From a virus: 64,000 nt of DNA. Each line of letters opens with the position of its first letter. Position 1 is the stretch's first letter. Position numbers and translations under genes: made by a program. The notes below the pieces were generated by a model. The model saw nothing but the letters and a program-made list of their open reading frames with translations. It was not told where the DNA came from and did not search any database. Positions 1 through 64,000 of the stretch are shown one piece after another. The stretch lies in IMG/VR virus record IMGVR_UViG_3300015263_000627. One strand, written 5' to 3'.

Positions 1-861
1 AAATTTCCCACTATAACTTATGCCAACAACAATATGCGGGATTTATCTCGTCGGGTAGTTTTGGCTAATAATCTGGCACAAATTCCTACGGCATTTTATC
101 CTTACGATTTGACCGATGAAATGCGAAGCGATGTTGTGGCTCATACTTACTATAATGACTCCGATGCCGATTGGTTGATCTACATAATCAACGGTATTGT
201 CGATCCTTATTATGGCTGGTATCTGAACGAAACCGAGTTCAATCGTTTCATTATACAAAAATACGGCGACTTGACCCTTCCGCAACAAAAAATTGCCTAT
301 TGGGTAACCAATTGGACCGAAACCGACATAAACGTAACGACAACGTTTTATGAACGTCTTGCCTCGATCCAACAAAAGTATTGGATACCGGTATGGGGAC
401 CAAAGGCAAGTATCATTGCCTATAAACGCCGCCCCGAAGATTGGATGATGAACGTCAATAAGATATTGCATGTCGAAGTCGCCAATACTTCCGTTTTTTC
501 AGTTGGAGATTTGGTGCAATCAATCGACGTTGGCAACAATATTATCGGAACAGGTGAAGTGTTGGGAGTCGAGAGTAATAATTCGATCCTGCAAATCGGC
601 AATGTTCTGGATCATTGGGAAGATAATAATGCCGTTTCGGTTCAGGTTCGCAACGATGAAACGACAATAACTGCCATAACCGATACCATTGTTGAGGCGG
701 TTGTGAACATCACGGTATTGGAAACTGATTATTGGACTCCGATCTATTATTACGATATGGAAAGGGAGTTGAACGAATCGCGTAAAACCATCATGTTGCT
801 GGATGCTCAATATCTAGGCGAAGCTGCCCGGGGTATCATGAAGAAGCTCAAGGAAACATAA
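1..861 (+). CDS. gp53: Baseplate wedge subunit gp53-like (5' partial)
   Basis: The frame is open from base 1 (KFPTITYANNN-MRDL...), so the real start lies upstream of the window. Motif YDLTDEMRSDVVAHTYYNDSDADWLIYIINGIVDPYYGW resembles gp53 (RPD..A..YG....W.I...N.I.DP). Confidence 0.8.
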   Translation, partial: KFPTITYANNNMRDLSRRVVLANNLAQIPTAFYPYDLTDEMRSDVVAHTYYNDSDADWLIYIINGIVDPYYGWYLNETEFNRFIIQKYGDLTLPQQKIAYWVTNWTETDINVTTTFYERLASIQQKYWIPVWGPKASIIAYKRRPEDWMMNVNKILHVEVANTSVFSVGDLVQSIDVGNNIIGTGEVLGVESNNSILQIGNVLDHWEDNNAVSVQVRNDETTITAITDTIVEAVVNITVLETDYWTPIYYYDMERELNESRKTIMLLDAQYLGEAARGIMKKLKET

Positions 862-2342
862 TGAAAACATTTCGGGAACGATTGAACGAAACCCAAGATC
901 AAGAACAATTTCTAAAGGATTTGAAATATCTGCGAAAAGAGCGGGAACATATTGTTCCGGCTTTGCTTGGGCGACATACCGGCAAAATGATTCTTGGAAA
1001 TCCGGAAGATATTCATTGGAACATCGCCCAACGGAACGGCATCAAGATTTACGATGTTGACGACGAAATCTATCATAAGCCGATCATTACGGGATTTTGG
1101 CACAAGAAGGACAAAAAGTTCATTTCCACCGAAGTTTCCACGCTCGATTTGCTAACACCGCTACAGCGCATGAAAAAGTTTGGCAATGAGGAAACCATGC
1201 GGGAATATACTGACCGCAATCCGGAAATGTATGAACCATGGAAATTGTCCCCGAAACGTCGCGAGTTCTTTGGACGAATTATTCCGGCTTTGCGTCATAC
1301 AAAAACCGGTAAGATACTTATCGGCAAACGGGGCGATTGGCATCCGTTGATTGCAATGAAACATGATTTAGAACAATATCGCTATGGTGCGCCGGATTAT
1401 CAACGGGGGTTTGTTGATCTGAAAACCAATCATTTTCATGATGCATTACGATTGGAAATTGATGCGGCGTCGTTAGGCGATTTCGACAAACGCCTGCAAA
1501 AAAGAAATTTCCGGCAGGAATTGGATCATTATAGTCCAAGCGGGAAATTTACCGAAGCTCTTGATTATGATTCAATGATTTTGCGTTCCCGGATTGTTCC
1601 CGCCATAAGAATGCACAATACTGGCAAGGTTTTTATTGGCAAACGGGGCGAAACCCATCCGGATGTTTGGAATCAAAAGGTCTTGAAATTGTCCCCGGGC
1701 AATTATTATCAATGGGGTGATCCGTCTTGGGCAAAAGCGAACAATGTAACATATTATGACGATCCGCCTTATGACCGTCTTTATCATGATCCGGTCACCA
1801 AGAAAAACTATCATGATAAAGAAGTCAACATAGATTCCACCGAATTGATGACTTCCCGGCAATGGTTGAAATGGCAACAAAGGAATGAAGATGTTGACTA
1901 TAAGGACTTGGTTGCGGCAATCCGGATACCGGGAGGAAAAACCCATATTGGAAAGAATTGGACAGAAGATCACCCATCGATTGCTCGCCGTGTCGGTTTG
2001 CCTGAAAAACATCCGGAAAGTCGATTTTATGATCAAACTTATGCATACCAACGGGGATTTTACGATACCAAAAACAAGAAATACTATCGAGCAAAGGAAA
2101 TTGGTATTGATGCATGGGATTTGCCGGATTATCATCCAAAGTTACAAAAAAGCATTCGTCACCTAACATCCGAGAACTATCCGCAACAATCCGTCGCCGC
2201 CGATGCCAATCCCGAGGATATGGAAGGGGCGGAATTATTGCCTCCGGTTGACAAATTCCCGCCCGAATTTCGAAGAAAGAAGCGAAAAATTATAAAATTT
2301 AAGGAAGCAATCGATCCACGTCGCCTCAAAAAGTTTGCCTAA
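861..2342 (+). CDS. Hypothetical protein with four divergent ~90-100 aa repeats; putative internal head protein
   Basis: 493 aa ORF coupled to the gp53 stop. N-terminus MKTFRERLNE resembles the T4 internal-protein capsid-targeting sequence. Repeat consensus [IL][IV]PA[IL]R..TGK..IG..G..HP. Confidence 0.75.
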   Translation: MKTFRERLNETQDQEQFLKDLKYLRKEREHIVPALLGRHTGKMILGNPEDIHWNIAQRNGIKIYDVDDEIYHKPIITGFWHKKDKKFISTEVSTLDLLTPLQRMKKFGNEETMREYTDRNPEMYEPWKLSPKRREFFGRIIPALRHTKTGKILIGKRGDWHPLIAMKHDLEQYRYGAPDYQRGFVDLKTNHFHDALRLEIDAASLGDFDKRLQKRNFRQELDHYSPSGKFTEALDYDSMILRSRIVPAIRMHNTGKVFIGKRGETHPDVWNQKVLKLSPGNYYQWGDPSWAKANNVTYYDDPPYDRLYHDPVTKKNYHDKEVNIDSTELMTSRQWLKWQQRNEDVDYKDLVAAIRIPGGKTHIGKNWTEDHPSIARRVGLPEKHPESRFYDQTYAYQRGFYDTKNKKYYRAKEIGIDAWDLPDYHPKLQKSIRHLTSENYPQQSVAADANPEDMEGAELLPPVDKFPPEFRRKKRKIIKFKEAIDPRRLKKFA

Positions 2343-2354
2343 AACGGCTCAATA

Positions 2355-3230
2355 TCATGTTGCTTCTATCCGTCCCCGTTTTATTCCATTTCGTTCAAAT
2401 CTCTTGAACCACATTGAGCCGCTTTTTTCAACTTCTTTTTTCTTTAGACGTTTTGATCCCCACGCTTCGGAACCGTTCCATATATCATATATCAAGCCAT
2501 TTTCGGTAGGTTGAACATAGCCTGCGTATTTTAAACCCGTTCTATCATCAATGGATGCATGAGTATAAAAACCATTGCTGGCATGTAATTTATCATCATG
2601 ATCGATCCCAAATCTTGTTATACCAAAGCCTTTTCGGATCGCATTTTGGCCAAGTCTTTTCAATACGTCCAATGATGTGCGGCGATGCAGTTTTTCATGA
2701 AAACCTTCGAATGGTTCATATTTTTCCCAATCTTCTTTCAAATCATGGTCAACCCGGATTTTCTCTATTTGCGACGGATGCCATTGACCCGTTACTTCCT
2801 CGCCGCCGTTCCAGTAGCGAATATCGGCATGGATCGCCGGGATTTTGTGGCGCAAAGCGTAAGCCAGCCGATGATTGCCTTCGCCAATAACCGCCCCGCC
2901 CCGATGGTTAACGTGCATCAATATCGGATACTTACTTGTATCGAAATTCTTGGGATCACCAATTTCCTTCTCCAATACTTCCGCCTTGGAATTACCGATC
3001 AGCGTATCGCGATATGATTCCTCGCCCATTTGACCGGGAACATGGCGCAATGCTTCGGGATTGACTATCAACGGTTTGGTATAGTAGCCGGTAATTGATC
3101 CGGATATTCCCTTACTGCGGGCATAGTTCTTTTCGGCATGTTTTTGCTCGCCTTTGAGCCAATCGCCCCCGGGATTATCGGTTCGAAATTTACCGCGATC
3201 TTCGGCTAGGAATTGCACAAATCGTTTCAT
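2355..3230 (-). CDS. ParB/Srx-like domain protein; putative internal head protein
   Basis: Motif YPILMHVN...IGEGNHRLAYA resembles the ParB/sulfiredoxin core. The GGAG-preceded ATG at 3230 gives MKRFVQFLAE; an in-frame upstream ATG at 3266 gives MKRFIDFIN. Confidence 0.65.
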   Translation of the reverse strand: MKRFVQFLAEDRGKFRTDNPGGDWLKGEQKHAEKNYARSKGISGSITGYYTKPLIVNPEALRHVPGQMGEESYRDTLIGNSKAEVLEKEIGDPKNFDTSKYPILMHVNHRGGAVIGEGNHRLAYALRHKIPAIHADIRYWNGGEEVTGQWHPSQIEKIRVDHDLKEDWEKYEPFEGFHEKLHRRTSLDVLKRLGQNAIRKGFGITRFGIDHDDKLHASNGFYTHASIDDRTGLKYAGYVQPTENGLIYDIWNGSEAWGSKRLKKKEVEKSGSMWFKRFERNGIKRGRIEAT

Positions 3231-3267
3231 TTTTTCTCCATTTATAAAGTCGATGAATCGTTTCATT

Positions 3268-3357
3268 CTATTCCCCGAATTTTATACCAGCCAAAAACAT
3301 TATTATGATAAGAAAAATCAAGATGAAAGAATTGATGGTGTTATAATCTTCGTTCAT
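3268..3357 (-). CDS. Small single-TM peptide (29 aa, MNEDYNTINSFILIFLIIIMFLAGIKFGE)
   Basis: Read manually. GGAGG RBS 6 nt upstream, hydrophobic core, stop 1 nt before the next ATG at 3266. Confidence 0.55.
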   Translation of the reverse strand: MNEDYNTINSFILIFLIIIMFLAGIKFGE

Positions 3358-3372
3358 GGTTTTCCTCCGTAA

Positions 3373-3386
3373 TATTTAGATAAATA
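3373..3386. promoter_or_regulatory. Back-to-back late-promoter motifs (CTAAATA on -, ATAAATA on +)
   Basis: Minus-strand CTAAATA at 3379-3373 and plus-strand ATAAATA at 3380-3386, between divergent genes. Confidence 0.5.
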
Positions 3387-3410
3387 ACTTATATAAATCG
3401 GAGAAAAAAA

Positions 3411-4058
3411 ATGGATTCAGGATTGATTGTAACTTTTATTGGTTTGCTAATTTTGGGAGGAGCCGCATTCTTTATTTTCCGGAAAAGACAAAAAGAAGTC
3501 GATACTTACTATGAGCGGGCTTTCAATGATGTATGGGATTTACAATGGTCCAAGAACGTTCCGGCAACAATGGATAAAAATGCCGATGGGACGTTTTCTT
3601 TCGTGTTTCCCAACAAAGATGGCGTTCATTACATAACATCGCCCAATCCCCCGGTCAAAAAAGGCAAAACAATTACCATGCGATTTCGTATCGAAGGCGC
3701 GGGTATTTTTACGCCCGATCCAACTAATCCCGGCACTCCCGCCATTCGATTGTTCATTCAGCGCAAAAAAGACAATATGGCAATGGACGGTTACCGATGG
3801 TGGAGCAAGTTTTTGATGGAAATTCCAAATGCTCCAACCGGCGACCTAGTTTTATCCGCCAAGCTTGATTATGCAAATTGGTCCGGATTATATGGCGAAA
3901 GTGCCGATAAAGACGATAAAACCAAAAAATGGTTTGATGATTGCTTATCCGATATTTCATGTGCCGGATTTACATTTGGGGCAAGCTTTGCCGGTCATGG
4001 TGTTTGGGCAACAAGTGGATCGCCAAAATTTACCCTGCTTTCCTATACCATCGAATAA
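3411..4058 (+). CDS. Membrane-anchored hypothetical beta-rich protein
   Basis: 215 aa with GGAG RBS. N-terminal TM segment followed by RKRQK, then a Trp/Gly-rich beta-type domain. Confidence 0.75.
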   Translation: MDSGLIVTFIGLLILGGAAFFIFRKRQKEVDTYYERAFNDVWDLQWSKNVPATMDKNADGTFSFVFPNKDGVHYITSPNPPVKKGKTITMRFRIEGAGIFTPDPTNPGTPAIRLFIQRKKDNMAMDGYRWWSKFLMEIPNAPTGDLVLSAKLDYANWSGLYGESADKDDKTKKWFDDCLSDISCAGFTFGASFAGHGVWATSGSPKFTLLSYTIE

Positions 4059-4189
4059 TGAAAAATGAGCTAATTCGAACTTTGATAGCGACAATAGTTT
4101 TGATAATGAGCTTTTTATTATTTTCTATATTTTTCACCGACAGTTCATTGTATCATGATCCGCCCGATCCATGCTGCATATCCCCCTGA
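4058..4189 (+). CDS. Small membrane protein (43 aa)
   Basis: ATG overlaps the previous TAA (TAATG). MKNELIRTLIATIVLIMSFLLFSIFF is a TM helix. Confidence 0.55.
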   Translation: MKNELIRTLIATIVLIMSFLLFSIFFTDSSLYHDPPDPCCISP

Positions 4190-4394
4190 TTTGACCGATA
4201 TATGATCCGACCTCGTAAAGTTTTTGAAAATAGCCCTCAAAAACCCAATAGAATCAGGGGTTAAAAATGGCAAATTTTGCATTTATGGACATTTGGCTAC
4301 ACATGTACCGGCGAACATAATAAAACCTCCCGATTTTTCAATTTTCACAACTTATAAAAATGAAATGAATTATAAAAACGTTGCGCCCCGCCTC

Positions 4395-4401
4395 CTAAAT
4401 A
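4395..4401 (+). promoter_or_regulatory. Late promoter motif CTAAATA
   Basis: Lies 25 nt upstream of the hub gene with a GGAG RBS in between; the same motif recurs before many structural genes. Confidence 0.6.
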
Positions 4402-4425
4402 TATTATCATGGAGAAAAAGCTTAA

Positions 4426-5670
4426 ATGTCATTAGATCAAGCGGGTAAAGGTGGAATTGCAACCTTTATGTTGAATAACCGGGAAATTGCGCCTTTTGTC
4501 AATCGTCTTCAAGTTTTCGAAACATTGTGCAAACCTTACCTAACAGCCAAAGCAATTATTGTCGATGCCGATTTGATCATTGACGAGATGAAAATTGTCG
4601 GCGGCGAGCCGGTAACATTTACATTCCAAACCGAAGGCGGCGGCGAATATTCGGCAAATTTACAAGTTTTCTCAATAAAAAAAGATACTCCCAACAAAAA
4701 CCATCGTGGCTTGTTGTTCGAAATGGATATGATTGGGAGCGAATATTTTGGTGACAGAACGCAATTGGTGCAGAAGGCTTTCAAGAATATAACCGGCACC
4801 GATGCAATAAAGAATCTGCATAGCGAATATATGAAAAGCAATTTGCAAATTTTGGTTGATAGTATGGGATTATTGTTTAACAAAAACAGTCATGTAATTA
4901 ATTCTGTCAAACCTTTCAAAGCAATTGACGATCTGCGACGACAATTGACGTTTGCCAAATATCCAACAGGTAGTACAGTTTATTATCGTGACAAGGATGG
5001 AGTCAAATTTGCCCCGGCTGAGTATTTGTTCGACTCATTGTCGGCAGTTGAACAATATATACAAAAAACAACGTGGGGTGCATCATGGCGTGATATTGCC
5101 GACAGTAAAAATGCAATCGTGGACTACACAACAAATATTCAAAACAATAGCGCGGGGCGAACGAAAGTTGCGAACATAAGTGCGATGATGAAACAAGAGT
5201 ATAAAGTGATCAATGTCCTGTCCAATAAATTGATTTTTAATAATTTAGCATCATTAATACCCAATCCAATCGTTGCGGGAATGCCATTTGGGCAACTTGC
5301 CGGTCAAATAATGAACCAAATCAATGCCAGTGTGCATGGCGGTAGCCACAATTATCTCAAAATTGACACCCAAAAAATACCCGAAACCTCCGTTCGCCGT
5401 ACTGAAAAAGAAAATTTGTTCAAAGCAATGCTGGCTGATGCTCCCCAAATATTCGTCAAAGTCCCAATTCAAGGGGGTCTAAAAGCAACAGTAGGAAAGG
5501 GTGTCAATATACAGATTATGCCTCCTATTGGCGAACGTGAAACATCAAGCGAAGATACCAGTATGTTATCGGGGGATGCATTGGTAGCCGATTTGACCCA
5601 TGATGTAATGAATAATAGCGGATTATCTAGCACTGTCATGAGACTCGTGAAAGGAGGATTCAATGGCTAA
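4426..5670 (+). CDS. Baseplate hub protein (gp27-like)
   Basis: N-terminal LQVFETLCKPYLTAKAIIVDADLIIDEMKIVGGEPVTFTF pattern; position immediately before gp5. Confidence 0.6.
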   Translation: MSLDQAGKGGIATFMLNNREIAPFVNRLQVFETLCKPYLTAKAIIVDADLIIDEMKIVGGEPVTFTFQTEGGGEYSANLQVFSIKKDTPNKNHRGLLFEMDMIGSEYFGDRTQLVQKAFKNITGTDAIKNLHSEYMKSNLQILVDSMGLLFNKNSHVINSVKPFKAIDDLRRQLTFAKYPTGSTVYYRDKDGVKFAPAEYLFDSLSAVEQYIQKTTWGASWRDIADSKNAIVDYTTNIQNNSAGRTKVANISAMMKQEYKVINVLSNKLIFNNLASLIPNPIVAGMPFGQLAGQIMNQINASVHGGSHNYLKIDTQKIPETSVRRTEKENLFKAMLADAPQIFVKVPIQGGLKATVGKGVNIQIMPPIGERETSSEDTSMLSGDALVADLTHDVMNNSGLSSTVMRLVKGGFNG

Positions 5671-7291
5671 TCCATATCAAACTGGTCCATGGTCATCCAA
5701 ATCATATGCTTTCATTGGCACCTATCATGGTCGCGTTGAAAGCATAAAAGACCCGGATCGCCGTAATAGAGTACAAGTACGCATATTTGGTTATCAAGAT
5801 GATCCAAGCTCTATTCCCAAGGATTTGCTTGAATGGGTCCATGTGAGAATAACTACTGATTCTCAAATGCCGGGAAATGAATCGACTCAACCATTTTATC
5901 CCGGGGCTGATGTAATGGTTGATGATTATGGCACCGAAAGATATGTAACGGGAGCTATACCCGGATACGATAAAGAAAAATGGCTTAATCAAAATACCGG
6001 GGGATTGAACGTTGCCGATCAATATCCCGATGTTAATGCAACCCAAAGAACTGCCAAATATGGCGGCAAGGAAATGGGCGTTAATGTCCGTTCCTCTCCC
6101 GGTATCAATAAAGGTCAAGCCGACAAATATCTGCAACTTCAAAATTATGCTTCAATGCTGCATAATTGGGTAAAAGTATCGTTTGGCGAAGAAGCTCCCG
6201 CTCCCTATGGACAAGGAACTCAAGCATTCCAGCGTGATCTTAAATCCATTGGAGTCGATAAACTAATAACCAAATCCGATATATTGCAAATTATCAAAAA
6301 ATTGGACAATAATCAATCCGGAGCCGTCATTCCCGGAGTCGATATCATCATGCGCTTGCGTAATGGGGGATTTGGCACTGGACTCGAAGCAATTGGAGCC
6401 TCCCTGATCAATAACGAGAATGCCATATTCGATGGTATCTTTGGCGTTCTATTGGCTATATCCAAAAAGAACAAGGTCAATGATACGGCGGAACAAGCTA
6501 AAAAGAATAAGAAACTGAGCAAGGGAAAGAAAAACCACAAGACGAATATGGAAATATTGAATAACAGTATGGCAATGCTATCCGATCCAACCTTGGGTAT
6601 TGATTTGAGTCTATTGGCTATGATCCAAGCCCTTATCGATAATCTCAACCTTGGCTATGACAATATGACCGAATCTCAATATGATGCCGCAATCGACAAT
6701 ATACAAGCTCAAATAGCCCCATTGTTCCAAGTAGCGGCAACCAAGCTATTCGATGATATCAATACCATTGCATCCATGGCTGATACCGATATCGATATTA
6801 TCAATACATTTGGGGGAGTCGATGAATGTGTAAATTTGGCTAATTCATGTATTGAATTGGCGGCGGCTGTCAATTTGCCTAGTTCAACCGTTGATAGTCT
6901 TGCCAATGGATTAATGGGATTGGCTCGAAAAGGTTTATTGAAAAATACCGCCCAAAACAATAAAAAGAGCAATCAAAACCAAGGAGATACCAGCGTAAGT
7001 ATATCCCTCAAGGGATCGTCAGGTTCATCTCAATTGATGACCAATTTCTTTATTGGCAATCCAATTGCCCTGCAAGAGATAGCCAGTGGTCAATTGATCA
7101 AGACATTCCTTAGTGGCAATCCTATTAAATATGAAAGCAATGATCGAAATGATGGAAAAGATATAGCATTGAAACGATTCCCCGATAAGAAAGAAGCCGG
7201 AAGTCAACCCCCCGCCAATACTCAACCTAAACCAATTGGTAATTACTATGAAACGGGGGATACTACTCAATCAACGTCGAGAACTGTATAA
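5663..7291 (+). CDS. gp5: gp5 N-terminal (OB-fold) part fused to an unknown helical region
   Basis: GRVESIKDPDRRNRVQVRIFG...LEWVHV...PGADVMV is the gp5/VgrG OB-fold signature. No T4-lysozyme motif recognised downstream. Confidence 0.7.
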   Translation: MANPYQTGPWSSKSYAFIGTYHGRVESIKDPDRRNRVQVRIFGYQDDPSSIPKDLLEWVHVRITTDSQMPGNESTQPFYPGADVMVDDYGTERYVTGAIPGYDKEKWLNQNTGGLNVADQYPDVNATQRTAKYGGKEMGVNVRSSPGINKGQADKYLQLQNYASMLHNWVKVSFGEEAPAPYGQGTQAFQRDLKSIGVDKLITKSDILQIIKKLDNNQSGAVIPGVDIIMRLRNGGFGTGLEAIGASLINNENAIFDGIFGVLLAISKKNKVNDTAEQAKKNKKLSKGKKNHKTNMEILNNSMAMLSDPTLGIDLSLLAMIQALIDNLNLGYDNMTESQYDAAIDNIQAQIAPLFQVAATKLFDDINTIASMADTDIDIINTFGGVDECVNLANSCIELAAAVNLPSSTVDSLANGLMGLARKGLLKNTAQNNKKSNQNQGDTSVSISLKGSSGSSQLMTNFFIGNPIALQEIASGQLIKTFLSGNPIKYESNDRNDGKDIALKRFPDKKEAGSQPPANTQPKPIGNYYETGDTTQSTSRTV

Positions 7292-8082
7292 TGGCAACTG
7301 AAAACGAAAATACTGAAAAAGTAAAACTAGTCAAACCCAAAAACGTATCATTCAATGAGGATGAAACCCAAAAGATATGGACTCATCCCGATGGCACCAT
7401 GGAACGTATTATAACCAAGGAAGGGCATGAAACCCGGCAATACTGGCATTCGTCGGGTTCCTATGAGGAAAACCGGGCTGATGGCTCAACTATCAAATTC
7501 TATGCCAATAATATAACCGAATACGCCAAAGGCAGCGTTACCATAACTATTGATAATAATGGCGATATCAAGATACATGGACATAATCGTATCAATGTCG
7601 ATACCGATGCTCATATTGAGGTAGGTAAACACGCCTCAATCGTTGTAGCCGATATGGCTGATGTATATGCAGGAGGGCACGTAAAGGTAGCTGCCACCGA
7701 TATAGCCTTGCAATCAACAAGTGGCAGTATTGTACTCAATGCTGAACGTGATATTGAGTTTAGAGCCAAGGGGGGACGTATAAGTGGTCATTCCAATGGG
7801 GTCACTACATTCACCACCGATAATGGGGACTTTCATGTGGCAACAAAAGGCAAGATTGATATGAACTCAGCCCTCGATACCAAGATAGCGGCGGGAGGTC
7901 AAGCCAATGTCAGTTCGCAAGGCACAATGAAATTGGCATCATCCGGAACAGCAACATTAAATGGTAAAGGATCAACTGTTATTGCCGGGGGATCAATTAG
8001 AGTAGGAAGTGGACAGGTAGGACCGGCAACAGCCTCGTTTATTCCAACAAATGGACCATCTCCGGATAGTCCCAAGACATAA
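7291..8082 (+). CDS. gp5 C-terminal beta-helix (tail spike) part
   Basis: YWHSSGSYEENRADGS followed by ~8-aa G..T.T..GD..I...G-type beta-helix repeats. Confidence 0.7.
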   Translation: MATENENTEKVKLVKPKNVSFNEDETQKIWTHPDGTMERIITKEGHETRQYWHSSGSYEENRADGSTIKFYANNITEYAKGSVTITIDNNGDIKIHGHNRINVDTDAHIEVGKHASIVVADMADVYAGGHVKVAATDIALQSTSGSIVLNAERDIEFRAKGGRISGHSNGVTTFTTDNGDFHVATKGKIDMNSALDTKIAAGGQANVSSQGTMKLASSGTATLNGKGSTVIAGGSIRVGSGQVGPATASFIPTNGPSPDSPKT

Positions 8083-8093
8083 GGAATAGGAAT

Positions 8094-8513
8094 ATGGCAC
8101 GATCAGATCGTTGGACGGCTCTAAAGAAAACACCGGAGTATTACAGTGATTTTCTTAATAATTTCGATCTAAATCCCCAAACGGGCTATTTGGCAATGGC
8201 AAGCAATGGTCAAGCCGTTGCCAATTCAATACGCAATTTGGTATTGACCAATAAATTCGAAAGATTCTATCAACCCCATGTAGGATCGAAAGTTCAATCC
8301 CTATTATTCGATATGAATGATATACCAACTCAACAACTATTGATTGATACTATCCTTGAGACTATCAAATCATATGAACCAAGGGCCCAAAATCCTATTG
8401 TAAAGATAGCCCAAATAATAGATGCCGATCAGGTATTGATCACTGTAATATTCAGTATTGTCAATATCATTCAACCATTCAGTTTTAACTTAATATTAAA
8501 ACGGGTGCGCTAA
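8094..8513 (+). CDS. gp25: Baseplate wedge subunit gp25
   Basis: YSDF...AVANSIRNLVLTNKFERFYQPHVGS...YEPRA is the gp25 family pattern. Confidence 0.9.
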   Translation: MARSDRWTALKKTPEYYSDFLNNFDLNPQTGYLAMASNGQAVANSIRNLVLTNKFERFYQPHVGSKVQSLLFDMNDIPTQQLLIDTILETIKSYEPRAQNPIVKIAQIIDADQVLITVIFSIVNIIQPFSFNLILKRVR

Positions 8514-8516
8514 ATA
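8510..8516 (+). promoter_or_regulatory. Late promoter motif CTAAATA
   Basis: Upstream of gp6, followed by a GGAG RBS. Confidence 0.6.
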
Positions 8517-8541
8517 ACAAATATTGGAGAAATAAACCCCC

Positions 8542-10308
8542 ATGATCACCAAATCATTAAATCTTGTCGATTTAGACTTTGCAGGTCAAAAGAATGACTT
8601 GATCGAGTTCCTCAAGGGTCAGACCTTATTCAAGGATTATGACTTCGAAGGCTCCAATCTCAATATATTGGTTGATCTATTAGCCTATAATGGCAATAAA
8701 CACGCATTCTTGACCAATATGCTATTGAGTGAGGCTTTCCTTGATTCGGCTCAATTGACTAGCTCGGTATTCTCCCATAGTAAGGATTTGAACTATTTGC
8801 CTCGTTCAGCCCGTAGCTCTAGGGCTAATATCACAGTTGATTTTGTGGCAACCGGGGAAAGTCAACCATACATAATACAAAAGGGTAGTTCATTTGCTAC
8901 TTTGATCAAAAATACATCATATGTATTCTCTATTCCCGAAACTATATCGGTATCATCGCCTAATACTCAATTCAGTTTCACTACCGATGTATATGAAGGG
9001 ATATATGTCAAAGACTCATATGTATATAATAGTACCGATTTAGTACCCTATCCAACATTTAGATTGACCAATAAGAATATCGATACTACATCATTGACCG
9101 TGGCAGTATATGAAGATAATTCAACTATTGCAACTCCATTCAAATATGCATCATCATTACTTGGTTTGACTGAATTGGATAAGATATTCTTTCTACAGGC
9201 ATCCGAAACCGGTTATTATGAAATTCAATTTGGAGATGGTATTATTGGTTATACTCCTAAACAGAATAGCTTGATTGTATTGGATTATCGTATTACATCT
9301 GCTGATTTGGCTAATGGAGCTAAAAGTTTCAATATCAATTTTGATCCAACCGGAGCATTCGCTGAATTGAATTTGAGTACCACTCCTAGTGTATTGACTA
9401 ATGAAAGCGCAACAGGAGGAGCCAAGGCTGAAGCTATTGAATCAGTAAGATATTATGCGCCTCGACATTTCCAAACCCAAGAACGATGTGTAGTTCCGGC
9501 TGACTATATTACTCTAATGAAAATAAACTTTCCGGAGATAAATGCTATTACTGCATATGGGGGAGAGGAATTGGAACCAGCACGATTTGGTTATGTGGTC
9601 ATATCAATTGATATACCGGGATTGGATACATTGCCTATATCTAAAGAGAATGATTATAATAAATTCCTATTACCCCGTATGCCAATGAGTATAATGCCAC
9701 TATTCATTGATCCGGAAAGAACCTATGTGCAAGTCAATACATTGGTAAGATACAATATCAATATTACTACCAATACTCCCAATCGTATTGAGTCGTTGGT
9801 ATCAACCGCTATTGCCAATTATAATATTGTTGAATTGAATGATTTTGATGTAACATTGCGATTCTCTCAACTAACATCCGATATAAATGAGGCTGATCCT
9901 TCGATTATATCAAATATAACAAGTATCAAATTATATAAGAAACTAAATCCAAATTGGGGAGTATCTAATAACTATACTATTGATTTCAAGACTAAGATTG
10001 TTCCGGGTTTATCATCAACAGGCTTTACTTATGAATATGAACACGTTTATTTACAAGATAGCGGAACAGGCGATGTGCAAGTATTCAAGTATATCAATAA
10101 TCAAACTGTTATCATTGATACAATTGGAACCATTGATTATGAAAAAGGTATTATAATAATGAATGATTTGATATTCGACAATTATGATGGTAATTATTTC
10201 AAAGTATATGTAACCCCGGCTGATCCTGACGTATCAACAATGCAGCATACTATTTTGGCGATAGAAGCTGATGAAGTAAACATGACTATTCAACAGATAT
10301 CCGAATAA
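8542..10308 (+). CDS. gp6: Baseplate wedge subunit gp6
   Basis: LDF...FKDYDFEGSNLNILVDLLAYN...EAFLDSAQL...Y.PRSARSS and QERCV motifs. Confidence 0.93.
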   Translation: MITKSLNLVDLDFAGQKNDLIEFLKGQTLFKDYDFEGSNLNILVDLLAYNGNKHAFLTNMLLSEAFLDSAQLTSSVFSHSKDLNYLPRSARSSRANITVDFVATGESQPYIIQKGSSFATLIKNTSYVFSIPETISVSSPNTQFSFTTDVYEGIYVKDSYVYNSTDLVPYPTFRLTNKNIDTTSLTVAVYEDNSTIATPFKYASSLLGLTELDKIFFLQASETGYYEIQFGDGIIGYTPKQNSLIVLDYRITSADLANGAKSFNINFDPTGAFAELNLSTTPSVLTNESATGGAKAEAIESVRYYAPRHFQTQERCVVPADYITLMKINFPEINAITAYGGEELEPARFGYVVISIDIPGLDTLPISKENDYNKFLLPRMPMSIMPLFIDPERTYVQVNTLVRYNINITTNTPNRIESLVSTAIANYNIVELNDFDVTLRFSQLTSDINEADPSIISNITSIKLYKKLNPNWGVSNNYTIDFKTKIVPGLSSTGFTYEYEHVYLQDSGTGDVQVFKYINNQTVIIDTIGTIDYEKGIIIMNDLIFDNYDGNYFKVYVTPADPDVSTMQHTILAIEADEVNMTIQQISE

Positions 10309-10310
10309 CA

Positions 10311-12551
10311 ATGGCTATTATAGAATCCTCAATTCAACCATTTATAGATAATCAGTTTCCGGCATTATATCGGGATGATGATCCTAATTATATTTCCTTT
10401 GTGAAAGCCTATTATCAATGGCTGGAGGAAACTGGTAAACCATTATATTATGCTCGTAATTTCCTTGAATTGCAGGATGTGGATAAGACCACCGAAAATG
10501 TATTGGTATTCATCAAAGAGAAATATCTAAAGAACATTCGTTTCTCAACCGAAGCTAATATTCGAGCTATTATCAAGCATAGTTTAGATATATATCGATC
10601 AAAAGGAACTCAGCGTTGTATTGATCTATTGTTCCGATTGGTATTCAATGAAGTTATTGAGATATATTATCCCAAGGTGGATATATTACGCTTATCGGAT
10701 GGAACATGGCGTATTCCGCAATATCTTGAATTATCATTATCAGTAAGCAATGCCAATCTTAGACATAAGACAATAAGGGGAGCCGACTCTGGAGCTATTG
10801 CATTTGTTGATGATGTAATACGCCGTACTGTCAAAACACGATTTATTGATTTGGCATACATATCAGCTATTGAAGGACAATTTATAACTGGAGAAATTAT
10901 TCATCCAACCGATGGAGAAATGGAAATTGCTTTATGTCCACGAATTATTGGTTCATTGAATGAGATTGTACTTCCTGCTATTGGAACTGGAACTGGTTAT
11001 ACTAATGGTGATATTGTTACAATTCATTCTGATTATGGCGAGCAAGCTCAAGCATTGGTTATCAATGCAAGCGAACAACCAAGTATTATTGCAGCTATTG
11101 TGAATAATGGAGGATATGGTTATACAACTAACGCAGAAATATTGGTATCAGAACGATCATTATCATTAGCTAATGTTGATATTACCAATACATATGCTCG
11201 ATCTTATCTCAATTTCCTTGATACAGTAACTCAGGGAGGTAATACAGCCCAAGCAATGGGTATTGATAATATTACAATTTATATTGATGCGGTTAATGGA
11301 ACGTTTATTGTCGGAGAAACTATTATTCAACATAATAGAAATTATGTCAATGACAAATCAATTATAGGACAAGCAACTTTAACTAAAATACCAACATCAA
11401 CAATTTTATGGTTTGATGATGTGAAAGGGGTATTTTATCCTAATACCCAAATAATAGGACTAACATCCAAAGCTACCGCCAATGTAATATCGGTGAACAT
11501 GACTCTTGCTATTATCAATAGCACTGGCACATTCTCCAATACATCTCTAACCATGCCATCCTTGACGGCTGATGTAATATATGTGGGAGCTAATACACAA
11601 CCAATATATTCTATTCCAAGTAGTACCACATATCAAGAGAATGTTTTGGTCAATACTGATTTATTGAGTGATTGGACAGTGCCTCTAAATTCGGCTACCT
11701 ATCCTAATTTCCCGGCTAATACCAGCGCCAACTCCGGAACATCATTTGATAATTTCCTATCCATGAATGCAATAACAATTGGAAAAATAACTGAATTGTT
11801 GCCTCAATCCAGTGTATATTTGACTGATTATTTGCCCATGGTTACAATATCAGAGGCTCGCGTGAAAGATTTGAATATATGGGATAAGGTATTATTTTAT
11901 ACTGGAGCTAGTGCAACATTTAAGGTAGGAGAAATAGTTACTCAATCAGCTACATCAGCCCGGGGTATTGTTCAAAAAAATGCTAATAATAAACTATATA
12001 TCCAAGAATTACGGTTTAATTCGAATAATTGGTTTATTGTCACATCCAATACTACCACAAAAATACTAGGAGCAACAACTGGGGCAACCGCTAATGTGAC
12101 AATAATATCTGATCAAGGAGATATAAGACCAACAGGATTGAATGCTGTAATTGATACTGAGGCTCCGACAGCTATTGGTAGTGTCCTTGAGTTACAAATC
12201 ATCAATTCTGGATTTGGTTATATTGATAATGAGCTAATTTGGTTCAATATTGGGGATACATTTGATGAAAACAATGGTTATGGATATACTAATTTGGTTA
12301 CTCGGGGTATTGGACCCGGATTCTATGAACAAAAGGGTGGTTTCCTAAGCGATCAAAAGAAGCTATATGATGGATATTATTATCAAAACTTTTCCTATGA
12401 AATATCATCCTCAAAAACCGTTGATAAATATAGAGATATGATGAAAAAAATAGGTCATGTGGCTGGAACCAAGATGTTTAGCCGGTATGTTCATAAGAGA
12501 ACACTCGACAGTTCTAGTCTTAGAAAAGAAATAGAGGTAACCCAAACATGA
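10311..12551 (+). CDS. Baseplate wedge initiator (gp7-like)
   Basis: QFPALYRDD...FVKAYYQWLE, YRSKGT, PKVDILRLSDGTW and C-terminal YYQNFSYEI...HVAGTKMF. Confidence 0.75.
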   Translation: MAIIESSIQPFIDNQFPALYRDDDPNYISFVKAYYQWLEETGKPLYYARNFLELQDVDKTTENVLVFIKEKYLKNIRFSTEANIRAIIKHSLDIYRSKGTQRCIDLLFRLVFNEVIEIYYPKVDILRLSDGTWRIPQYLELSLSVSNANLRHKTIRGADSGAIAFVDDVIRRTVKTRFIDLAYISAIEGQFITGEIIHPTDGEMEIALCPRIIGSLNEIVLPAIGTGTGYTNGDIVTIHSDYGEQAQALVINASEQPSIIAAIVNNGGYGYTTNAEILVSERSLSLANVDITNTYARSYLNFLDTVTQGGNTAQAMGIDNITIYIDAVNGTFIVGETIIQHNRNYVNDKSIIGQATLTKIPTSTILWFDDVKGVFYPNTQIIGLTSKATANVISVNMTLAIINSTGTFSNTSLTMPSLTADVIYVGANTQPIYSIPSSTTYQENVLVNTDLLSDWTVPLNSATYPNFPANTSANSGTSFDNFLSMNAITIGKITELLPQSSVYLTDYLPMVTISEARVKDLNIWDKVLFYTGASATFKVGEIVTQSATSARGIVQKNANNKLYIQELRFNSNNWFIVTSNTTTKILGATTGATANVTIISDQGDIRPTGLNAVIDTEAPTAIGSVLELQIINSGFGYIDNELIWFNIGDTFDENNGYGYTNLVTRGIGPGFYEQKGGFLSDQKKLYDGYYYQNFSYEISSSKTVDKYRDMMKKIGHVAGTKMFSRYVHKRTLDSSSLRKEIEVTQT

Positions 12552-14539
12552 CTTCAACTTATGCTTTTACTAATGATTATAGAATAGATAGGGCTGTGGA
12601 TTTTATCAATTCATTAGTGGATAATAAAATGTATTTCTTTGTTGGAGATTATATCGATCATTCCAACACCGAAATCCAATTAGCCAATAATAACATAGAT
12701 TCTTTATTTTATAATGTATTTGATAAAATGATAATGGGAAAGCTCATATCCACAACAGCAGCTATGCAAGGAATTAGAAATATTCCTTATCAAAGCGATA
12801 TAGTTTATACTCAATATGATGATACTGTCGATTTAACTGATGAAAATTATTATTGTATAGTTAATGCTGGTTCATATTCTCATGTTTATAAATGTCTGTA
12901 TAATAATCATGGAGCCAATTCAACAGTTGAACCTAATTTCATGCATATTGAAGGGGCTAATACTATCGTTTATCAAACATCCGATGGTTATATTTGGAAA
13001 TATCTATACAGCTTAGAAGATAGTACCATTGCTTCGTTTGGAACTTCTCAATTTATTCCATATATTGCTAATAATACTGTAATAAATGAAGCTGTTATAG
13101 GATCAATCAATGTTATTGAAGTTGAAGGGGCTGGAAAGCTTTATAATAATTATACAGCCGGAACATTATTGAGTGACGATATACGAGTTGAACCTAACAT
13201 ATATCAGATAACCAATTCTACTATTAGCACTACCACAAGCTATTATACTGGTTGTATCATGTTTTTGACTGATGGAGATGGAGTTGGACAATATGCTACT
13301 GTTAGTCATTCTTATTCTAATTCAAGCGGTAACTATGTAGTAGTTGAAACTGATTTTGTTATTAGTCCATCCAACGGAACCAAATATGAAATAACCCCAC
13401 AATGTATTGTCTATAATAATGGATTAACATCTGATCCATGTGTAGCCCGGGCTATTGTTAATGCTACTTCGTCCAATTCAATACATCATATTGAGATATT
13501 ACATCCCGGAACTGATCAATTTATTGTTACAGCCAATGTTATTGCTAATGCAGCAGTTGGAGTAGCATTACAAAATCAAGCAGTAGTTCGTCCAATTCTA
13601 CCTCCTCATGGCGGGCATGGTTCTGATCCAGCGTCCGAATTGAACGCTTCATATGTCTTATTATCAATTACCTTAGCTAATAGTGAATCTAATACAATTC
13701 TGACCACTAATCAATTTCAACAGATTGGATTGATCAAAAATCCTATATTTGCTAATGTTGAATTGAATATAACTGGAGCTACTAAGTTTTTTGACCTTGG
13801 AGAAACCGTATATAATGTAAATTTGGTTGCTTATTCGACTAATGGCATTATAAATACAACTAGCACTACTATAACTGATAATGATGCAACTTTTGATATA
13901 ACTTTTAATGAAGGGGATGCAATTTGTGTTAGTAATGGTTCATTATATCAAATGAGTAATGTTGTAAGTATAACTAATAGTACCGTCATTGATATTGCAG
14001 CTAATGGATTTTTTGATGTGTCCAACGCAGCAATATATGTTCCTACTATCCATGAAACCCTTATTGTATTATCTATGTATGGTGATACCGTATTAAATGT
14101 CAGCAATACCACCGGAAATGTAACAGTAAGTACCGCAGTTATTGGAGCCAATTCGGGGGCTTATGCGACTATTTCCGAAATAGATCGAAATGATGTAATA
14201 AAGGACTTCCAAACCTTCATACAGCTATATAAATACATAATAGTTCCAATTCATGGGGAATTTATTGCAGGAGAGACTATAGTTCAAGGGAATGAAACGG
14301 CTGTTTTGCATTCGGTTGTTGCTAATACTACGATGTATTTGTCAGAATTAACAGGTCAATTTACTAATACTGGCTCAACAATATACGGAGAAACAAGTGG
14401 AGCCGAAGCTCAAATTACTCAAGCATATATTCCTGAATTGGAAATAGGACGAGGCACTATTCAATATATAGATAATATTGAGCCAGTAACTCGACAAGCT
14501 GACGTAACTGAAACATTCAAAATTTGTTTGGAGTTTTAA
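12548..14539 (+). CDS. gp8: Baseplate wedge subunit gp8
   Basis: VYKCLYNN, TSDGYIWKYLY, PPHGGHGSD, QFQQIGLIKNP and C-terminal YIDNIEPVTR motifs. Confidence 0.85.
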   Translation: MTSTYAFTNDYRIDRAVDFINSLVDNKMYFFVGDYIDHSNTEIQLANNNIDSLFYNVFDKMIMGKLISTTAAMQGIRNIPYQSDIVYTQYDDTVDLTDENYYCIVNAGSYSHVYKCLYNNHGANSTVEPNFMHIEGANTIVYQTSDGYIWKYLYSLEDSTIASFGTSQFIPYIANNTVINEAVIGSINVIEVEGAGKLYNNYTAGTLLSDDIRVEPNIYQITNSTISTTTSYYTGCIMFLTDGDGVGQYATVSHSYSNSSGNYVVVETDFVISPSNGTKYEITPQCIVYNNGLTSDPCVARAIVNATSSNSIHHIEILHPGTDQFIVTANVIANAAVGVALQNQAVVRPILPPHGGHGSDPASELNASYVLLSITLANSESNTILTTNQFQQIGLIKNPIFANVELNITGATKFFDLGETVYNVNLVAYSTNGIINTTSTTITDNDATFDITFNEGDAICVSNGSLYQMSNVVSITNSTVIDIAANGFFDVSNAAIYVPTIHETLIVLSMYGDTVLNVSNTTGNVTVSTAVIGANSGAYATISEIDRNDVIKDFQTFIQLYKYIIVPIHGEFIAGETIVQGNETAVLHSVVANTTMYLSELTGQFTNTGSTIYGETSGAEAQITQAYIPELEIGRGTIQYIDNIEPVTRQADVTETFKICLEF

Positions 14540-14553
14540 AGGAATAAAAATAG

Positions 14554-17500
14554 ATGTCAATTGCAACTGATCTTAATGTTCATCCTTATTATGATGATTA
14601 TGATTCTTCGAAGGATTATTATAAAATCTTATTTCAACCGGGTGTTGCTGTTCAAACCCGGGAATTGAATCAATTACAGACATTATTTCAGAACCAAATT
14701 GAAAAATTTGGAGATAATATATTTCAATCTGGAACCATTGTTTCGGGTTGTAACTTTTTATTCTTGGGTAAAGTTCCTTACATAAAGATTAAAGACCAAA
14801 CAGTTGAGGGAGGAAGTGTATCTCCATCAGCATATGTATTTTATCGAGTAACTAATGAAACAACTGGATTATCAGCCCAAGTAACTCAATCATATGATGG
14901 TTATGAAAGTGCTGATCCTGATCTAAAAACATTATATCTAAATTACATTAATACTGGTTATGATGCTAATACATTTACCTTTGCATCAGGTGATGTTTTA
15001 ACAGTTTATGATGGAACAACCGTAGGTATTGAAAAAGTAAGTATAGCTAATAATGCAGGAGGTTCAGGATTTTCTAATACCGATCCAGTAATAATAATTC
15101 CGGAAATTGCTATTACAGTATTAACAGGTACATTTTCTAATGGTGAATATATTACTAATGGTAGTGGAGCTAATCTCCAAATTATAGCCGTTGATACTGT
15201 AACATTAGCTAATAGTAATCAAACAATTCTTAAATTAAAACCACGCACTGTGGATTTGGCTAATGCTTCGGCAACTGCTAATTCATGGACTATATCAATG
15301 AACGAGAGTATTCTTGATATTGATTCATCTGCAACAGCAACAGTCACCAAAATATTTGGTTCGGGTTTTTATGCAACAGCATTAACCGATCCTAATGGAA
15401 CTATCATCAATATTGATGTTTCTAATAAAGGATTTGGTTTTGATGAATTACCATTTATTACAATACAGTCAGCCGATAATGGTTCGGGAATTGATGCTCT
15501 TGATTTGGTTCCACAAAATTATGTGACACAAATTTCAGTAGCAACAGTAGCTAATACAACAGGACATGGTTGTTTGTTTGGAATAAACGAAGGTGTAATT
15601 TATCAAAAAGGATATTTCCTTCGAGTTCTTTCTCAAAGTATTGTTGTGGACAAATATTCAACAGTTCCCGATGGTGTAGCAGTTGGATTTACTACCCAAG
15701 AAAGTATTATCAATTCCAATCTTGATACATCATTAAATGATCCAGCATATACTAAAAATCAAAATGCTCCGGGTGCCAATCGATTGAAATTGGTTCCTAA
15801 ACTAACTCTTACAACTATTGATAATGCATTATCTAATACTAATATCCTGCCACTTGTCGAATATAGTGAAGGTAAACCCTATATTCAGCGACAAAAAACA
15901 GTATATAGCAAAATTGGTGATAAAATTGCCGAAGGAATTGATGACACGTCCGGTAATTTCTTTATTAATCCGTTTTTGATCACTACTCAATCCGATACAG
16001 CTAATGATACAGCCGCATCATTTGATACAATTATTGATCCGGGAACTGCATATATAAGTGGTTATAAAGTTTCAACACAAAAGAATTATACATCTATATA
16101 TCCAGTATCATTCTTAGAAGCAGTTCAAAATAATTTCTCCTATAACTTGAATTATGGAAAGTATATTCGTCTTAATAATGTTGGAGGTTCATTCGAATTT
16201 AATACTGGTGATATTGTAACACTATATGATACAGCCAAACAATTTGGCGCTAATTCGACTCTTGTATATGATCAAAACACTAATCCAGTAGGAGTATCTA
16301 TTGGAACGGCTCGAATGAGATATTTTGGCATTGAAACATTGACACCGGGAAACCCAATCTATGATCTATATATTTTCGATATACAAATGGCTAATGGAAA
16401 AAGCTTTTCATCCACTCGTTCAATTCATTATAATGGTACAGCAAATGGTGTTGCTGATATTGTAACTGAAACTAATACAACTACCGGATTAGAACAAGCT
16501 GTAATTATTGATCCAACACAAAATCAATTGGTTTTCCCAATTTCTTCAACCACCATTAGAAATATTGCTAATGTAACATATCAATATCGCACCTTTGATG
16601 ATACATTAACAGTAAACACTTCGGGCTATATTGTAAAAAGTGTTTCATCCAATACAAATTTATTTTTTCCATTTACTGGAGATTTAACTTCCTCACAACT
16701 TACTGATTTGTATGTTGTTCCTACATCAATTGATCTTGTGTATGCAGCTAATACATCCGGAACGGTTTCGGTTAATACATCGTCAGCTAATCTTACAGGA
16801 TCATCCACCAATTTCTTGTCGGAATATGTGGTTGGAGATTGGTTATACATTTATGATGCAGCATCTCACGATTTGAAACAAGTTCAACGTGTAGTTAATA
16901 ACACATTGATGACTGTTGATTCAAATATTTCATTTACTAATGCTACCTCAAATATGACTCGGGTATTTCCAAAAGATATCCCAATTCCATTTGGTATGCG
17001 ATCAGGTTTATCAGCCAATGTCGATGTAGGACAAAATATTCTTACTATTAATCTTGGAGGAGCATTAACAACAGGATCACCACAACCAATATCTCTCGGG
17101 GTAAATATAAATCAAGTTGATATTGGTCAAGGAACTAAAACCCCTGTTCGTAATGCATATGTATTGTTACAATTATCTAATAATGAAAATGGAGTTATAG
17201 GTCCATGGTGTTTGGGTGTTCCGGATGTATTCCGTTTGCGAGGAGTCTATATTGGTAATTCATCAGTTAATAGTTCTAGCACTGATTATTTCAAAGATTT
17301 TTATATCGATAATAATCAAACGTTGGAATATCGAGGATTGAGTTGGTTCTATAAGAAACCAACCGCTACTGTTAATTTAACATCATCACAATATATTCTT
17401 GTAAAATTTGATTATTTTACAAGTTCGGGACCTTCTTATTATAATCCAGTATCCTATATAAGTTCAAATGTAGATCAAATTATTGCAGCCGATTCCCTAT

Positions 17501-19407
17501 CTCTAAATGGATTGGATGAAAATGCTGGTTCAATTAATACATGGGAAATTCCGGAATTTTTCAACAATGAAAATCGTGTTGATTTATTGAAATGCATCGA
17601 TTTCAGACCTTCAGTTGCAAATACTTGTGTTCCAAGCACTAACTATGCTACAGCACCCACAAATCCGGATTCAACAAAAACTTTTGATAATTCAGAAAAA
17701 TATTTTCCTGTTCCAGAAACAGTTTTTACAACAAATAACGTAACAACTTGTATTGGTAATTTTATTACATTTTTCATTGATAAAGATGGTAATTTTAGTT
17801 CGGCTAATTCTACTATTACTGGTAATAAAGTTGTTTCAGCCAAAACACCACCGGATAATATTAAAATTGCTGATATTATTGTTCCTGATTATCCAGCTAT
17901 TCCAATTAATAAATCTATTCGGTTAACTGAACTGTTGAATACAGGTGTATTGAATCAAAAATATTCATCAACTCGCCAATCGAATCATACAATAGCAGTC
18001 AAAAGTGTTATTAATCAAAATGAAGATCAAGTATATACTCAAAAAGATATTGGTAAAATTGATCGTCGGTTGAAAAATGTTGAATATTATGTTTCTCTAA
18101 ATCAATTAGAAACAACAATGAATAATTTGATCATTCCAAGCGTAAATGATCCAGCATTGGCTCGCTATAAATTTGGATTTTTTGCAGTTGATTATTCTCA
18201 ACCTGAATTATTAGACATGGGCGATCCACAATGGGCAGCAACTAATAAAGATGGTTATATGTGGCCAGATCGTCTTGATTGGGATATTTATTTTGGTAAT
18301 GAAGGTGGAGCATTGCCATATATGAATGAATTGATTATTTCTCAACAAAACGCAACAACTGGAACTCTTACTAATCCAGATGCAATTCCCGATTGTGCTA
18401 TCGATGTTGCTAATACAGTTGCATATCAATTGAAGTTACGTTCCGGTATAACTTATATAAACAACTTTAATATTATATTAGCTGATGCTGAACATATGGC
18501 TAATACAGTTTCGGTTGGTATGGGCGCTAATAGAGACTATTGGAATAATGATCCAACAAGTTCCAGCGTCGAAGTTTTCTTTATAACTTATACTGATGCA
18601 ATTAAAATTGAAATATATCAAGGAAATACTCTAATAGTTGATACATCTTCGGCTGAAAATTTGAGCGCAATTGATATATCTAATCTAACTGGTTCTAATT
18701 CAAATAAATGGTTCTATGATCCAACTGGTATATATTTGGTTAATTTTACAGCCCAAGGAAATAATTTTGTTACAGGTTCAGGTAAAGTAACGTGGGATTA
18801 TAACGGAACAGGTGGAACGGCTGTGACTATCAAGACTACTCGATTAACTAATCCAGTTTTAGCTCCTACAACTAGTGGAGAAATTAGAGGGGGGCTTGTA
18901 TGGAAAGAAGCAATAAGCTATCCAGTTAATGGATCAACAGCCGGTTGTGCGCCACCTCCTCCGACCATTCCATGGCATCCATCTCCAATTCCGGATTTGC
19001 CACCAATAGATATTGATTATCATGATTGTGGAAATGGTATGCAAGATGCTAATATAGAATGGATTCCTTTGGATATGCCATCTATACCAAATTTTACTAC
19101 ATATCCGTCTATTCCGGGTCCAACATATAGTCCCTTTAGTCCACATTATCGAAATATGGACCTTGTAAAAGACTCGCAAGGTCATCTTTATCTAGTTAGT
19201 AATGGAATGAATACTTGGGATTTAGCCGCATATAAGCCCGCAAATCAACAGACCGTTACGGAAAATCCTATGGATAATACATTATCAACAGGAAGTAGTC
19301 AAGGATATAATATTATCCAAAATCAACTAATATGGACACCGTATAGTGAAAGTGGTCCAAATTCATCGTTTAATTATGTTTCAGAACTTGTTAATATTCA
19401 ATGGTAA
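14554..19407 (+). CDS. Large virion structural protein, DUF4815/VrlC-like, part 1
   Basis: LNVHPYYDDY...YYKILFQPGVAVQTRELNQLQT and APGANRLK motifs. Confidence 0.8.
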   Translation: MSIATDLNVHPYYDDYDSSKDYYKILFQPGVAVQTRELNQLQTLFQNQIEKFGDNIFQSGTIVSGCNFLFLGKVPYIKIKDQTVEGGSVSPSAYVFYRVTNETTGLSAQVTQSYDGYESADPDLKTLYLNYINTGYDANTFTFASGDVLTVYDGTTVGIEKVSIANNAGGSGFSNTDPVIIIPEIAITVLTGTFSNGEYITNGSGANLQIIAVDTVTLANSNQTILKLKPRTVDLANASATANSWTISMNESILDIDSSATATVTKIFGSGFYATALTDPNGTIINIDVSNKGFGFDELPFITIQSADNGSGIDALDLVPQNYVTQISVATVANTTGHGCLFGINEGVIYQKGYFLRVLSQSIVVDKYSTVPDGVAVGFTTQESIINSNLDTSLNDPAYTKNQNAPGANRLKLVPKLTLTTIDNALSNTNILPLVEYSEGKPYIQRQKTVYSKIGDKIAEGIDDTSGNFFINPFLITTQSDTANDTAASFDTIIDPGTAYISGYKVSTQKNYTSIYPVSFLEAVQNNFSYNLNYGKYIRLNNVGGSFEFNTGDIVTLYDTAKQFGANSTLVYDQNTNPVGVSIGTARMRYFGIETLTPGNPIYDLYIFDIQMANGKSFSSTRSIHYNGTANGVADIVTETNTTTGLEQAVIIDPTQNQLVFPISSTTIRNIANVTYQYRTFDDTLTVNTSGYIVKSVSSNTNLFFPFTGDLTSSQLTDLYVVPTSIDLVYAANTSGTVSVNTSSANLTGSSTNFLSEYVVGDWLYIYDAASHDLKQVQRVVNNTLMTVDSNISFTNATSNMTRVFPKDIPIPFGMRSGLSANVDVGQNILTINLGGALTTGSPQPISLGVNINQVDIGQGTKTPVRNAYVLLQLSNNENGVIGPWCLGVPDVFRLRGVYIGNSSVNSSSTDYFKDFYIDNNQTLEYRGLSWFYKKPTATVNLTSSQYILVKFDYFTSSGPSYYNPVSYISSNVDQIIAADSLSLNGLDENAGSINTWEIPEFFNNENRVDLLKCIDFRPSVANTCVPSTNYATAPTNPDSTKTFDNSEKYFPVPETVFTTNNVTTCIGNFITFFIDKDGNFSSANSTITGNKVVSAKTPPDNIKIADIIVPDYPAIPINKSIRLTELLNTGVLNQKYSSTRQSNHTIAVKSVINQNEDQVYTQKDIGKIDRRLKNVEYYVSLNQLETTMNNLIIPSVNDPALARYKFGFFAVDYSQPELLDMGDPQWAATNKDGYMWPDRLDWDIYFGNEGGALPYMNELIISQQNATTGTLTNPDAIPDCAIDVANTVAYQLKLRSGITYINNFNIILADAEHMANTVSVGMGANRDYWNNDPTSSSVEVFFITYTDAIKIEIYQGNTLIVDTSSAENLSAIDISNLTGSNSNKWFYDPTGIYLVNFTAQGNNFVTGSGKVTWDYNGTGGTAVTIKTTRLTNPVLAPTTSGEIRGGLVWKEAISYPVNGSTAGCAPPPPTIPWHPSPIPDLPPIDIDYHDCGNGMQDANIEWIPLDMPSIPNFTTYPSIPGPTYSPFSPHYRNMDLVKDSQGHLYLVSNGMNTWDLAAYKPANQQTVTENPMDNTLSTGSSQGYNIIQNQLIWTPYSESGPNSSFNYVSELVNIQW

Positions 19408-19420
19408 TATGAGGTTATAA

Positions 19421-19789
19421 ATGACTATTTGGCTTACAGACGTATCATCTACATTATCGGCTGATAGTGTATCGATAGGAATACAGAAAACAAAAGCATT
19501 TCTAATGCCATTCTCAATAAATGGATTGCTTCCTAATTCAGAATATTTCTTTTTTGTTGATGATACTGATATGACTTGGGCAACAGCACAATCCGGAAAA
19601 AATATGGGTGATGGACTTTTATCTGATGAAAATGGAAAATTACAATTTAATTTTTATGCAGAATTGATTATTTCAACTTCTGAAACATCTAATGATCTTA
19701 AGAAATCTCATTTGTTTCAGATAAAAGATGTAAATGGAATAGTAAGAGCTACAGGTATTGTTTCACAAAAAATAAAAGTGAAAACCTAA
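19421..19789 (+). CDS. Virion structural protein, DUF4815-like middle segment
   Basis: GLLPNSEYFFFVD...LLSDENGKL resembles the internal segment of these giant proteins; good RBS. Confidence 0.6.
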   Translation: MTIWLTDVSSTLSADSVSIGIQKTKAFLMPFSINGLLPNSEYFFFVDDTDMTWATAQSGKNMGDGLLSDENGKLQFNFYAELIISTSETSNDLKKSHLFQIKDVNGIVRATGIVSQKIKVKT

Positions 19790-19804
19790 TAAGGAGTTAG
19801 TTAA

Positions 19805-22456
19805 GTGACATTATTTAATACAGCATTTACGTTTTATGTTGATCCATCGGTGATTGATAACTCACCGTCTATATCTATTTCTTCAATTGGATTATATTTT
19901 ATGTATCGTCCAAGTCCGACACAAAATATGTCTGGTTTGCAAAATCCGGGTGTTACAATGTATCTTGTGGATACTGTGAATGATGTGCCTAATGTCGCAA
20001 ATACAGTATTATTTCAAAATAATGCAAGATGTGAATGGAATGAAATCAATACATCATCAGATGCAAGTGTAGAAACATTGTTTACATTCCGTCGCCCAAT
20101 ATCTGTTGTTACCGGTAAAAAATATGCAATAATTTTGAATTATGATGGTAATGAAAATTTCAATCTCTGGACCAATCGTCGGGGATATAATCTAGTTGGA
20201 ACAACTACTCCATCAACTGGACCATCCTCTCCATATGGAGGAAGTTTATTTAATGCTTCATCTCTTGTTCAATCATTAGCTGAATTGACTGCTCATGATG
20301 TATCAACATTATGGACTCCGGTAGTTGATGTTGATGTAAAATTTAATGTTTATTGTGCAAGATTTGCCGTTAACGGTGAACCAGTATTTGCGCTTGGTAC
20401 TGCTCCGGATGAATATATCTATTCCCCATCTATAATTTTTGATTATGATGAAGCAAATAATGTAGTTATGGTTGAACATCCATCTCCGCGCATTGAAAAT
20501 ATACAATTTGATCCAATTTTATCATTGAAACAAGCATATGTTGGACCTCAAAAATCGTTCCAATACACAATATTTTATCCGGGTGGGGGTGTAACAGCAA
20601 CCGTTTCTAGTTCAATGTCCAAAGTTATTACTGCGGCTGCAACTTTATCTAATAGTGCGCCATTTAGTTGGGATGATGTGTTTGGAACCTATACTGGAGA
20701 CAAATATATTGTTATTTGGGATACCGATAGTTTTAATATTCGAAAAGTTGTAACTGTTGCTTCTAATACTCAAATTGTTTTGGATGCTAATACTACCTTT
20801 ATTAATAGTGCATCATATTTCATGATTACTCCTGTTGCTACAATTGACTCATTCAATGAATCATATTTGACAGGTAAAAAGAACTCTTTAATGTTTTTGC
20901 GGGATTCAAACGCCAATTCATCTGTTAGATTTGTCGGAGATGCAATCAATCATGCGAATGTAACTATTTCGAGTGGAGGAACAGGTTATTCAAATGATGA
21001 AACAATTTTCATTGTTGGTTATGATTATGTAGCAAATAAGATTGTAGGTAATTATCCGGCTGAAATAAAATTGCAAACTAATACGTCCGGAGGTGTTAAT
21101 TCTATCGCTTTTGCTAATATTGGAGCAGGTTTCTCCAATGTGGACAATATTCAAATTGTTGTAGCTAATTCAATAACTACCACAGCCAACAATGAATCAA
21201 CTAATACTGCAAATGGAAGTGGATTGAGTTTGAATATAGTAGTTGGATCAACAATCCTTACTGAACATGTTGTCAATAAATTCCGGGGTTGTAAAGTTTT
21301 GGATGTTGGTATTAGTGATTGTTATGTTTCATCTGATATTCTTCAAACAAGCAATTCATCTGTTATTAATTATATTACAACTACCTATTATACAGAACAA
21401 GATAACACAGTTCCGGGGGGATGGGTCAGTTATGTTGGTCCCCAAACTGTTGATATAACTTTGAATAAAACTCTTGAATCCATTACTTGGAATAAAACTC
21501 CTTCAATAGTCTCACGATCTAATGAGTTTGTGACCAAATATTCGGGGGGAGCCGATAATGATCAAGTTGATGCTCTAAATCCATATTCTAACTGTGTTGT
21601 TATTTCCTATGATATAAAATTTAATAATGATTATGTGGTTCCGGGTCCATTTGAATCACCAGTAGTTAACTTTGGTCGATATATCATAAATGATGATTGG
21701 ACTAATGAACAAACTAATAGTGGAAATGCATTAGCTAAAGTTATTATGCAATCAATCCAATTCCAAGGACAAGTTGATCCAACTAAACAAAGTGAAGATG
21801 TGGTTGTTTATATTACTGGATGGCGACCTCCGGGAACTGATATCAAAGTATATGCTCGTATCAAAAATAATTATGATTCTGAAGCATTTGATGATGAAGA
21901 TTGGTCGTTACTAAAAATGTCAGCAAATAATATTTCTCCAATTAATCAAGTTGAATTGACCTATGGATTTACAACTGAACCTAATACAACTCCAATGGTT
22001 GGAACTATTACAACAACTAATAATTCAGCTAATGTTACAGGTTCAAACACTGATTTCAGTGGATTGGTTCAGGGTGATTTTGTCAAAATATTTGACCCAT
22101 TATTTGTGGAATCCGGTCTAAATGGAACCAATGCAAACTTTGTTATTGCGATGGTAAATTCAACTCCAACTGATAATACTACATTGATAATTGATACAGT
22201 CTTTTCAACTAATACCGAATTGGGTATTGGAGGTCCAGAATTGGCTGATGTTGATGGTCTAAACATTGCAAAAGTTGATTATCCCCATCAAGCATATACC
22301 TATATTCAAAATGATAATATTGTTCAATATTATAATTTGACGAGTGAAAAATTCATGGATTATGGAACCATTCAATTGAAAATACTATTGTTGTCGGATA
22401 ATTTTACAATTCTTCCACATATTTCATCAGTTCGTTGTATAGGACTTAGTGCATAA
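19805..22456 (+). CDS. Virion structural protein, DUF4815-like C-terminal part
   Basis: GTG start after AGGAG. FTFYVDP...ISSIGLYF, RPPGTDIKVYAR and C-terminal IQLKILLLS...PHISSVRCIGL. Confidence 0.7.
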   Translation: MTLFNTAFTFYVDPSVIDNSPSISISSIGLYFMYRPSPTQNMSGLQNPGVTMYLVDTVNDVPNVANTVLFQNNARCEWNEINTSSDASVETLFTFRRPISVVTGKKYAIILNYDGNENFNLWTNRRGYNLVGTTTPSTGPSSPYGGSLFNASSLVQSLAELTAHDVSTLWTPVVDVDVKFNVYCARFAVNGEPVFALGTAPDEYIYSPSIIFDYDEANNVVMVEHPSPRIENIQFDPILSLKQAYVGPQKSFQYTIFYPGGGVTATVSSSMSKVITAAATLSNSAPFSWDDVFGTYTGDKYIVIWDTDSFNIRKVVTVASNTQIVLDANTTFINSASYFMITPVATIDSFNESYLTGKKNSLMFLRDSNANSSVRFVGDAINHANVTISSGGTGYSNDETIFIVGYDYVANKIVGNYPAEIKLQTNTSGGVNSIAFANIGAGFSNVDNIQIVVANSITTTANNESTNTANGSGLSLNIVVGSTILTEHVVNKFRGCKVLDVGISDCYVSSDILQTSNSSVINYITTTYYTEQDNTVPGGWVSYVGPQTVDITLNKTLESITWNKTPSIVSRSNEFVTKYSGGADNDQVDALNPYSNCVVISYDIKFNNDYVVPGPFESPVVNFGRYIINDDWTNEQTNSGNALAKVIMQSIQFQGQVDPTKQSEDVVVYITGWRPPGTDIKVYARIKNNYDSEAFDDEDWSLLKMSANNISPINQVELTYGFTTEPNTTPMVGTITTTNNSANVTGSNTDFSGLVQGDFVKIFDPLFVESGLNGTNANFVIAMVNSTPTDNTTLIIDTVFSTNTELGIGGPELADVDGLNIAKVDYPHQAYTYIQNDNIVQYYNLTSEKFMDYGTIQLKILLLSDNFTILPHISSVRCIGLSA

Positions 22457-22668
22457 TGAAACAATCAAACCTAGTTCCAACTAATGTTCCGGGACTATAT
22501 AAAAATAGAAGAAATATTGTAATAAATGAAAATATCGGAGATTATCAACGATTGGTTGCCCTTCGAAATAGGAAAAAGATCGAAGATAAAATGCAAAAGG
22601 ATATTGGAATTTTACAGAATGAAGTCAAAGAACTACGAAAGTTAATAGAGGAAATTCGAAATGGCTAA
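22456..22668 (+). CDS. Small conserved coiled-coil phage protein
   Basis: 70 aa, translationally coupled; C-terminal heptads LQNEVKELRKLIEEI. Confidence 0.7.
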   Translation: MKQSNLVPTNVPGLYKNRRNIVINENIGDYQRLVALRNRKKIEDKMQKDIGILQNEVKELRKLIEEIRNG

Positions 22669-23371
22669 AACACTTACGCCTATTGATGTACCGGGGGGTG
22701 ATACACCGCTTGATTTGGTAACATTAGCCAATGCAATAGTCAACACGATAGCAACCGAAGTAGTAACAGCAAATTCAGATGCTAATGGAGCGTTGACTAT
22801 TGGCAATAGTTATGTGTCGGGAGTCTTAGGAGCATCGGTTATCGCGGCAGGTGAATTACGAGGCGGCACCGTTGCAACCCCGGATTATGTTCTTGTATCA
22901 TCCAATCTTGTTGCTACTAATGCCAGTGTTACTATCAAAATGGGAACAACAAGCATTAATTCATCGGTAATCAATGCTTCATCGTTAGTTGTAAATGCCG
23001 CTGCTATTGAATATTTTACTCTCGATAATATGACCTTGGGTAACACCGAATATACTTCTCTTACTTTCAATGCCAATTCATCACCTGATCAGGTATTTGA
23101 TTTTTTTGCCAAATCTGCATATCGATCAGCCGAATATCTTCTCCAAATGACCGATACATCTCCAGCCGCAAATGCCTATCAGGTGATGAAATTCTTAGTT
23201 GTTCATGATGGAACGTCAGCCTTTATTACTCAATATGGTATTGTTACATCCAATGGCGAAATTGCCACAATCAATGCATCGGCAAATAGCACCTCGATTT
23301 TGATTACAGTATCGCCAGTTTCCGCGACAAATGTGGAGTTAATAGCTACTCGGACCATGATGGGAATCTAA
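22661..23371 (+). CDS. Putative tail/fibre structural protein
   Basis: C-terminal YRSAEYLLQ...YQVMKFLVVHDGTSAFITQYG domain, common in T4-like virion proteins. Confidence 0.65.
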   Translation: MAKTLTPIDVPGGDTPLDLVTLANAIVNTIATEVVTANSDANGALTIGNSYVSGVLGASVIAAGELRGGTVATPDYVLVSSNLVATNASVTIKMGTTSINSSVINASSLVVNAAAIEYFTLDNMTLGNTEYTSLTFNANSSPDQVFDFFAKSAYRSAEYLLQMTDTSPAANAYQVMKFLVVHDGTSAFITQYGIVTSNGEIATINASANSTSILITVSPVSATNVELIATRTMMGI

Positions 23372-23374
23372 ATA
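23368..23374 (+). promoter_or_regulatory. Late promoter motif CTAAATA
   Basis: Upstream of the fibre cluster. Confidence 0.55.
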
Positions 23375-23393
23375 CCTTGAAGGGAGAGAAAAA

Positions 23394-23726
23394 GTGGCTA
23401 TTAAATATAACTTTGTAATAGATCAAGGTTCCGATTTCGACTATACAATTGTATTGAATGACCAAAATGATGAACCATTCAATGTTAGCGGATTTACGGC
23501 TAACGCTCAAATGCGATCAAATTACACAGCTTCCAACTCCATTCCTTTTACCACAACGTTAGCTAATGGTAGTCTGACTCTTGCATTGGCAGGATCAGTT
23601 AGTGCCAATATTGAGGCAAAACGTTATGTTTATGATGTTATGCTTTCTAATGTCAATGATGGTATTGAAGAACGAATCCTAGAAGGTATTGCAACTGTAA
23701 GTCCACGAGTAACAAGGGAAGGATAA
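23394..23726 (+). CDS. Small beta-sandwich structural protein (fibre adaptor-like)
   Basis: GTG start with GGGAG RBS. NFVIDQGSDF...AQMR...RYVYDV...RILEGIATVSPRVTR pattern. Confidence 0.7.
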   Translation: MAIKYNFVIDQGSDFDYTIVLNDQNDEPFNVSGFTANAQMRSNYTASNSIPFTTTLANGSLTLALAGSVSANIEAKRYVYDVMLSNVNDGIEERILEGIATVSPRVTREG

Positions 23727-23728
23727 TT

Positions 23729-26515
23729 ATGACCGCTAATACCCTAGTTATCAAGCTTGGAGGCTCGGATGGACGTGGTTCTCTAACATTCTATCGAGGA
23801 TATACAGGTTCTCAGGGTGTGCCCGGGGAATATGCGGCTCTTGGTTATACTGGTTCGCAGGGTATTCAAGGTGATCCCGGGGGTTATACTGGTAGTCAAG
23901 GAGATACTGGATATACTGGTTCGCAAGGTATTCAAGGACCGGCTGGTGGATATACCGGTAGTCAGGGTGATGTTGGTTATGTTGGTTCGCAAGGTGATAT
24001 TGGATATACTGGCTCGGTTGGTTTTGTTGGTTCGCAAGGTGATACTGGTTACACCGGTTCGCATGGTGGTATTGGTTGGGTAGGTTCGCAAGGTGATAAA
24101 GGTTACACCGGATCGGCATCAACTGTCATTGGATATACAGGTAGCCAAGGTATTCAAGGTGATTCCGGATATACCGGATCAGCATCTACTGTTGTTGGAT
24201 ATACTGGTAGTTATGGTTATACTGGTTCGGCGGGAGCCGGATATACCGGATCAGCATCGGATGTAATTGGATATACTGGATCGATTGGTTACACTGGTAG
24301 TCAAGGCATCAAAGGAAACACCGGTTATACTGGATCAACAGGAATTGGATATACCGGTTCGCGGGGTGGTATTGGTTGGGTTGGCTCGCAAGGTGACAAG
24401 GGTTATACTGGTTCACGTTCCACTGTAATAGGTTATACTGGTAGTAAAGGTGACAAGGGTGATCAAGGTGATGTGGGTTATACTGGTAGCGAAGGCTATT
24501 CTGGATCAACAGGATCAACTGGTTATCAAGGCTCGGCAGGTTATCAAGGCTCGGTAGGTTATCAAGGATCGGTGGGTTATCAAGGATCAGCGGGTGTAAC
24601 TGGTTATCAAGGATCAGGCGCACAAACTGGATATACTGGTTCAATTGGTTATACTGGTAGTGAAGGTGTTGGATATACTGGTAGTCAAGGAACCCAAGGT
24701 AATATTGGATATACTGGTTCACAAGGAACCCAAGGTAACATTGGATATACTGGTAGTCGAGGTTACACTGGTAGTCAAGGAACGCAAGGTGTAATTGGAT
24801 ATACCGGTAGCCAAGGAACCCAAGGTAACATCGGTTACACTGGTAGTCAAGGAACGCAAGGTAACATCGGTTACACTGGTAGTCAAGGAACGCAAGGTGT
24901 AATTGGATATACCGGTTCACAAGGAACCCAAGGTAATATTGGATATACTGGATCGGCTTCAACTGTAATTGGTTATACCGGTTCACAAGGAACTCAAGGC
25001 AACATCGGTTATACCGGTAGTGCATCGGAAGTGATTGGTTACACCGGTAGTCAAGGTGATATTGGATATACCGGTAGTGCATCGGAAGTGATTGGTTACA
25101 CTGGTTCGGCAGGTGTTGGTTATACTGGTAGTGCTTCAACAGTTATAGGTTATACCGGTAGTCAAGGTGATATTGGATATACCGGTAGTGAAGGAATTGG
25201 TTATACTGGTAGTGCTTCAACTGTTCCCGGATATACTGGTAGTAAGGGTGATCAAGGTGATATTGGTTATACTGGTAGCGAAGGTTATTCTGGCTCGCAG
25301 GGTGAAGTTGGATATCAAGGATCAGCCGGAATTACAGGTTATACCGGTAGTCAGGGTGATGTGGGTTATCAAGGTAGCCAAGGTATCACCGGTTATCAAG
25401 GATCAGGTGCACAAACTGGATATACTGGTAGTCAAGGATATACTGGTAGTCAAGGTGTTGGTTATACCGGTAGTGCATCGGAAGTGATTGGTTATACTGG
25501 TAGTCAAGGTGATATTGGATATACTGGTAGTGCATCGGAAGTAGTTGGTTATACTGGTAGCCAAGGTAACATTGGTTATACTGGTTCTGCTTCAACTGTT
25601 ATTGGTTACACTGGTTCGGCAGGTGTTGGTTACACCGGATCGGCTGGTAGTGATGGTGCGGCGGGTTACACCGGTAGTCAAGGTTATACCGGTAGTCAAG
25701 GTATAGGTTATACTGGTTCAGCAGGAGCAGATGGGGGGCTTGGTTACACCGGATCGGCTGGTAGTGATGGTGCGGCGGGTTACACCGGTAGTCAAGGTGA
25801 TATTGGTTATACTGGTAGTGAAGGTATTGGTTATACTGGTTCGGCGGGGGCTGATGGTGGTTTAGGTTACACTGGATCGCAAGGTTACACCGGATCAGCA
25901 GGTGTAGGTTACACTGGATCGGCTGGTAATGATGGAGGACTTGGTTACACTGGTAGCCAAGGTTACACTGGTAGTGAAGGTATTGGTTATACTGGTAGTG
26001 CATCCGAAGTGATTGGTTATACTGGATCGCAAGGTTACACCGGATCGGCTGGCGTAGGTTACACTGGATCGGCTGGCGTAGGTTATACTGGATCGGCGGG
26101 TGTTGGCTACACCGGATCGGCTGGCGTAGGTTATACTGGATCGGCTGGATATACCGGTAGCCAAGGAACAACCGGAACAACAGGTCCAACATCACCTAAA
26201 GCAATTACTATTCCAGCCCCAGTAGCGGGTGATAGTTTCGCACTATTTTGGTCTAATGTTGCAATAACAATTGCTGAAATTCGCACTGTTGTTGTTGGTT
26301 CGGCATCTCCATCTGTAAATGCATCATATTTCCATGGAACAGATAGATCAGCCGGAACGACTATGCAAGCAAGTATCAATACATCAAGCACAACAACAGG
26401 TAATACCCAAACATCATTCTCTAATGCTACCCCGGCAGCAGGTTCATTCATTTGGGTAAATATCAATCAGGTAAGCGGAACAGTAAATTCCTATCATGCA
26501 ACAATAAGGTTCTAA
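23729..26515 (+). CDS. Collagen-like fibre protein 1 (GYTGS repeats, C-terminal globular head)
   Basis: 928 aa, mostly Gly-X-Y triplets (GYT, GSQ, GTQ, GNI) with regular ASTVI/ASEVI/GV interruptions; ~110 aa non-repetitive C-terminus. Confidence 0.9.
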   Translation: MTANTLVIKLGGSDGRGSLTFYRGYTGSQGVPGEYAALGYTGSQGIQGDPGGYTGSQGDTGYTGSQGIQGPAGGYTGSQGDVGYVGSQGDIGYTGSVGFVGSQGDTGYTGSHGGIGWVGSQGDKGYTGSASTVIGYTGSQGIQGDSGYTGSASTVVGYTGSYGYTGSAGAGYTGSASDVIGYTGSIGYTGSQGIKGNTGYTGSTGIGYTGSRGGIGWVGSQGDKGYTGSRSTVIGYTGSKGDKGDQGDVGYTGSEGYSGSTGSTGYQGSAGYQGSVGYQGSVGYQGSAGVTGYQGSGAQTGYTGSIGYTGSEGVGYTGSQGTQGNIGYTGSQGTQGNIGYTGSRGYTGSQGTQGVIGYTGSQGTQGNIGYTGSQGTQGNIGYTGSQGTQGVIGYTGSQGTQGNIGYTGSASTVIGYTGSQGTQGNIGYTGSASEVIGYTGSQGDIGYTGSASEVIGYTGSAGVGYTGSASTVIGYTGSQGDIGYTGSEGIGYTGSASTVPGYTGSKGDQGDIGYTGSEGYSGSQGEVGYQGSAGITGYTGSQGDVGYQGSQGITGYQGSGAQTGYTGSQGYTGSQGVGYTGSASEVIGYTGSQGDIGYTGSASEVVGYTGSQGNIGYTGSASTVIGYTGSAGVGYTGSAGSDGAAGYTGSQGYTGSQGIGYTGSAGADGGLGYTGSAGSDGAAGYTGSQGDIGYTGSEGIGYTGSAGADGGLGYTGSQGYTGSAGVGYTGSAGNDGGLGYTGSQGYTGSEGIGYTGSASEVIGYTGSQGYTGSAGVGYTGSAGVGYTGSAGVGYTGSAGVGYTGSAGYTGSQGTTGTTGPTSPKAITIPAPVAGDSFALFWSNVAITIAEIRTVVVGSASPSVNASYFHGTDRSAGTTMQASINTSSTTTGNTQTSFSNATPAAGSFIWVNINQVSGTVNSYHATIRF
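23799..26185 (+). repeat. Coding tandem repeat array (ggttatactggtagt-type units)
   Basis: Many tens of degenerate 15-36 nt units encoding GYTGSQG/GYTGSA. Confidence 0.9.
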
Positions 26516-26516
26516 T

Positions 26517-26564
26517 ATGGCATATTTCCCGGCAACTCCTGCTTTAGATGAAACAAATGACTGA
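26517..26564 (+). pseudogene. 15-codon remnant (MAYFPATPALDETND*) homologous to the N-terminus of ORF 27494
   Basis: Matches MAYFPSTPSVGDEY at 27494; its stop overlaps the next gene start. Confidence 0.55.
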
Positions 26565-26916
26565 TTGGATTATTTGGTATTCAAATGGAATGTCTTTTTC
26601 AAGTGATGATGGACCACCCGAAAATGCGCCTCGGGATGATGTGCAAATAGTTGTGGTTCCAAGCGATCAAGTTGGAAAACTATTATGGCATGATTCAGAT
26701 TATTATTGCTGGCAGGATAACCAATGGATTTGTCATGATAAAGAAGGGTTGCGTCAATATTTGAATCTTCCGGGTAAAGAAAAAATCCGGTTGTGTGGAT
26801 TCTGGATACCGGATGCTCAATTTTATGCATTATATCAGGTAGCATTGCACGATCCGCGTATGCCATCAAAAACGGGACAAAAGCCGGGAGAACCCGACGC
26901 CCCGCATAGGAGATAA
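26548..26916 (+). CDS. Hypothetical fibre-associated protein
   Basis: 122 aa, Trp/Asp-rich; the start may be the in-frame ATG at 26557. Confidence 0.7.
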   Translation: MKQMTDWIIWYSNGMSFSSDDGPPENAPRDDVQIVVVPSDQVGKLLWHDSDYYCWQDNQWICHDKEGLRQYLNLPGKEKIRLCGFWIPDAQFYALYQVALHDPRMPSKTGQKPGEPDAPHRR

Positions 26917-26918
26917 TA

Positions 26919-27473
26919 ATGGGTGGTGGTACTCCTTTTACCAATCAGGTACATTTTCGATTTAGAACTGATGCCGAAACAGTTGATGCTACTCCTACAT
27001 GGGGATCAACCGAAGATCAAGCTACTTATATTCCGGCATTGGATACTGCTTTCCGGGTACGATTTACTGTGGAAAATACCGGAACAACCAATATGCGTTC
27101 TTCTCGAAGCTTATATTATAGCTTGAATGGGGGAGCCTATGTATCTGTTACAACAACATCGTCAGTTGTGCGGGCAGTTGATGCCGGGGCTAGTGCTGAT
27201 GGTGATGCAATTGCTACCCAACGTTTGACTTCCGCAACTGGAACATGGGTAAACGGCGAATATGATGAATCAGGTGCAACAAGCAACTTCAACTTGGTGG
27301 ACGGAAACTTTACTGAATTTGAATACGGTATTCAGGTCATTTCAGCAGATGTTTCGGAGGGAAGCAACGTAGCCTTGAGGATTTATAATTCTTCAAGTCC
27401 TATGGATAACTATGCTAAAACACCTTTGATGACCCGACCTGCTGCCCGCCGTCGAGTTATAGTTTGTTCCTAA
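26919..27473 (+). CDS. Hypothetical fibre-associated beta protein
   Basis: 184 aa, Thr/Ser-rich, tightly packed in the fibre cluster. Confidence 0.7.
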   Translation: MGGGTPFTNQVHFRFRTDAETVDATPTWGSTEDQATYIPALDTAFRVRFTVENTGTTNMRSSRSLYYSLNGGAYVSVTTTSSVVRAVDAGASADGDAIATQRLTSATGTWVNGEYDESGATSNFNLVDGNFTEFEYGIQVISADVSEGSNVALRIYNSSSPMDNYAKTPLMTRPAARRRVIVCS

Positions 27474-27476
27474 ATA
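27470..27476 (+). promoter_or_regulatory. Late promoter motif CTAAATA
   Basis: CTAAATACC, same context as at 23368. Confidence 0.55.
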
Positions 27477-27493
27477 CCAAAAAGGGTGTATAA

Positions 27494-28084
27494 ATGGCAT
27501 ATTTTCCTTCAACTCCTTCGGTTGGTGACGAATACTCCTTCGGTAGTGTAACCTATCGATGGGATGGGAGCCGGTGGATCAATGTTGTTAGTCCTCTTTA
27601 TAATGAAAGCATAAATTTTTATCCTGCTGATAATGAACCTCCATCAAGTAACTATGCTACATTAGATACACGCAATGGTCATACTGTTCTGGATTTTGAT
27701 GATACAACGGCTGAATATGCCATATTTACCGGGGTTTTGCCTATTAGCTACAATGGAGCCGGTTTGACCGTCCAAGTTGCCTATTCAATGACTTCCGACA
27801 TTGCCAATACTTGTGGCTGGACCGTTGAATTTGAGAGAATTGGGGATCAACAACAGGATATTGATAGTGATAGTTTTGCTACGGCTCAAACCATTACGGC
27901 TGTTACTGTTCCGGGAACCAGTGGATATGTTGATTTAGTTAGTGTGGATGTTGTGAATGGAGCCAATACTGATAATATTGCGGCGGGAGAATTGTTTCGA
28001 TTACGATTGAAACGTGATGTAGCTAATGATACAGCAGCAGGTGATGCCGAAATGCATTGGGTATCAGTCAAGGAAACTGTATAA
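27494..28084 (+). CDS. Hypothetical fibre accessory protein
   Basis: 196 aa; N-terminal FPSTPSVGDEY...TYRWDGSRW module followed by a beta-sandwich. Confidence 0.75.
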   Translation: MAYFPSTPSVGDEYSFGSVTYRWDGSRWINVVSPLYNESINFYPADNEPPSSNYATLDTRNGHTVLDFDDTTAEYAIFTGVLPISYNGAGLTVQVAYSMTSDIANTCGWTVEFERIGDQQQDIDSDSFATAQTITAVTVPGTSGYVDLVSVDVVNGANTDNIAAGELFRLRLKRDVANDTAAGDAEMHWVSVKETV

Positions 28085-29391
28085 TGACAATAAGTTTCGA
28101 TGGAGTTGATATGGCTTATTCAATCCCGGATATTTCGGGATTAACATATTTTAGTATTTTTTTGAATTTTGTTGAAAGATCAGAAATATCCAATGCTGTT
28201 CTTTTTTCGTGGAACGATGGTTCCAATACCAATATTATTGGATATGCTCCATATTGGCTTTCAGCCTTCGGACTTTTCACTGTAGAATGTAATGGAACGG
28301 GAAATTATACAGCAGTTAATAAACCATCTACTGGAACTTTATATAATATGGCTATAATTAGGAATGCAACTTCAGCAAGTCTCTATCTAAATGGATCATT
28401 AGCAACATCAAATATAACGGGTATTACTAATACATCATCTTTTACTGCTCCAAATATTCGAATTGGATGTCACTATGATGGGGCAGCAAATACATCTTTT
28501 GCAAATACTTATATTTCAGAAGTCGCTATATATAATTATAATTTACCACCTTCCGAAGTTATAGAAATAGCTAAAACTCGTTGTCCTCCCACTGTCCGAA
28601 AGGCCAATTTGATTCGATATATACCATTTGTTAACAATGCTGTGGATTATGCCGGAAAAGTGACCACAACAGCAATTGGTTCCCCAACATTTGTAGGTCA
28701 TCATCCAATAATTAGAAACCGACATTCGCCTACTAGTTCATATAAACCTCCCACTCCGGTATTATTGATGCATTTCAATGGAGAAGATGGTTCCAATACA
28801 TTTATTGATGCTACCAGCAAACATAATATCACTGTATATAATCACACACAAATTGATACGGCACAATCACAATTTGGAGGTGCATCTGCACTCTTTGATG
28901 GAACAGATGACTATTTAGCATTAGATGGTAGTTCTGATTTTGCTTTTGGAACAGGTGATTTTACTATCGACTTTTGGTTCCGTTTTAATATAGACGATGC
29001 CAACTATATGAATTTTTACACTGGGTCTGGTGCTGGTGGAATTGATACATTTCCTATAATACATAAAAATACAACAAAGAAATTGGGATTTTACTCAAAT
29101 TCAGCAGAACGTATCACTGGAACTACAACACTAACTCCTGCTGGTGGTTGGTATCATGTAGCGGTAACTAGGAGTAGCGGTCAGACAAGAATGTTTTTGA
29201 ATGGGGTACAAGAAGGCTCAACATATGCGGATTCTGTCAATTACACAATAGATGCTAATGCCCCACAGATTGGGCGTTGGTCTGGAGCTACTTCATATCT
29301 TAATGGTTGGATGGACGAATTAAGAGTTATCAAGGGTTATGCTGTTTGGACCAAGAATTTTACTCCTCCAACAAAAGCTTATCAAGTATAA
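28084..29391 (+). CDS. Tandem ConA-like/LamG lectin-domain protein (putative receptor-binding)
   Basis: Two LamG-like domains (YISEVAIYNYNL; GDFTIDFW...WYHVAVTRSSG..RMFLNG...NGWMDELRV); TAATG coupling at 28084. Confidence 0.8.
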   Translation: MTISFDGVDMAYSIPDISGLTYFSIFLNFVERSEISNAVLFSWNDGSNTNIIGYAPYWLSAFGLFTVECNGTGNYTAVNKPSTGTLYNMAIIRNATSASLYLNGSLATSNITGITNTSSFTAPNIRIGCHYDGAANTSFANTYISEVAIYNYNLPPSEVIEIAKTRCPPTVRKANLIRYIPFVNNAVDYAGKVTTTAIGSPTFVGHHPIIRNRHSPTSSYKPPTPVLLMHFNGEDGSNTFIDATSKHNITVYNHTQIDTAQSQFGGASALFDGTDDYLALDGSSDFAFGTGDFTIDFWFRFNIDDANYMNFYTGSGAGGIDTFPIIHKNTTKKLGFYSNSAERITGTTTLTPAGGWYHVAVTRSSGQTRMFLNGVQEGSTYADSVNYTIDANAPQIGRWSGATSYLNGWMDELRVIKGYAVWTKNFTPPTKAYQV

Positions 29392-29406
29392 AGGATAAAT
29401 AAAATT

Positions 29407-29775
29407 ATGGCAAATGTACTAAACAGAACCACAAAAGTATATCTTGAATCGGTCAATACTCCGGATTATCCGGATACTGATTGGATTATCAATCCTGATT
29501 TGTCAGCCGTTGCGGGTTGGCCTGCCAAATATTGGATAATTACCGGTGATGTAGTTACCCTTATGGATGCAAGCGCAAGAGCAACCGTTGATGCTGACGA
29601 ATTAGCAGCGCAACGAGATGCTCTTGTGGCTCAAATGGATCAAGTTGAAAGCTACACCCGGGCATTTGCCTTGGTTGTTCTGGACGAAATAAACAACCTA
29701 CGAGCATTGCATAGTTTGGCTGATCGAACTATTGCTCAATTGAAAAATTCTGTTCGTAATAAATTAGGTAGCTAA
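29407..29775 (+). CDS. Hypothetical fibre chaperone/assembly-like protein
   Basis: 122 aa with a helical C-terminus; last gene of the fibre operon, converging on the GT operon. Confidence 0.65.
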   Translation: MANVLNRTTKVYLESVNTPDYPDTDWIINPDLSAVAGWPAKYWIITGDVVTLMDASARATVDADELAAQRDALVAQMDQVESYTRAFALVVLDEINNLRALHSLADRTIAQLKNSVRNKLGS

Positions 29776-31968
29776 TTTTTTTCGGAAATGGTAATCGCCA
29801 TCTACTGACTTGCCGTTCAATATATTCGGACAAAAAGCTCCATTACCCATCAATTTGAAACCAATACTGTCAAGATAATTGATAACATCTCCCGCCATGG
29901 GCGCACCTTTATTGTAAGATACCGTCTGCAATTCAAGGATCAAATCATTGCAATGTTGCAAGGTATAATGTGCCCCCTTGAGAATGTCCATTTCGGCTCC
30001 TTGCACATCCATTTTGATCAAATCAGGCATTGGAAAATTTTCAACCTTTACAACTGTATCAAGAGTTTTGGTTATACGTTTTTGTTTATGGCTTTCGTTT
30101 AGAATATCGTCAATATTGGGAACAAACTCTTTATTGACCTTGAAATAACCATTACCCCCGGGATCGAAATCATTCTGCCAGAAGTCTATTTCCTTATCAT
30201 CCTTGTCGCTTAGAACCCCAATGTAATAAGGGATATTTTGTTCCTTATACAAAAACTCGGCTTGATCAAATGCATCAAAAGCATAATAATTCGCATCAGC
30301 CCAAACAAATTTAGCCATATTGGTCCAATGCAGAACACAGGCTCCAATATCATAAATGATACGCGGGTTCCAACCCTCGGTATTTTTCAGGTGTAACAGG
30401 TAATCATAATGTTTCTTGGGGATAAGTTGCTGGCTTCCAAGGTCACGCAAACGCTGTTCAAGAGAGTCGGCAGGCTTGGTAATAGTGAAATTACCTAGAG
30501 GTGGCACCACATACTCGGTTGTGCCAAGATGGCGACACTTCACGGATGTATCAGCATATAACTTGAAGCCCTTTTCCGTTGCTTTGCGACAGAAATAGTT
30601 ATCTTCGGTTATATCCCCCACATGTTCCAGCGATCCTACCCAATAAAACTGAGGATAACCAACCGTAGTAATGACTTCCTTTTTAATCAAAACACATCCA
30701 AACCCACATCCCCCAATCTCAATTAGCTTGTTATCCGGAATATTATTTCGGCTCATACGTCGCATGGATAGATCATATAGTTCAATGTTTTCAGTTCCCG
30801 GAATGCGTTGAATATACACCCCCGAAACCAATGGAACATCATGGCTCAATAATTTTTTTAATGTATCAGGCGGAAAAGCAATATCGCTATCAACTGCCCA
30901 TAGATAATCAAACCCCTTGACAACCCAATCGGCAATTAGATTGCGGACTTGGGATATATTATTACCAAAAAAACATTGAAAAGTTGTTTCATAACCTGCT
31001 GGTATTTCCTGATCATAAATCGATTTGAAACATTCGGTATCGATATATTTGAACGTAGGAATGGCGATAAGAATTTTCTTTGCCGGGGGTTTCATAATAT
31101 TTTTTATACTAGGACTTTGTTGAACAAATGATGATAATCCGAATGGTAATTCTGTTTTCTTATCTTGAATTGAAGGCATATCTCCTGCAATTACTTGTTT
31201 TATTATTGAATCCACAATAGGGGTATCGCTATTAGCGATAATCTTATTAGCCGTCATTGTTTGTTCATCCTTGTTTACCTTGTAATCATTCAGAGGATTA
31301 GTATCGTTATAATTATAAACTACATCTTGAATAACCTTGATCTTATTTGGGTCAGCTTGTTCGAGAATATTATAGAATACCGCAACATCGCCCCCGGCTC
31401 GGAACCATTTTTTATTTTCATCTCTAAATTTTTCGAAAGGAACCTTTTCTGCCAAATAATTTCGAAACACGCGGGGATGGTCGTAAGGTATATTCCAAGC
31501 AAATTTATGTGAGCGATATGCTTTGCTTTTTAGAATATTAGGAGGATATTCTTGGGCAATCAATGGAATTTTATCAACCATTGACCAACAGGACCCATAA
31601 CAATATTCATAACCCTGATGGAATATTTCATTATACATATTGAATATTTCGGGATTGTTTACAAGCGAATCATCGCCGTCCAATAGCATTATAATATCAT
31701 CCGGCTCGGCATATTTTCGAATGGTGGTTATTTGGTTATAGACGGCTCCCATGTTTTGAGAACCAACTACAAATTCTATCTTATCTTCACATCCAATATC
31801 TTCTATTGCTTTACAAGCAACATCATAACTATTATCGGTGCTGGCATCGTCAATCAGAATATGTTTATAATTTGTATAGTTTTGAGCGGTAACTGATCGT
31901 ATGCATTTCTCAATGTATTTCTCCGCATTCCAAAACGGTGAAATGATTACAATTCTTTGTTCTTCCAT
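29764..31968 (-). CDS. Tri-domain GT2 + GT2-like glycosyltransferase + FkbM-family methyltransferase
   Basis: Domain 1: IISPFWNAEKYIEKCIRSV..IDDAST..LLDGDD. Domain 2: ILIAIPT..RN..YLWAVDSD..GFGCVLI..EDNYFC. Domain 3: IYDIGAC..LIKMDVQGAE..ILKGA. Confidence 0.85.
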   Translation of the reverse strand: MEEQRIVIISPFWNAEKYIEKCIRSVTAQNYTNYKHILIDDASTDNSYDVACKAIEDIGCEDKIEFVVGSQNMGAVYNQITTIRKYAEPDDIIMLLDGDDSLVNNPEIFNMYNEIFHQGYEYCYGSCWSMVDKIPLIAQEYPPNILKSKAYRSHKFAWNIPYDHPRVFRNYLAEKVPFEKFRDENKKWFRAGGDVAVFYNILEQADPNKIKVIQDVVYNYNDTNPLNDYKVNKDEQTMTANKIIANSDTPIVDSIIKQVIAGDMPSIQDKKTELPFGLSSFVQQSPSIKNIMKPPAKKILIAIPTFKYIDTECFKSIYDQEIPAGYETTFQCFFGNNISQVRNLIADWVVKGFDYLWAVDSDIAFPPDTLKKLLSHDVPLVSGVYIQRIPGTENIELYDLSMRRMSRNNIPDNKLIEIGGCGFGCVLIKKEVITTVGYPQFYWVGSLEHVGDITEDNYFCRKATEKGFKLYADTSVKCRHLGTTEYVVPPLGNFTITKPADSLEQRLRDLGSQQLIPKKHYDYLLHLKNTEGWNPRIIYDIGACVLHWTNMAKFVWADANYYAFDAFDQAEFLYKEQNIPYYIGVLSDKDDKEIDFWQNDFDPGGNGYFKVNKEFVPNIDDILNESHKQKRITKTLDTVVKVENFPMPDLIKMDVQGAEMDILKGAHYTLQHCNDLILELQTVSYNKGAPMAGDVINYLDSIGFKLMGNGAFCPNILNGKSVDGDYHFRKKLAT

Positions 31969-33221
31969 TATAGAAAATCCTCGGGATTGGCAAAACGACG
32001 CCCAAATATCTGATGAATACGTTTATTGATATATTTGACTTGTAGATATTCCTCAACCGGTAAATATTCTCCAAGCACATTATAAAAATGCTGCTTCCAT
32101 TGTAGGGCTATGCTATCCCATTGGGAATATGGCTTGACTATATTACAATAATGGGCTTTTTGTTTCCACAGGTATTTGTCAGCATGAGCGCGTAACATCA
32201 TATCAAGAAATCGATTCACCTGCTCATCCTTGTTGATATTGGGAAACAAGCCATTTGGTTCAACTGGATAATCAAGCAAATATGATGCTTTATCAATTGC
32301 CGTTTCTTCCATGGCTCCAAACCGACAACCGATAATGGGGGTATTGTAATTCAATGCTTCAAGGGCTGATATTCCAAATGTTTCGGGAAAGGCTCCGGGA
32401 GCAACATAATATGATGCTTTGGTCAATAAATCAGCAATTTCGTCTTGTTTGATAATACCCGTAAAAGTAATGTTCTTATTGTTAGGTAATGCCTTCAATT
32501 CATGCCATCTCTTTTCCTGATCGTCGGGTTGTCTATCCGGAAAACGATAAAATCCTCCAATAATAACTAATTTAGCGTGAGGAACCTGTTCAATAAATTT
32601 TGGCCAAATATCTTTTACAAGAGGAACCATACCTTTGGTAAGGGATGCATTATAGATAAACAAATTGGGGTCTTTGGCAAAAACATTGACCCAATCATGA
32701 TAACGTCGCATTCCATCTCGGGTCTGAAATATTTTATTCTTGAGAACTTCAAACATTCGTTTAGCTCCATGATCACAATTAGTCACATAAACAGAATGGA
32801 AGTCAGATAAAGTAAAAATCTTGTCAAATCTTTTATTGACAATCATATGTTCAACAAATGGATCGGAGCCTTGCACAAATGTATCATGCATCCATAACAC
32901 TTTATATTTGGCTGTTTTTATAATGTTATTGAATTTAGGATCGCCGGTATAGGGAGCAATAGAACGAGAAGATATTATGATATCAATATTTGAACAGCTA
33001 CTTATCCCATTTAGATTTATATAGTTGACCCCATCATAAACACCGGGATGGGTATCATCTTCGCCACAACGGTTGAAAACAGTTACTTGAAATCCAAGTT
33101 TGACCAATTCGGGGGCAATAAGGATTACGGACGATTCACTCCCGCCCAAGCCACGTTTTTTTAGGGTATCCCCACAATAAGGAAGTCCTAAAACATCAAT
33201 AAAAGCTATGCTTAAATTCAA
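31968..33221 (-). CDS. GT-B fold glycosyltransferase (GT4-like)
   Basis: GLGGSESSV, LWMHD and ETFGISALEALNYNTPII motifs. Probable TTG start at 33221 after AAGGTGA; the track start at 33281 lies inside the promoter. Confidence 0.85.
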   Translation of the reverse strand: MNLSIAFIDVLGLPYCGDTLKKRGLGGSESSVILIAPELVKLGFQVTVFNRCGEDDTHPGVYDGVNYINLNGISSCSNIDIIISSRSIAPYTGDPKFNNIIKTAKYKVLWMHDTFVQGSDPFVEHMIVNKRFDKIFTLSDFHSVYVTNCDHGAKRMFEVLKNKIFQTRDGMRRYHDWVNVFAKDPNLFIYNASLTKGMVPLVKDIWPKFIEQVPHAKLVIIGGFYRFPDRQPDDQEKRWHELKALPNNKNITFTGIIKQDEIADLLTKASYYVAPGAFPETFGISALEALNYNTPIIGCRFGAMEETAIDKASYLLDYPVEPNGLFPNINKDEQVNRFLDMMLRAHADKYLWKQKAHYCNIVKPYSQWDSIALQWKQHFYNVLGEYLPVEEYLQVKYINKRIHQIFGRRFANPEDFL

Positions 33222-33269
33222 TTCATTCACCTTATAAATTACCATAAATAGATTGAGATGATTAGCTAT

Positions 33270-33298
33270 ATTATATCGCAATTGCTGATCATTGTCAA
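33270..33298 (-). promoter_or_regulatory. Perfect sigma70 consensus promoter for the GT operon
   Basis: Minus strand TTGACA (33298-33293), 17 nt spacer, TATAAT (33275-33270). Confidence 0.8.
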
Positions 33299-33299
33299 G

Positions 33300-33306
33300 T
33301 ATTTAG
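33300..33306 (-). promoter_or_regulatory. Late promoter motif CTAAATA pointing into the GT operon
   Basis: Immediately upstream of the sigma70 -35 box on the minus strand. Confidence 0.5.
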
Positions 33307-33331
33307 CGACATTTTGGGGAAAGGGAACCTT

Positions 33332-34522
33332 ATGTCAAACAAAGATTTTCATGTTCGTAATGGTATATGGGTTGATGATGGTCAGACTATTTATGTCGGA
33401 AATTCCAGCCAAAATACAACAATTTCTAGTCAAAGCATTGTAGTTGGAAATTCTGCTTCTAATGCAGTTATAAATTCATCCGGATTTTCTTTCGGAGGAC
33501 AATCACTTGGTTACGGATATACCGGCTCGCGTGGAACATTAGGATATACTGGATCAATTGGATATTCGGGTAGCCAAGGTTATGCTGGATCAATGGGTGT
33601 TACTGGTTATCAAGGTTCCGCAGGTGTTACCGGTTATCAAGGATCAACAGGATATCGTGGATCAGCCGGTCTTACCGGTTATCAAGGTTCCCAAGGTGTT
33701 ACTGGCTACCAAGGATCGGGAGCACAAACTGGATATACAGGGTCGCAAGGTGTTCTTGGATATACTGGTTCAGCTTCGACAGTCATTGGTTATACTGGTA
33801 GTAAAGGTTATTCAGGTAGCCAAGGTGATCTTGGTTATACCGGATCAGCATCTACTGTTGTTGGATATACTGGTAGTCAAGGTATTACTGGATATAGTGG
33901 ATCAAAAGGCTATTCAGGTTCAATTGGTTATACCGGTAGTGGATTTAAATGGCAAGGTTCTTGGCAAGCTTCAACATGGTATTATGTGCAAGATGTTGTA
34001 TTGTATAATAATTCCAGTTATACTTGTATTCAAGATTGTTATGATATAGCACCATCTAATCCAACTTATTGGACTATAATGGCGGCTCAAGGTTCAACTG
34101 GATATGTTGGATCATTTGGATATACCGGTAGTGCTTCAACAGTTGTTGGATATACTGGGTCAGTAGGATATACAGGATCAGTTTCTAATGCAGCAACACC
34201 TGTAACAATTACAGATGGATCAGGACAAACATTTGATGCTCAAAATGGTTTAACAACTATAGCTCGTCTTTCAGCAACAAGTAATCGTACATTAGTTGCT
34301 CCAACTAATCCAGTTGATGGACAAAAAGTTATTATTGAACATTATGCATCGGGAGGAACTAGAACTCTTTCTTTAACTGTTGGATCGGCAGGAGCATTTC
34401 GTTATGGAGATGATATAACAGGATTAAGTGCAACATCTTCCGGAAAGATAGATCGTATTGGAGTAATTTATAGGGAAGGCGTAGATCGTTGGGATGTTGT
34501 AGCTGTAGTTAAAGGATTTTAA
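33332..34522 (+). CDS. Collagen-like fibre protein 2 with CBM5/12-like insert
   Basis: ATG at 33332 after AAGGGA. GYTGS/GYQGS repeats; WQGSWQASTWYYVQDVVLYNNSSYTC..PSNPTYW insert; globular C-terminus. Confidence 0.85.
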   Translation: MSNKDFHVRNGIWVDDGQTIYVGNSSQNTTISSQSIVVGNSASNAVINSSGFSFGGQSLGYGYTGSRGTLGYTGSIGYSGSQGYAGSMGVTGYQGSAGVTGYQGSTGYRGSAGLTGYQGSQGVTGYQGSGAQTGYTGSQGVLGYTGSASTVIGYTGSKGYSGSQGDLGYTGSASTVVGYTGSQGITGYSGSKGYSGSIGYTGSGFKWQGSWQASTWYYVQDVVLYNNSSYTCIQDCYDIAPSNPTYWTIMAAQGSTGYVGSFGYTGSASTVVGYTGSVGYTGSVSNAATPVTITDGSGQTFDAQNGLTTIARLSATSNRTLVAPTNPVDGQKVIIEHYASGGTRTLSLTVGSAGAFRYGDDITGLSATSSGKIDRIGVIYREGVDRWDVVAVVKGF

Positions 34523-34524
34523 TT

Positions 34525-35190
34525 ATGACATTTTCTATAAGTTATACTACCAACTCCCAAAAATCTTCATCATCACCTTGGAATTTTTCAAGCATGAATA
34601 TTGGGACAGCAGACCCGGAACGCACAGTAATAGTCGGAATAGCTGCAAGAACAAATAGCAATACGATTACTGGATGTTACATCGGAGGTATCCCTGCTTC
34701 AGAAATATATAAGCAAACGGCGGTTGGATATACTATGGGATTTTATAGTGCCCCTATAGAATCTGGAACCACTGCTAATATTGCAATATACGCCCCTACT
34801 TCTAATCTAGTTTCAATTACAGTTTTTAGAGCAATCGATTTTGGTTCATCTTCAGGTCCGGATGCTTCTGTTGCTAATGGTGACATAAATTGGACTGGAA
34901 ATATAGATTGTTTGCAAAATGGAGCATTACTTGGTCTTGAAATGTATGGACATTATTACCCTGCTAGTAATACTCAAATTTGGCGGGTTTCTTCAGCACT
35001 CGAATCTTTACCAAGCGGTGCAAGTGGACGAACTGTTGGAACAAATCAGAGTAATACTAATATAGTATGGACCGGTCTTACTGAAGAATTTGATAGTTTA
35101 TGGACACCATCATTTCAATCTAATATTTCTATAACTTTAGTAATTTCAATTCATGGTTCTGATAAAACAAAAATGATGTTAATGTTTTAA
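34525..35190 (+). CDS. Hypothetical fibre-tip/accessory protein
   Basis: 221 aa Ser/Thr-rich beta protein directly after fibre 2. Confidence 0.7.
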   Translation: MTFSISYTTNSQKSSSSPWNFSSMNIGTADPERTVIVGIAARTNSNTITGCYIGGIPASEIYKQTAVGYTMGFYSAPIESGTTANIAIYAPTSNLVSITVFRAIDFGSSSGPDASVANGDINWTGNIDCLQNGALLGLEMYGHYYPASNTQIWRVSSALESLPSGASGRTVGTNQSNTNIVWTGLTEEFDSLWTPSFQSNISITLVISIHGSDKTKMMLMF

Positions 35191-35223
35191 AATATAAACA
35201 TTATATTTTTAATATAGGTTATA

Positions 35224-38200
35224 ATGTCAAACAACAGCGTTTCAAAAACTCTTTGGGTAAAATTTGATCAAGATAATTATTCTTCATCGAATATTGTCGA
35301 AGAAGCTCGCTGGTTTTCTTCACCCGCTGAATTTAATTTTGAAGGATCAGGAGGAAATTTTCTTGGAACAGTTGAAGATGTTCCAGCAATTGTCGGTAAT
35401 ACTCAAGCTGGTTTATACGGAGGAAATGGTTATCTTATTGTTTCATCCAATGGCATTGAAGTAAGCACTAGTTTATCAGTAAATGGAACACCCGTTGGTT
35501 ATGGTTATACCGGTAGTCAAGGATATACCGGTTCAATAGGATATACTGGTTCAGCATCGGAAGTTCCGGGATATACAGGATCAGAAGGTCCAGCCGGGGG
35601 CTACACCGGATCGGCAGGTTACACTGGTAGTAAAGGTGATCCCGGGGGTTACACTGGATCAGCAGGATACACTGGTAGTAAAGGTGATATTGGTTATACC
35701 GGATCAGGGGGAGGCGGTGGAGGATATACCGGTTCAGCAGGATATACCGGATCGGCGGGATATGCCGGTAGTAAAGGTGATCCCGGAGGTTATACTGGAT
35801 CGGCAGGTTATACCGGTAGTCAAGGAACCCAAGGTAACATCGGTTATACCGGTAGTCAAGGAACAGGTTATACCGGTAGTCTTGGTTATACTGGTAGTGC
35901 AGGTGTCGGATATACCGGTAGTGCTTCAACTGTAATTGGATATACGGGTAGTCAAGGTTATACTGGTAGTCAAGGAACTCAAGGTGTAATTGGATATACC
36001 GGTAGCCAAGGAACGCAAGGTAATATTGGATATACTGGATCGCAAGGAACCCAAGGCAATATCGGATATACCGGTAGTCTTGGTTATACTGGCTCGCAAG
36101 GAATTGGTTATACCGGATCAGCTTCAACAGTAATAGGTTATACTGGTAGTAAGGGTGATCAAGGTGATATTGGTTATACTGGTAGTGAAGGTTATTCTGG
36201 CTCGCAAGGTGAGGTAGGTTATCAAGGATCGGCGGGATATACCGGTAGTCAGGGTGATGTTGGATATCAAGGATCAACTGGTTATCAGGGTTCTCAAGGT
36301 ATCACCGGTTATCAAGGATCAGGAGCGCAAACTGGATATACGGGTAGTCAAGGTTATACTGGTAGTCAAGGAACTCAAGGTGTAATTGGATATACCGGTA
36401 GCCAAGGAACGCAAGGTAATATTGGATATACTGGATCAGCTTCAACTGTAATTGGTTATACGGGTAGCCAAGGTAATATTGGTTATACGGGTAGTCAAGG
36501 TGTTATTGGATATACCGGTAGTCTTGGTTATACAGGATCGGCAGGAGTTGGTTATACTGGATCGGCTTCAACTGTAATTGGTTATACGGGTAGTATTGGT
36601 TACACTGGTTCAATGGGAACTGGTAGTAGCATTACAGTTTCAAATACAGAACCATCAAGTCCATCAAATGGAGATTTGTGGTTTGATCTAAACACTGGTT
36701 TATTAGTAGCATATGTTGATGATGGAGATAGTCAACAATGGGTTGAAATTGGTCCAAGCCCTCAAGGACCGGCTGGTTATACTGGTAGCCAAGGTCCGGG
36801 GGGTGGTTATACTGGTTCGGCTTCAACTGAACCGGGATACACTGGTAGCCAAGGATATACCGGTAGTCAAGGTGATATTGGTTATACTGGTTCAGCTTCA
36901 ACTGTAATTGGATATACCGGTAGTCAAGGTGATATTGGTTACACTGGTAGCCAAGGTGTTGGTTATACTGGTAGTGCATCCGAAGTAATTGGTTACACTG
37001 GTAGTCAAGGTAATCTTGGTTATACCGGATCAGCTTCAACAGTTATCGGATATACCGGTAGTCAAGGACCAATTGGTTATACTGGTTCTGCATCCGAAGT
37101 AATTGGTTACACTGGTAGCCAAGGACCAATTGGTTATACCGGATCGGCTTCAACTGTAATTGGTTATACTGGTAGTCAAGGTCCGATAGGATATACTGGT
37201 TCGCAAGGAATCCAAGGTGTAATTGGTTATACTGGAAGTCAGGGAATACAAGGCAATATTGGTTACACTGGTAGCCAAGGAACGCAAGGTGTAATTGGTT
37301 ATACTGGAAGTCAGGGAATACAAGGTAATATCGGATATACCGGATCGGCTTCAACTGTAATTGGTTATACTGGTAGCCAAGGTTACACTGGTAGTCAAGG
37401 TATAGGTTATACTGGTTCAGCTTCGACTGTTCCGGGTTATACTGGTTCTAAAGGCGATCAAGGTGATATTGGTTATACTGGTTCACAAGGAGTTGCGGGT
37501 GAAACCGGTTATCAAGGTAGTCAGGGTGATGTTGGATATCAAGGATCAACTGGTTATCAAGGTAGTCAAGGTATCACTGGTTATCAAGGATCGGGAGCGC
37601 AAACTGGATATACGGGTAGTCAAGGTTATACTGGTAGTCAAGGAACTCAAGGTGTTATCGGTTACACTGGTTCACAGGGAACTCAAGGTGTAATTGGTTA
37701 TACCGGTAGTCAAGGAACGCAAGGTAATATCGGTTACACCGGTAGTCAAGGTGATCAAGGTGTTATCGGTTACACTGGCTCGCAAGGAACTCAAGGCAAC
37801 ATCGGTTATACCGGTAGCCAAGGAACGCAAGGTAATATTGGATATACTGGATCAGCTTCAACTGTAATTGGTTATACGGGTAGCCAAGGTAATATCGGTT
37901 ATACTGGTTCGGGAGGCGGGGGTGCCAGCGTTACAATTTCCTCCACAGAGCCAGCAAGTCCAATAAGTGGAGATTTATGGTATGATCTAAACACTGGTTT
38001 GTTGGTAGTATATGTTGATGATGGAGATAGTGAACAATGGGTTGAAATTGGTCCAAGTCCGCAAGGTCTTACTGGTTATACTGGTTCGGCAGGTCTAGGT
38101 TATACAGGTTCGGCAGGTTATACTGGAAGTGCTTCAACCGCAGTTGGTTACACTGGTAGTCAAGGTAATATCGGTTATACCGGATCGGCTTCAACTGAAC

Positions 38201-38829
38201 CGGGATATACTGGTAGTCTTGGTTATACTGGATCAGCGGGGGCTGGTTATACTGGTAGTCAAGGTTATACTGGATCAGGAGGAAGCGGAAGTCTTACTAT
38301 ATATGATGATGGTGTGATAACATCAACTTATGCTCCTGATCCTACCAACGGAAATTATCATTTAGTAATATCTAACGGAGCAATAACATTATCAAAACCA
38401 ACATCAAATTGTTTGTTTTATGTGCAATATGTAAATGGACCAGCGGCAGGCGGGCTTTCCTATCCAGATTATAGAGTTGGAAGCAGCGTTGGAGATACTT
38501 TTTCAGCTAATCCACGATCAAGTGCTTCTGTTACAATAAACCAAAGCACTGATTATATTACATGGAGTGGTCATGGTTTTGAAGTCTCCGACCCATGTTG
38601 GTTTAGAGCAGGTGTAATGATGCCGGGAAACGTTACAGCAAACCAAATCTATTATATTTCTTATATAACTAATTCTTCTGCCTTCAAAATTGCCAGTAGT
38701 CCGGGGGGAGCTAATGTAAATATTACTAGTAACGGTTCATTGGTTAACTGTTATGCCGCTTCCATTTATAATCTTACTGTATCATGCATAAATGATATAG
38801 CCACAATTACTGTAAAATCTTTGACCTAA
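35224..38829 (+). CDS. Collagen-like fibre protein 3 with two repeated node domains
   Basis: 1201 aa; three GYTGS collagen tracts separated by two TEP..P..GDLW.DLNTGLLV.YVDDGDS.QWVEIGP nodes. Confidence 0.9.
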   Translation: MSNNSVSKTLWVKFDQDNYSSSNIVEEARWFSSPAEFNFEGSGGNFLGTVEDVPAIVGNTQAGLYGGNGYLIVSSNGIEVSTSLSVNGTPVGYGYTGSQGYTGSIGYTGSASEVPGYTGSEGPAGGYTGSAGYTGSKGDPGGYTGSAGYTGSKGDIGYTGSGGGGGGYTGSAGYTGSAGYAGSKGDPGGYTGSAGYTGSQGTQGNIGYTGSQGTGYTGSLGYTGSAGVGYTGSASTVIGYTGSQGYTGSQGTQGVIGYTGSQGTQGNIGYTGSQGTQGNIGYTGSLGYTGSQGIGYTGSASTVIGYTGSKGDQGDIGYTGSEGYSGSQGEVGYQGSAGYTGSQGDVGYQGSTGYQGSQGITGYQGSGAQTGYTGSQGYTGSQGTQGVIGYTGSQGTQGNIGYTGSASTVIGYTGSQGNIGYTGSQGVIGYTGSLGYTGSAGVGYTGSASTVIGYTGSIGYTGSMGTGSSITVSNTEPSSPSNGDLWFDLNTGLLVAYVDDGDSQQWVEIGPSPQGPAGYTGSQGPGGGYTGSASTEPGYTGSQGYTGSQGDIGYTGSASTVIGYTGSQGDIGYTGSQGVGYTGSASEVIGYTGSQGNLGYTGSASTVIGYTGSQGPIGYTGSASEVIGYTGSQGPIGYTGSASTVIGYTGSQGPIGYTGSQGIQGVIGYTGSQGIQGNIGYTGSQGTQGVIGYTGSQGIQGNIGYTGSASTVIGYTGSQGYTGSQGIGYTGSASTVPGYTGSKGDQGDIGYTGSQGVAGETGYQGSQGDVGYQGSTGYQGSQGITGYQGSGAQTGYTGSQGYTGSQGTQGVIGYTGSQGTQGVIGYTGSQGTQGNIGYTGSQGDQGVIGYTGSQGTQGNIGYTGSQGTQGNIGYTGSASTVIGYTGSQGNIGYTGSGGGGASVTISSTEPASPISGDLWYDLNTGLLVVYVDDGDSEQWVEIGPSPQGLTGYTGSAGLGYTGSAGYTGSASTAVGYTGSQGNIGYTGSASTEPGYTGSLGYTGSAGAGYTGSQGYTGSGGSGSLTIYDDGVITSTYAPDPTNGNYHLVISNGAITLSKPTSNCLFYVQYVNGPAAGGLSYPDYRVGSSVGDTFSANPRSSASVTINQSTDYITWSGHGFEVSDPCWFRAGVMMPGNVTANQIYYISYITNSSAFKIASSPGGANVNITSNGSLVNCYAASIYNLTVSCINDIATITVKSLT
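35500..38290 (+). repeat. Coding tandem repeat array shared with fibres 1 and 2
   Basis: Same DNA units as 23799-26185; node repeats at ~36630-36770 and ~37920-38070. Confidence 0.9.
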
Positions 38830-38845
38830 CGACCTAATAAATCGG

Positions 38846-38852
38846 ATAAATA
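38846..38852 (+). promoter_or_regulatory. Late promoter motif (GG)ATAAATA
   Basis: Upstream of gp13. Confidence 0.55.
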
Positions 38853-38874
38853 CTCATAAAATAAGGAACAAATT

Positions 38875-39630
38875 ATGGCATATCCAGCACTTTCCGCCAA
38901 AAATCCGACTGATCGGGCTAGTTTCAAGGAATATTGCCTACGCCGATTGGGAAAGCCGGTTATCGAAATAAATGTGGATGATGATCAAGTCGAAGATCGA
39001 ATTGACGATGCTCTCCAATATTGGTTTGAATATCATTATGATGGAAGTGAAACCCAATATTACAAATATCAAATCACCGACCAAGATCGAATAAACGGTT
39101 ATATTACTCTACCGGACAATATAATTGGAGCCGTTGAAATCTTCGATATCAGCGACCAATACGGGGTCCAAAATATGTTCAATATCCGGTATCAGATTGC
39201 CTTGAACGATCTATATACCCTGACTTCGGTATCCTTGGTTCCATATTACATGGCTATGCAGCACCTTTCCTTATTAGCTGAAGTTCTTGTGGGCAAGCAA
39301 CCTATTCGATATAACAAATATAATAACCAATTACATATTGATACCGATTGGTCCAATTTTACTGGATCATGGGTTATGGTCAAAGCTTATAGTGTTATCG
39401 ATCCTGACCAATGGACTGCTGCATGGTCAGACCGTTTTCTAAAGGAATATGGAACTCAATTAATCAAGCGACAATGGGGCGAACATCTAAAGAAATTTGG
39501 CGGAATGAGAATGCCTGATGGAACCATTCTGAACGGTAAGGAAATTTGGGATGAAGCTAATCAAGAAATAACTCGTCTTGAACATGAAATGTCGCGAATG
39601 ACAATGCCAGCAATGGATATGATTGGCTGA
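38875..39630 (+). CDS. gp13: Neck protein gp13
   Basis: FKEYCLRRLGKPVIEINVDDDQVEDRIDDALQ...IKRQWGEHL.KF.G. Confidence 0.93.
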   Translation: MAYPALSAKNPTDRASFKEYCLRRLGKPVIEINVDDDQVEDRIDDALQYWFEYHYDGSETQYYKYQITDQDRINGYITLPDNIIGAVEIFDISDQYGVQNMFNIRYQIALNDLYTLTSVSLVPYYMAMQHLSLLAEVLVGKQPIRYNKYNNQLHIDTDWSNFTGSWVMVKAYSVIDPDQWTAAWSDRFLKEYGTQLIKRQWGEHLKKFGGMRMPDGTILNGKEIWDEANQEITRLEHEMSRMTMPAMDMIG

Positions 39631-39657
39631 CCTGCACACTTTTCCAAAAATCCGACA

Positions 39658-39664
39658 CTAAATA
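39658..39664 (+). promoter_or_regulatory. Late promoter motif CTAAATA for the homing endonuclease
   Basis: Precedes GGAGG RBS and ATG 39689. Confidence 0.55.
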
Positions 39665-39688
39665 CTCTATACAACTATGGAGGCTATT

Positions 39689-40264
39689 ATGTCTGGATTT
39701 ATCTACATTTGGTTTGATCGTAAACATAAACGATATTATATTGGTTCTCATTGGGGATCGGTAGATGATGGTTATATTTGTTCTTCACGGTGGATGAAAG
39801 CATCTTATAAACGTCGCCCTCAAGATTTCAAACGCCGTATTCTCAAAGTTATTTCAACAACAAAAAAAGACCTTATTATCGAAGAAATTCGATGGTTATC
39901 AATGATAAAAGATCATGAACTAAGGCATCGTTATTATAATTTACGAAATAAAGAAATAAATCATTGGACCGCTGAACACAACAGTCTTTCAACACAAAAA
40001 AAGATTGCCAAAAATACCAAAAAAGCAATGTGGCAACCTGATATACGGGCTAAATATCTCAAAGGACTCAAAAAACGGGTCAATAAATCATCCGATCCAA
40101 TTGTAAGGGAAAAACGGCGGCAATCTATGCTTCAAACAATGGCAAAAAAATTTCCCGTAGAAAATCGAAAAGTTGTTCCTAAATTTGGTAGTGAGGAATA
40201 TAAAAAAAATATGTCTGAAACTATAACCAATTGGTGGGCGCAAAGAAAGCGAGCATCATGGTAA
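39689..40264 (+). mobile_element. Free-standing GIY-YIG (Seg-like) homing endonuclease
   Basis: MSGFIYIWFD...YYIGSHWG...Y..SS motif; inserted between gp13 and gp14, overlapping the gp14 start. Confidence 0.8.
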
Positions 40265-40998
40265 CCAACTTCTATTTTCAAAACTATCAAAACACAAACG
40301 AACAACGTTTGTTGAATGATCTTGTTGCGGAATCCATCCGTATATATGGTATTGACTGTTATTATTTGCCTCGGGTCATGACTAATTATGACAATATTTT
40401 GACCGAAGATGCACAATCCAGTTATGAAAGTGTATATATGACTGATGCTTATTTGAAGAATTTCATGGGGTTTACGGGGGACCGAAACCTTATGACGAAA
40501 TTTGCTGGATTGGAAATTCGGGATCAAATCATTTTCAATATATCCAAAACATCATTTCATAATGATGTTGAAATACAAACTGGTATCTCCCGACCCCGGG
40601 AAGGTGATATCATGTATTTTCCGTTACCGAAGAAATGTTTCATTATTCGGTATGTAGAAGCCTATGAATTTATGTTCTCTCTTGGAGCATTATATACATG
40701 GGAAGTCACACTTGAACTATTCGAATATTCTAATGAAAAATTCAATACAGGTATTCCAGAAATCGATATTCTTCAAAGCAAGTTCTCAACTAATGCCTTA
40801 GATTATGCTCTAAAAACCGAAAATGGAGATTGGTTGACAACTGAAACTGGAGCTATTATTACCAATGAAAACTTTATAATACCTAAGATTGATCCAATTA
40901 GCCAGAATGAAATTTTTGATCAGAAAACTCTTGATCTTGATCTAATTGATTGGGCTGAAGTTGATCCATTCTCCGAAGGAAAAATAGGAAATAGATAA
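40258..40998 (+). CDS. gp14: Neck protein gp14
   Basis: NEQRLLNDLVAESIRIYGIDCYYLPR...RPREGDIMYFP; ATG at 40258. Confidence 0.92.
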   Translation: MVTNFYFQNYQNTNEQRLLNDLVAESIRIYGIDCYYLPRVMTNYDNILTEDAQSSYESVYMTDAYLKNFMGFTGDRNLMTKFAGLEIRDQIIFNISKTSFHNDVEIQTGISRPREGDIMYFPLPKKCFIIRYVEAYEFMFSLGALYTWEVTLELFEYSNEKFNTGIPEIDILQSKFSTNALDYALKTENGDWLTTETGAIITNENFIIPKIDPISQNEIFDQKTLDLDLIDWAEVDPFSEGKIGNR

Positions 40999-41864
40999 TG
41001 TTCAATCAACCGTTTTATCATAGCCTATTCAAAAAATATGTTGTCCTATTTGGAACATTGTTTACCAATATTTACATTGATCGGGCTGATAGTGAAGATA
41101 ATGTAATTGCTCGTATCAAGGTGCCAATTCAGTATGCTCCCAAAGATAAGATGATCACTCGTTTGTTAAGCGATCCGGAATTAGATAAACAAACAGCATT
41201 GATATTACCTCGAATGTCCTTTGAATTGGTCAGTCCGGTAGTAAGATATGATCCTTCTCGCAAACTTCCGTCAATCAATCGATGGGTCAAGAAACACCCG
41301 GATGATGCCAATAAAGTGAAATATCAGTATAATCCGGTGCCTTATGACCTGTTTTTTTCTCTATATGTCTATGTAAAAAATGTTGAGGATGGTTTGAAAA
41401 TTGTCGAACAAATCATTCCATTCTTTACTCCTGATTTTACTCCGTTAGTAAACCTAATTCCGGAACTAAACGATCAACGTGATATTCCTATTGAATTATC
41501 TAATGGACCGATAATGACTGATGTTTATACTGATGATTTCAAGACCCGCCGTATGGTATATTGGCAGTTTGATTTCACTATGCGAGGATTTTTCTTTGGT
41601 CCGGTCAAGACGGCTCCAATTATCAAGTATGCTAATACAACAATGTTAGTGCCGATTTCAACAGATCATTCGACCCACATTCATACTGCCAATGCGTCCC
41701 CGGCATTCCGTTCAATTTTCACTCCGGGATATACCGGCAGCGGACCTACTTCTAATTCAGAACTTAGCATTCCAGTTAGTGAAATTTTCCTTGATGATGA
41801 TTTTGGATTTGTAAATACTATGGAAGATTTGCAGGGTGGTTATACTGGTAGTGTAGGTGTCTAA
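40998..41864 (+). CDS. gp15: Tail sheath stabiliser/terminator gp15
   Basis: FYH...KYVVLFGTLF..I...IKVPIQYAPKDK...LPRMSFE...QIIPFFTP. Confidence 0.92.
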   Translation: MFNQPFYHSLFKKYVVLFGTLFTNIYIDRADSEDNVIARIKVPIQYAPKDKMITRLLSDPELDKQTALILPRMSFELVSPVVRYDPSRKLPSINRWVKKHPDDANKVKYQYNPVPYDLFFSLYVYVKNVEDGLKIVEQIIPFFTPDFTPLVNLIPELNDQRDIPIELSNGPIMTDVYTDDFKTRRMVYWQFDFTMRGFFFGPVKTAPIIKYANTTMLVPISTDHSTHIHTANASPAFRSIFTPGYTGSGPTSNSELSIPVSEIFLDDDFGFVNTMEDLQGGYTGSVGV

Positions 41865-42550
41865 TGAAACGATTTATTAGTTTCCTAAAAGAAGATAAAT
41901 ATAAAGTATCCGACAATGATTGGCATGATGTTGATCACCAACATCCGAATCATGCCAAAGTCGTTGAAGCTTTCGGAAAACTTGCTGATGCTCAAAGAGG
42001 CGCACCTGAACAAGCAATGTTGAAAATCCAACATACATCCGGAGGGGGGGTTCTTAGTCCAGTAGTTGAACATGTTGGAGATTTAAGCCATCGAATGAGT
42101 GAAATGACCAAATATGGAGTGTATGGACGAGAATATGTCCGGGAAAAAGTAAATCGAGGACTTGGAGCTTTAAACCATCCTTATGGGTTTGAAAAAGAAC
42201 ATAATGAAAATATGGAAGCTAATGCTCGTCTTTATAATACTGAAAATTCAATTTTCGGAAATAATAGATATCGAGGACCGAATTATACAACCGAAAAACA
42301 TCATGCTTTAGTTAATACAGCATTGAAAGAATATGCCAATGAACATGCAAAACTTCCAGTTTATAATAAGGCTCAATTTCATGCTAGAGGGGCGGCTATT
42401 GCAGTAGGAAACAAGGATTGGAATACCGCAACAAGTCATTTACAAAAATTGAAAGAAATGTTGGATTCCAAGGAAGGATGGAACCATCATGCTCGTAAAT
42501 TTAGATGGGGAACGGATGGAAATCCACGCGAATATAAAGGAGATGAATAA
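41864..42550 (+). CDS. Hypothetical protein; putative internal head protein
   Basis: 228 aa inserted between gp15 and gp16; N-terminus MKRFISFLKE resembles a capsid-targeting sequence. Confidence 0.7.
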   Translation: MKRFISFLKEDKYKVSDNDWHDVDHQHPNHAKVVEAFGKLADAQRGAPEQAMLKIQHTSGGGVLSPVVEHVGDLSHRMSEMTKYGVYGREYVREKVNRGLGALNHPYGFEKEHNENMEANARLYNTENSIFGNNRYRGPNYTTEKHHALVNTALKEYANEHAKLPVYNKAQFHARGAAIAVGNKDWNTATSHLQKLKEMLDSKEGWNHHARKFRWGTDGNPREYKGDE

Positions 42551-42987
42551 TGACTGAGAAGGAAAAACTATTCGAGATTAGCCCATTGGTTGAACCCGAT
42601 ACTGTTAAGAATATGGTTGGAACCAAGGATAATCTACCTCAAGTTCAACCGGAGAAACCAACTCCGACTCAAATAATCAATGATTTCAACGAAGCTCGTC
42701 GTAATGTTCTGGAAGTAATGAGAACATCCCGGACGGCAATCGATGAAATATCCGACATTGCTCCGCAAGTTCAACATGGCACCGATTGGTATGACTCTCT
42801 CAATGGTGCCCTGAAAGTCATGTTGGAAGCTAATCGAGACTTGATTGATATGCATGTAAAGATTCAAAAGCTTACCGAAAATATCGGCGGGGCTATTACC
42901 AAGGTTCAGAACAACCTGTTTGTTGGAAGCACAACTGAGCTTCAAAAACTTCTTATTAATATGAATAAGGAACCTAACGGAGAATAA
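42550..42987 (+). CDS. gp16: Terminase small subunit gp16
   Basis: D...AR.N...NNLFVGSTTELQKLL motif; directly before gp17. Confidence 0.88.
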   Translation: MTEKEKLFEISPLVEPDTVKNMVGTKDNLPQVQPEKPTPTQIINDFNEARRNVLEVMRTSRTAIDEISDIAPQVQHGTDWYDSLNGALKVMLEANRDLIDMHVKIQKLTENIGGAITKVQNNLFVGSTTELQKLLINMNKEPNGE

Positions 42988-42988
42988 G

Positions 42989-44674
42989 ATGGTTCAAAAA
43001 ATACTAAGGGGTGATGATATATATATCGATCAACCTCTTGGTGCTTATCGGGGTAATACCCTTCTAAAACAAATAGGAGAACAAATCAACTGGACCCCCG
43101 AAATGATCGAGGAGTTTCAGCGTTGTTCAACTGACCCCGAATATTTTATCGAAAAATTTGTCAAGATTGTGCATCTTGATAAAGGCTTGGTTCCGTTCAA
43201 ATTACGAGACTATCAAAAGGATATGATCAAAACAGCCCATGAAAACCGTTTTACCATTGTAGCAACGGCTCGACAGGTTGGAAAAAGCACTACAATGGTT
43301 GCTTATATCCTATGGTATGTCCTGTTTTCTCCCGAAAAGACTGTTGCTCTTTTGGCAAACAAAGGGGAAACCGCCCGCGAAATTTTGGGACGTGTTCATA
43401 CTGCCTATCAAAACTTGCCAAAATATATTCAGCAAGGAGTGGTTGCATGGAATAAAGGATCAATTCATCTTGAAAATGGTAGCCGTATTATTGCAGCCGC
43501 AACTTCCTCTGATGCTATCCGTGGTTATTCTATCAACCTCTTATTTTTGGATGAAACAGCCTTCATTGAACAATGGGAACATTTTGAAGCTTCCGTTTTG
43601 CCGACTATTTCATCATCTGAAACATCTAAAGTTATCATGGTTAGCACTCCAAACGGTTTGAATTTCTTCTACAAATATTGGGTGGATGCTAATGAGAAAC
43701 GTAACGATTATCATCCAATATTAGTCAATTGGGATCAGGTTCCGGGACGTGACAAGAAATGGTATGATACCATCCTTCGTTCAATGAGCGGGAATGTTGA
43801 CAAATTCAATCGAGAATATGGAGTGGAATTTCAGGGTAGTTCCGGAACCCTTATCGCTGGTTGGAAGCTAAAGGAACTAGTCCATCTCTCTCCATTGAAA
43901 TTCCATGAAGGATTGTCAATGTATGTTCCACCCCAAGCTGGTCATGTTTATGTATTGGTAGCCGATACATCCCATGGAAAAGGATTGGACTATTCAGCAT
44001 TTCATTGTATTGATATTACCACAATGCCATTTCAAATTTGCACTTCCTATCGCAATAATCTTGTTCTACCATCTGATTATGCCGAAATAATAAATCGAAC
44101 AGCCAAAGCCTACAATAATGCTTATGTTTTGGCTGAAATCAACGATATGGGCGAGGTTGTTTCCCGTATTTTGTTGAATGAACTGGAATATGACAATCTA
44201 TTGTTCACCACTACCGGAGCCGGTAGAGGGGGTAAAAAACTATCAATGGGAGCCGTTGCAAAGGCTGAATATGGAATAAGAACTACCAAATCAGTTAAAG
44301 CTTTGGGTTGTTCCTTGTTGAAATTACTGGTTGAACAGAACCAATTACCAATTATCGACTTCCACTCAATTGAAGAATTGTCCCGCTTTGCCAAAAAGGG
44401 TAATTCCTACGAAGCTGAATTTGGATGCCATGACGATCTAGTTATGTGCCTAGTCCTGTTTGCTTGGCTTTCCGGACAGGATTATTTCAAAGATTTAGTC
44501 AATATTAATACCGTAGGACAAATCCGGGACAAAACCGAAGAACAAATGGAAACGGATATGACCCCATTCGGATTTGTAAACGATGGAAGCGAGCAAGTCC
44601 TAGATATAGAGACAATTCATACGAAAAACTGGCTTTTTGCTGATGATGAAGTCGAGGATTTGCCCAATTTCTAA
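42989..44674 (+). CDS. gp17: Terminase large subunit gp17
   Basis: Walker A ARQVGKST, Walker B LFLDE, STPNG, nuclease ADTSHGKGLDYS and HDDLVM. Confidence 0.97.
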   Translation: MVQKILRGDDIYIDQPLGAYRGNTLLKQIGEQINWTPEMIEEFQRCSTDPEYFIEKFVKIVHLDKGLVPFKLRDYQKDMIKTAHENRFTIVATARQVGKSTTMVAYILWYVLFSPEKTVALLANKGETAREILGRVHTAYQNLPKYIQQGVVAWNKGSIHLENGSRIIAAATSSDAIRGYSINLLFLDETAFIEQWEHFEASVLPTISSSETSKVIMVSTPNGLNFFYKYWVDANEKRNDYHPILVNWDQVPGRDKKWYDTILRSMSGNVDKFNREYGVEFQGSSGTLIAGWKLKELVHLSPLKFHEGLSMYVPPQAGHVYVLVADTSHGKGLDYSAFHCIDITTMPFQICTSYRNNLVLPSDYAEIINRTAKAYNNAYVLAEINDMGEVVSRILLNELEYDNLLFTTTGAGRGGKKLSMGAVAKAEYGIRTTKSVKALGCSLLKLLVEQNQLPIIDFHSIEELSRFAKKGNSYEAEFGCHDDLVMCLVLFAWLSGQDYFKDLVNINTVGQIRDKTEEQMETDMTPFGFVNDGSEQVLDIETIHTKNWLFADDEVEDLPNF

Positions 44675-44728
44675 GTATAAAGTAGAAAAATCAAGCATTT
44701 TTTTCATTCTTATAAAGACGAACATTTA

Positions 44729-44735
44729 CTAAATA
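44729..44735 (+). promoter_or_regulatory. Late promoter motif CTAAATA
   Basis: Upstream of gp18. Confidence 0.6.
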
Positions 44736-44775
44736 ATCGTGCAAGATTTTATTTATCAGGCATGGAGAAGAACAA

Positions 44776-47088
44776 ATGGCACAGAGCTTTATGGTTAGCC
44801 CGGGAATCAATGTTACTGAATACGATTTGACAAACATTATCCCGTCAGTCGCAACCACCGATGGTGCAATTTCTGGAGTTTTCAGATGGGGACCAATTGG
44901 TGAGCGAGTTATCATTGCTGATGAAGGAGATTTGGGAAGAAGGTTTGGAACTCCAAGCAACCTAAATCCTGAAACATGGTTTACTTCGGCTGACTTTCTG
45001 TCGTATGGTCACCGTTTACATGTTGTTCGAGCAGCACAAGTCAACGGAACAATTCTACAAGTATCGGATGCAGCAGCAGGTATCACTAATGCAAGCGCGA
45101 ACGTTACTCTAGCTAATACTACTGGAATTGAAGTAGGAATGCTTCTATTCTATTCCAATACTTCGTCATTGGTTGATGATCCGGGTGTTGAAGCTAAAGT
45201 TTTGGCCATAAATTCTACTGCAATTGTTTTGGATACTCCTGCCCGAAGCACCGCAACTGGTGCTAACCTAATTTTCCGTACGGATAGTGTTTTTGCGGCT
45301 GTTGCTCAAGAAACCTATGATCCTAATATTTCTTGGGGCGATCAGCTTGTTACCAGTTCTGATAATTATCCAAGCCATGATGGAAATTTTGATCCGTCTG
45401 TTCGTTGGATTGCCCGTTATGGTGGATATAACGGAAACTCGCTTCGTGTTTCTCAATGTGATTCTCCAACCCAATTTAGTTCAACGCTTGATCTTGGAAC
45501 AAGCAATGATGATATCAACGCAACCGCAACTTATATTACTGCAAACGTTGGATCATCCAATCTAGCTGTTACTGTTACCGCAGCAGATATGGCAAACGGA
45601 GTAGCAGCTATTGCTTATGCAAACGCTGTTCACAATGCATTGGCTATAAATGATCTTGTTCAAGTTGGTAATTCTACAATTGGTTACCAAATCATGAAAG
45701 TTGTTTCGGTTAGCAGCCAAGATAATACCGATAACGTTATTACTTTTAGTGTTACAACCGAAGATGCCTATGGTCTTGCAGCTAATGTTCAAATGCTTTC
45801 AACTGAACGTTATTGGGAGTTCTATAATTTGGTTGAACAACCTCCGACTCAATCCAACTTTGTATTGAATCAAGGAAATACATCAGCTTATGATGAACTC
45901 CATGTTGTTGTTATTGATGAAAAAGGTGCATTTACCAATATTCCGGGGGCTGTTCTTGAAGTCTATAAGAACCTATCCCGCGCAAGTGATGCCGTAAAGG
46001 AAGATGGTACAACCATTTACTATAAGAATGTTATCAATAATCAGTCACCATATATTTGGTTTGGTAGTGACCGTTCCCTTGCTGTTTCCAATACGGCACA
46101 GTTTGTTGAAAGTTCGACAGCTACCAGCCCGATTAGTATGCAATTATTCGGCGGATCAGATGGTGAAGATGAAGCAACTGTTCCTCTAACCTCAATCATC
46201 AATGGATATAACCTATTTGTTGATACTGAAAACGTCGATATTTCGTTGATCATGCAAGGTAAGGCTCGCGGTATTCCGGTTTCGTCCAATACCGACTTAG
46301 GAAATTACCTAATCAATAACATCGCTGAAAAGCGTAAGGATTGTGTGGTCTTCGTATCTCCTGATTATGGATTGGTTGTAAATAACAAGGGCAATGAAGT
46401 AACCGATATGGTTGCGGCTCGCAATAATATGCCATCATCATCTTATGGTGTTATGGACTCTGGATATAAGTATCGTTATGACCGCTATAATGACCTATAT
46501 CGTTGGACTCCATTGAATGGTGATATTGCAGGTCTATGTGCAAGAACCGATCAAACCAATGCTCCTTGGTGGTCCCCGGCTGGTCTAAATCGTGGTCAAA
46601 TCAAGAACGTTGTTCGTCTTGCTTTGAACCCAAATCAAACGGATCGTGATATTCTTTACAAGAATAGCATCAATCCAGTTGTGACCTTCCCGGGTCAGGG
46701 TACGTTGCTATATGGTGATAAGACCTTGCTAACTAAGCCTTCTGCGTTTGACCGTATCAATGTTCGTCGTCTATTCATCGTTCTTGAAAAGGCTATTTCG
46801 ACAGCAGCTAAGTATATGTTGTTCGAATTTAACGATGCATTTACTCGTTCACAGTTCAAGTCTATGGTTAATCCATACTTGGCAAATATCAAAGGACGCC
46901 GTGGTATCTATGACTCCTTGGTTGTTTGTGATACAACAAATAACACCCCGGAAATCATTGATGCAAATCAATTCGTTGGTGATATTTACGTCAAACCAGC
47001 ACGTTCAATCAACTTTATCCAGTTGAATTTCGTTGCAGTACCGACAGGTGTTGCATTCCAAGAAATTCAGGGTAAATTTGGGGGGTAA
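44776..47088 (+). CDS. gp18: Tail sheath protein gp18
   Basis: SPGINVTEYDLT, FRWGP, WWSPAGLNRG, FDRINVRRLF and KPARSINFIQLNFVA. Confidence 0.97.
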   Translation: MAQSFMVSPGINVTEYDLTNIIPSVATTDGAISGVFRWGPIGERVIIADEGDLGRRFGTPSNLNPETWFTSADFLSYGHRLHVVRAAQVNGTILQVSDAAAGITNASANVTLANTTGIEVGMLLFYSNTSSLVDDPGVEAKVLAINSTAIVLDTPARSTATGANLIFRTDSVFAAVAQETYDPNISWGDQLVTSSDNYPSHDGNFDPSVRWIARYGGYNGNSLRVSQCDSPTQFSSTLDLGTSNDDINATATYITANVGSSNLAVTVTAADMANGVAAIAYANAVHNALAINDLVQVGNSTIGYQIMKVVSVSSQDNTDNVITFSVTTEDAYGLAANVQMLSTERYWEFYNLVEQPPTQSNFVLNQGNTSAYDELHVVVIDEKGAFTNIPGAVLEVYKNLSRASDAVKEDGTTIYYKNVINNQSPYIWFGSDRSLAVSNTAQFVESSTATSPISMQLFGGSDGEDEATVPLTSIINGYNLFVDTENVDISLIMQGKARGIPVSSNTDLGNYLINNIAEKRKDCVVFVSPDYGLVVNNKGNEVTDMVAARNNMPSSSYGVMDSGYKYRYDRYNDLYRWTPLNGDIAGLCARTDQTNAPWWSPAGLNRGQIKNVVRLALNPNQTDRDILYKNSINPVVTFPGQGTLLYGDKTLLTKPSAFDRINVRRLFIVLEKAISTAAKYMLFEFNDAFTRSQFKSMVNPYLANIKGRRGIYDSLVVCDTTNNTPEIIDANQFVGDIYVKPARSINFIQLNFVAVPTGVAFQEIQGKFGG

Positions 47089-47108
47089 AAACACCTAAAA
47101 ACCCATGG

Positions 47109-47115
47109 ATAAATA
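47109..47115 (+). promoter_or_regulatory. Late promoter motif (GG)ATAAATA
   Basis: Upstream of gp19. Confidence 0.55.
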
Positions 47116-47139
47116 TAAGGTAGTAATAGGAGAGAAAAA

Positions 47140-47787
47140 ATGATCTTTGATATCGAGACTTTTAAGGCGGCTGGTTTAAAGCAAGGTGGGGCACGACCAT
47201 CATTGTTCCAAGTTCAAATGAACAATGTTCCGGGAACTAATGGTGTTATCGAGAACCAACAGCAAATTAGCTTCCTTGCTCAAGCAGCTACCCTACCGGA
47301 ATCACAAGTTGATCCAATTGAAGTTCCTTATTTCGGTAGAAGAATAAAAGTTGCAGGTGAAAGAGTATTCCGTGATTGGACTATTTCTGTTCTTAATGAT
47401 GAAGACTTTATTGTTCGTGATCTATTCGAACGTTGGTCAAATCTTATCAATACTATGGAAACCAACGTAACTTTGGCATCATCGGCTGGTTTAGCCGTCA
47501 ATCCATTGCTAGGTTATAAGTGTGATGGTGTTCGAGTCAACCAATACAGTAAAGGCGGTCCAGCCGCAACTGATACTGGTTCCGAAGATGCTATCATTCG
47601 AAGCTATCAATTCTTTGGAATGTTTCCAGCCAGAGTTGATGACATTCGATTGGATTGGAGCCAAGGACAAGCGATTGAAACATACAATGTAGTCCTTTCA
47701 TATGATTATTGGTTGCCAGTAAATATTGGACAAAGCACCCCGGGTTTCACCGGACTAGAACCGGGAAGCGGTCCTCAATTCGGCTAA
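47140..47787 (+). CDS. gp19: Tail tube protein gp19
   Basis: GGARPSLF, LPES...VPYFGRRIKVAGER.F.DWT...NDEDF and FP..V..I.L.W. Confidence 0.95.
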   Translation: MIFDIETFKAAGLKQGGARPSLFQVQMNNVPGTNGVIENQQQISFLAQAATLPESQVDPIEVPYFGRRIKVAGERVFRDWTISVLNDEDFIVRDLFERWSNLINTMETNVTLASSAGLAVNPLLGYKCDGVRVNQYSKGGPAATDTGSEDAIIRSYQFFGMFPARVDDIRLDWSQGQAIETYNVVLSYDYWLPVNIGQSTPGFTGLEPGSGPQFG

Positions 47788-47890
47788 ACATTTTATTCCT
47801 TTATCATGAGGATTATTATGTTTTTTATAACCAAGTCATGTTATCCCTATACTTGGGAAAATGAAGGGTCGTGAATAAAAGGATAGCATA

Positions 47891-49531
47891 ATGGTTAGTT
47901 TATTTGGTTGGTCATTCGTTCGAAGCAATCCAGAACCGGAACCGGCATCATTCTCTCCTAAAGAACATGATGATGGAGCAGTTCAGGTTGTTGCAATGGG
48001 CGGGGCTTTTGGCACCGTTCTTGACCTTGATGGAACTGTTCGATCCGAAGCAGAATTAATTACCCGATATCGCGATATGTCCCTTCATCCGGAGGTAGAT
48101 TCGGCTATTGATGAAATAGTCAATGAAGCTATCTCTACGGAAGAAGATGATATGATTCGATTGAAGCTAGATAAGCTGGATAAACAACTTCCTCCAAAAG
48201 TTATGGAAGCTATTCAAGAATGTTTCACTGATGTTCTAAATCTGCTTGATTTCGAAAATAGAGCCTATGATATATTCCGTCGCTGGTATATCGATGGACG
48301 ATTGTATTTTCACGTTATCCTACCCGAAGATAAAAATTTCCTTTCTCTAGGAGTAAAAGAGGTTCGTTATATCGATCCTCGTAAGATTCGAAAAGTTCGA
48401 GAAGTCATAAAGAAAAGAGTTAGAGGGGGCGACGTAACATCAGGTGATAGCGTCATCACCCAAACCCAAAATGAATACTTCATCTATAATGATAAAGGAT
48501 TCAATGTTGGGAATAAGGTAATTTCTGGATCACCCACAACTGGTCTAAAAATTGCTAAGGATGCTATCATCTATGTTACCTCTGGAGCTACCGATTCGGC
48601 AGGTAGCATGGTCCTTTCCTTCCTGCATAAAGCAATCAAGGCTCTCAATCAACTTAGGACTCTTGAAGATGCGGTTGTCATTTATCGTCTAGTTCGTTCG
48701 CCTGAACGCCGATTGTGGTATATTGACGTTGGAAATATGCCTAAGATGAAAGCTGAACAATATGTTCGCGATTTGATGCAACGCCACAAGAATAAGATCA
48801 ATTATGATGCATCTACCGGTCAAATGCGGGATGATCGCAAATTCATGACCATGTTGGAAGACTATTGGCTACCGCGACGTGAAGGCGGAAGGGGAACCGA
48901 AGTCACTACCCTACCAGCCGGTCAAAGTCTTGGAGAAATGGACGATGTTCTATATTTCCAGAAAAAACTATACACATCCTTGCATGTTCCGGTCAATCGT
49001 CTTGATCCCCAAGACCAATATAACCCGGGAATTGCAACCGAAGTTACCCGCGACGAATTGAAATTCGGCAAGTTTATTATGCGTATGCGCCGCCGATTCT
49101 CTCAACTATTCATTCGAATGCTTGAAAAACAAGTTGTTTTGAAAGGAATTATGACGGTTGAGGATTTCCAAAAAATTGTTCCTTATTTGCAGTTTGAATT
49201 TGCTCGCGATAACTATTTCACAGAACAGAAAAACCAATTCCTAATGACAGGTCGCTTGAATATCATGGCTCTAATTATGCCGTTTGTTGGTAGGTATTAC
49301 AGCAATACTTGGGTTCGAAAGAATATTCTGCGTCAAGATGATGCAGATATCATGGAAAACGATGAACAAATTATTACTGAATTGGCGAACCCAATATTCA
49401 ATCCAACCCCAATGGCACCCCCGGAGGAAGAAGAAGAAGGGTCAGCAGGCGTTCTTGTTGATCCATCCCAAGCACCCCCAAATGCTCAAGATAATCCGGC
49501 TAATGCCAATGGCTCAAAAAAAAAGACCTAG
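47891..49531 (+). CDS. gp20: Portal protein gp20
   Basis: YRDMSLHPEVDSAIDEIVNE, RRWYIDGR, YIDVGNMPK.KAEQY and EDYWLPRREGGRGTEVTTLP. Confidence 0.97.
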   Translation: MVSLFGWSFVRSNPEPEPASFSPKEHDDGAVQVVAMGGAFGTVLDLDGTVRSEAELITRYRDMSLHPEVDSAIDEIVNEAISTEEDDMIRLKLDKLDKQLPPKVMEAIQECFTDVLNLLDFENRAYDIFRRWYIDGRLYFHVILPEDKNFLSLGVKEVRYIDPRKIRKVREVIKKRVRGGDVTSGDSVITQTQNEYFIYNDKGFNVGNKVISGSPTTGLKIAKDAIIYVTSGATDSAGSMVLSFLHKAIKALNQLRTLEDAVVIYRLVRSPERRLWYIDVGNMPKMKAEQYVRDLMQRHKNKINYDASTGQMRDDRKFMTMLEDYWLPRREGGRGTEVTTLPAGQSLGEMDDVLYFQKKLYTSLHVPVNRLDPQDQYNPGIATEVTRDELKFGKFIMRMRRRFSQLFIRMLEKQVVLKGIMTVEDFQKIVPYLQFEFARDNYFTEQKNQFLMTGRLNIMALIMPFVGRYYSNTWVRKNILRQDDADIMENDEQIITELANPIFNPTPMAPPEEEEEGSAGVLVDPSQAPPNAQDNPANANGSKKKT

Positions 49532-49642
49532 TAACGGCTAGAAAGAAATATGACCGCATGAAACAAGAAGGAAGAAAGGGACCAAAAGACGTTCACGATT
49601 TTCGAAGTTTAGCGCAAATATTAGCGAAAAACACTTGATAAC

Positions 49643-49649
49643 CTAAATA
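49643..49649 (+). promoter_or_regulatory. Late promoter motif CTAAATA
   Basis: Upstream of the prohead core gene, followed by AGGAG. Confidence 0.6.
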
Positions 49650-49667
49650 ATATAAAGGAGAAAGTCT

Positions 49668-49955
49668 ATGCCTCTATCCAGTGCTGATTTGTTACAAAAT
49701 GTATTAGAAAAGAAACCCTCTGAATTTGCGGGGAATTTTTCCTCAATGGTTCAAGATCGTGTCCGGGATTTGATTGCCGGAAAACGAGTGGAAGTAGCCC
49801 AAAATCTGTTCGGAACCCCTCCGATAGAGATGGCATCTACTGTTGATACAACTGATACGGGTGAGGCGGAAACAGGCGAAGGGGAAGCTCCCGAAGCTGG
49901 AACCGAAGATCAACCCGAAACTGAGGAAATACCCGATGATCAAGAAACTGCGTGA
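49668..49955 (+). CDS. Prohead core protein (gp67-like)
   Basis: Small protein with an acidic tail right after the portal gene. Confidence 0.65.
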   Translation: MPLSSADLLQNVLEKKPSEFAGNFSSMVQDRVRDLIAGKRVEVAQNLFGTPPIEMASTVDTTDTGEAETGEGEAPEAGTEDQPETEEIPDDQETA

Positions 49956-51111
49956 TATTGTCGAAAAATATCCAGACAATTACGAACAAAAAACTGAAGT
50001 TGCACGATCCTTTGTAGCAATGCATAAGGGCGGCAAGATCGATAAGCTTGGATCAAAAGGTGCAACCGAAAACCAATTCAATGCTGATAACGTAAAAGTA
50101 GCCGATCATCCACGTCAGAGTGACGATGCAGGATTTCCGGGGGAAGGAGAATACAATGATTATAATCTTCGTACCTATTATGATAAGTCTGATGCTGGAG
50201 GAAGCGATGAATATGATGATGATGATTTTGAATATGACGACAACGATGTGGACAATGACGAAACCCGTTCGCGTATAGCTAATGATGAAGAATATATTGA
50301 AGAAGATAAGGATGAAGATGAAGACAAAGAAAAAGAATATGTAAAACTTCCACCAAAAAAGCGTCATAAATATGATCCCGAGTTGGAACGAAATAGAAAA
50401 AGAGCTTCAAAAATTGATAATGAAGAATATGAAATTCAGCGCATGACTTTTCCTCAACTGATGGAAAAGTGGATCATCGATGAAGCCATGATCGAATTTG
50501 CTCCAATTGAGGAAGCAAAGAAACATAAGAAACGAGATGAATACGAAAAGGCTCTTGATGCCAAGTATGCCAAGATTGCTACTCCCGGCAAGCGTGGTCC
50601 AACCGATCCGGAATTTTTGAATATTCTCAAAACATTTGCCATGAGGCGTTATGACTTGATGAATAAACTCAACAAGGAAGAAACTGAACAGCTTGATGAA
50701 ATTTCGGCTAGAAAACTTCGAGCTTATGCAAAGGGAGCAAGACGAGATATTGAGTTAACCGCTGAACCTCTTTATACGGATAAAGATGCTGGTCCCGGAA
50801 CAGAAAAAGAAAATAGAATTTTCAACCGTATGGAAAAACGTGAAAAAGGTATTGATTTAGCTAATAAAAAATTGAGAACCAAACGTAATGAAGAAATTGA
50901 ACAACTTGATGAAATGATGACTCGCAAACATTTCCGATCAGTTGCCAACACTGTTCGAGCAATTGAGGACCCCAAGAAACGATGGGAATATGCCAGCCAT
51001 CATGCTGAAATTTTTGCAAAGGATAATCCACGATTTGACCGTCAAAAATTTTTCGATGCGGCAGGAACACGTAATCCATTAGATATTTCAACTTCTAAAA
51101 AGGGAAAATAA
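49936..51111 (+). CDS. Modular prohead core/internal protein with EE.EQLDE linkers
   Basis: Start taken at ATG 49936 (MIKKLRDIVE) after GAGG. Highly charged; modules separated by EETEQLDE/EEIEQLDE. Confidence 0.75.
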   Translation: MIKKLRDIVEKYPDNYEQKTEVARSFVAMHKGGKIDKLGSKGATENQFNADNVKVADHPRQSDDAGFPGEGEYNDYNLRTYYDKSDAGGSDEYDDDDFEYDDNDVDNDETRSRIANDEEYIEEDKDEDEDKEKEYVKLPPKKRHKYDPELERNRKRASKIDNEEYEIQRMTFPQLMEKWIIDEAMIEFAPIEEAKKHKKRDEYEKALDAKYAKIATPGKRGPTDPEFLNILKTFAMRRYDLMNKLNKEETEQLDEISARKLRAYAKGARRDIELTAEPLYTDKDAGPGTEKENRIFNRMEKREKGIDLANKKLRTKRNEEIEQLDEMMTRKHFRSVANTVRAIEDPKKRWEYASHHAEIFAKDNPRFDRQKFFDAAGTRNPLDISTSKKGK

Positions 51112-51112
51112 T

Positions 51113-51766
51113 ATGGTAACCCCTCCCGGCGTTCCCGATGAAACTGTAAAGGATATGAAGCCATCGTTCAAGTCCCGTTATGGAAAACGATGGAAGGAAG
51201 TTCTTTATGCTACCCTATGGAAGCACAAGGGAAGCTATGCGGAAGAAACACAATTAGACGAAACCCGGGGTTGGCTTGAAAAATGCCCATGTGGATCAGG
51301 TGAACCAGCCGATTTGCGCTATGATGCGCGAGGTATTCCGCTTGGTTACATGTGTTCCAAATGTGAAAAAAAGAAACTATCCGGATATCGTCCTGATGTA
51401 TTGACCGATCCGAATTATTGGCATGATGAACCAATCGACAATGAAGAAACCGGATTACATAGACAAGATATGATCTTCGATGAAATACGCGAACATATTG
51501 TGAAACATGGTAGCGGTTATCGCCTATTATCCCACAAGGGCAAGAACCTTGGAACATTCAAGACCCGGGCAGCAGCAGCGAAACACGAAGGCGAAGTTGA
51601 ATATTTCAAACATCATGAAGAAACACAATTAGATGAAGCAAAGAAAAAACCAGTATCTTGGAATCCTCCGGAAGTTCAAGCCAAAGCTGCCAAATTCAAA
51701 AAAGAACAGCGTATGTTCGACAAGGCTAAAAGAGAAATCAATCGTTTGAAAAGACAGGGAAAGTAA
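51113..51766 (+). CDS. Modular head-associated protein with EETQLDE linkers and a Cys4 (CPCGSG...CSKC) module
   Basis: 217 aa, several short modules separated by Glu-rich LDE motifs. Confidence 0.75.
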   Translation: MVTPPGVPDETVKDMKPSFKSRYGKRWKEVLYATLWKHKGSYAEETQLDETRGWLEKCPCGSGEPADLRYDARGIPLGYMCSKCEKKKLSGYRPDVLTDPNYWHDEPIDNEETGLHRQDMIFDEIREHIVKHGSGYRLLSHKGKNLGTFKTRAAAAKHEGEVEYFKHHEETQLDEAKKKPVSWNPPEVQAKAAKFKKEQRMFDKAKREINRLKRQGK

Positions 51767-52021
51767 ATGTCGCTTCGTATAATAAAACCAAAGTCAACTG
51801 AAATTACAGCATCGTCTGCTAATACCATCAATTCGGCTACATTGGTCCGGGTATTCAATAACAATGCGGCGGTGCATTTGGTTACTCTGGCATATGCCAA
51901 TACTACAACCTATGCTACTCTAACGGTAGCTGGTTATGGAGAAGTCTTTATTGCCAAAGACCCAACCGACACAATTCAAGGAACCAACATTCAAGCAACT
52001 AAGATAGCGTTTACGAGTTAA
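51767..52021 (+). CDS. Small head-region protein, paralog A
   Basis: IIKPKS.EI...SANT.....L.R.FNN pattern shared with the next ORF. Confidence 0.75.
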   Translation: MSLRIIKPKSTEITASSANTINSATLVRVFNNNAAVHLVTLAYANTTTYATLTVAGYGEVFIAKDPTDTIQGTNIQATKIAFTS

Positions 52022-52023
52022 AC

Positions 52024-52275
52024 ATGGGAAATGGTATTATAAAACCAAAATCTATCGAAATAAGTATAGGTTCCGCCAATACGGTTGGAAACAACGTTCT
52101 AATTCGTTGCTTCAATAATACAGCAGCGGCGGCAGTTTTATTATTAGCAAACAGTAGCGGAACGATAAGTAATACTACAATAGCATCATTTGGCGATGTT
52201 ATTATTCGAAAGAAACCAACCGATACTTTAACCGGTACAGGATTTGTAGCAACAGCAATTGCTTTTGCTGATTAA
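52024..52275 (+). CDS. Small head-region protein, paralog B
   Basis: Tandem paralog of 51767..52021 (K.PTDT..GT...AT.IAF). Confidence 0.75.
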   Translation: MGNGIIKPKSIEISIGSANTVGNNVLIRCFNNTAAAAVLLLANSSGTISNTTIASFGDVIIRKKPTDTLTGTGFVATAIAFAD

Positions 52276-52284
52276 GAGGGAAAC

Positions 52285-52794
52285 ATGGGAATAATGACTT
52301 ATATTATTTACAAAACTACAAATCTTATAAACGGAAAATATTATATTGGAAAACATAAAACTAATAATATCCATGATGGTTATATGGGGTCTGGATTAAG
52401 GTTGCAACGAGCTATTCAAAAATATGGTATTGATAATTTTTCATCTGAGATTATAATAGAAGTTAAAAATGAAAAAGAACTAAATTTGGCTGAACGGATT
52501 TTTGTAATTCCTGATAAGGAAATAAATTATAATCTTACTAAAGGGGGTCATGGTAGTTGGAGTCATAATCATAATCAAGAAATATATAAAAAAATTTCTG
52601 AATCCCATAGAAAAAATCCATTATTTATTGAAAAAGGCAGAATATTAGGAAATTCAAATAAAGGTAGAAAACATTCTGAAGAAATAAATAAAAAAAAGGG
52701 TAGAACTGGAGCAGCGAATGGTATGTATGGAAAAAAACATAAACCTGAAACTATAGAAAAGATACGAGTTGCTGCATACAATAGGAGTTTATAA
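52285..52794 (+). mobile_element. Free-standing GIY-YIG homing endonuclease with NUMOD3-like tail
   Basis: YIIYKTTNLINGKYYIGKH, GYMGSG, KGRKHSEE and MYGKKH motifs; very AT-rich; inserted before gp21. Confidence 0.85.
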
Positions 52795-52796
52795 TA

Positions 52797-53462
52797 ATGT
52801 CGTTAAAACTAATAACAGAACTTAACGAGGACGTTGAATATATCTTCGAAGAAAAGGAAGGTATGCGTCGATACTACATCAAAGGTGTTTTTGCCGAAGC
52901 TGATGTAGATAACCGTAACAAGCGTCGTTATCCTCTCCCAATTTTGGAAAAGGAAGTCAATCGTTACGTCAAGGAAAACGTTCAAAAGAATGCCGCTTTT
53001 GGAGAACTAGGTCACCCGACAGGCTCCAATATCAATCTTGACAGAGCATGTATCCTGATTAAAGAATTGAACAAAAATAACAATGCATTCATGGGTAAAG
53101 CTTTAGTCACTAATACTCCGGTTGGGCGCATTGTCGAAGGTTTGATATCCGATGGCGCAAGATTGGGAGTTTCAACTCGATCATTGGGTTCCCTTAAGCC
53201 AATTTCGGGGGGTATCAATGAAGTTCAAGACGATTTGAGACTATTGGCAGTTGATGTGGTTGCTGATCCTTCGGCTCCCAATGCATTTGTCAATGGAATC
53301 ATGGAAAACGTCGAATATATCTATGATGCTGCTAAAGATGCTTATATCGAGCAACATATTGACGATACTAAGAAAGCTTTGAGAGGTATGTCAATAAAGC
53401 AGATAAATGCAGCTAAATTAGCACTTTTTGAGGACTTTATTAACAAATTATCTAGCCGATAA
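52797..53462 (+). CDS. gp21: Prohead protease gp21
   Basis: MSLKLITE, NRNKRRYP, GELGHP, LGVSTRSLGSL and DVVADPSAPNAFV. Confidence 0.96.
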   Translation: MSLKLITELNEDVEYIFEEKEGMRRYYIKGVFAEADVDNRNKRRYPLPILEKEVNRYVKENVQKNAAFGELGHPTGSNINLDRACILIKELNKNNNAFMGKALVTNTPVGRIVEGLISDGARLGVSTRSLGSLKPISGGINEVQDDLRLLAVDVVADPSAPNAFVNGIMENVEYIYDAAKDAYIEQHIDDTKKALRGMSIKQINAAKLALFEDFINKLSSR

Positions 53463-53464
53463 AA

Positions 53465-53472
53465 TATAAATA
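53465..53472 (+). promoter_or_regulatory. T4-type late promoter TATAAATA
   Basis: Exact T4 late consensus upstream of gp22. Confidence 0.7.
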
Positions 53473-53509
53473 CGAATAAATAGATTAGAGATTCAAGGAG
53501 AAACATAAC

Positions 53510-54550
53510 ATGGCACCGAAAAAGAAGCAAGAAACCATTAATGAACTTGATAATGCCGGAAACTCTACGGCGGCTCTGGATACATTGCAACCAAATTCTC
53601 GTCCGGTTGATGATCCAAAGACCAAGTTTCAAGTCATTGCCAATGTAATCGGAGCGTTGGCTCAAATTGACACGGCTGATCTGAATAAGTTTGGAGCAAG
53701 TCTTGCTCAAATCGGACAGGAAGCAACCACCATTCCGGATGGGGCTGCTGCTCATAATGCATCAACAATTGCAATGAAACCATCTGATGCTTCGGCTTCT
53801 GTCAAGGAAGCTATTCGGGCTGATGTTGAAACTCTATTAGCAAGTGGCGAAGGTCTATCCGAAGAATTTAAAACTCAAGCAGCTACCCTATTCGAAGCAG
53901 CACTCAATGCTCAAGTTCAGTTGAAAGAAATTGAACTACAAGAACAATTCGACAAAGAACTTGATGAAGCAATTACCGAAGTTACTCAAGCCCTAGCCGA
54001 AGAAGTCGATACTTACATTTCTTACACGGCGGCTGAATGGCTTAAGGAAAATGAAGTAGCTGTTGAATCGGCTCTACGAAATGAAATTTATGACGATTTC
54101 ATTCAAGGTTTGAAGTCGTTGTTTGAAGAACACTATATCACCATTCCCGAAGAAAAGGTTGATGTAGTCGAGACATTGGCTGAAAAAGTCGATGAACTTG
54201 AAAATCGTCTAAACGAAATGCTTTCCGAAAACGCCGAGCTTCAAAAGGTTGTTGCTGCTTATACTCGCGACGAAGCAATCAACAAGGTTTGTGAAGGTTT
54301 GACGATGAATGAAGCTGAAAAGTTGAAAGAATTAGCTGATGGTATCGAAGAAACTGACTCCGAAGCCTTTACCAAAAAGCTGGAAATCATCAAAGAATCC
54401 AACTTTGTGAAGGGTAAGAGCGGAGCCAAGGTTCTTGCTGAAACTATGGAGGAAGTTGATCCAAACAACGCTCCCCCAGCAGAAAAAGAATACGGTTCCC
54501 CTGAAATGAAAAAATATGCCGAAGCTATTTCAAGAACTGTGCGTAAATAA
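53510..54550 (+). CDS. gp22: Prohead core scaffold gp22
   Basis: LSEEFKTQAATLFEAA, YISY...EWL.EN..AVES.LRNE and F.EHYITIPEEKVDVVE. Confidence 0.93.
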   Translation: MAPKKKQETINELDNAGNSTAALDTLQPNSRPVDDPKTKFQVIANVIGALAQIDTADLNKFGASLAQIGQEATTIPDGAAAHNASTIAMKPSDASASVKEAIRADVETLLASGEGLSEEFKTQAATLFEAALNAQVQLKEIELQEQFDKELDEAITEVTQALAEEVDTYISYTAAEWLKENEVAVESALRNEIYDDFIQGLKSLFEEHYITIPEEKVDVVETLAEKVDELENRLNEMLSENAELQKVVAAYTRDEAINKVCEGLTMNEAEKLKELADGIEETDSEAFTKKLEIIKESNFVKGKSGAKVLAETMEEVDPNNAPPAEKEYGSPEMKKYAEAISRTVRK

Positions 54551-54558
54551 ACGATTTA

Positions 54559-54566
54559 TATAAATA
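54559..54566 (+). promoter_or_regulatory. T4-type late promoter TATAAATA
   Basis: Exact consensus upstream of gp23. Confidence 0.7.
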
Positions 54567-54600
54567 TATAACCTAAAGAATATAATAGGGAGAAAAACAA

Positions 54601-56040
54601 ATGCGTGATATGTTGGCGGAAGAAGTCCAAAAAAAGTGGAAGGCTATCCTTGAACATGAGGACCTTCCGGCAATTAAGGATGCTAATCGACGTTGGGTAG
54701 TTGCCCAATTGTTGGAAAATAGCGAACGAGAGCTTGGTCAATACACCGACAAAAGCCAGTTCCTTACTGAATCACAACCAACCAACTCCATGGGTCTATC
54801 GTCTTCAACCCCGGGAACTGGTAACATCGATACATTCGATCCGGTTTTGATTTCTCTAATTCGACGTGCAATGCCAAATTTGATCGCTTATGATCTTTGT
54901 GGTGTTCAACCTATGACCGGTCCAACCGGACTTATTTTTGCTATGCGTTCACGCTATGCTCCTGTTGAATCCGGTGTTGCTAACGCGGGTGGTCCAGAAG
55001 CCTTCTTCTATGAAGCTAATACTGGTTTCTCTGCTCGTGGTGGTGCTAATGCTGCTTCAAATACCCAGTTTGGTCAGACTGATCAGCCGTATGCTAACAA
55101 CACGGTTCCGGGTGGTGGTGCCAACAACGTTGGAGCTAATACAACTTATAGCCTTCCGGGTGTAAGTAACAACGCTGGTAACAGCACATATAACTACGCT
55201 GGAACCCTATTGACGGCAACAGCCGAAGGTCTTGGTAGCAATAGCATTCAGCAATTCCCTGAAATGTCATTCTCTATCGAAAGCGTTGCGGTCAAGGCTG
55301 GTACTCGTGCTTTGAAAGCTGAATATTCGATGGAACTTGCTCAAGACCTTAAGGCTATTCATGGTCTTGATGCTGAAAGCGAATTGTCTAACATTCTGTC
55401 CACTGAAATCTTGGCAGAAATCAATCGTGAAATTGTCCGCGCTTTGAACGTGGTTGCAGTTTCCGGCGCTCAAGAAGATGTTACCTCTCCGGGTATATTT
55501 GACCTTGACGTTGATGCGAATGGTCGTTGGATGATTGAAAAGTTCAAGGGACTTCACTTCCAGCTTGAACGTGAAGCAAACCAAATCGCCAAGCAGACTC
55601 GTCGCGGTAAGGGTAACTTCGTTCTTTGCTCGTCAGATGTGGCGTCGGCTCTACAAGCAACCGGCTTCCTATCTAATACCCCGGCATTGAACGCAAACAA
55701 CCTACAGGTTGACGATATGGGTAACACTTTTGCAGGTATATTGAACAACCGTATGAAAGTTTATGTTGATCCGTATGCTCTTGGTGGTCAGTATATGACT
55801 GTCGGTTATAAGGGTAACAACCCATTTGACGCTGGTTTCTTCTACTGTCCATATGTTCCGCTACAAATGGTTCGGGCAGTTGATCCGAATACCTTCCAAC
55901 CAAAGATTGGTTTCAAGACCCGATATGGTATTGTCGCTAATCCGTTCGCAGTTGGTATGCCAGCGGCTCATGTTGCAGGAACAATGGTTCAGGACAGCAA
56001 CCAATACTACCGCCGCATTATAGTTACCAACCTACAGTAA
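54601..56040 (+). CDS. gp23: Major capsid protein gp23
   Basis: LISLIRRAMPNLIAYDLCGVQPMTGPTGLIFAMRSRY, RALKAEYSMELAQDLKAIHGLDAE; likely FLTE cleavage site. Confidence 0.98.
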   Translation: MRDMLAEEVQKKWKAILEHEDLPAIKDANRRWVVAQLLENSERELGQYTDKSQFLTESQPTNSMGLSSSTPGTGNIDTFDPVLISLIRRAMPNLIAYDLCGVQPMTGPTGLIFAMRSRYAPVESGVANAGGPEAFFYEANTGFSARGGANAASNTQFGQTDQPYANNTVPGGGANNVGANTTYSLPGVSNNAGNSTYNYAGTLLTATAEGLGSNSIQQFPEMSFSIESVAVKAGTRALKAEYSMELAQDLKAIHGLDAESELSNILSTEILAEINREIVRALNVVAVSGAQEDVTSPGIFDLDVDANGRWMIEKFKGLHFQLEREANQIAKQTRRGKGNFVLCSSDVASALQATGFLSNTPALNANNLQVDDMGNTFAGILNNRMKVYVDPYALGGQYMTVGYKGNNPFDAGFFYCPYVPLQMVRAVDPNTFQPKIGFKTRYGIVANPFAVGMPAAHVAGTMVQDSNQYYRRIIVTNLQ

Positions 56041-56063
56041 TAGTAGGGTAACTACCAAACTTA

Positions 56064-56095
56064 GAAGGGGGCTTAATTGCCCCCTTCCTTTTTTT
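56064..56095 (+). terminator. Rho-independent terminator after gp23
   Basis: 9-bp stem GAAGGGGGC / GCCCCCTTC, 6-nt loop TTAATT, followed by a T7 tract. Confidence 0.9.
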
Positions 56096-56690
56096 GTAAT
56101 AATCTTCCAAGCTCTACTATAGTAGATGTATGTTGTAGGCTTTCATGGTGGGATGAATTAATAGTCTTTATTTGAGCTATTTTCGGTTTCCATTTGATTT
56201 GGGAAGAAACAGTAACCACTCCGTCATTTGGTTCAAAAATAACCGGATTGAAACCACTTGTTGAAACAATCATGGTCATTGGTTTGGAATATACATTCGA
56301 ATGTATCTTTTGAATAATCGGCGCATTCTCCATGATATCCTCAAGAACCGGGGATCGATGATTAAGATAAAACATCAATAATCGGTTATACTTCAAACCC
56401 GATAAAGGGGAGGAAATAGTCAACAGACTTTTAACGTTTCGATTTTTTGAAATACCTGCCGAAATAATACCCCCCAAAGAATGACCAACAAGAATAACAT
56501 CATTATCAATTTTCTTGACTTGCTCGTTGGCTTTCTCTATAATATTTGAGACATTTTCGGTTGAATTATAACTAAAGGCATGAATTTGATTTACTTCCGG
56601 ATGTTTTGAAAATACGGAGATTAAATAATTAAAAGATGTTGGGGAAGACCATGCCCCATGGATAAGAAATAAATCAGTTTTTTCAGCCAT
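56073..56690 (-). CDS. Alpha/beta hydrolase (esterase/lipase-like)
   Basis: LIHGAW oxyanion motif, GHSLGG nucleophile elbow, NDGVV Asp and C-terminal HHE His; start taken at MAEK (56690). Confidence 0.85.
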   Translation of the reverse strand: MAEKTDLFLIHGAWSSPTSFNYLISVFSKHPEVNQIHAFSYNSTENVSNIIEKANEQVKKIDNDVILVGHSLGGIISAGISKNRNVKSLLTISSPLSGLKYNRLLMFYLNHRSPVLEDIMENAPIIQKIHSNVYSKPMTMIVSTSGFNPVIFEPNDGVVTVSSQIKWKPKIAQIKTINSSHHESLQHTSTIVELGRLLQKKEGGN

Positions 56691-56707
56691 TATATGATAT
56701 TTATCTC

Positions 56708-56736
56708 TTGACAAACACACTGTTTTATGATACAAT
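56708..56736 (+). promoter_or_regulatory. sigma70-type early promoter
   Basis: TTGACA, 17 nt spacer, TGn-TACAAT; AGGAG RBS and ATG 56757 follow. Confidence 0.8.
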
Positions 56737-56756
56737 TTACAAAAATAGGAGACAAA

Positions 56757-57062
56757 ATGTATAAATTTCTATCAGCTTTTATTATAGCAATAACTCTAAT
56801 CGCAACCCCGGCTCTGGCTCGCCCATATCATGGCGGCGGTCATTGGGGTGGGGGTCACTATCGAGGCGGTCATTATAATTATCATAACAATTTTTGGGTT
56901 GCTCCTGCTATCATTGGGGGAGCCATTCTTGGTTCAGCTTTGATCTATAATGGCACTCGATATAACGATGCTGTTGAATATTGTCGAGCAAGATATCGTT
57001 CATATGATCCTTATTCCCAAACCTATCTAGGAAAGGATGGTTGGCGGCATCCTTGTCCCTAA
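56757..57062 (+). CDS. BA14K-family secreted lectin-like protein
   Basis: Signal peptide (…TPALA), Gly/His/Tyr-rich linker, hydrophobic GG segment and C-terminal YCRARYRSYDPYSQTYLGKDGWRHPCP signature. Confidence 0.85.
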   Translation: MYKFLSAFIIAITLIATPALARPYHGGGHWGGGHYRGGHYNYHNNFWVAPAIIGGAILGSALIYNGTRYNDAVEYCRARYRSYDPYSQTYLGKDGWRHPCP

Positions 57063-57065
57063 ATA
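57059..57065 (+). promoter_or_regulatory. Late promoter motif CTAAATA
   Basis: Overlaps the BA14K stop codon, upstream of gp3. Confidence 0.55.
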
Positions 57066-57089
57066 TTAGGGGTAACAAGGAAAGCGAGC

Positions 57090-57665
57090 ATGAATTGGAC
57101 AAATTCAACATCAAATTATTGGACAGAATCGACTGAAAAACATACAGCGGTCAGTAACGATCCGGAAAATAACCAATTTTTATCACCCGTAAATTTCAAG
57201 TTCATCTTGAAACGTGCCCCCAACTTGAATTTTTTTCTACAAAAGGTGAATCTTCCTCGAATAAACATACCCCCGGCTAAAGAACCAACTCCATTTGCAG
57301 ATCGTTGGTTACCGGGGGTTGATGTTGTATTTGATCCTTTGAATATTACTTTCCGGGTTGATGAAGATTTGAAAAATTGGAAAGAAATTTATAACTGGTC
57401 AATGGCTCTTGGTGAAGCAAAAAGCCTACATCCTTATAGACATTTGGAATTAAAACCAACATGGACAGGGGAAGGTGTTTTTTCGGATATAACCGTAACA
57501 ATTCTTGATTCTCTAAAAAATCCTAACATTACTTTCTATTACCATGATTGTTTTCCAATCTCTATAAGTCAGGTAATGTTTGATGCTACTCCTAACGCAA
57601 TAAATCATGCTATGTGTGAAGTATCTTTTCGATATATCAATTTTGATATTGAAACAGTAGTATAA
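57090..57665 (+). CDS. gp3: Tail completion/tube terminator gp3
   Basis: NQFLSPVNFKF...NFFLQKVNLP...F.PL.ITFRVDEDLKNWKEIYNW...FP.S. Confidence 0.85.
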   Translation: MNWTNSTSNYWTESTEKHTAVSNDPENNQFLSPVNFKFILKRAPNLNFFLQKVNLPRINIPPAKEPTPFADRWLPGVDVVFDPLNITFRVDEDLKNWKEIYNWSMALGEAKSLHPYRHLELKPTWTGEGVFSDITVTILDSLKNPNITFYYHDCFPISISQVMFDATPNAINHAMCEVSFRYINFDIETVV

Positions 57666-57759
57666 CCGATATATCGGGTCAATAGGCGGTATAAACCTGT
57701 TTTATCAGGTCAGACCTGTTACTATATAGTAAATATAGCATATATATGTAACATTTGAT

Positions 57760-57788
57760 AGTATATACTATAATTTTGGATACGTCAA
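57760..57788 (-). promoter_or_regulatory. sigma70-type promoter pointing antisense into gp3
   Basis: Minus strand TTGACG, 17 nt spacer, TATACT. Confidence 0.55.
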
Positions 57789-57802
57789 GTCTTTTTTTCA
57801 TC

Positions 57803-57831
57803 TTGACTTATCCCTATAAACATGGTATTAT
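57803..57831 (+). promoter_or_regulatory. sigma70-type early promoter for the uvsY-uvsW cluster
   Basis: TTGACT, 17 nt spacer, TGn-TATTAT. Confidence 0.7.
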
Positions 57832-57869
57832 TGTTACAATTCCCCTCTTATATGGAAAATTTATAAATT

Positions 57870-58076
57870 ATGAATAAAAATGTCTGGATAGCTACCGGTA
57901 TCGGTATTGCTATTTATTGTACGTTTTTTTTATTTGGTGTTTGGTATCTTGCTATTGATCCAGAAAAAGTAAATGGTTTTGTTATAATTTTTATAACATT
58001 GATGAATTATGCTTTATTCAATATGATTTTAGGAATATCGATGCTTATTTTTGGAGATAAAGAAAATGCAGCTTGA
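57870..58076 (+). CDS. Small two-TM membrane protein
   Basis: 68 aa with two hydrophobic helices; first gene after the early promoter. Confidence 0.65.
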   Translation: MNKNVWIATGIGIAIYCTFFLFGVWYLAIDPEKVNGFVIIFITLMNYALFNMILGISMLIFGDKENAA

Positions 58077-58521
58077 GGAAATACTTGCCGAATGGGATAA
58101 GGATGTAGAAATCAACTACACCGAATTGGGTGAAGAAGCTCGCAAGATACCCCGGCTTCATGCCAAATATCTGCGAATGTTGACCATGGAAAAACTGACC
58201 TTGAAACAATTGGAATCCAAGTTCAAGAAATTCAAGTTTACCAAACAGCAATATTATCTGGATGGTCCGTCCAATATGGCGGAATTTGAACAAAAGAAAA
58301 AGGAATGGAAAACTGTTCCGGAAATCCAGCGCACCATTCCCCGTACCCTTGTTGATGGTTATCTGGAAGTTGATGAAGATATTGATACTATGAAGCTTAG
58401 ATTGGAATTGGCTCAAACCAAAATCGATGCTTTGGATTTTATCATGAAATCGATCATGCAAAGATCATATTTGATAAACAATATGATCACATGGCAGCAA
58501 TGGAACGGAGGCGGTAAGTGA
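58066..58521 (+). CDS. uvsY: Recombination mediator UvsY
   Basis: MQLEEILAEWDKDVEINYTELGEEARKIPRLHAKYL...R.Y.I.N.I.W; position before uvsW. Confidence 0.85.
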   Translation: MQLEEILAEWDKDVEINYTELGEEARKIPRLHAKYLRMLTMEKLTLKQLESKFKKFKFTKQQYYLDGPSNMAEFEQKKKEWKTVPEIQRTIPRTLVDGYLEVDEDIDTMKLRLELAQTKIDALDFIMKSIMQRSYLINNMITWQQWNGGGK

Positions 58522-59126
58522 TTGATATTTTATATACCGGGGGAGCCAAGGGAGCCGATACAATATTCAGTGATTGTGCGGATCAGGTTGGTCATAAGGT
58601 ATATCAAATGACCTTTCCCAATCATAAGATTTCGGAAAATGTTCATGGGGAATTTGTGACCCTGACGGAACATGAATTGAAAGCTGCTGATCCGTTTCTC
58701 AAACAAGCCAATAAAACCCTGAAACGGGGATTGGGACGTAGCCTTTATGTCCGCAATCTTTTGCGTCGTAATTACTATCAAATCAAGGATACGGAACGGG
58801 TTTATGCGATTGCTCCAATAGATTCCGATACCCAATTAGTTGAGGGGGGGACTGCATGGGCAGTCACAATGGCTATTGATAAAAAGGTTCCAGAAATTTA
58901 TGTGTTTGATTTGAATGAAAGCAAATGGTTCAAATATATGCATGAACGGAATTTTTTGCAAGCTTTATGGGCGGCTCCCCAAGGTGGATGGCAACCCCCA
59001 TACCCCCATGGAAAATATACCGGTATTGGTTCGTGTGAATTGACTGATGCTGGAAAAGATGCTATCTATAATCTCTATATTGGTAAACATTTTTGGGAAT
59101 ATATGTCTGATGATTTCAAATGGTAG
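58518..59126 (+). CDS. SLOG-superfamily-like protein
   Basis: GTG start; YTGGAKGADTIF, GGTAWAV..A and IYVFD motifs. Confidence 0.6.
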   Translation: MIDILYTGGAKGADTIFSDCADQVGHKVYQMTFPNHKISENVHGEFVTLTEHELKAADPFLKQANKTLKRGLGRSLYVRNLLRRNYYQIKDTERVYAIAPIDSDTQLVEGGTAWAVTMAIDKKVPEIYVFDLNESKWFKYMHERNFLQALWAAPQGGWQPPYPHGKYTGIGSCELTDAGKDAIYNLYIGKHFWEYMSDDFKW

Positions 59127-59134
59127 GAATAAAT

Positions 59135-59311
59135 ATGTCTAAATGGCGAAAAGTTGTTTGTTCAAAATGTGGAAGCGATCAATGCTTTCCAACATTTTTC
59201 CGTAATGATGCTCAATGTTTCAAATGTGAAACCGAGTTCAATATGCGTGGGTATGATAGTTGGTGGGATAAGATCATGCGCCGCTTTATTTATCCTCATA
59301 TTACGATATGA
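59135..59311 (+). CDS. Small zinc-ribbon protein
   Basis: CSKC...CFKC; AGGA RBS; coupled to uvsW. Confidence 0.6.
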   Translation: MSKWRKVVCSKCGSDQCFPTFFRNDAQCFKCETEFNMRGYDSWWDKIMRRFIYPHITI

Positions 59312-60807
59312 CCGATATAATAGTTCATGCTCTCAATGCAGTTCATAATGTTATTGAATCTGATGCCGGGATCGCAGCGGATTTGCATGACTATTTTTCA
59401 TTCGATGTTCCCGGCGCTCATTACATAATCAATAGAGCCAAATATCGCGCTAACCTAACTGGACAACCGGTAAAGTTTTCAGGCTGGAACGGCAAGATCA
59501 ATCTTTTCAATAAAAGAAACCATAAGCTATATGCTGGTCTAAACCAAAAACTGGCAAATTTTGCCGAAGCCAACCAGCTAACCATTGAATTTGATTATAA
59601 TCCTTTGGTAGAATTTTCCGTGGATGATGCCCGAAAATTCATCCAGACCTTGAACATCCCCGACAAATATGATGAACGTTATTATCAGCTAAATTCTTTT
59701 GTTCATTGTGTCCAAAATCGGCGTAATATTATCCTAGCCCCAACCGGTAGTGGAAAATCGATTATCATCTATCAATTGATCAAGTATTTCATGAATCAAC
59801 CCAAGGTTTTGTTCATTGTTCCGACTATTGGTTTGCTTCATCAAATTGTGAAAGATGTTAGGGATTATGGGTGGGAATTTCCCGAAGAATTTATCCATCA
59901 AATATCGGCTGGTATTGATAAAGATTCCAACCATGGTATCTATGTTTCAACATGGCAATCCATCTACGAACTACCCAAGGATTATTTCAAACAATTCCGG
60001 ACAGTAATGATTGATGAAGTCCATGGAGCCGATGCTAAGTCTCTCAAGGGTATCATGGAAAAACTGACCCTATGTCCGAATCGATTCGGGTTTACCGGCA
60101 CCTTGAAGGATACCCTATGTCATAAGCTGGTTCTGGAAGGGTTATTTGGACCGCCATATATAGCAGCGACAACTACCGAATTGATTGAAGCTAAATATTT
60201 GTCTGATTTGACAATAAAATGCCTTATTTTGCAGTATAATCAGGATATTTGCCAAAAAATATTTGGTAAAAGCTATGCTGACGAGATAGATTTCCTTGTA
60301 AACCATGAACCAAGAAATAATTTCATAAAAAACTTGACATTATCCCTAAATGGGAATATACTCTTATTGTTCCGAAAGATTGATCACGGTAAGATTTTAT
60401 TCGATAAAATTAAAAAAGAGGCGAAAAATAAGTCAGTTCATTTGATTTATGGGGGAGTTCCGGGGGAAGAACGAGAAATGATCCGGCAAATCCTAAATAC
60501 GGAGAAAAATGCTATTTTGGTTGGGTCTTACGGAACAGTTTCAACCGGGATAGATATTCCAAGCCTTCAACATGTTATTTTGGGAAGTCCGTATAAGAGC
60601 CGAATCAAGGTGCTGCAATCAATTGGGCGAGGATTACGACCACATGCCGACAAGGAAAAGCTTACGGTTTATGATGTTGTAGATGATATGACCCGTCGAA
60701 CCAAACGTGTGGCTAGACAGAATTATACCTTGAAGCATTTCATAAATAGGATAAGTATATATAATGAAGAAGGGTTTGATTATAAGACTTATAGGATAGG
60801 AATATGA
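59308..60807 (+). CDS. uvsW: SF2 DNA helicase UvsW
   Basis: APTGSGKS, IDEVH, GFTGT, STGIDIPSL and LQSIGRGLR. Confidence 0.96.
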   Translation: MTDIIVHALNAVHNVIESDAGIAADLHDYFSFDVPGAHYIINRAKYRANLTGQPVKFSGWNGKINLFNKRNHKLYAGLNQKLANFAEANQLTIEFDYNPLVEFSVDDARKFIQTLNIPDKYDERYYQLNSFVHCVQNRRNIILAPTGSGKSIIIYQLIKYFMNQPKVLFIVPTIGLLHQIVKDVRDYGWEFPEEFIHQISAGIDKDSNHGIYVSTWQSIYELPKDYFKQFRTVMIDEVHGADAKSLKGIMEKLTLCPNRFGFTGTLKDTLCHKLVLEGLFGPPYIAATTTELIEAKYLSDLTIKCLILQYNQDICQKIFGKSYADEIDFLVNHEPRNNFIKNLTLSLNGNILLLFRKIDHGKILFDKIKKEAKNKSVHLIYGGVPGEEREMIRQILNTEKNAILVGSYGTVSTGIDIPSLQHVILGSPYKSRIKVLQSIGRGLRPHADKEKLTVYDVVDDMTRRTKRVARQNYTLKHFINRISIYNEEGFDYKTYRIGI

Positions 60808-60808
60808 A

Positions 60809-61336
60809 ATGGAAATTATTTCTCAGAAAGAAGCCAAAAAACAAAACTTACGATTTTATTTTACTGGAAAATCTTGCAAACGTGGTCATATAGTTCCAAG
60901 ATATGTTGCTAGTGGGGATTGTGAAATTTGTAGTAAAAATCGTCGTGCAATTTATCGAACATTAAATGAAGATAAACTTAAATTATGGTTTAAAGATCAT
61001 CATAAAAAAACATATACAACAGAAAAACGCCGTATTCAACATCATAAACATATAGTTACTGAACTTTATCATCGTGCTAAATGTAGAGCAAAAAAACTTA
61101 ATTTAAAATTTACAATAAGTAAAGAAGATATAATTATTCCTAAAAAATGTCCAGTGTTAGGTATCTCTTTAGATTATCGTGATAAAAAACATGTTCCAAG
61201 TTTAGATAGAAGAATACCATCAAAAGGATATATTAAAAACAATATTAATGTTATTAGTATGAAAGCAAATAGATTAAAAAATAATGGAACAGTAGAAGAT
61301 TTTACAAAAATAATTTCATATATGAAAGGAGAATGA
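60809..61336 (+). mobile_element. HNH-like homing endonuclease
   Basis: YFTGKSCKRGH...C..C N-terminus; CPVLG...PSLDRRIPSKGY...N..VIS..AN..K; very AT-rich. Confidence 0.75.
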
Positions 61337-61337
61337 A

Positions 61338-61658
61338 ATGAATAATGGTTCGGTTAGTGATAGATGGACAGTAAAAATGTCGGACGCAATTGCAAAGGAT
61401 ACACTTTGTTCTATATTACAAGATATAAACATTGATTTTCAAAGGTTAATCAAGGTAATTGAACATTTGAATATAATTGGGGATCGTTTGCAAGGGCAAC
61501 GTCCTACTGCGGAAAAAAGTCCGAGTAAACTTGATACTCCTCCATATTCGGTTTATGATGAATTAAAACAAAAAAGATTAACATTGCAACGTTATACATC
61601 TCAACTTGAGGAAGCAACCGCAAGAATAGATAACGTTATTGGAGGATTGGCGCAATGA
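61338..61658 (+). CDS. Hypothetical helical protein
   Basis: 106 aa with AGGAG RBS, coiled-coil-like. Confidence 0.65.
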   Translation: MNNGSVSDRWTVKMSDAIAKDTLCSILQDINIDFQRLIKVIEHLNIIGDRLQGQRPTAEKSPSKLDTPPYSVYDELKQKRLTLQRYTSQLEEATARIDNVIGGLAQ

Positions 61659-62026
61659 GCCTTATAAATCAAGCTAAAGTAGAATTGGACCTTATCAATT
61701 TTGGCGAGGAAGATACCCGAGTTATGATTGAAATTCTTGAAAAATTCTTTGATCAATGGGATAGTGGGGGAGCCGTAGCAACGGTTCAACCAATTCTAAA
61801 TCGTTGTATTGCGGGTAAGCCACTTTCTCCCCTCATGGGAACCGATGATGAATTTGTCGAAGTTGGAACTGGAGTATTTCAAAACAAGCGATGTTCAACG
61901 GTATTCAAGGAAGATGGGCGAGCTTATGATATTGATACACCGGGACGCCCAACAATTACTTTCCCCTATAATCCGAGAAAATCAACTGTAGATTTTCCAA
62001 TTTACGAAATAAAAACAAAGGAATGA
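61655..62026 (+). CDS. Conserved phage hypothetical protein
   Basis: PLSPLMGTDDEF...QNKRCS.VFK pattern; ATGA coupling. Confidence 0.7.
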   Translation: MSLINQAKVELDLINFGEEDTRVMIEILEKFFDQWDSGGAVATVQPILNRCIAGKPLSPLMGTDDEFVEVGTGVFQNKRCSTVFKEDGRAYDIDTPGRPTITFPYNPRKSTVDFPIYEIKTKE

Positions 62027-62595
62027 CAATTATAATTACTGAAATAAGAAAACCAATAAATTATGTAAATAATGACGAATTGTATAGAGAGTTAAAAAAA
62101 TACCGAAAAATACGAAAACAAGATGACGGAATTTCCCGCACATCTGAGTATGTCGGTAAATGTATTATGCTAATATGTAACGGATTGGCTCAACGTCCCA
62201 ATTTTAATGGCTATACTTTTAAAGCTGATATGATATCGGATGGTATCGAAGATTGTATTGCAGCCGTCAAGAATTTTGACCCCAAGAAATCCAAAAATCC
62301 GTTTGGTTATTTCACACAAATAGCCTATTGGGCGTTTGTCCAACGAATCATGATTGAAAAAAAGCAACAATATTTAAAACATAAGAATTATCAGAACAAT
62401 TTCATGTTAGCAGACCTATCGAATACTGAAAATGATATTATAGAGAAAATGGCATGGTCGAAATTATCAGATCAAGTTATTTCGTCGTTTGAAGAAAATT
62501 TAAACAAAAATAAAAAAGGAACCAAATGCTTAACGAAAAAGAATATAAAAAAGAATGGTATATTAAAAACAAAGAACGAATACTCGAAAAAATGA
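62023..62595 (+). CDS. gp55: Late transcription sigma factor gp55
   Basis: YVNN..L...Y.G.C...I..GLA.RPNF.GYTF..DMISDGIE.C...NFDP.KS.NPF.YFTQI...AF..RI..EKKQ.Y.K. Confidence 0.93.
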   Translation: MTIIITEIRKPINYVNNDELYRELKKYRKIRKQDDGISRTSEYVGKCIMLICNGLAQRPNFNGYTFKADMISDGIEDCIAAVKNFDPKKSKNPFGYFTQIAYWAFVQRIMIEKKQQYLKHKNYQNNFMLADLSNTENDIIEKMAWSKLSDQVISSFEENLNKNKKGTKCLTKKNIKKNGILKTKNEYSKK

Positions 62596-62624
62596 TAGTG
62601 TCGAATTACTACAGGAAACGATAA
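62526..62624 (+). pseudogene. 32-aa remnant resembling an HNH endonuclease N-terminus (MLNEKEYKKEWYIKNKERILEK...)
   Basis: Read manually. Alternate frame overlapping the gp55 3' end, AAGGA RBS. Confidence 0.4.
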
Positions 62625-62629
62625 ATTAC

Positions 62630-62658
62630 TTGACAAAGAACAAGAAAAATGATAAGAT
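62630..62658 (+). promoter_or_regulatory. sigma70-type early promoter
   Basis: TTGACA, 17 nt spacer, TGn-TAAGAT. Confidence 0.7.
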
Positions 62659-62693
62659 TAAGTCTGCTAAGAAAAGTAAAAAGGTAAATTATA

Positions 62694-62897
62694 ATGTTCA
62701 ACCAAAAACAATTACACCTAGTCCCCGAAGTAATCAAAAATCGGGCAGCATCGCTATTAAGTGAGAGTAGCGGAAAAAATATCCAAGCTGAAAAGGAAGT
62801 TCATGCGGCAACATTGGAGGCGGTGATTTCCTATTGTCAATCAGCTTTGGAATCGTATCGGAAAAAATCTTCTTTTAATTATAAAAAACGAGCATGA
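62694..62897 (+). CDS. Small hypothetical protein
   Basis: 67 aa; first ORF after the promoter, in the gp55-gp47 interval. Confidence 0.6.
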   Translation: MFNQKQLHLVPEVIKNRAASLLSESSGKNIQAEKEVHAATLEAVISYCQSALESYRKKSSFNYKKRA

Positions 62898-62908
62898 AAG
62901 GATAAACT

Positions 62909-63310
62909 ATGGCTCTTGGTATGATATCAAATATGGCTTCGATAAAAGCCAATTATTTTAAATCTCAACTTATTGAATCATTGGTTAAGTTTCGAGAACA
63001 GCATAGAAAAGAATATTCTGATGCGGTTGAGGTTTATCAAAAAGATGTTGTTGATGCATTGAAAAAATTGATAGCTCGAACTGAAGGCGATCCTAATTTT
63101 AAGGAATTTTCAGTTTCGGCTAATCTTGGTTTGACTACTCCGGTTAATTGTGAAAAAGAATATGATCAATTGATTACAGTCTTTAAGGCAATGAATACTG
63201 ATGTAATTGAATTAAACCTTGAGGAAGCCAACCGTATTTTGAATAATGATTGGGCGTGGATAGTATCTGCTTCAGCATCAAACACATTTTATTCATCCCG
63301 GAAAAGATAA
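62909..63310 (+). CDS. Hypothetical protein
   Basis: 133 aa with AAGGA RBS, helical. Confidence 0.7.
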   Translation: MALGMISNMASIKANYFKSQLIESLVKFREQHRKEYSDAVEVYQKDVVDALKKLIARTEGDPNFKEFSVSANLGLTTPVNCEKEYDQLITVFKAMNTDVIELNLEEANRILNNDWAWIVSASASNTFYSSRKR

Positions 63311-64000
63311 TTGAGAATAGCTCTTATAACAGACCTCCATTATGGTGTAAGAGGGGATCATCAAGCATTTCTGGACAACAACAAGAAATTCTTTGATGAA
63401 ACCTTCTTCCCATATCTGCAAAATAACAAAATACAGACAATTGTTTGTTTGGGGGATTTGCTGGATCGTCGCAAATATATCAATTACTATACTGCGTCCC
63501 GGCTCCGGAAAGATTTCATTGAGCCGATGAACAATATGGATTTGGAGTTCCATTGGATATTGGGAAACCATGATCTATATTATCGTCAGGTCAATACGGT
63601 ATCGGCAGCTTCCGAGCTACCATTTGAATTGTTGAAATTCAAATATTATGCTGATGCAGAGGAAGTCACCTTTGACGGCACCCCGATCCTATTCGTTCCA
63701 TGGATATGTGAATCCAATAAAGACCAAGTTTCCGAAAAGCTAAAAACAACCAAGGCTGAAGTAGTCTTTGGTCATTTGGCTTTGATTGGTTTTGAAATGT
63801 ATAAGGGTCAGGTGAATCATGCCGATGGAGAAAGCAAGGATAATTATGACCGTTTCAAGCTTGTTGCTTCCGGACACTTTCACCACAAGTCAAATGTAGG
63901 AAACATCCATTATCTAGGCGCTCATGCCGAATTTATTTGGTCGGATTGGAACGATCCCCGAGGCTTCCATATTTTCGATACCAAGACCTATGAAATGGAG
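63311..64000 (+). CDS. gp47: Recombination endonuclease subunit gp47 (Mre11-like), 3' partial
   Basis: Read manually from TTG 63311: MRIALITDLHYGVRGD...LGDLLDRRKYIN...ILGNHDLYY...SGHFHH; runs off the window, so absent from the ORF track. Confidence 0.9.
   Translation, partial: MRIALITDLHYGVRGDHQAFLDNNKKFFDETFFPYLQNNKIQTIVCLGDLLDRRKYINYYTASRLRKDFIEPMNNMDLEFHWILGNHDLYYRQVNTVSAASELPFELLKFKYYADAEEVTFDGTPILFVPWICESNKDQVSEKLKTTKAEVVFGHLALIGFEMYKGQVNHADGESKDNYDRFKLVASGHFHHKSNVGNIHYLGAHAEFIWSDWNDPRGFHIFDTKTYEME

What the first reader, a model, noticed from the sequence alone, without database searches (positions are those of the whole stretch)
23729..38829. Candidate glyco-collagen fibre system: sugar-transfer operon embedded between Thr-rich collagen fibre genes
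Seen: a reverse-strand two-gene operon (GT4-like; GT2-GT2-FkbM fusion) lies inside the fibre cluster, between three collagen-like genes. Their Gly-X-Y tracts are Pro-poor and dominated by GYT (Thr at Yaa) and GS(Q/A). Established: O-glycosylated Thr at Yaa stabilises the Pro-poor cuticle collagen of Riftia; Bacillus BclA is a glycosylated collagen-like protein; some mycobacteriophages glycosylate virion proteins using GTs encoded among structural genes; FkbM-family enzymes O-methylate sugars. Inference: three GT active sites plus a methyltransferase could build a short methyl-capped O-glycan on GYT/GS repeats, to stabilise the triple helix, mimic host polysaccharide or shield the virion.
Basis: partly seen in the sequence, partly recalled or inferred. 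Interest (0 to 1): 0.85.

Follow-up and report, generated by a model that had tools for sequence, protein, structure and literature searches.

The report
Phage collagen-fibre glycosylation cassette
An uncultured T4-like phage carries a four-domain sugar-adding and methylating enzyme set among three collagen-like tail-fibre genes, and across many phages this enzyme set occurs only where fibres carry the repeat Gly-(Tyr/Phe)-Thr-Gly-Ser, so the phage most likely sugar-coats its own fibres, though no glycan has been measured.

Summary
A complete 181-kb T4-like phage has three proline-poor collagen-like fibre genes carrying 165 GYTGS units. Between them, on the opposite strand, lies a two-gene operon: GT4, then GT2-GT2-FkbM. 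All four catalytic motifs are conserved.

- The cassette is a large, virus-restricted family (1,761 homologue clusters). In most relatives it is a single ~1,120-aa GT4-GT2-GT2-FkbM protein, found in T4-like and ~350-kb jumbo phages.
- Of 42 records found by the repeat motif, 35 carry the cassette. The misses are fragments.
- Of 29 records with other collagen-like fibres, none carries it, and the 28 of them scanned for the motif lack it too.
- In near-complete genomes the pairing has no exception in either direction. On a terminase tree it needs 2-4 joint changes.

One correction: Thr at the Y position is common in fibres without the cassette. The linked feature is G-[Y/F]-T-G-S, in which Ser is essentially invariant and Tyr and Phe are interchangeable.

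Fibre O-glycosylation is the best reading (about 0.6) but is unproven. Modification of a host surface glycan remains the main rival. First readers of this scan noted the same pairing on three other genomes, and follow-ups found analogous TibC-type pairings.

The parts
23394..23726 (+). Small fibre-associated gene (110 aa) directly upstream of fibre 1. It has a CTAAATA late-type motif 26 nt upstream of its start.
   Evidence: phrog_1084 E 1.5e-25 and phrog_3304 'L-shaped tail fiber assembly' E 2.8e-18. Homologues accompany the cassette and fibres in many related loci. Promoter motif.
23729..26515 (+). Collagen-like fibre 1 (928 aa). The repeat region spans residues 24-811 and holds 72 GYTGS units, followed by a C-terminal non-collagen domain of about 117 aa.
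   Evidence: Pfam Collagen E 2.2e-63; PHROG tail fibre; triplet statistics.
28057..29391 (+). LamG / ConA-like lectin-fold structural protein (444 aa). This is context: LamG proteins flank the cassette in most relatives.
   Evidence: Pfam Laminin_G_3 E 3.4e-30; PHROG baseplate/virion families; LamG neighbours in related loci such as L003, L005, L013, L020, L022 and L023.
31234..31968 (-). GT-A domain 1 of the fusion enzyme (residues 1-245), with DxD motif LLDGDD.
   Evidence: Pfam Glycos_transf_2 E 1.1e-19. D97, G98, D99 and D100 are invariant in 25 sequences. pLDDT is above 90.
30499..31092 (-). GT-A domain 2 (residues about 293-490), with DxD motif VDSD and an ED motif.
   Evidence: phrog_1574 E 3.7e-17 and phrog_34859 glycosyltransferase E 2.4e-10. 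V359, D360, D362, E455 and D456 are invariant and S361 nearly so. Fold match to STIV A197: TM 0.70, rmsd 3.4.
29764..30462 (-). FkbM-type SAM methyltransferase domain (residues about 503-734) plus the stop codon.
   Evidence: Pfam Methyltransf_21 E 1.4e-12. The motifs YDIGACVLHWT and KMDVQGAE are conserved.
31968..33245 (-). GT4 (GT-B, retaining type) glycosyltransferase with a GGSES loop and EX7E motif. The likely start is ATG 33245. Its stop overlaps the next gene's ATG (TAATG).
   Evidence: Pfam Glycos_transf_1 E 8.5e-15; invariant motifs; model pLDDT 85 and pTM 0.87 with generic GT4 fold matches; junction sequence.
33270..33306 (-). Promoter stack for the GT operon: a CTAAATA late-type motif (33306-33300), then a perfect sigma-70 consensus TTGACA-17-TATAAT (33298-33270), ending 24 nt before ATG 33245.
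   Evidence: This is the only 12/12 match in 17 kb and one of two in 181 kb. A perfect or near-perfect sigma-70 promoter is also found upstream of the cassette in relatives G007 and G023. 60% of CTAAATA sites lie within 90 nt upstream of a gene start, against 6.8% expected.
33314..34522 (+). Collagen-like fibre 2 (402 aa), divergent from the GT operon. It has 11 GYTGS and 11 other GYxGS units, a weak CBM_5_12-like insert and a C-terminal domain.
   Evidence: Pfam Collagen E 3.6e-18 and CBM_5_12 E 0.0015, below cut-off.
34525..35190 (+). 221-aa gene of unknown family lying between fibres 2 and 3.
   Evidence: No Pfam or PHROG hit.
35224..38829 (+). Collagen-like fibre 3 (1201 aa) with 82 GYTGS units in three blocks. 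The blocks are separated by two GDLW...TG...QWVEIG modules. It also has an N-terminal domain and a C-terminal domain of about 190 aa.
   Evidence: Pfam Collagen E 2.2e-62; phrog_6320 tail fibre E 3e-104 and phrog_3304 at residues 902-945.
41727..41852 (+). Two isolated GYTGS units in the C-terminal tail of gp15 (tail-sheath stabiliser). They are the only copies in the genome outside the fibres.
   Evidence: About 0.04 copies would be expected by chance in 56,264 aa. The units are not conserved in the gp15 of cassette-bearing relatives.

Best explanation
The operon encodes a soluble, cytoplasmic, phage-specific glycosylation machine that modifies the phage's own collagen-like fibres at the repeated unit G-[Y/F]-T-G-S.

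Proposed steps (all inferred):
1. The GT4 domain (GT-B, retaining type) puts the first sugar, taken from a host nucleotide-sugar, on a hydroxyl of the unit. Ser is the invariant candidate and Thr the frequent one.
2. The two GT-A domains extend it, either by one sugar each or alternately as a co-polymerase.
3. The FkbM domain O-methylates the terminal sugar, capping or terminating the chain.

The enzymes would be made early from a consensus sigma-70 promoter, and probably also late from a CTAAATA motif. They would therefore be present when the late fibre genes are translated.

Shown here: the gene and domain content, intact conserved catalytic motifs, restriction of the family to viruses, and the genome-level pairing of the cassette with the motif.

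Inferred: that the fibres are the acceptor, which residue is the acceptor, the sugars, the chain length and the biological benefit (fibre stability, protection from proteases, or tuning of adsorption).
For: 1. Motif to cassette.
- Among 76 collagen-fibre loci fetched with fibre 3, 14 of the 18 with at least 4 GYTGS units have the cassette inside the locus. None of the 58 without the motif has it.
- A protein-independent DNA scan for GYTGSxGYTGS gave 79 loci, 14 with the cassette in the slice.
- Of 28 others whose whole record was searched, 21 have a strong multi-domain match, including all three that are at least 90% complete. The 6 negatives are fragments, 12-64% complete.

2. Control. Of 29 records with other collagen-like fibres, none has the cassette (only four weak single-domain hits). 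The 28 of them scanned for the motif have none.

3. Cassette to motif. Of 20 cassette-fetched records, 12 have the double motif and the 8 negatives are 4-22% fragments. Three records with only weak FkbM-like hits have none. The collagen genes of jumbo-phage records carry the motif even when they lie tens of kb from the cassette.

4. Not one clade. On a TerL tree the joint label needs 4 changes, at least 2 of them forced by well-supported branches. For example, G020 (both present) is sister to G044 (both absent) with 100/99 support.

5. The unit behaves like a sequon. G-[Y/F]-T-G-S has Ser about 100% invariant and only an aromatic residue tolerated at position 2, across lineages. A triple helix does not require either feature.

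6. The family is virus-restricted. It has 1,761 homologue clusters, yet only 3 of 185,579 prokaryote species genomes match, and the two longer of these contigs are phage-like.

7. All four active sites are conserved.

8. The divergent, embedded arrangement and the strong sigma-70 promoter recur in T4-like relatives.

9. Neither enzyme has a transmembrane segment.

10. Precedents exist. PBCV-1 A064R is a GT-GT-methyltransferase that builds and methyl-caps a capsid glycan, and Mimivirus L230 glycosylates viral collagen (PMC9614988).
Against: - No glycan, mass shift or expression data exist. Everything rests on co-occurrence and analogy.
- GT4 + GT2 + methyltransferase sets are typical of polysaccharide (O-antigen or capsule) synthesis. 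The literature reads glycosyltransferases in the fibre region of aquatic myophages as host O-chain modifiers (PMC7029224).
- A consensus sigma-70 promoter is what early host-takeover genes have.
- In jumbo phages the cassette lies next to giant LamG proteins without the motif, not next to the collagen genes.
- Thr is replaced by Val, Ala or Gln in 10-20% of units, and G-[Y/F]-T-G-S could be a purely structural fibre motif.
- Many records are fragments, and phage mosaicism weakens the TerL tree as a species tree.
- Isolated motifs outside collagen were found only in this phage's gp15. They are absent from its relatives' gp15 and from the rest of genomes G007 and G023.
Confidence: 0.6

Rival explanations
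1. Host-surface glycan remodelling. The enzymes extend and methyl-cap a host lipid-linked O-antigen, capsule or EPS intermediate during infection. This would block superinfection or stop progeny sticking to debris. The pairing with G-[Y/F]-T-G-S fibres would arise because such fibres are used on hosts that have that glycan.
For: - GT4/GT2/FkbM combinations and tandem GT-A polymerase-like folds (PmHS2, K4CP) are typical of polysaccharide synthesis.
- The N-terminal GT2 domain weakly hits a GtrB-like PHROG (E 5e-7).
- The operon has a perfect sigma-70, early-type promoter.
- This is the standard reading in the literature for aquatic myophages (PMC7029224; PMC12801897).
Against: - The family is almost absent from cellular genomes: 3 of 185,579 species, the two longer matching contigs phage-like.
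- The operon has no GtrA/GtrC-type or other membrane partner, and neither enzyme has a transmembrane segment.
- The linked feature is a repeat in the collagen stalk, not a receptor-binding tip. The C-terminal domains of the three fibres differ from one another.
- The pairing holds in both T4-like and jumbo backbones.
Confidence: 0.22
2. No functional coupling. The cassette and the G-[Y/F]-T-G-S fibre genes travel together as one mobile fibre module, or are shared by descent. The cassette would then have an unrelated target, for example LamG proteins, another virion protein or a small molecule.
For: - They are adjacent in T4-like relatives.
- The cassette abuts LamG proteins in jumbo phages.
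- Phage fibre regions are recombination hot spots.
Against: - In jumbo phages the two lie tens of kb apart yet still co-occur. In G001 the cassette is near 129 kb and the collagen near 40 kb, and G019 has several distant collagen clusters.
- 2-4 joint changes are needed on the TerL tree.
- Near-complete genomes show no off-diagonal case.
Confidence: 0.12
3. DNA hypermodification. The transferases glycosylate modified bases in phage DNA, as the T4 alpha- and beta-glucosyltransferases do.
For: T4-like phages and many others glycosylate DNA. Diverse viral glycosyltransferases do this (Pyle et al. 2024, as cited in PMC12619734).
Against: - The genome has no ThyA/dCMP-hydroxymethylase family gene.
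- FkbM enzymes are known to methylate hydroxyl groups of small molecules and sugars, not DNA (established knowledge, not tested here).
- This reading gives no reason for a pairing with a fibre repeat motif.
Confidence: 0.03

Closest known systems
Chlorovirus PBCV-1 A064R (GT - GT - methyltransferase, three domains; PMC9614988)
   Same: One viral polypeptide carries two glycosyltransferase domains followed by a SAM methyltransferase. It extends a glycan on a virion structural protein and O-methylates the terminal sugar. It is soluble and expressed early.
   Different: - No detectable sequence relationship: the PDB sequence search did not return A064R-D1.
- A064R acts on an N-glycan of a capsid protein in a eukaryotic host.
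- Here a GT4 domain is added, the presumed acceptor is a collagen-like repeat, and nothing has been shown biochemically.
Mimivirus L230 / R699 and animal LH3 / COLGALT1 collagen glycosyltransferases
   Same: These are virus-encoded (or animal) enzymes that glycosylate collagen-type Gly-X-Y proteins. LH3, COLGALT1 and R699 appear among the fold matches of the fusion protein.
   Different: - Those enzymes glycosylate hydroxylysine, and there is no hydroxylase here.
- The fold matches have low TM (0.18-0.31) and probably reflect only a shared multi-domain, GT-A-containing build.
- Lys is rare in these repeats.
Mycobacteriophage virion glycosylation (Freeman et al. 2023, cited in PMC12619734 and PMC12801897; the paper itself is not held)
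   Same: Phage-encoded glycosyltransferases modify the phage's own virion proteins in the cytoplasm.
   Different: - The targets there are C-terminal extensions of the capsid and tail-tube subunits, not collagen-like fibres.
- The enzymes are different and the hosts are actinobacterial.
- That system is demonstrated experimentally.
Bacillus anthracis BclA and Riftia cuticle collagen (cited from general knowledge)
   Same: Both are Pro-poor or Thr-rich Gly-X-Y proteins carrying O-glycans on Thr. The BclA glycan ends in an O-methylated sugar.
   Different: - Thr-at-Y repeats of the GPT/GAT type occur in phage fibres without this cassette.
- The unit linked to the cassette is G-[Y/F]-T-G-S, with Ser invariant.
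- There are no sugar-nucleotide genes in the phage genome.
Phage TibC/BAHT-type fibre glycosylation modules noted earlier in this scan (e1-5774157, e1-5322112, e1-5790396, e1-5968807)
   Same: The logic is the same: a transferase and methylase set is kept only by phages whose collagen-like fibres have a particular proline-free repeat chemistry.
   Different: Those use a TibC-like enzyme and Gly-Thr/Ser-Ser repeats. This one uses GT4 + 2 GT-A + FkbM and G-[Y/F]-T-G-S. I did not re-test those reports.
ABC-transporter-type O-antigen assembly with methyl capping (E. coli O9a WbdA/WbdD) and Geobacillus S-layer glycan enzyme WsaE (from general knowledge)
   Same: These are multi-domain transferases combined with a methyltransferase that caps or terminates a glycan chain.
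   Different: Those act on lipid-linked glycans that are exported by the cell. Here the family is virus-restricted and has no transport or ligase partners.

Membership tests
Collagen triple-helix repeat proteins (Pfam PF01391) | Gly-X-Y repeat profile match above the gathering score | tested here: met
   210, 65.5 and 207 bits against a cut-off of 27.2. Uninterrupted runs reach 32 triplets.
Collagen triple-helix repeat proteins (Pfam PF01391) | Actual trimeric triple-helix formation | not testable with these tools
   The runs are often interrupted (median run 5-7 triplets). Circular dichroism or a structure is needed.
GT4 / Glycos_transf_1 (GT-B, retaining) | Pfam match above cut-off, EX7E motif and GT-B fold | tested here: met
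   55.1 bits against a cut-off of 26.4. In FPETFGISALE, E278 and E286 are invariant. The fold matches BshA, MshA and PimA.
GT2 / Glycos_transf_2 (GT-A), domain 1 | Pfam match above cut-off and a DxD motif | tested here: met
   71.4 bits against a cut-off of 23.3. DGDD is invariant.
GT2 / Glycos_transf_2 (GT-A), domain 2 | Pfam match above cut-off | tested here: not met
   Only 17 bits, below the cut-off. A GT-A fold is nevertheless supported: PHROG glycosyltransferase families, STIV A197 at TM 0.70, and invariant V359, D360, D362, E455 and D456. I file it as a GT-A domain of uncertain CAZy family.
FkbM methyltransferases (PF05050) | Pfam match above cut-off and a SAM-binding motif | tested here: met
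   48.5 bits against a cut-off of 22.7 over the whole profile, positions 1-173. The DIGA... and KMDVQGAE motifs are conserved.
PBCV-1 A064R family | Sequence homology to the A064R domains | tested here: not met
   The PDB sequence search at E up to 0.1 did not return A064R-D1. The resemblance is one of architecture and presumed logic only.
Gtr-type phage O-antigen glucosylation (GtrA/GtrB/GtrC) | Membrane GtrB with a GtrA flippase and a GtrC membrane transferase | tested here: not met
   Only a weak GtrB-like PHROG hit on the first 125 residues (E 5e-7). Neither the enzymes nor their neighbours have a transmembrane segment. The operon has only two genes.
Phage virion protein glycosylation systems (functional class) | Glycan demonstrated on a virion protein and dependent on the phage transferases | not testable with these tools
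   Only the co-occurrence of cassette and motif is shown.
T4-type DNA glucosylation | Hydroxymethyl-pyrimidine synthesis gene (ThyA family) together with a DNA glucosyltransferase | tested here: not met
   PF00303 is absent from the complete genome.

The most novel reading that the evidence does not exclude
G-[Y/F]-T-G-S is a dedicated O-glycosylation sequon read by a virus-only GT4-GT2-GT2-FkbM enzyme family. The enzyme builds a methyl-terminated oligo- or polysaccharide on collagen-like fibres, giving a 'phage glycocalyx'. The system would be widespread in aquatic T4-like and jumbo phages. It would be one of several parallel enzyme and repeat-type pairs by which phages chemically tailor collagen fibres. 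Many 'LPS-modifying' glycosyltransferases annotated in marine and freshwater myophage fibre regions would then really be virion-modifying enzymes.
Probability: 0.35. Interest if true: 0.88.

Novelty: new variant of a known kind. Interest (0 to 1): 0.78.

Why it matters
Self-glycosylation of virions is established for chloroviruses, mimiviruses and a few mycobacteriophages. Glycosyltransferases in the fibre regions of aquatic myophages, by contrast, are routinely read as host-LPS modifiers.

This finding offers three things:
- a large, virus-restricted enzyme family;
- a precise candidate sequon;
- a clean comparative signal linking the two across unrelated phage backbones.

That turns the idea into a directly testable hypothesis using a peptide substrate, recombinant enzyme and virion mass spectrometry.

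If the hypothesis is true, it would:
- change how glycosyltransferases in phage metagenomes are annotated;
- add a new protein O-glycosylation system with a short sequon that could be used for glyco-engineering;
- bear on how phage fibres gain stability, resist proteases or tune adsorption in natural waters.

Tried and rejected
- Megablast of the operon and of gp13-gp17 against 50,697 phage records gave no match. tblastn found only partial single-domain hits, so no cultured phage carries the cassette.
Contexts came from the search for related loci, the DNA search and the genome search instead.
- The listing of cluster members gave only the name 'FkbM family methyltransferase'.
- The Freeman et al. 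2023 paper (PMC10527164) is not held, so it is cited only through papers that cite it.
- The PDB sequence and fold searches did not point to a specific acceptor. The GT4 domain matches generic GT-B enzymes. The matches of the fusion to LH3, COLGALT1 and R699 have low TM, and I do not count them as homology.
- Sequon idea tested on gp15: the two isolated GYTGS units are real. They are not conserved in the gp15 of cassette-bearing relatives. No isolated units exist elsewhere in the complete relatives G007 and G023. This stays a curiosity, not support.
- Thr at the Y position as the discriminating feature: rejected, because cassette-less fibres are often GPT/GAT/GDT-rich.
- Tyr as the acceptor: rejected, because Phe replaces it freely.
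- Sugar-nucleotide genes that might name the sugar: none found.
- The T4 late promoter TATAAATA is not enriched in the window. The late-type motif of this phage appears to be CTAAATA.
- I did not run complex prediction, because enzyme-substrate pairs are a poor use of it. I did not look at sequencing runs.

Full report
**Setting**

The window is bases 47,557-111,556 of a 181,157-bp IMG/VR virus record with direct terminal repeats. CheckV rates it 100% complete. Its GC content is 38.6%.

The gene order is that of a T4-like myovirus. Baseplate wedge proteins gp6/7/8 and two very large structural proteins come first, then the fibre region. After that come gp13, a homing endonuclease, gp14, gp15, gp16/17, and the sheath, tube and portal genes. 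The portal is 54% identical to that of Stenotrophomonas phage DLP_6 and about 52% identical to Synechococcus myophages. No close relative exists among 50,697 deposited phage records.

Three genes are Pfam Collagen and PHROG tail-fibre proteins:
- 23729-26515
- 33314-34522
- 35224-38829

They are the only collagen-like genes in the genome. Together they hold 165 GYTGS pentapeptides. GYT is the commonest triplet, followed by GSQ and GSA. Proline makes up 1-3% of residues. The Gly-X-Y register is often interrupted, for instance by ASTVI or ASEVI, but runs reach 32 triplets.

Between fibre 1 and fibre 2, on the other strand, lie two genes.
- The first is a GT4 enzyme.
- The second is a 734-aa protein with a GT2 domain, a second GT-A domain and an FkbM methyltransferase.

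The AlphaFold model of the fusion has mean pLDDT 82.5. It shows three folded modules joined by disordered linkers at residues 247-292 and 490-500. Domain 2 matches the viral GT-A protein STIV A197 at TM 0.70. The GT4 model has pTM 0.87 and is a standard GT-B fold.

In 60 homologues that are about 53% identical, the following motifs are conserved:
- the GGSES loop and EX7E of GT4
- DGDD of GT-A 1
- VDSD and ED of GT-A 2
- DIGAxVLHWT and KMDVQGAE of FkbM

All four active sites therefore look functional. Neither protein has a transmembrane segment.

**Gene structure and expression signals**

GT4's stop and the fusion's start overlap as TAATG. In most relatives the same four domains form one open reading frame of about 1,120 aa. 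Some relatives have a duplicated GT4, giving about 1,580 aa. The window's enzyme is thus a split version of that fused gene.

A perfect TTGACA-17-TATAAT promoter sits directly upstream of GT4 at 33298-33270. It is the only 12/12 match in 17 kb and one of two in the genome. The listed TTG start at 33281 lies inside it, so ATG 33245 is the likely start.

The same kind of promoter precedes the cassette in two T4-like relatives. It is perfect in G007 and TTGATT-17-TATAAT in G023.

Just upstream, at 33306-33300, is a CTAAATA motif. In this genome 26 of its 43 copies lie within 90 nt upstream of a gene start on the same strand, against 6.8% expected. The genes concerned include gp6, gp18 and the first fibre operon. 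CTAAATA is therefore probably the late promoter of this phage. The operon would then be transcribed both early and late. I consider this reading likely but unproven.

**Relatives of the cassette**

The fusion protein has 1,761 homologue clusters at E up to 1e-10. Nearly all carry Glycos_transf_1, Glycos_transf_2 and FkbM in one chain, on contigs of up to 383 kb. In IMG/VR the cassette occurs in two kinds of phage:
- T4-like phages of about 170-200 kb
- fragments whose CheckV completeness implies genomes of about 350 kb

Some relatives lack the FkbM domain, for example the 867-aa form in the complete genome G007, and also G021 and G024. The three transferase domains are therefore the constant core.

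Among one genome for each of 185,579 prokaryote species, only three contigs carry the cassette. The 201-kb one is syntenic with the window, with large structural proteins, the small fibre-associated gene, GYTGS fibres and the cassette. It is evidently a phage contig binned into a Cellvibrionaceae MAG. The other two are binned to a gammaproteobacterium and to Luminiphilus. The family is thus in effect virus-restricted. Those bins give a weak hint that the hosts are aquatic Gammaproteobacteria.

**The co-occurrence test**

*(a) From fibre protein to cassette.* Using fibre 3 as the query, I fetched 76 collagen-fibre loci with up to 10 kb of flank on each side.
- 18 of them have at least 4 GYTGS units. 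Of these, 14 contain the cassette.
- The 4 exceptions include three short contigs and one locus (L069) whose full record does have the cassette.
- None of the 58 loci without the motif contains the cassette.

*(b) From DNA motif to cassette.* A scan for the back-translated GYTGSxGYTGS motif, independent of any protein query, returned 79 loci.
- 14 have the cassette within the slice.
- Of 28 others whose whole records could be searched, 21 have a strong multi-domain match and 1 a weak one.
- All three records that are at least 90% complete are positive.
- The 6 negatives are 12-64% complete.

*(c) Control.* Of 29 records whose collagen-like fibres lack the motif, none has the cassette. There are four single-domain hits at E about 1e-11. 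The 28 of these records scanned for the motif have none anywhere.

*(d) From cassette to motif.* Of 20 records fetched through the cassette, 12 carry the double motif with Tyr or Phe allowed.
- The 8 without it are 4-22% fragments.
- Both near-complete records have it.
- Three records with only weak FkbM-like hits have none.

In jumbo phages the motif-bearing collagen genes can lie far from the cassette. In G001 they are near 40 kb and the cassette near 129 kb, and G019 has several clusters.

*(e) Phylogenetic spread.* On a TerL tree of 15 records, the joint state (cassette plus motif) needs four changes. At least two are forced by well-supported branches. G020 (both present) is sister to G044 (both absent) at 100/99 support.

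Among genomes at least 90% complete there is no exception:
- G000, G007, G019, G023 and G070 have both features.
- G005 has the motif and a diverged cassette.
- G038, G039, G045, G052, G058 and G059 have neither.

**What exactly is linked**

Thr at the Y position is not the linked feature. Fibres without the cassette are often dominated by GPT, GAT or GDT.

Across lineages the unit is G-[Y/F]-T-G-S-x.
- The aromatic position is Tyr or Phe interchangeably. One locus has 110 Phe against 16 Tyr.
- Thr fills about 80-90% of the next position. The rest is Val, Ser, Ala or Gln.
- Ser after the second Gly is essentially invariant.
- The residue after Ser is free.

A triple helix does not require an aromatic X residue or a fixed Ser. 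The pattern therefore looks like a recognition unit. The Tyr hydroxyl cannot be the acceptor. Ser is the most constrained candidate and Thr the most frequent one.

**Best explanation**

I consider it most likely, at about 0.6, that the enzymes O-glycosylate the phage's own fibres at this unit in the cytoplasm, using host nucleotide-sugars. The genome has no epimerase/dehydratase or nucleotidyl-transferase genes.

GT4 would be the priming transferase. The two GT-A domains would extend the chain, and FkbM would methylate the terminal sugar.

Chain length cannot be decided. The best structural matches of the tandem GT-A part are alternating co-polymerases, Pasteurella heparosan synthase 2 and the E. 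coli K4 chondroitin polymerase. A methyl cap is a known chain-terminating device. PBCV-1 A064R, on the other hand, adds just two sugars and a methyl group (PMC9614988).

**Rivals**

- *Host-surface glycan remodelling* is the standard reading for glycosyltransferases in aquatic myophage fibre regions (PMC7029224). It fits the enzyme types and the early promoter. It explains poorly the virus-restricted distribution, the lack of membrane partners, and a link to a stalk repeat rather than to a receptor-binding tip. I give it about 0.2.
- *Mere hitch-hiking or shared descent* is weakened by the long distances in jumbo phages and by the scattered joint changes on the tree. I give it about 0.1.
- *DNA glycosylation* is unlikely without a hydroxymethylase.

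**Limits**

- No glycan has been seen.
- Many records are fragments.
- TerL may not track whole-genome history.
- The motif could be structural.
- The two isolated GYTGS units in the C-terminal tail of gp15 are very unlikely by chance. They are not conserved in relatives, so they add little.

**Relation to earlier notes of this scan**

First readers noted the same GYTGS-plus-four-domain-enzyme pairing on three other genomes. Follow-up agents reported analogous pairings of TibC-type enzymes with Gly-Thr/Ser-Ser fibres, and of a prolyl hydroxylase with Pro-containing fibres. I did not re-test those. If they hold, the present case is one member of a broader pattern in which phages match fibre-modifying enzymes to the repeat chemistry of their fibres.

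Noticed in passing
window 41727-41852 (gp15, 40998-41864): The tail-sheath stabiliser gp15 has two GYTGS units in its C-terminal tail, one of them at the very C-terminus. They are the only copies outside the fibres in 56,264 aa of predicted protein. Relatives have PGLTVDGEPTS where this phage has PGYTGSGPTS.
   Followed up: yes
window 33270-33306 (-); also G007 and G023 upstream of their cassettes: A perfect sigma-70 consensus promoter (one of two in the genome) lies just downstream of a CTAAATA motif. CTAAATA is strongly enriched upstream of gene starts (26 of 43 copies), including several virion structural genes, and is probably this clade's late promoter.
   Followed up: partly
L248 (CAZIWB010000010.1, 201-kb contig), L249, L250: Phage-like contigs carrying the cassette and GYTGS fibres are binned into MAGs of Cellvibrionaceae, an unclassified gammaproteobacterium and Luminiphilus. 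This is a hint that the hosts are aquatic Gammaproteobacteria rather than cyanobacteria.
   Followed up: partly
L005, L013, L020, L022 (jumbo-phage loci); window 28057-29391: The cassette is very often immediately downstream of giant (1,500-2,100 aa) LamG / ConA-like proteins that lack the motif. A 444-aa LamG protein lies two genes from the operon in the window. These could be lectin-type partners or additional substrates.
   Followed up: no
window 39677-40264: A homing-endonuclease-like gene (phrog_314, E 1e-12) is inserted between gp13 and gp14. Homologues occur at the same place in some relatives (L143, L203, L205).
   Followed up: no
window 35224-38829, residues about 540-590 and 895-945: Fibre 3 is divided into three collagen blocks by two near-identical modules (GDLW.DLNTGLL..YVDDGDS.QWVEIG). 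These match the same PHROG (3304) as the small gene upstream of fibre 1. They may be trimerisation or registration nodes.
   Followed up: no
G012:C1:16743-18809; G007:C1:67714-70317; L007, L038: The cassette architecture varies between relatives. Some have no FkbM (867 aa), some a duplicated GT4 (about 1,580 aa), and one record has FkbM placed between the two GT-A domains. Whether these variants track changes in the fibre repeat was not tested.
   Followed up: no
G005 (160-kb complete record; L025, L043, L047, L050): This phage has abundant G[F/Y]TGS fibres, but only the FkbM part is 45% identical to the window's, and there is only a very diverged GT4-like hit (22%). It may carry a replaced transferase set serving the same repeat.
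   Followed up: no
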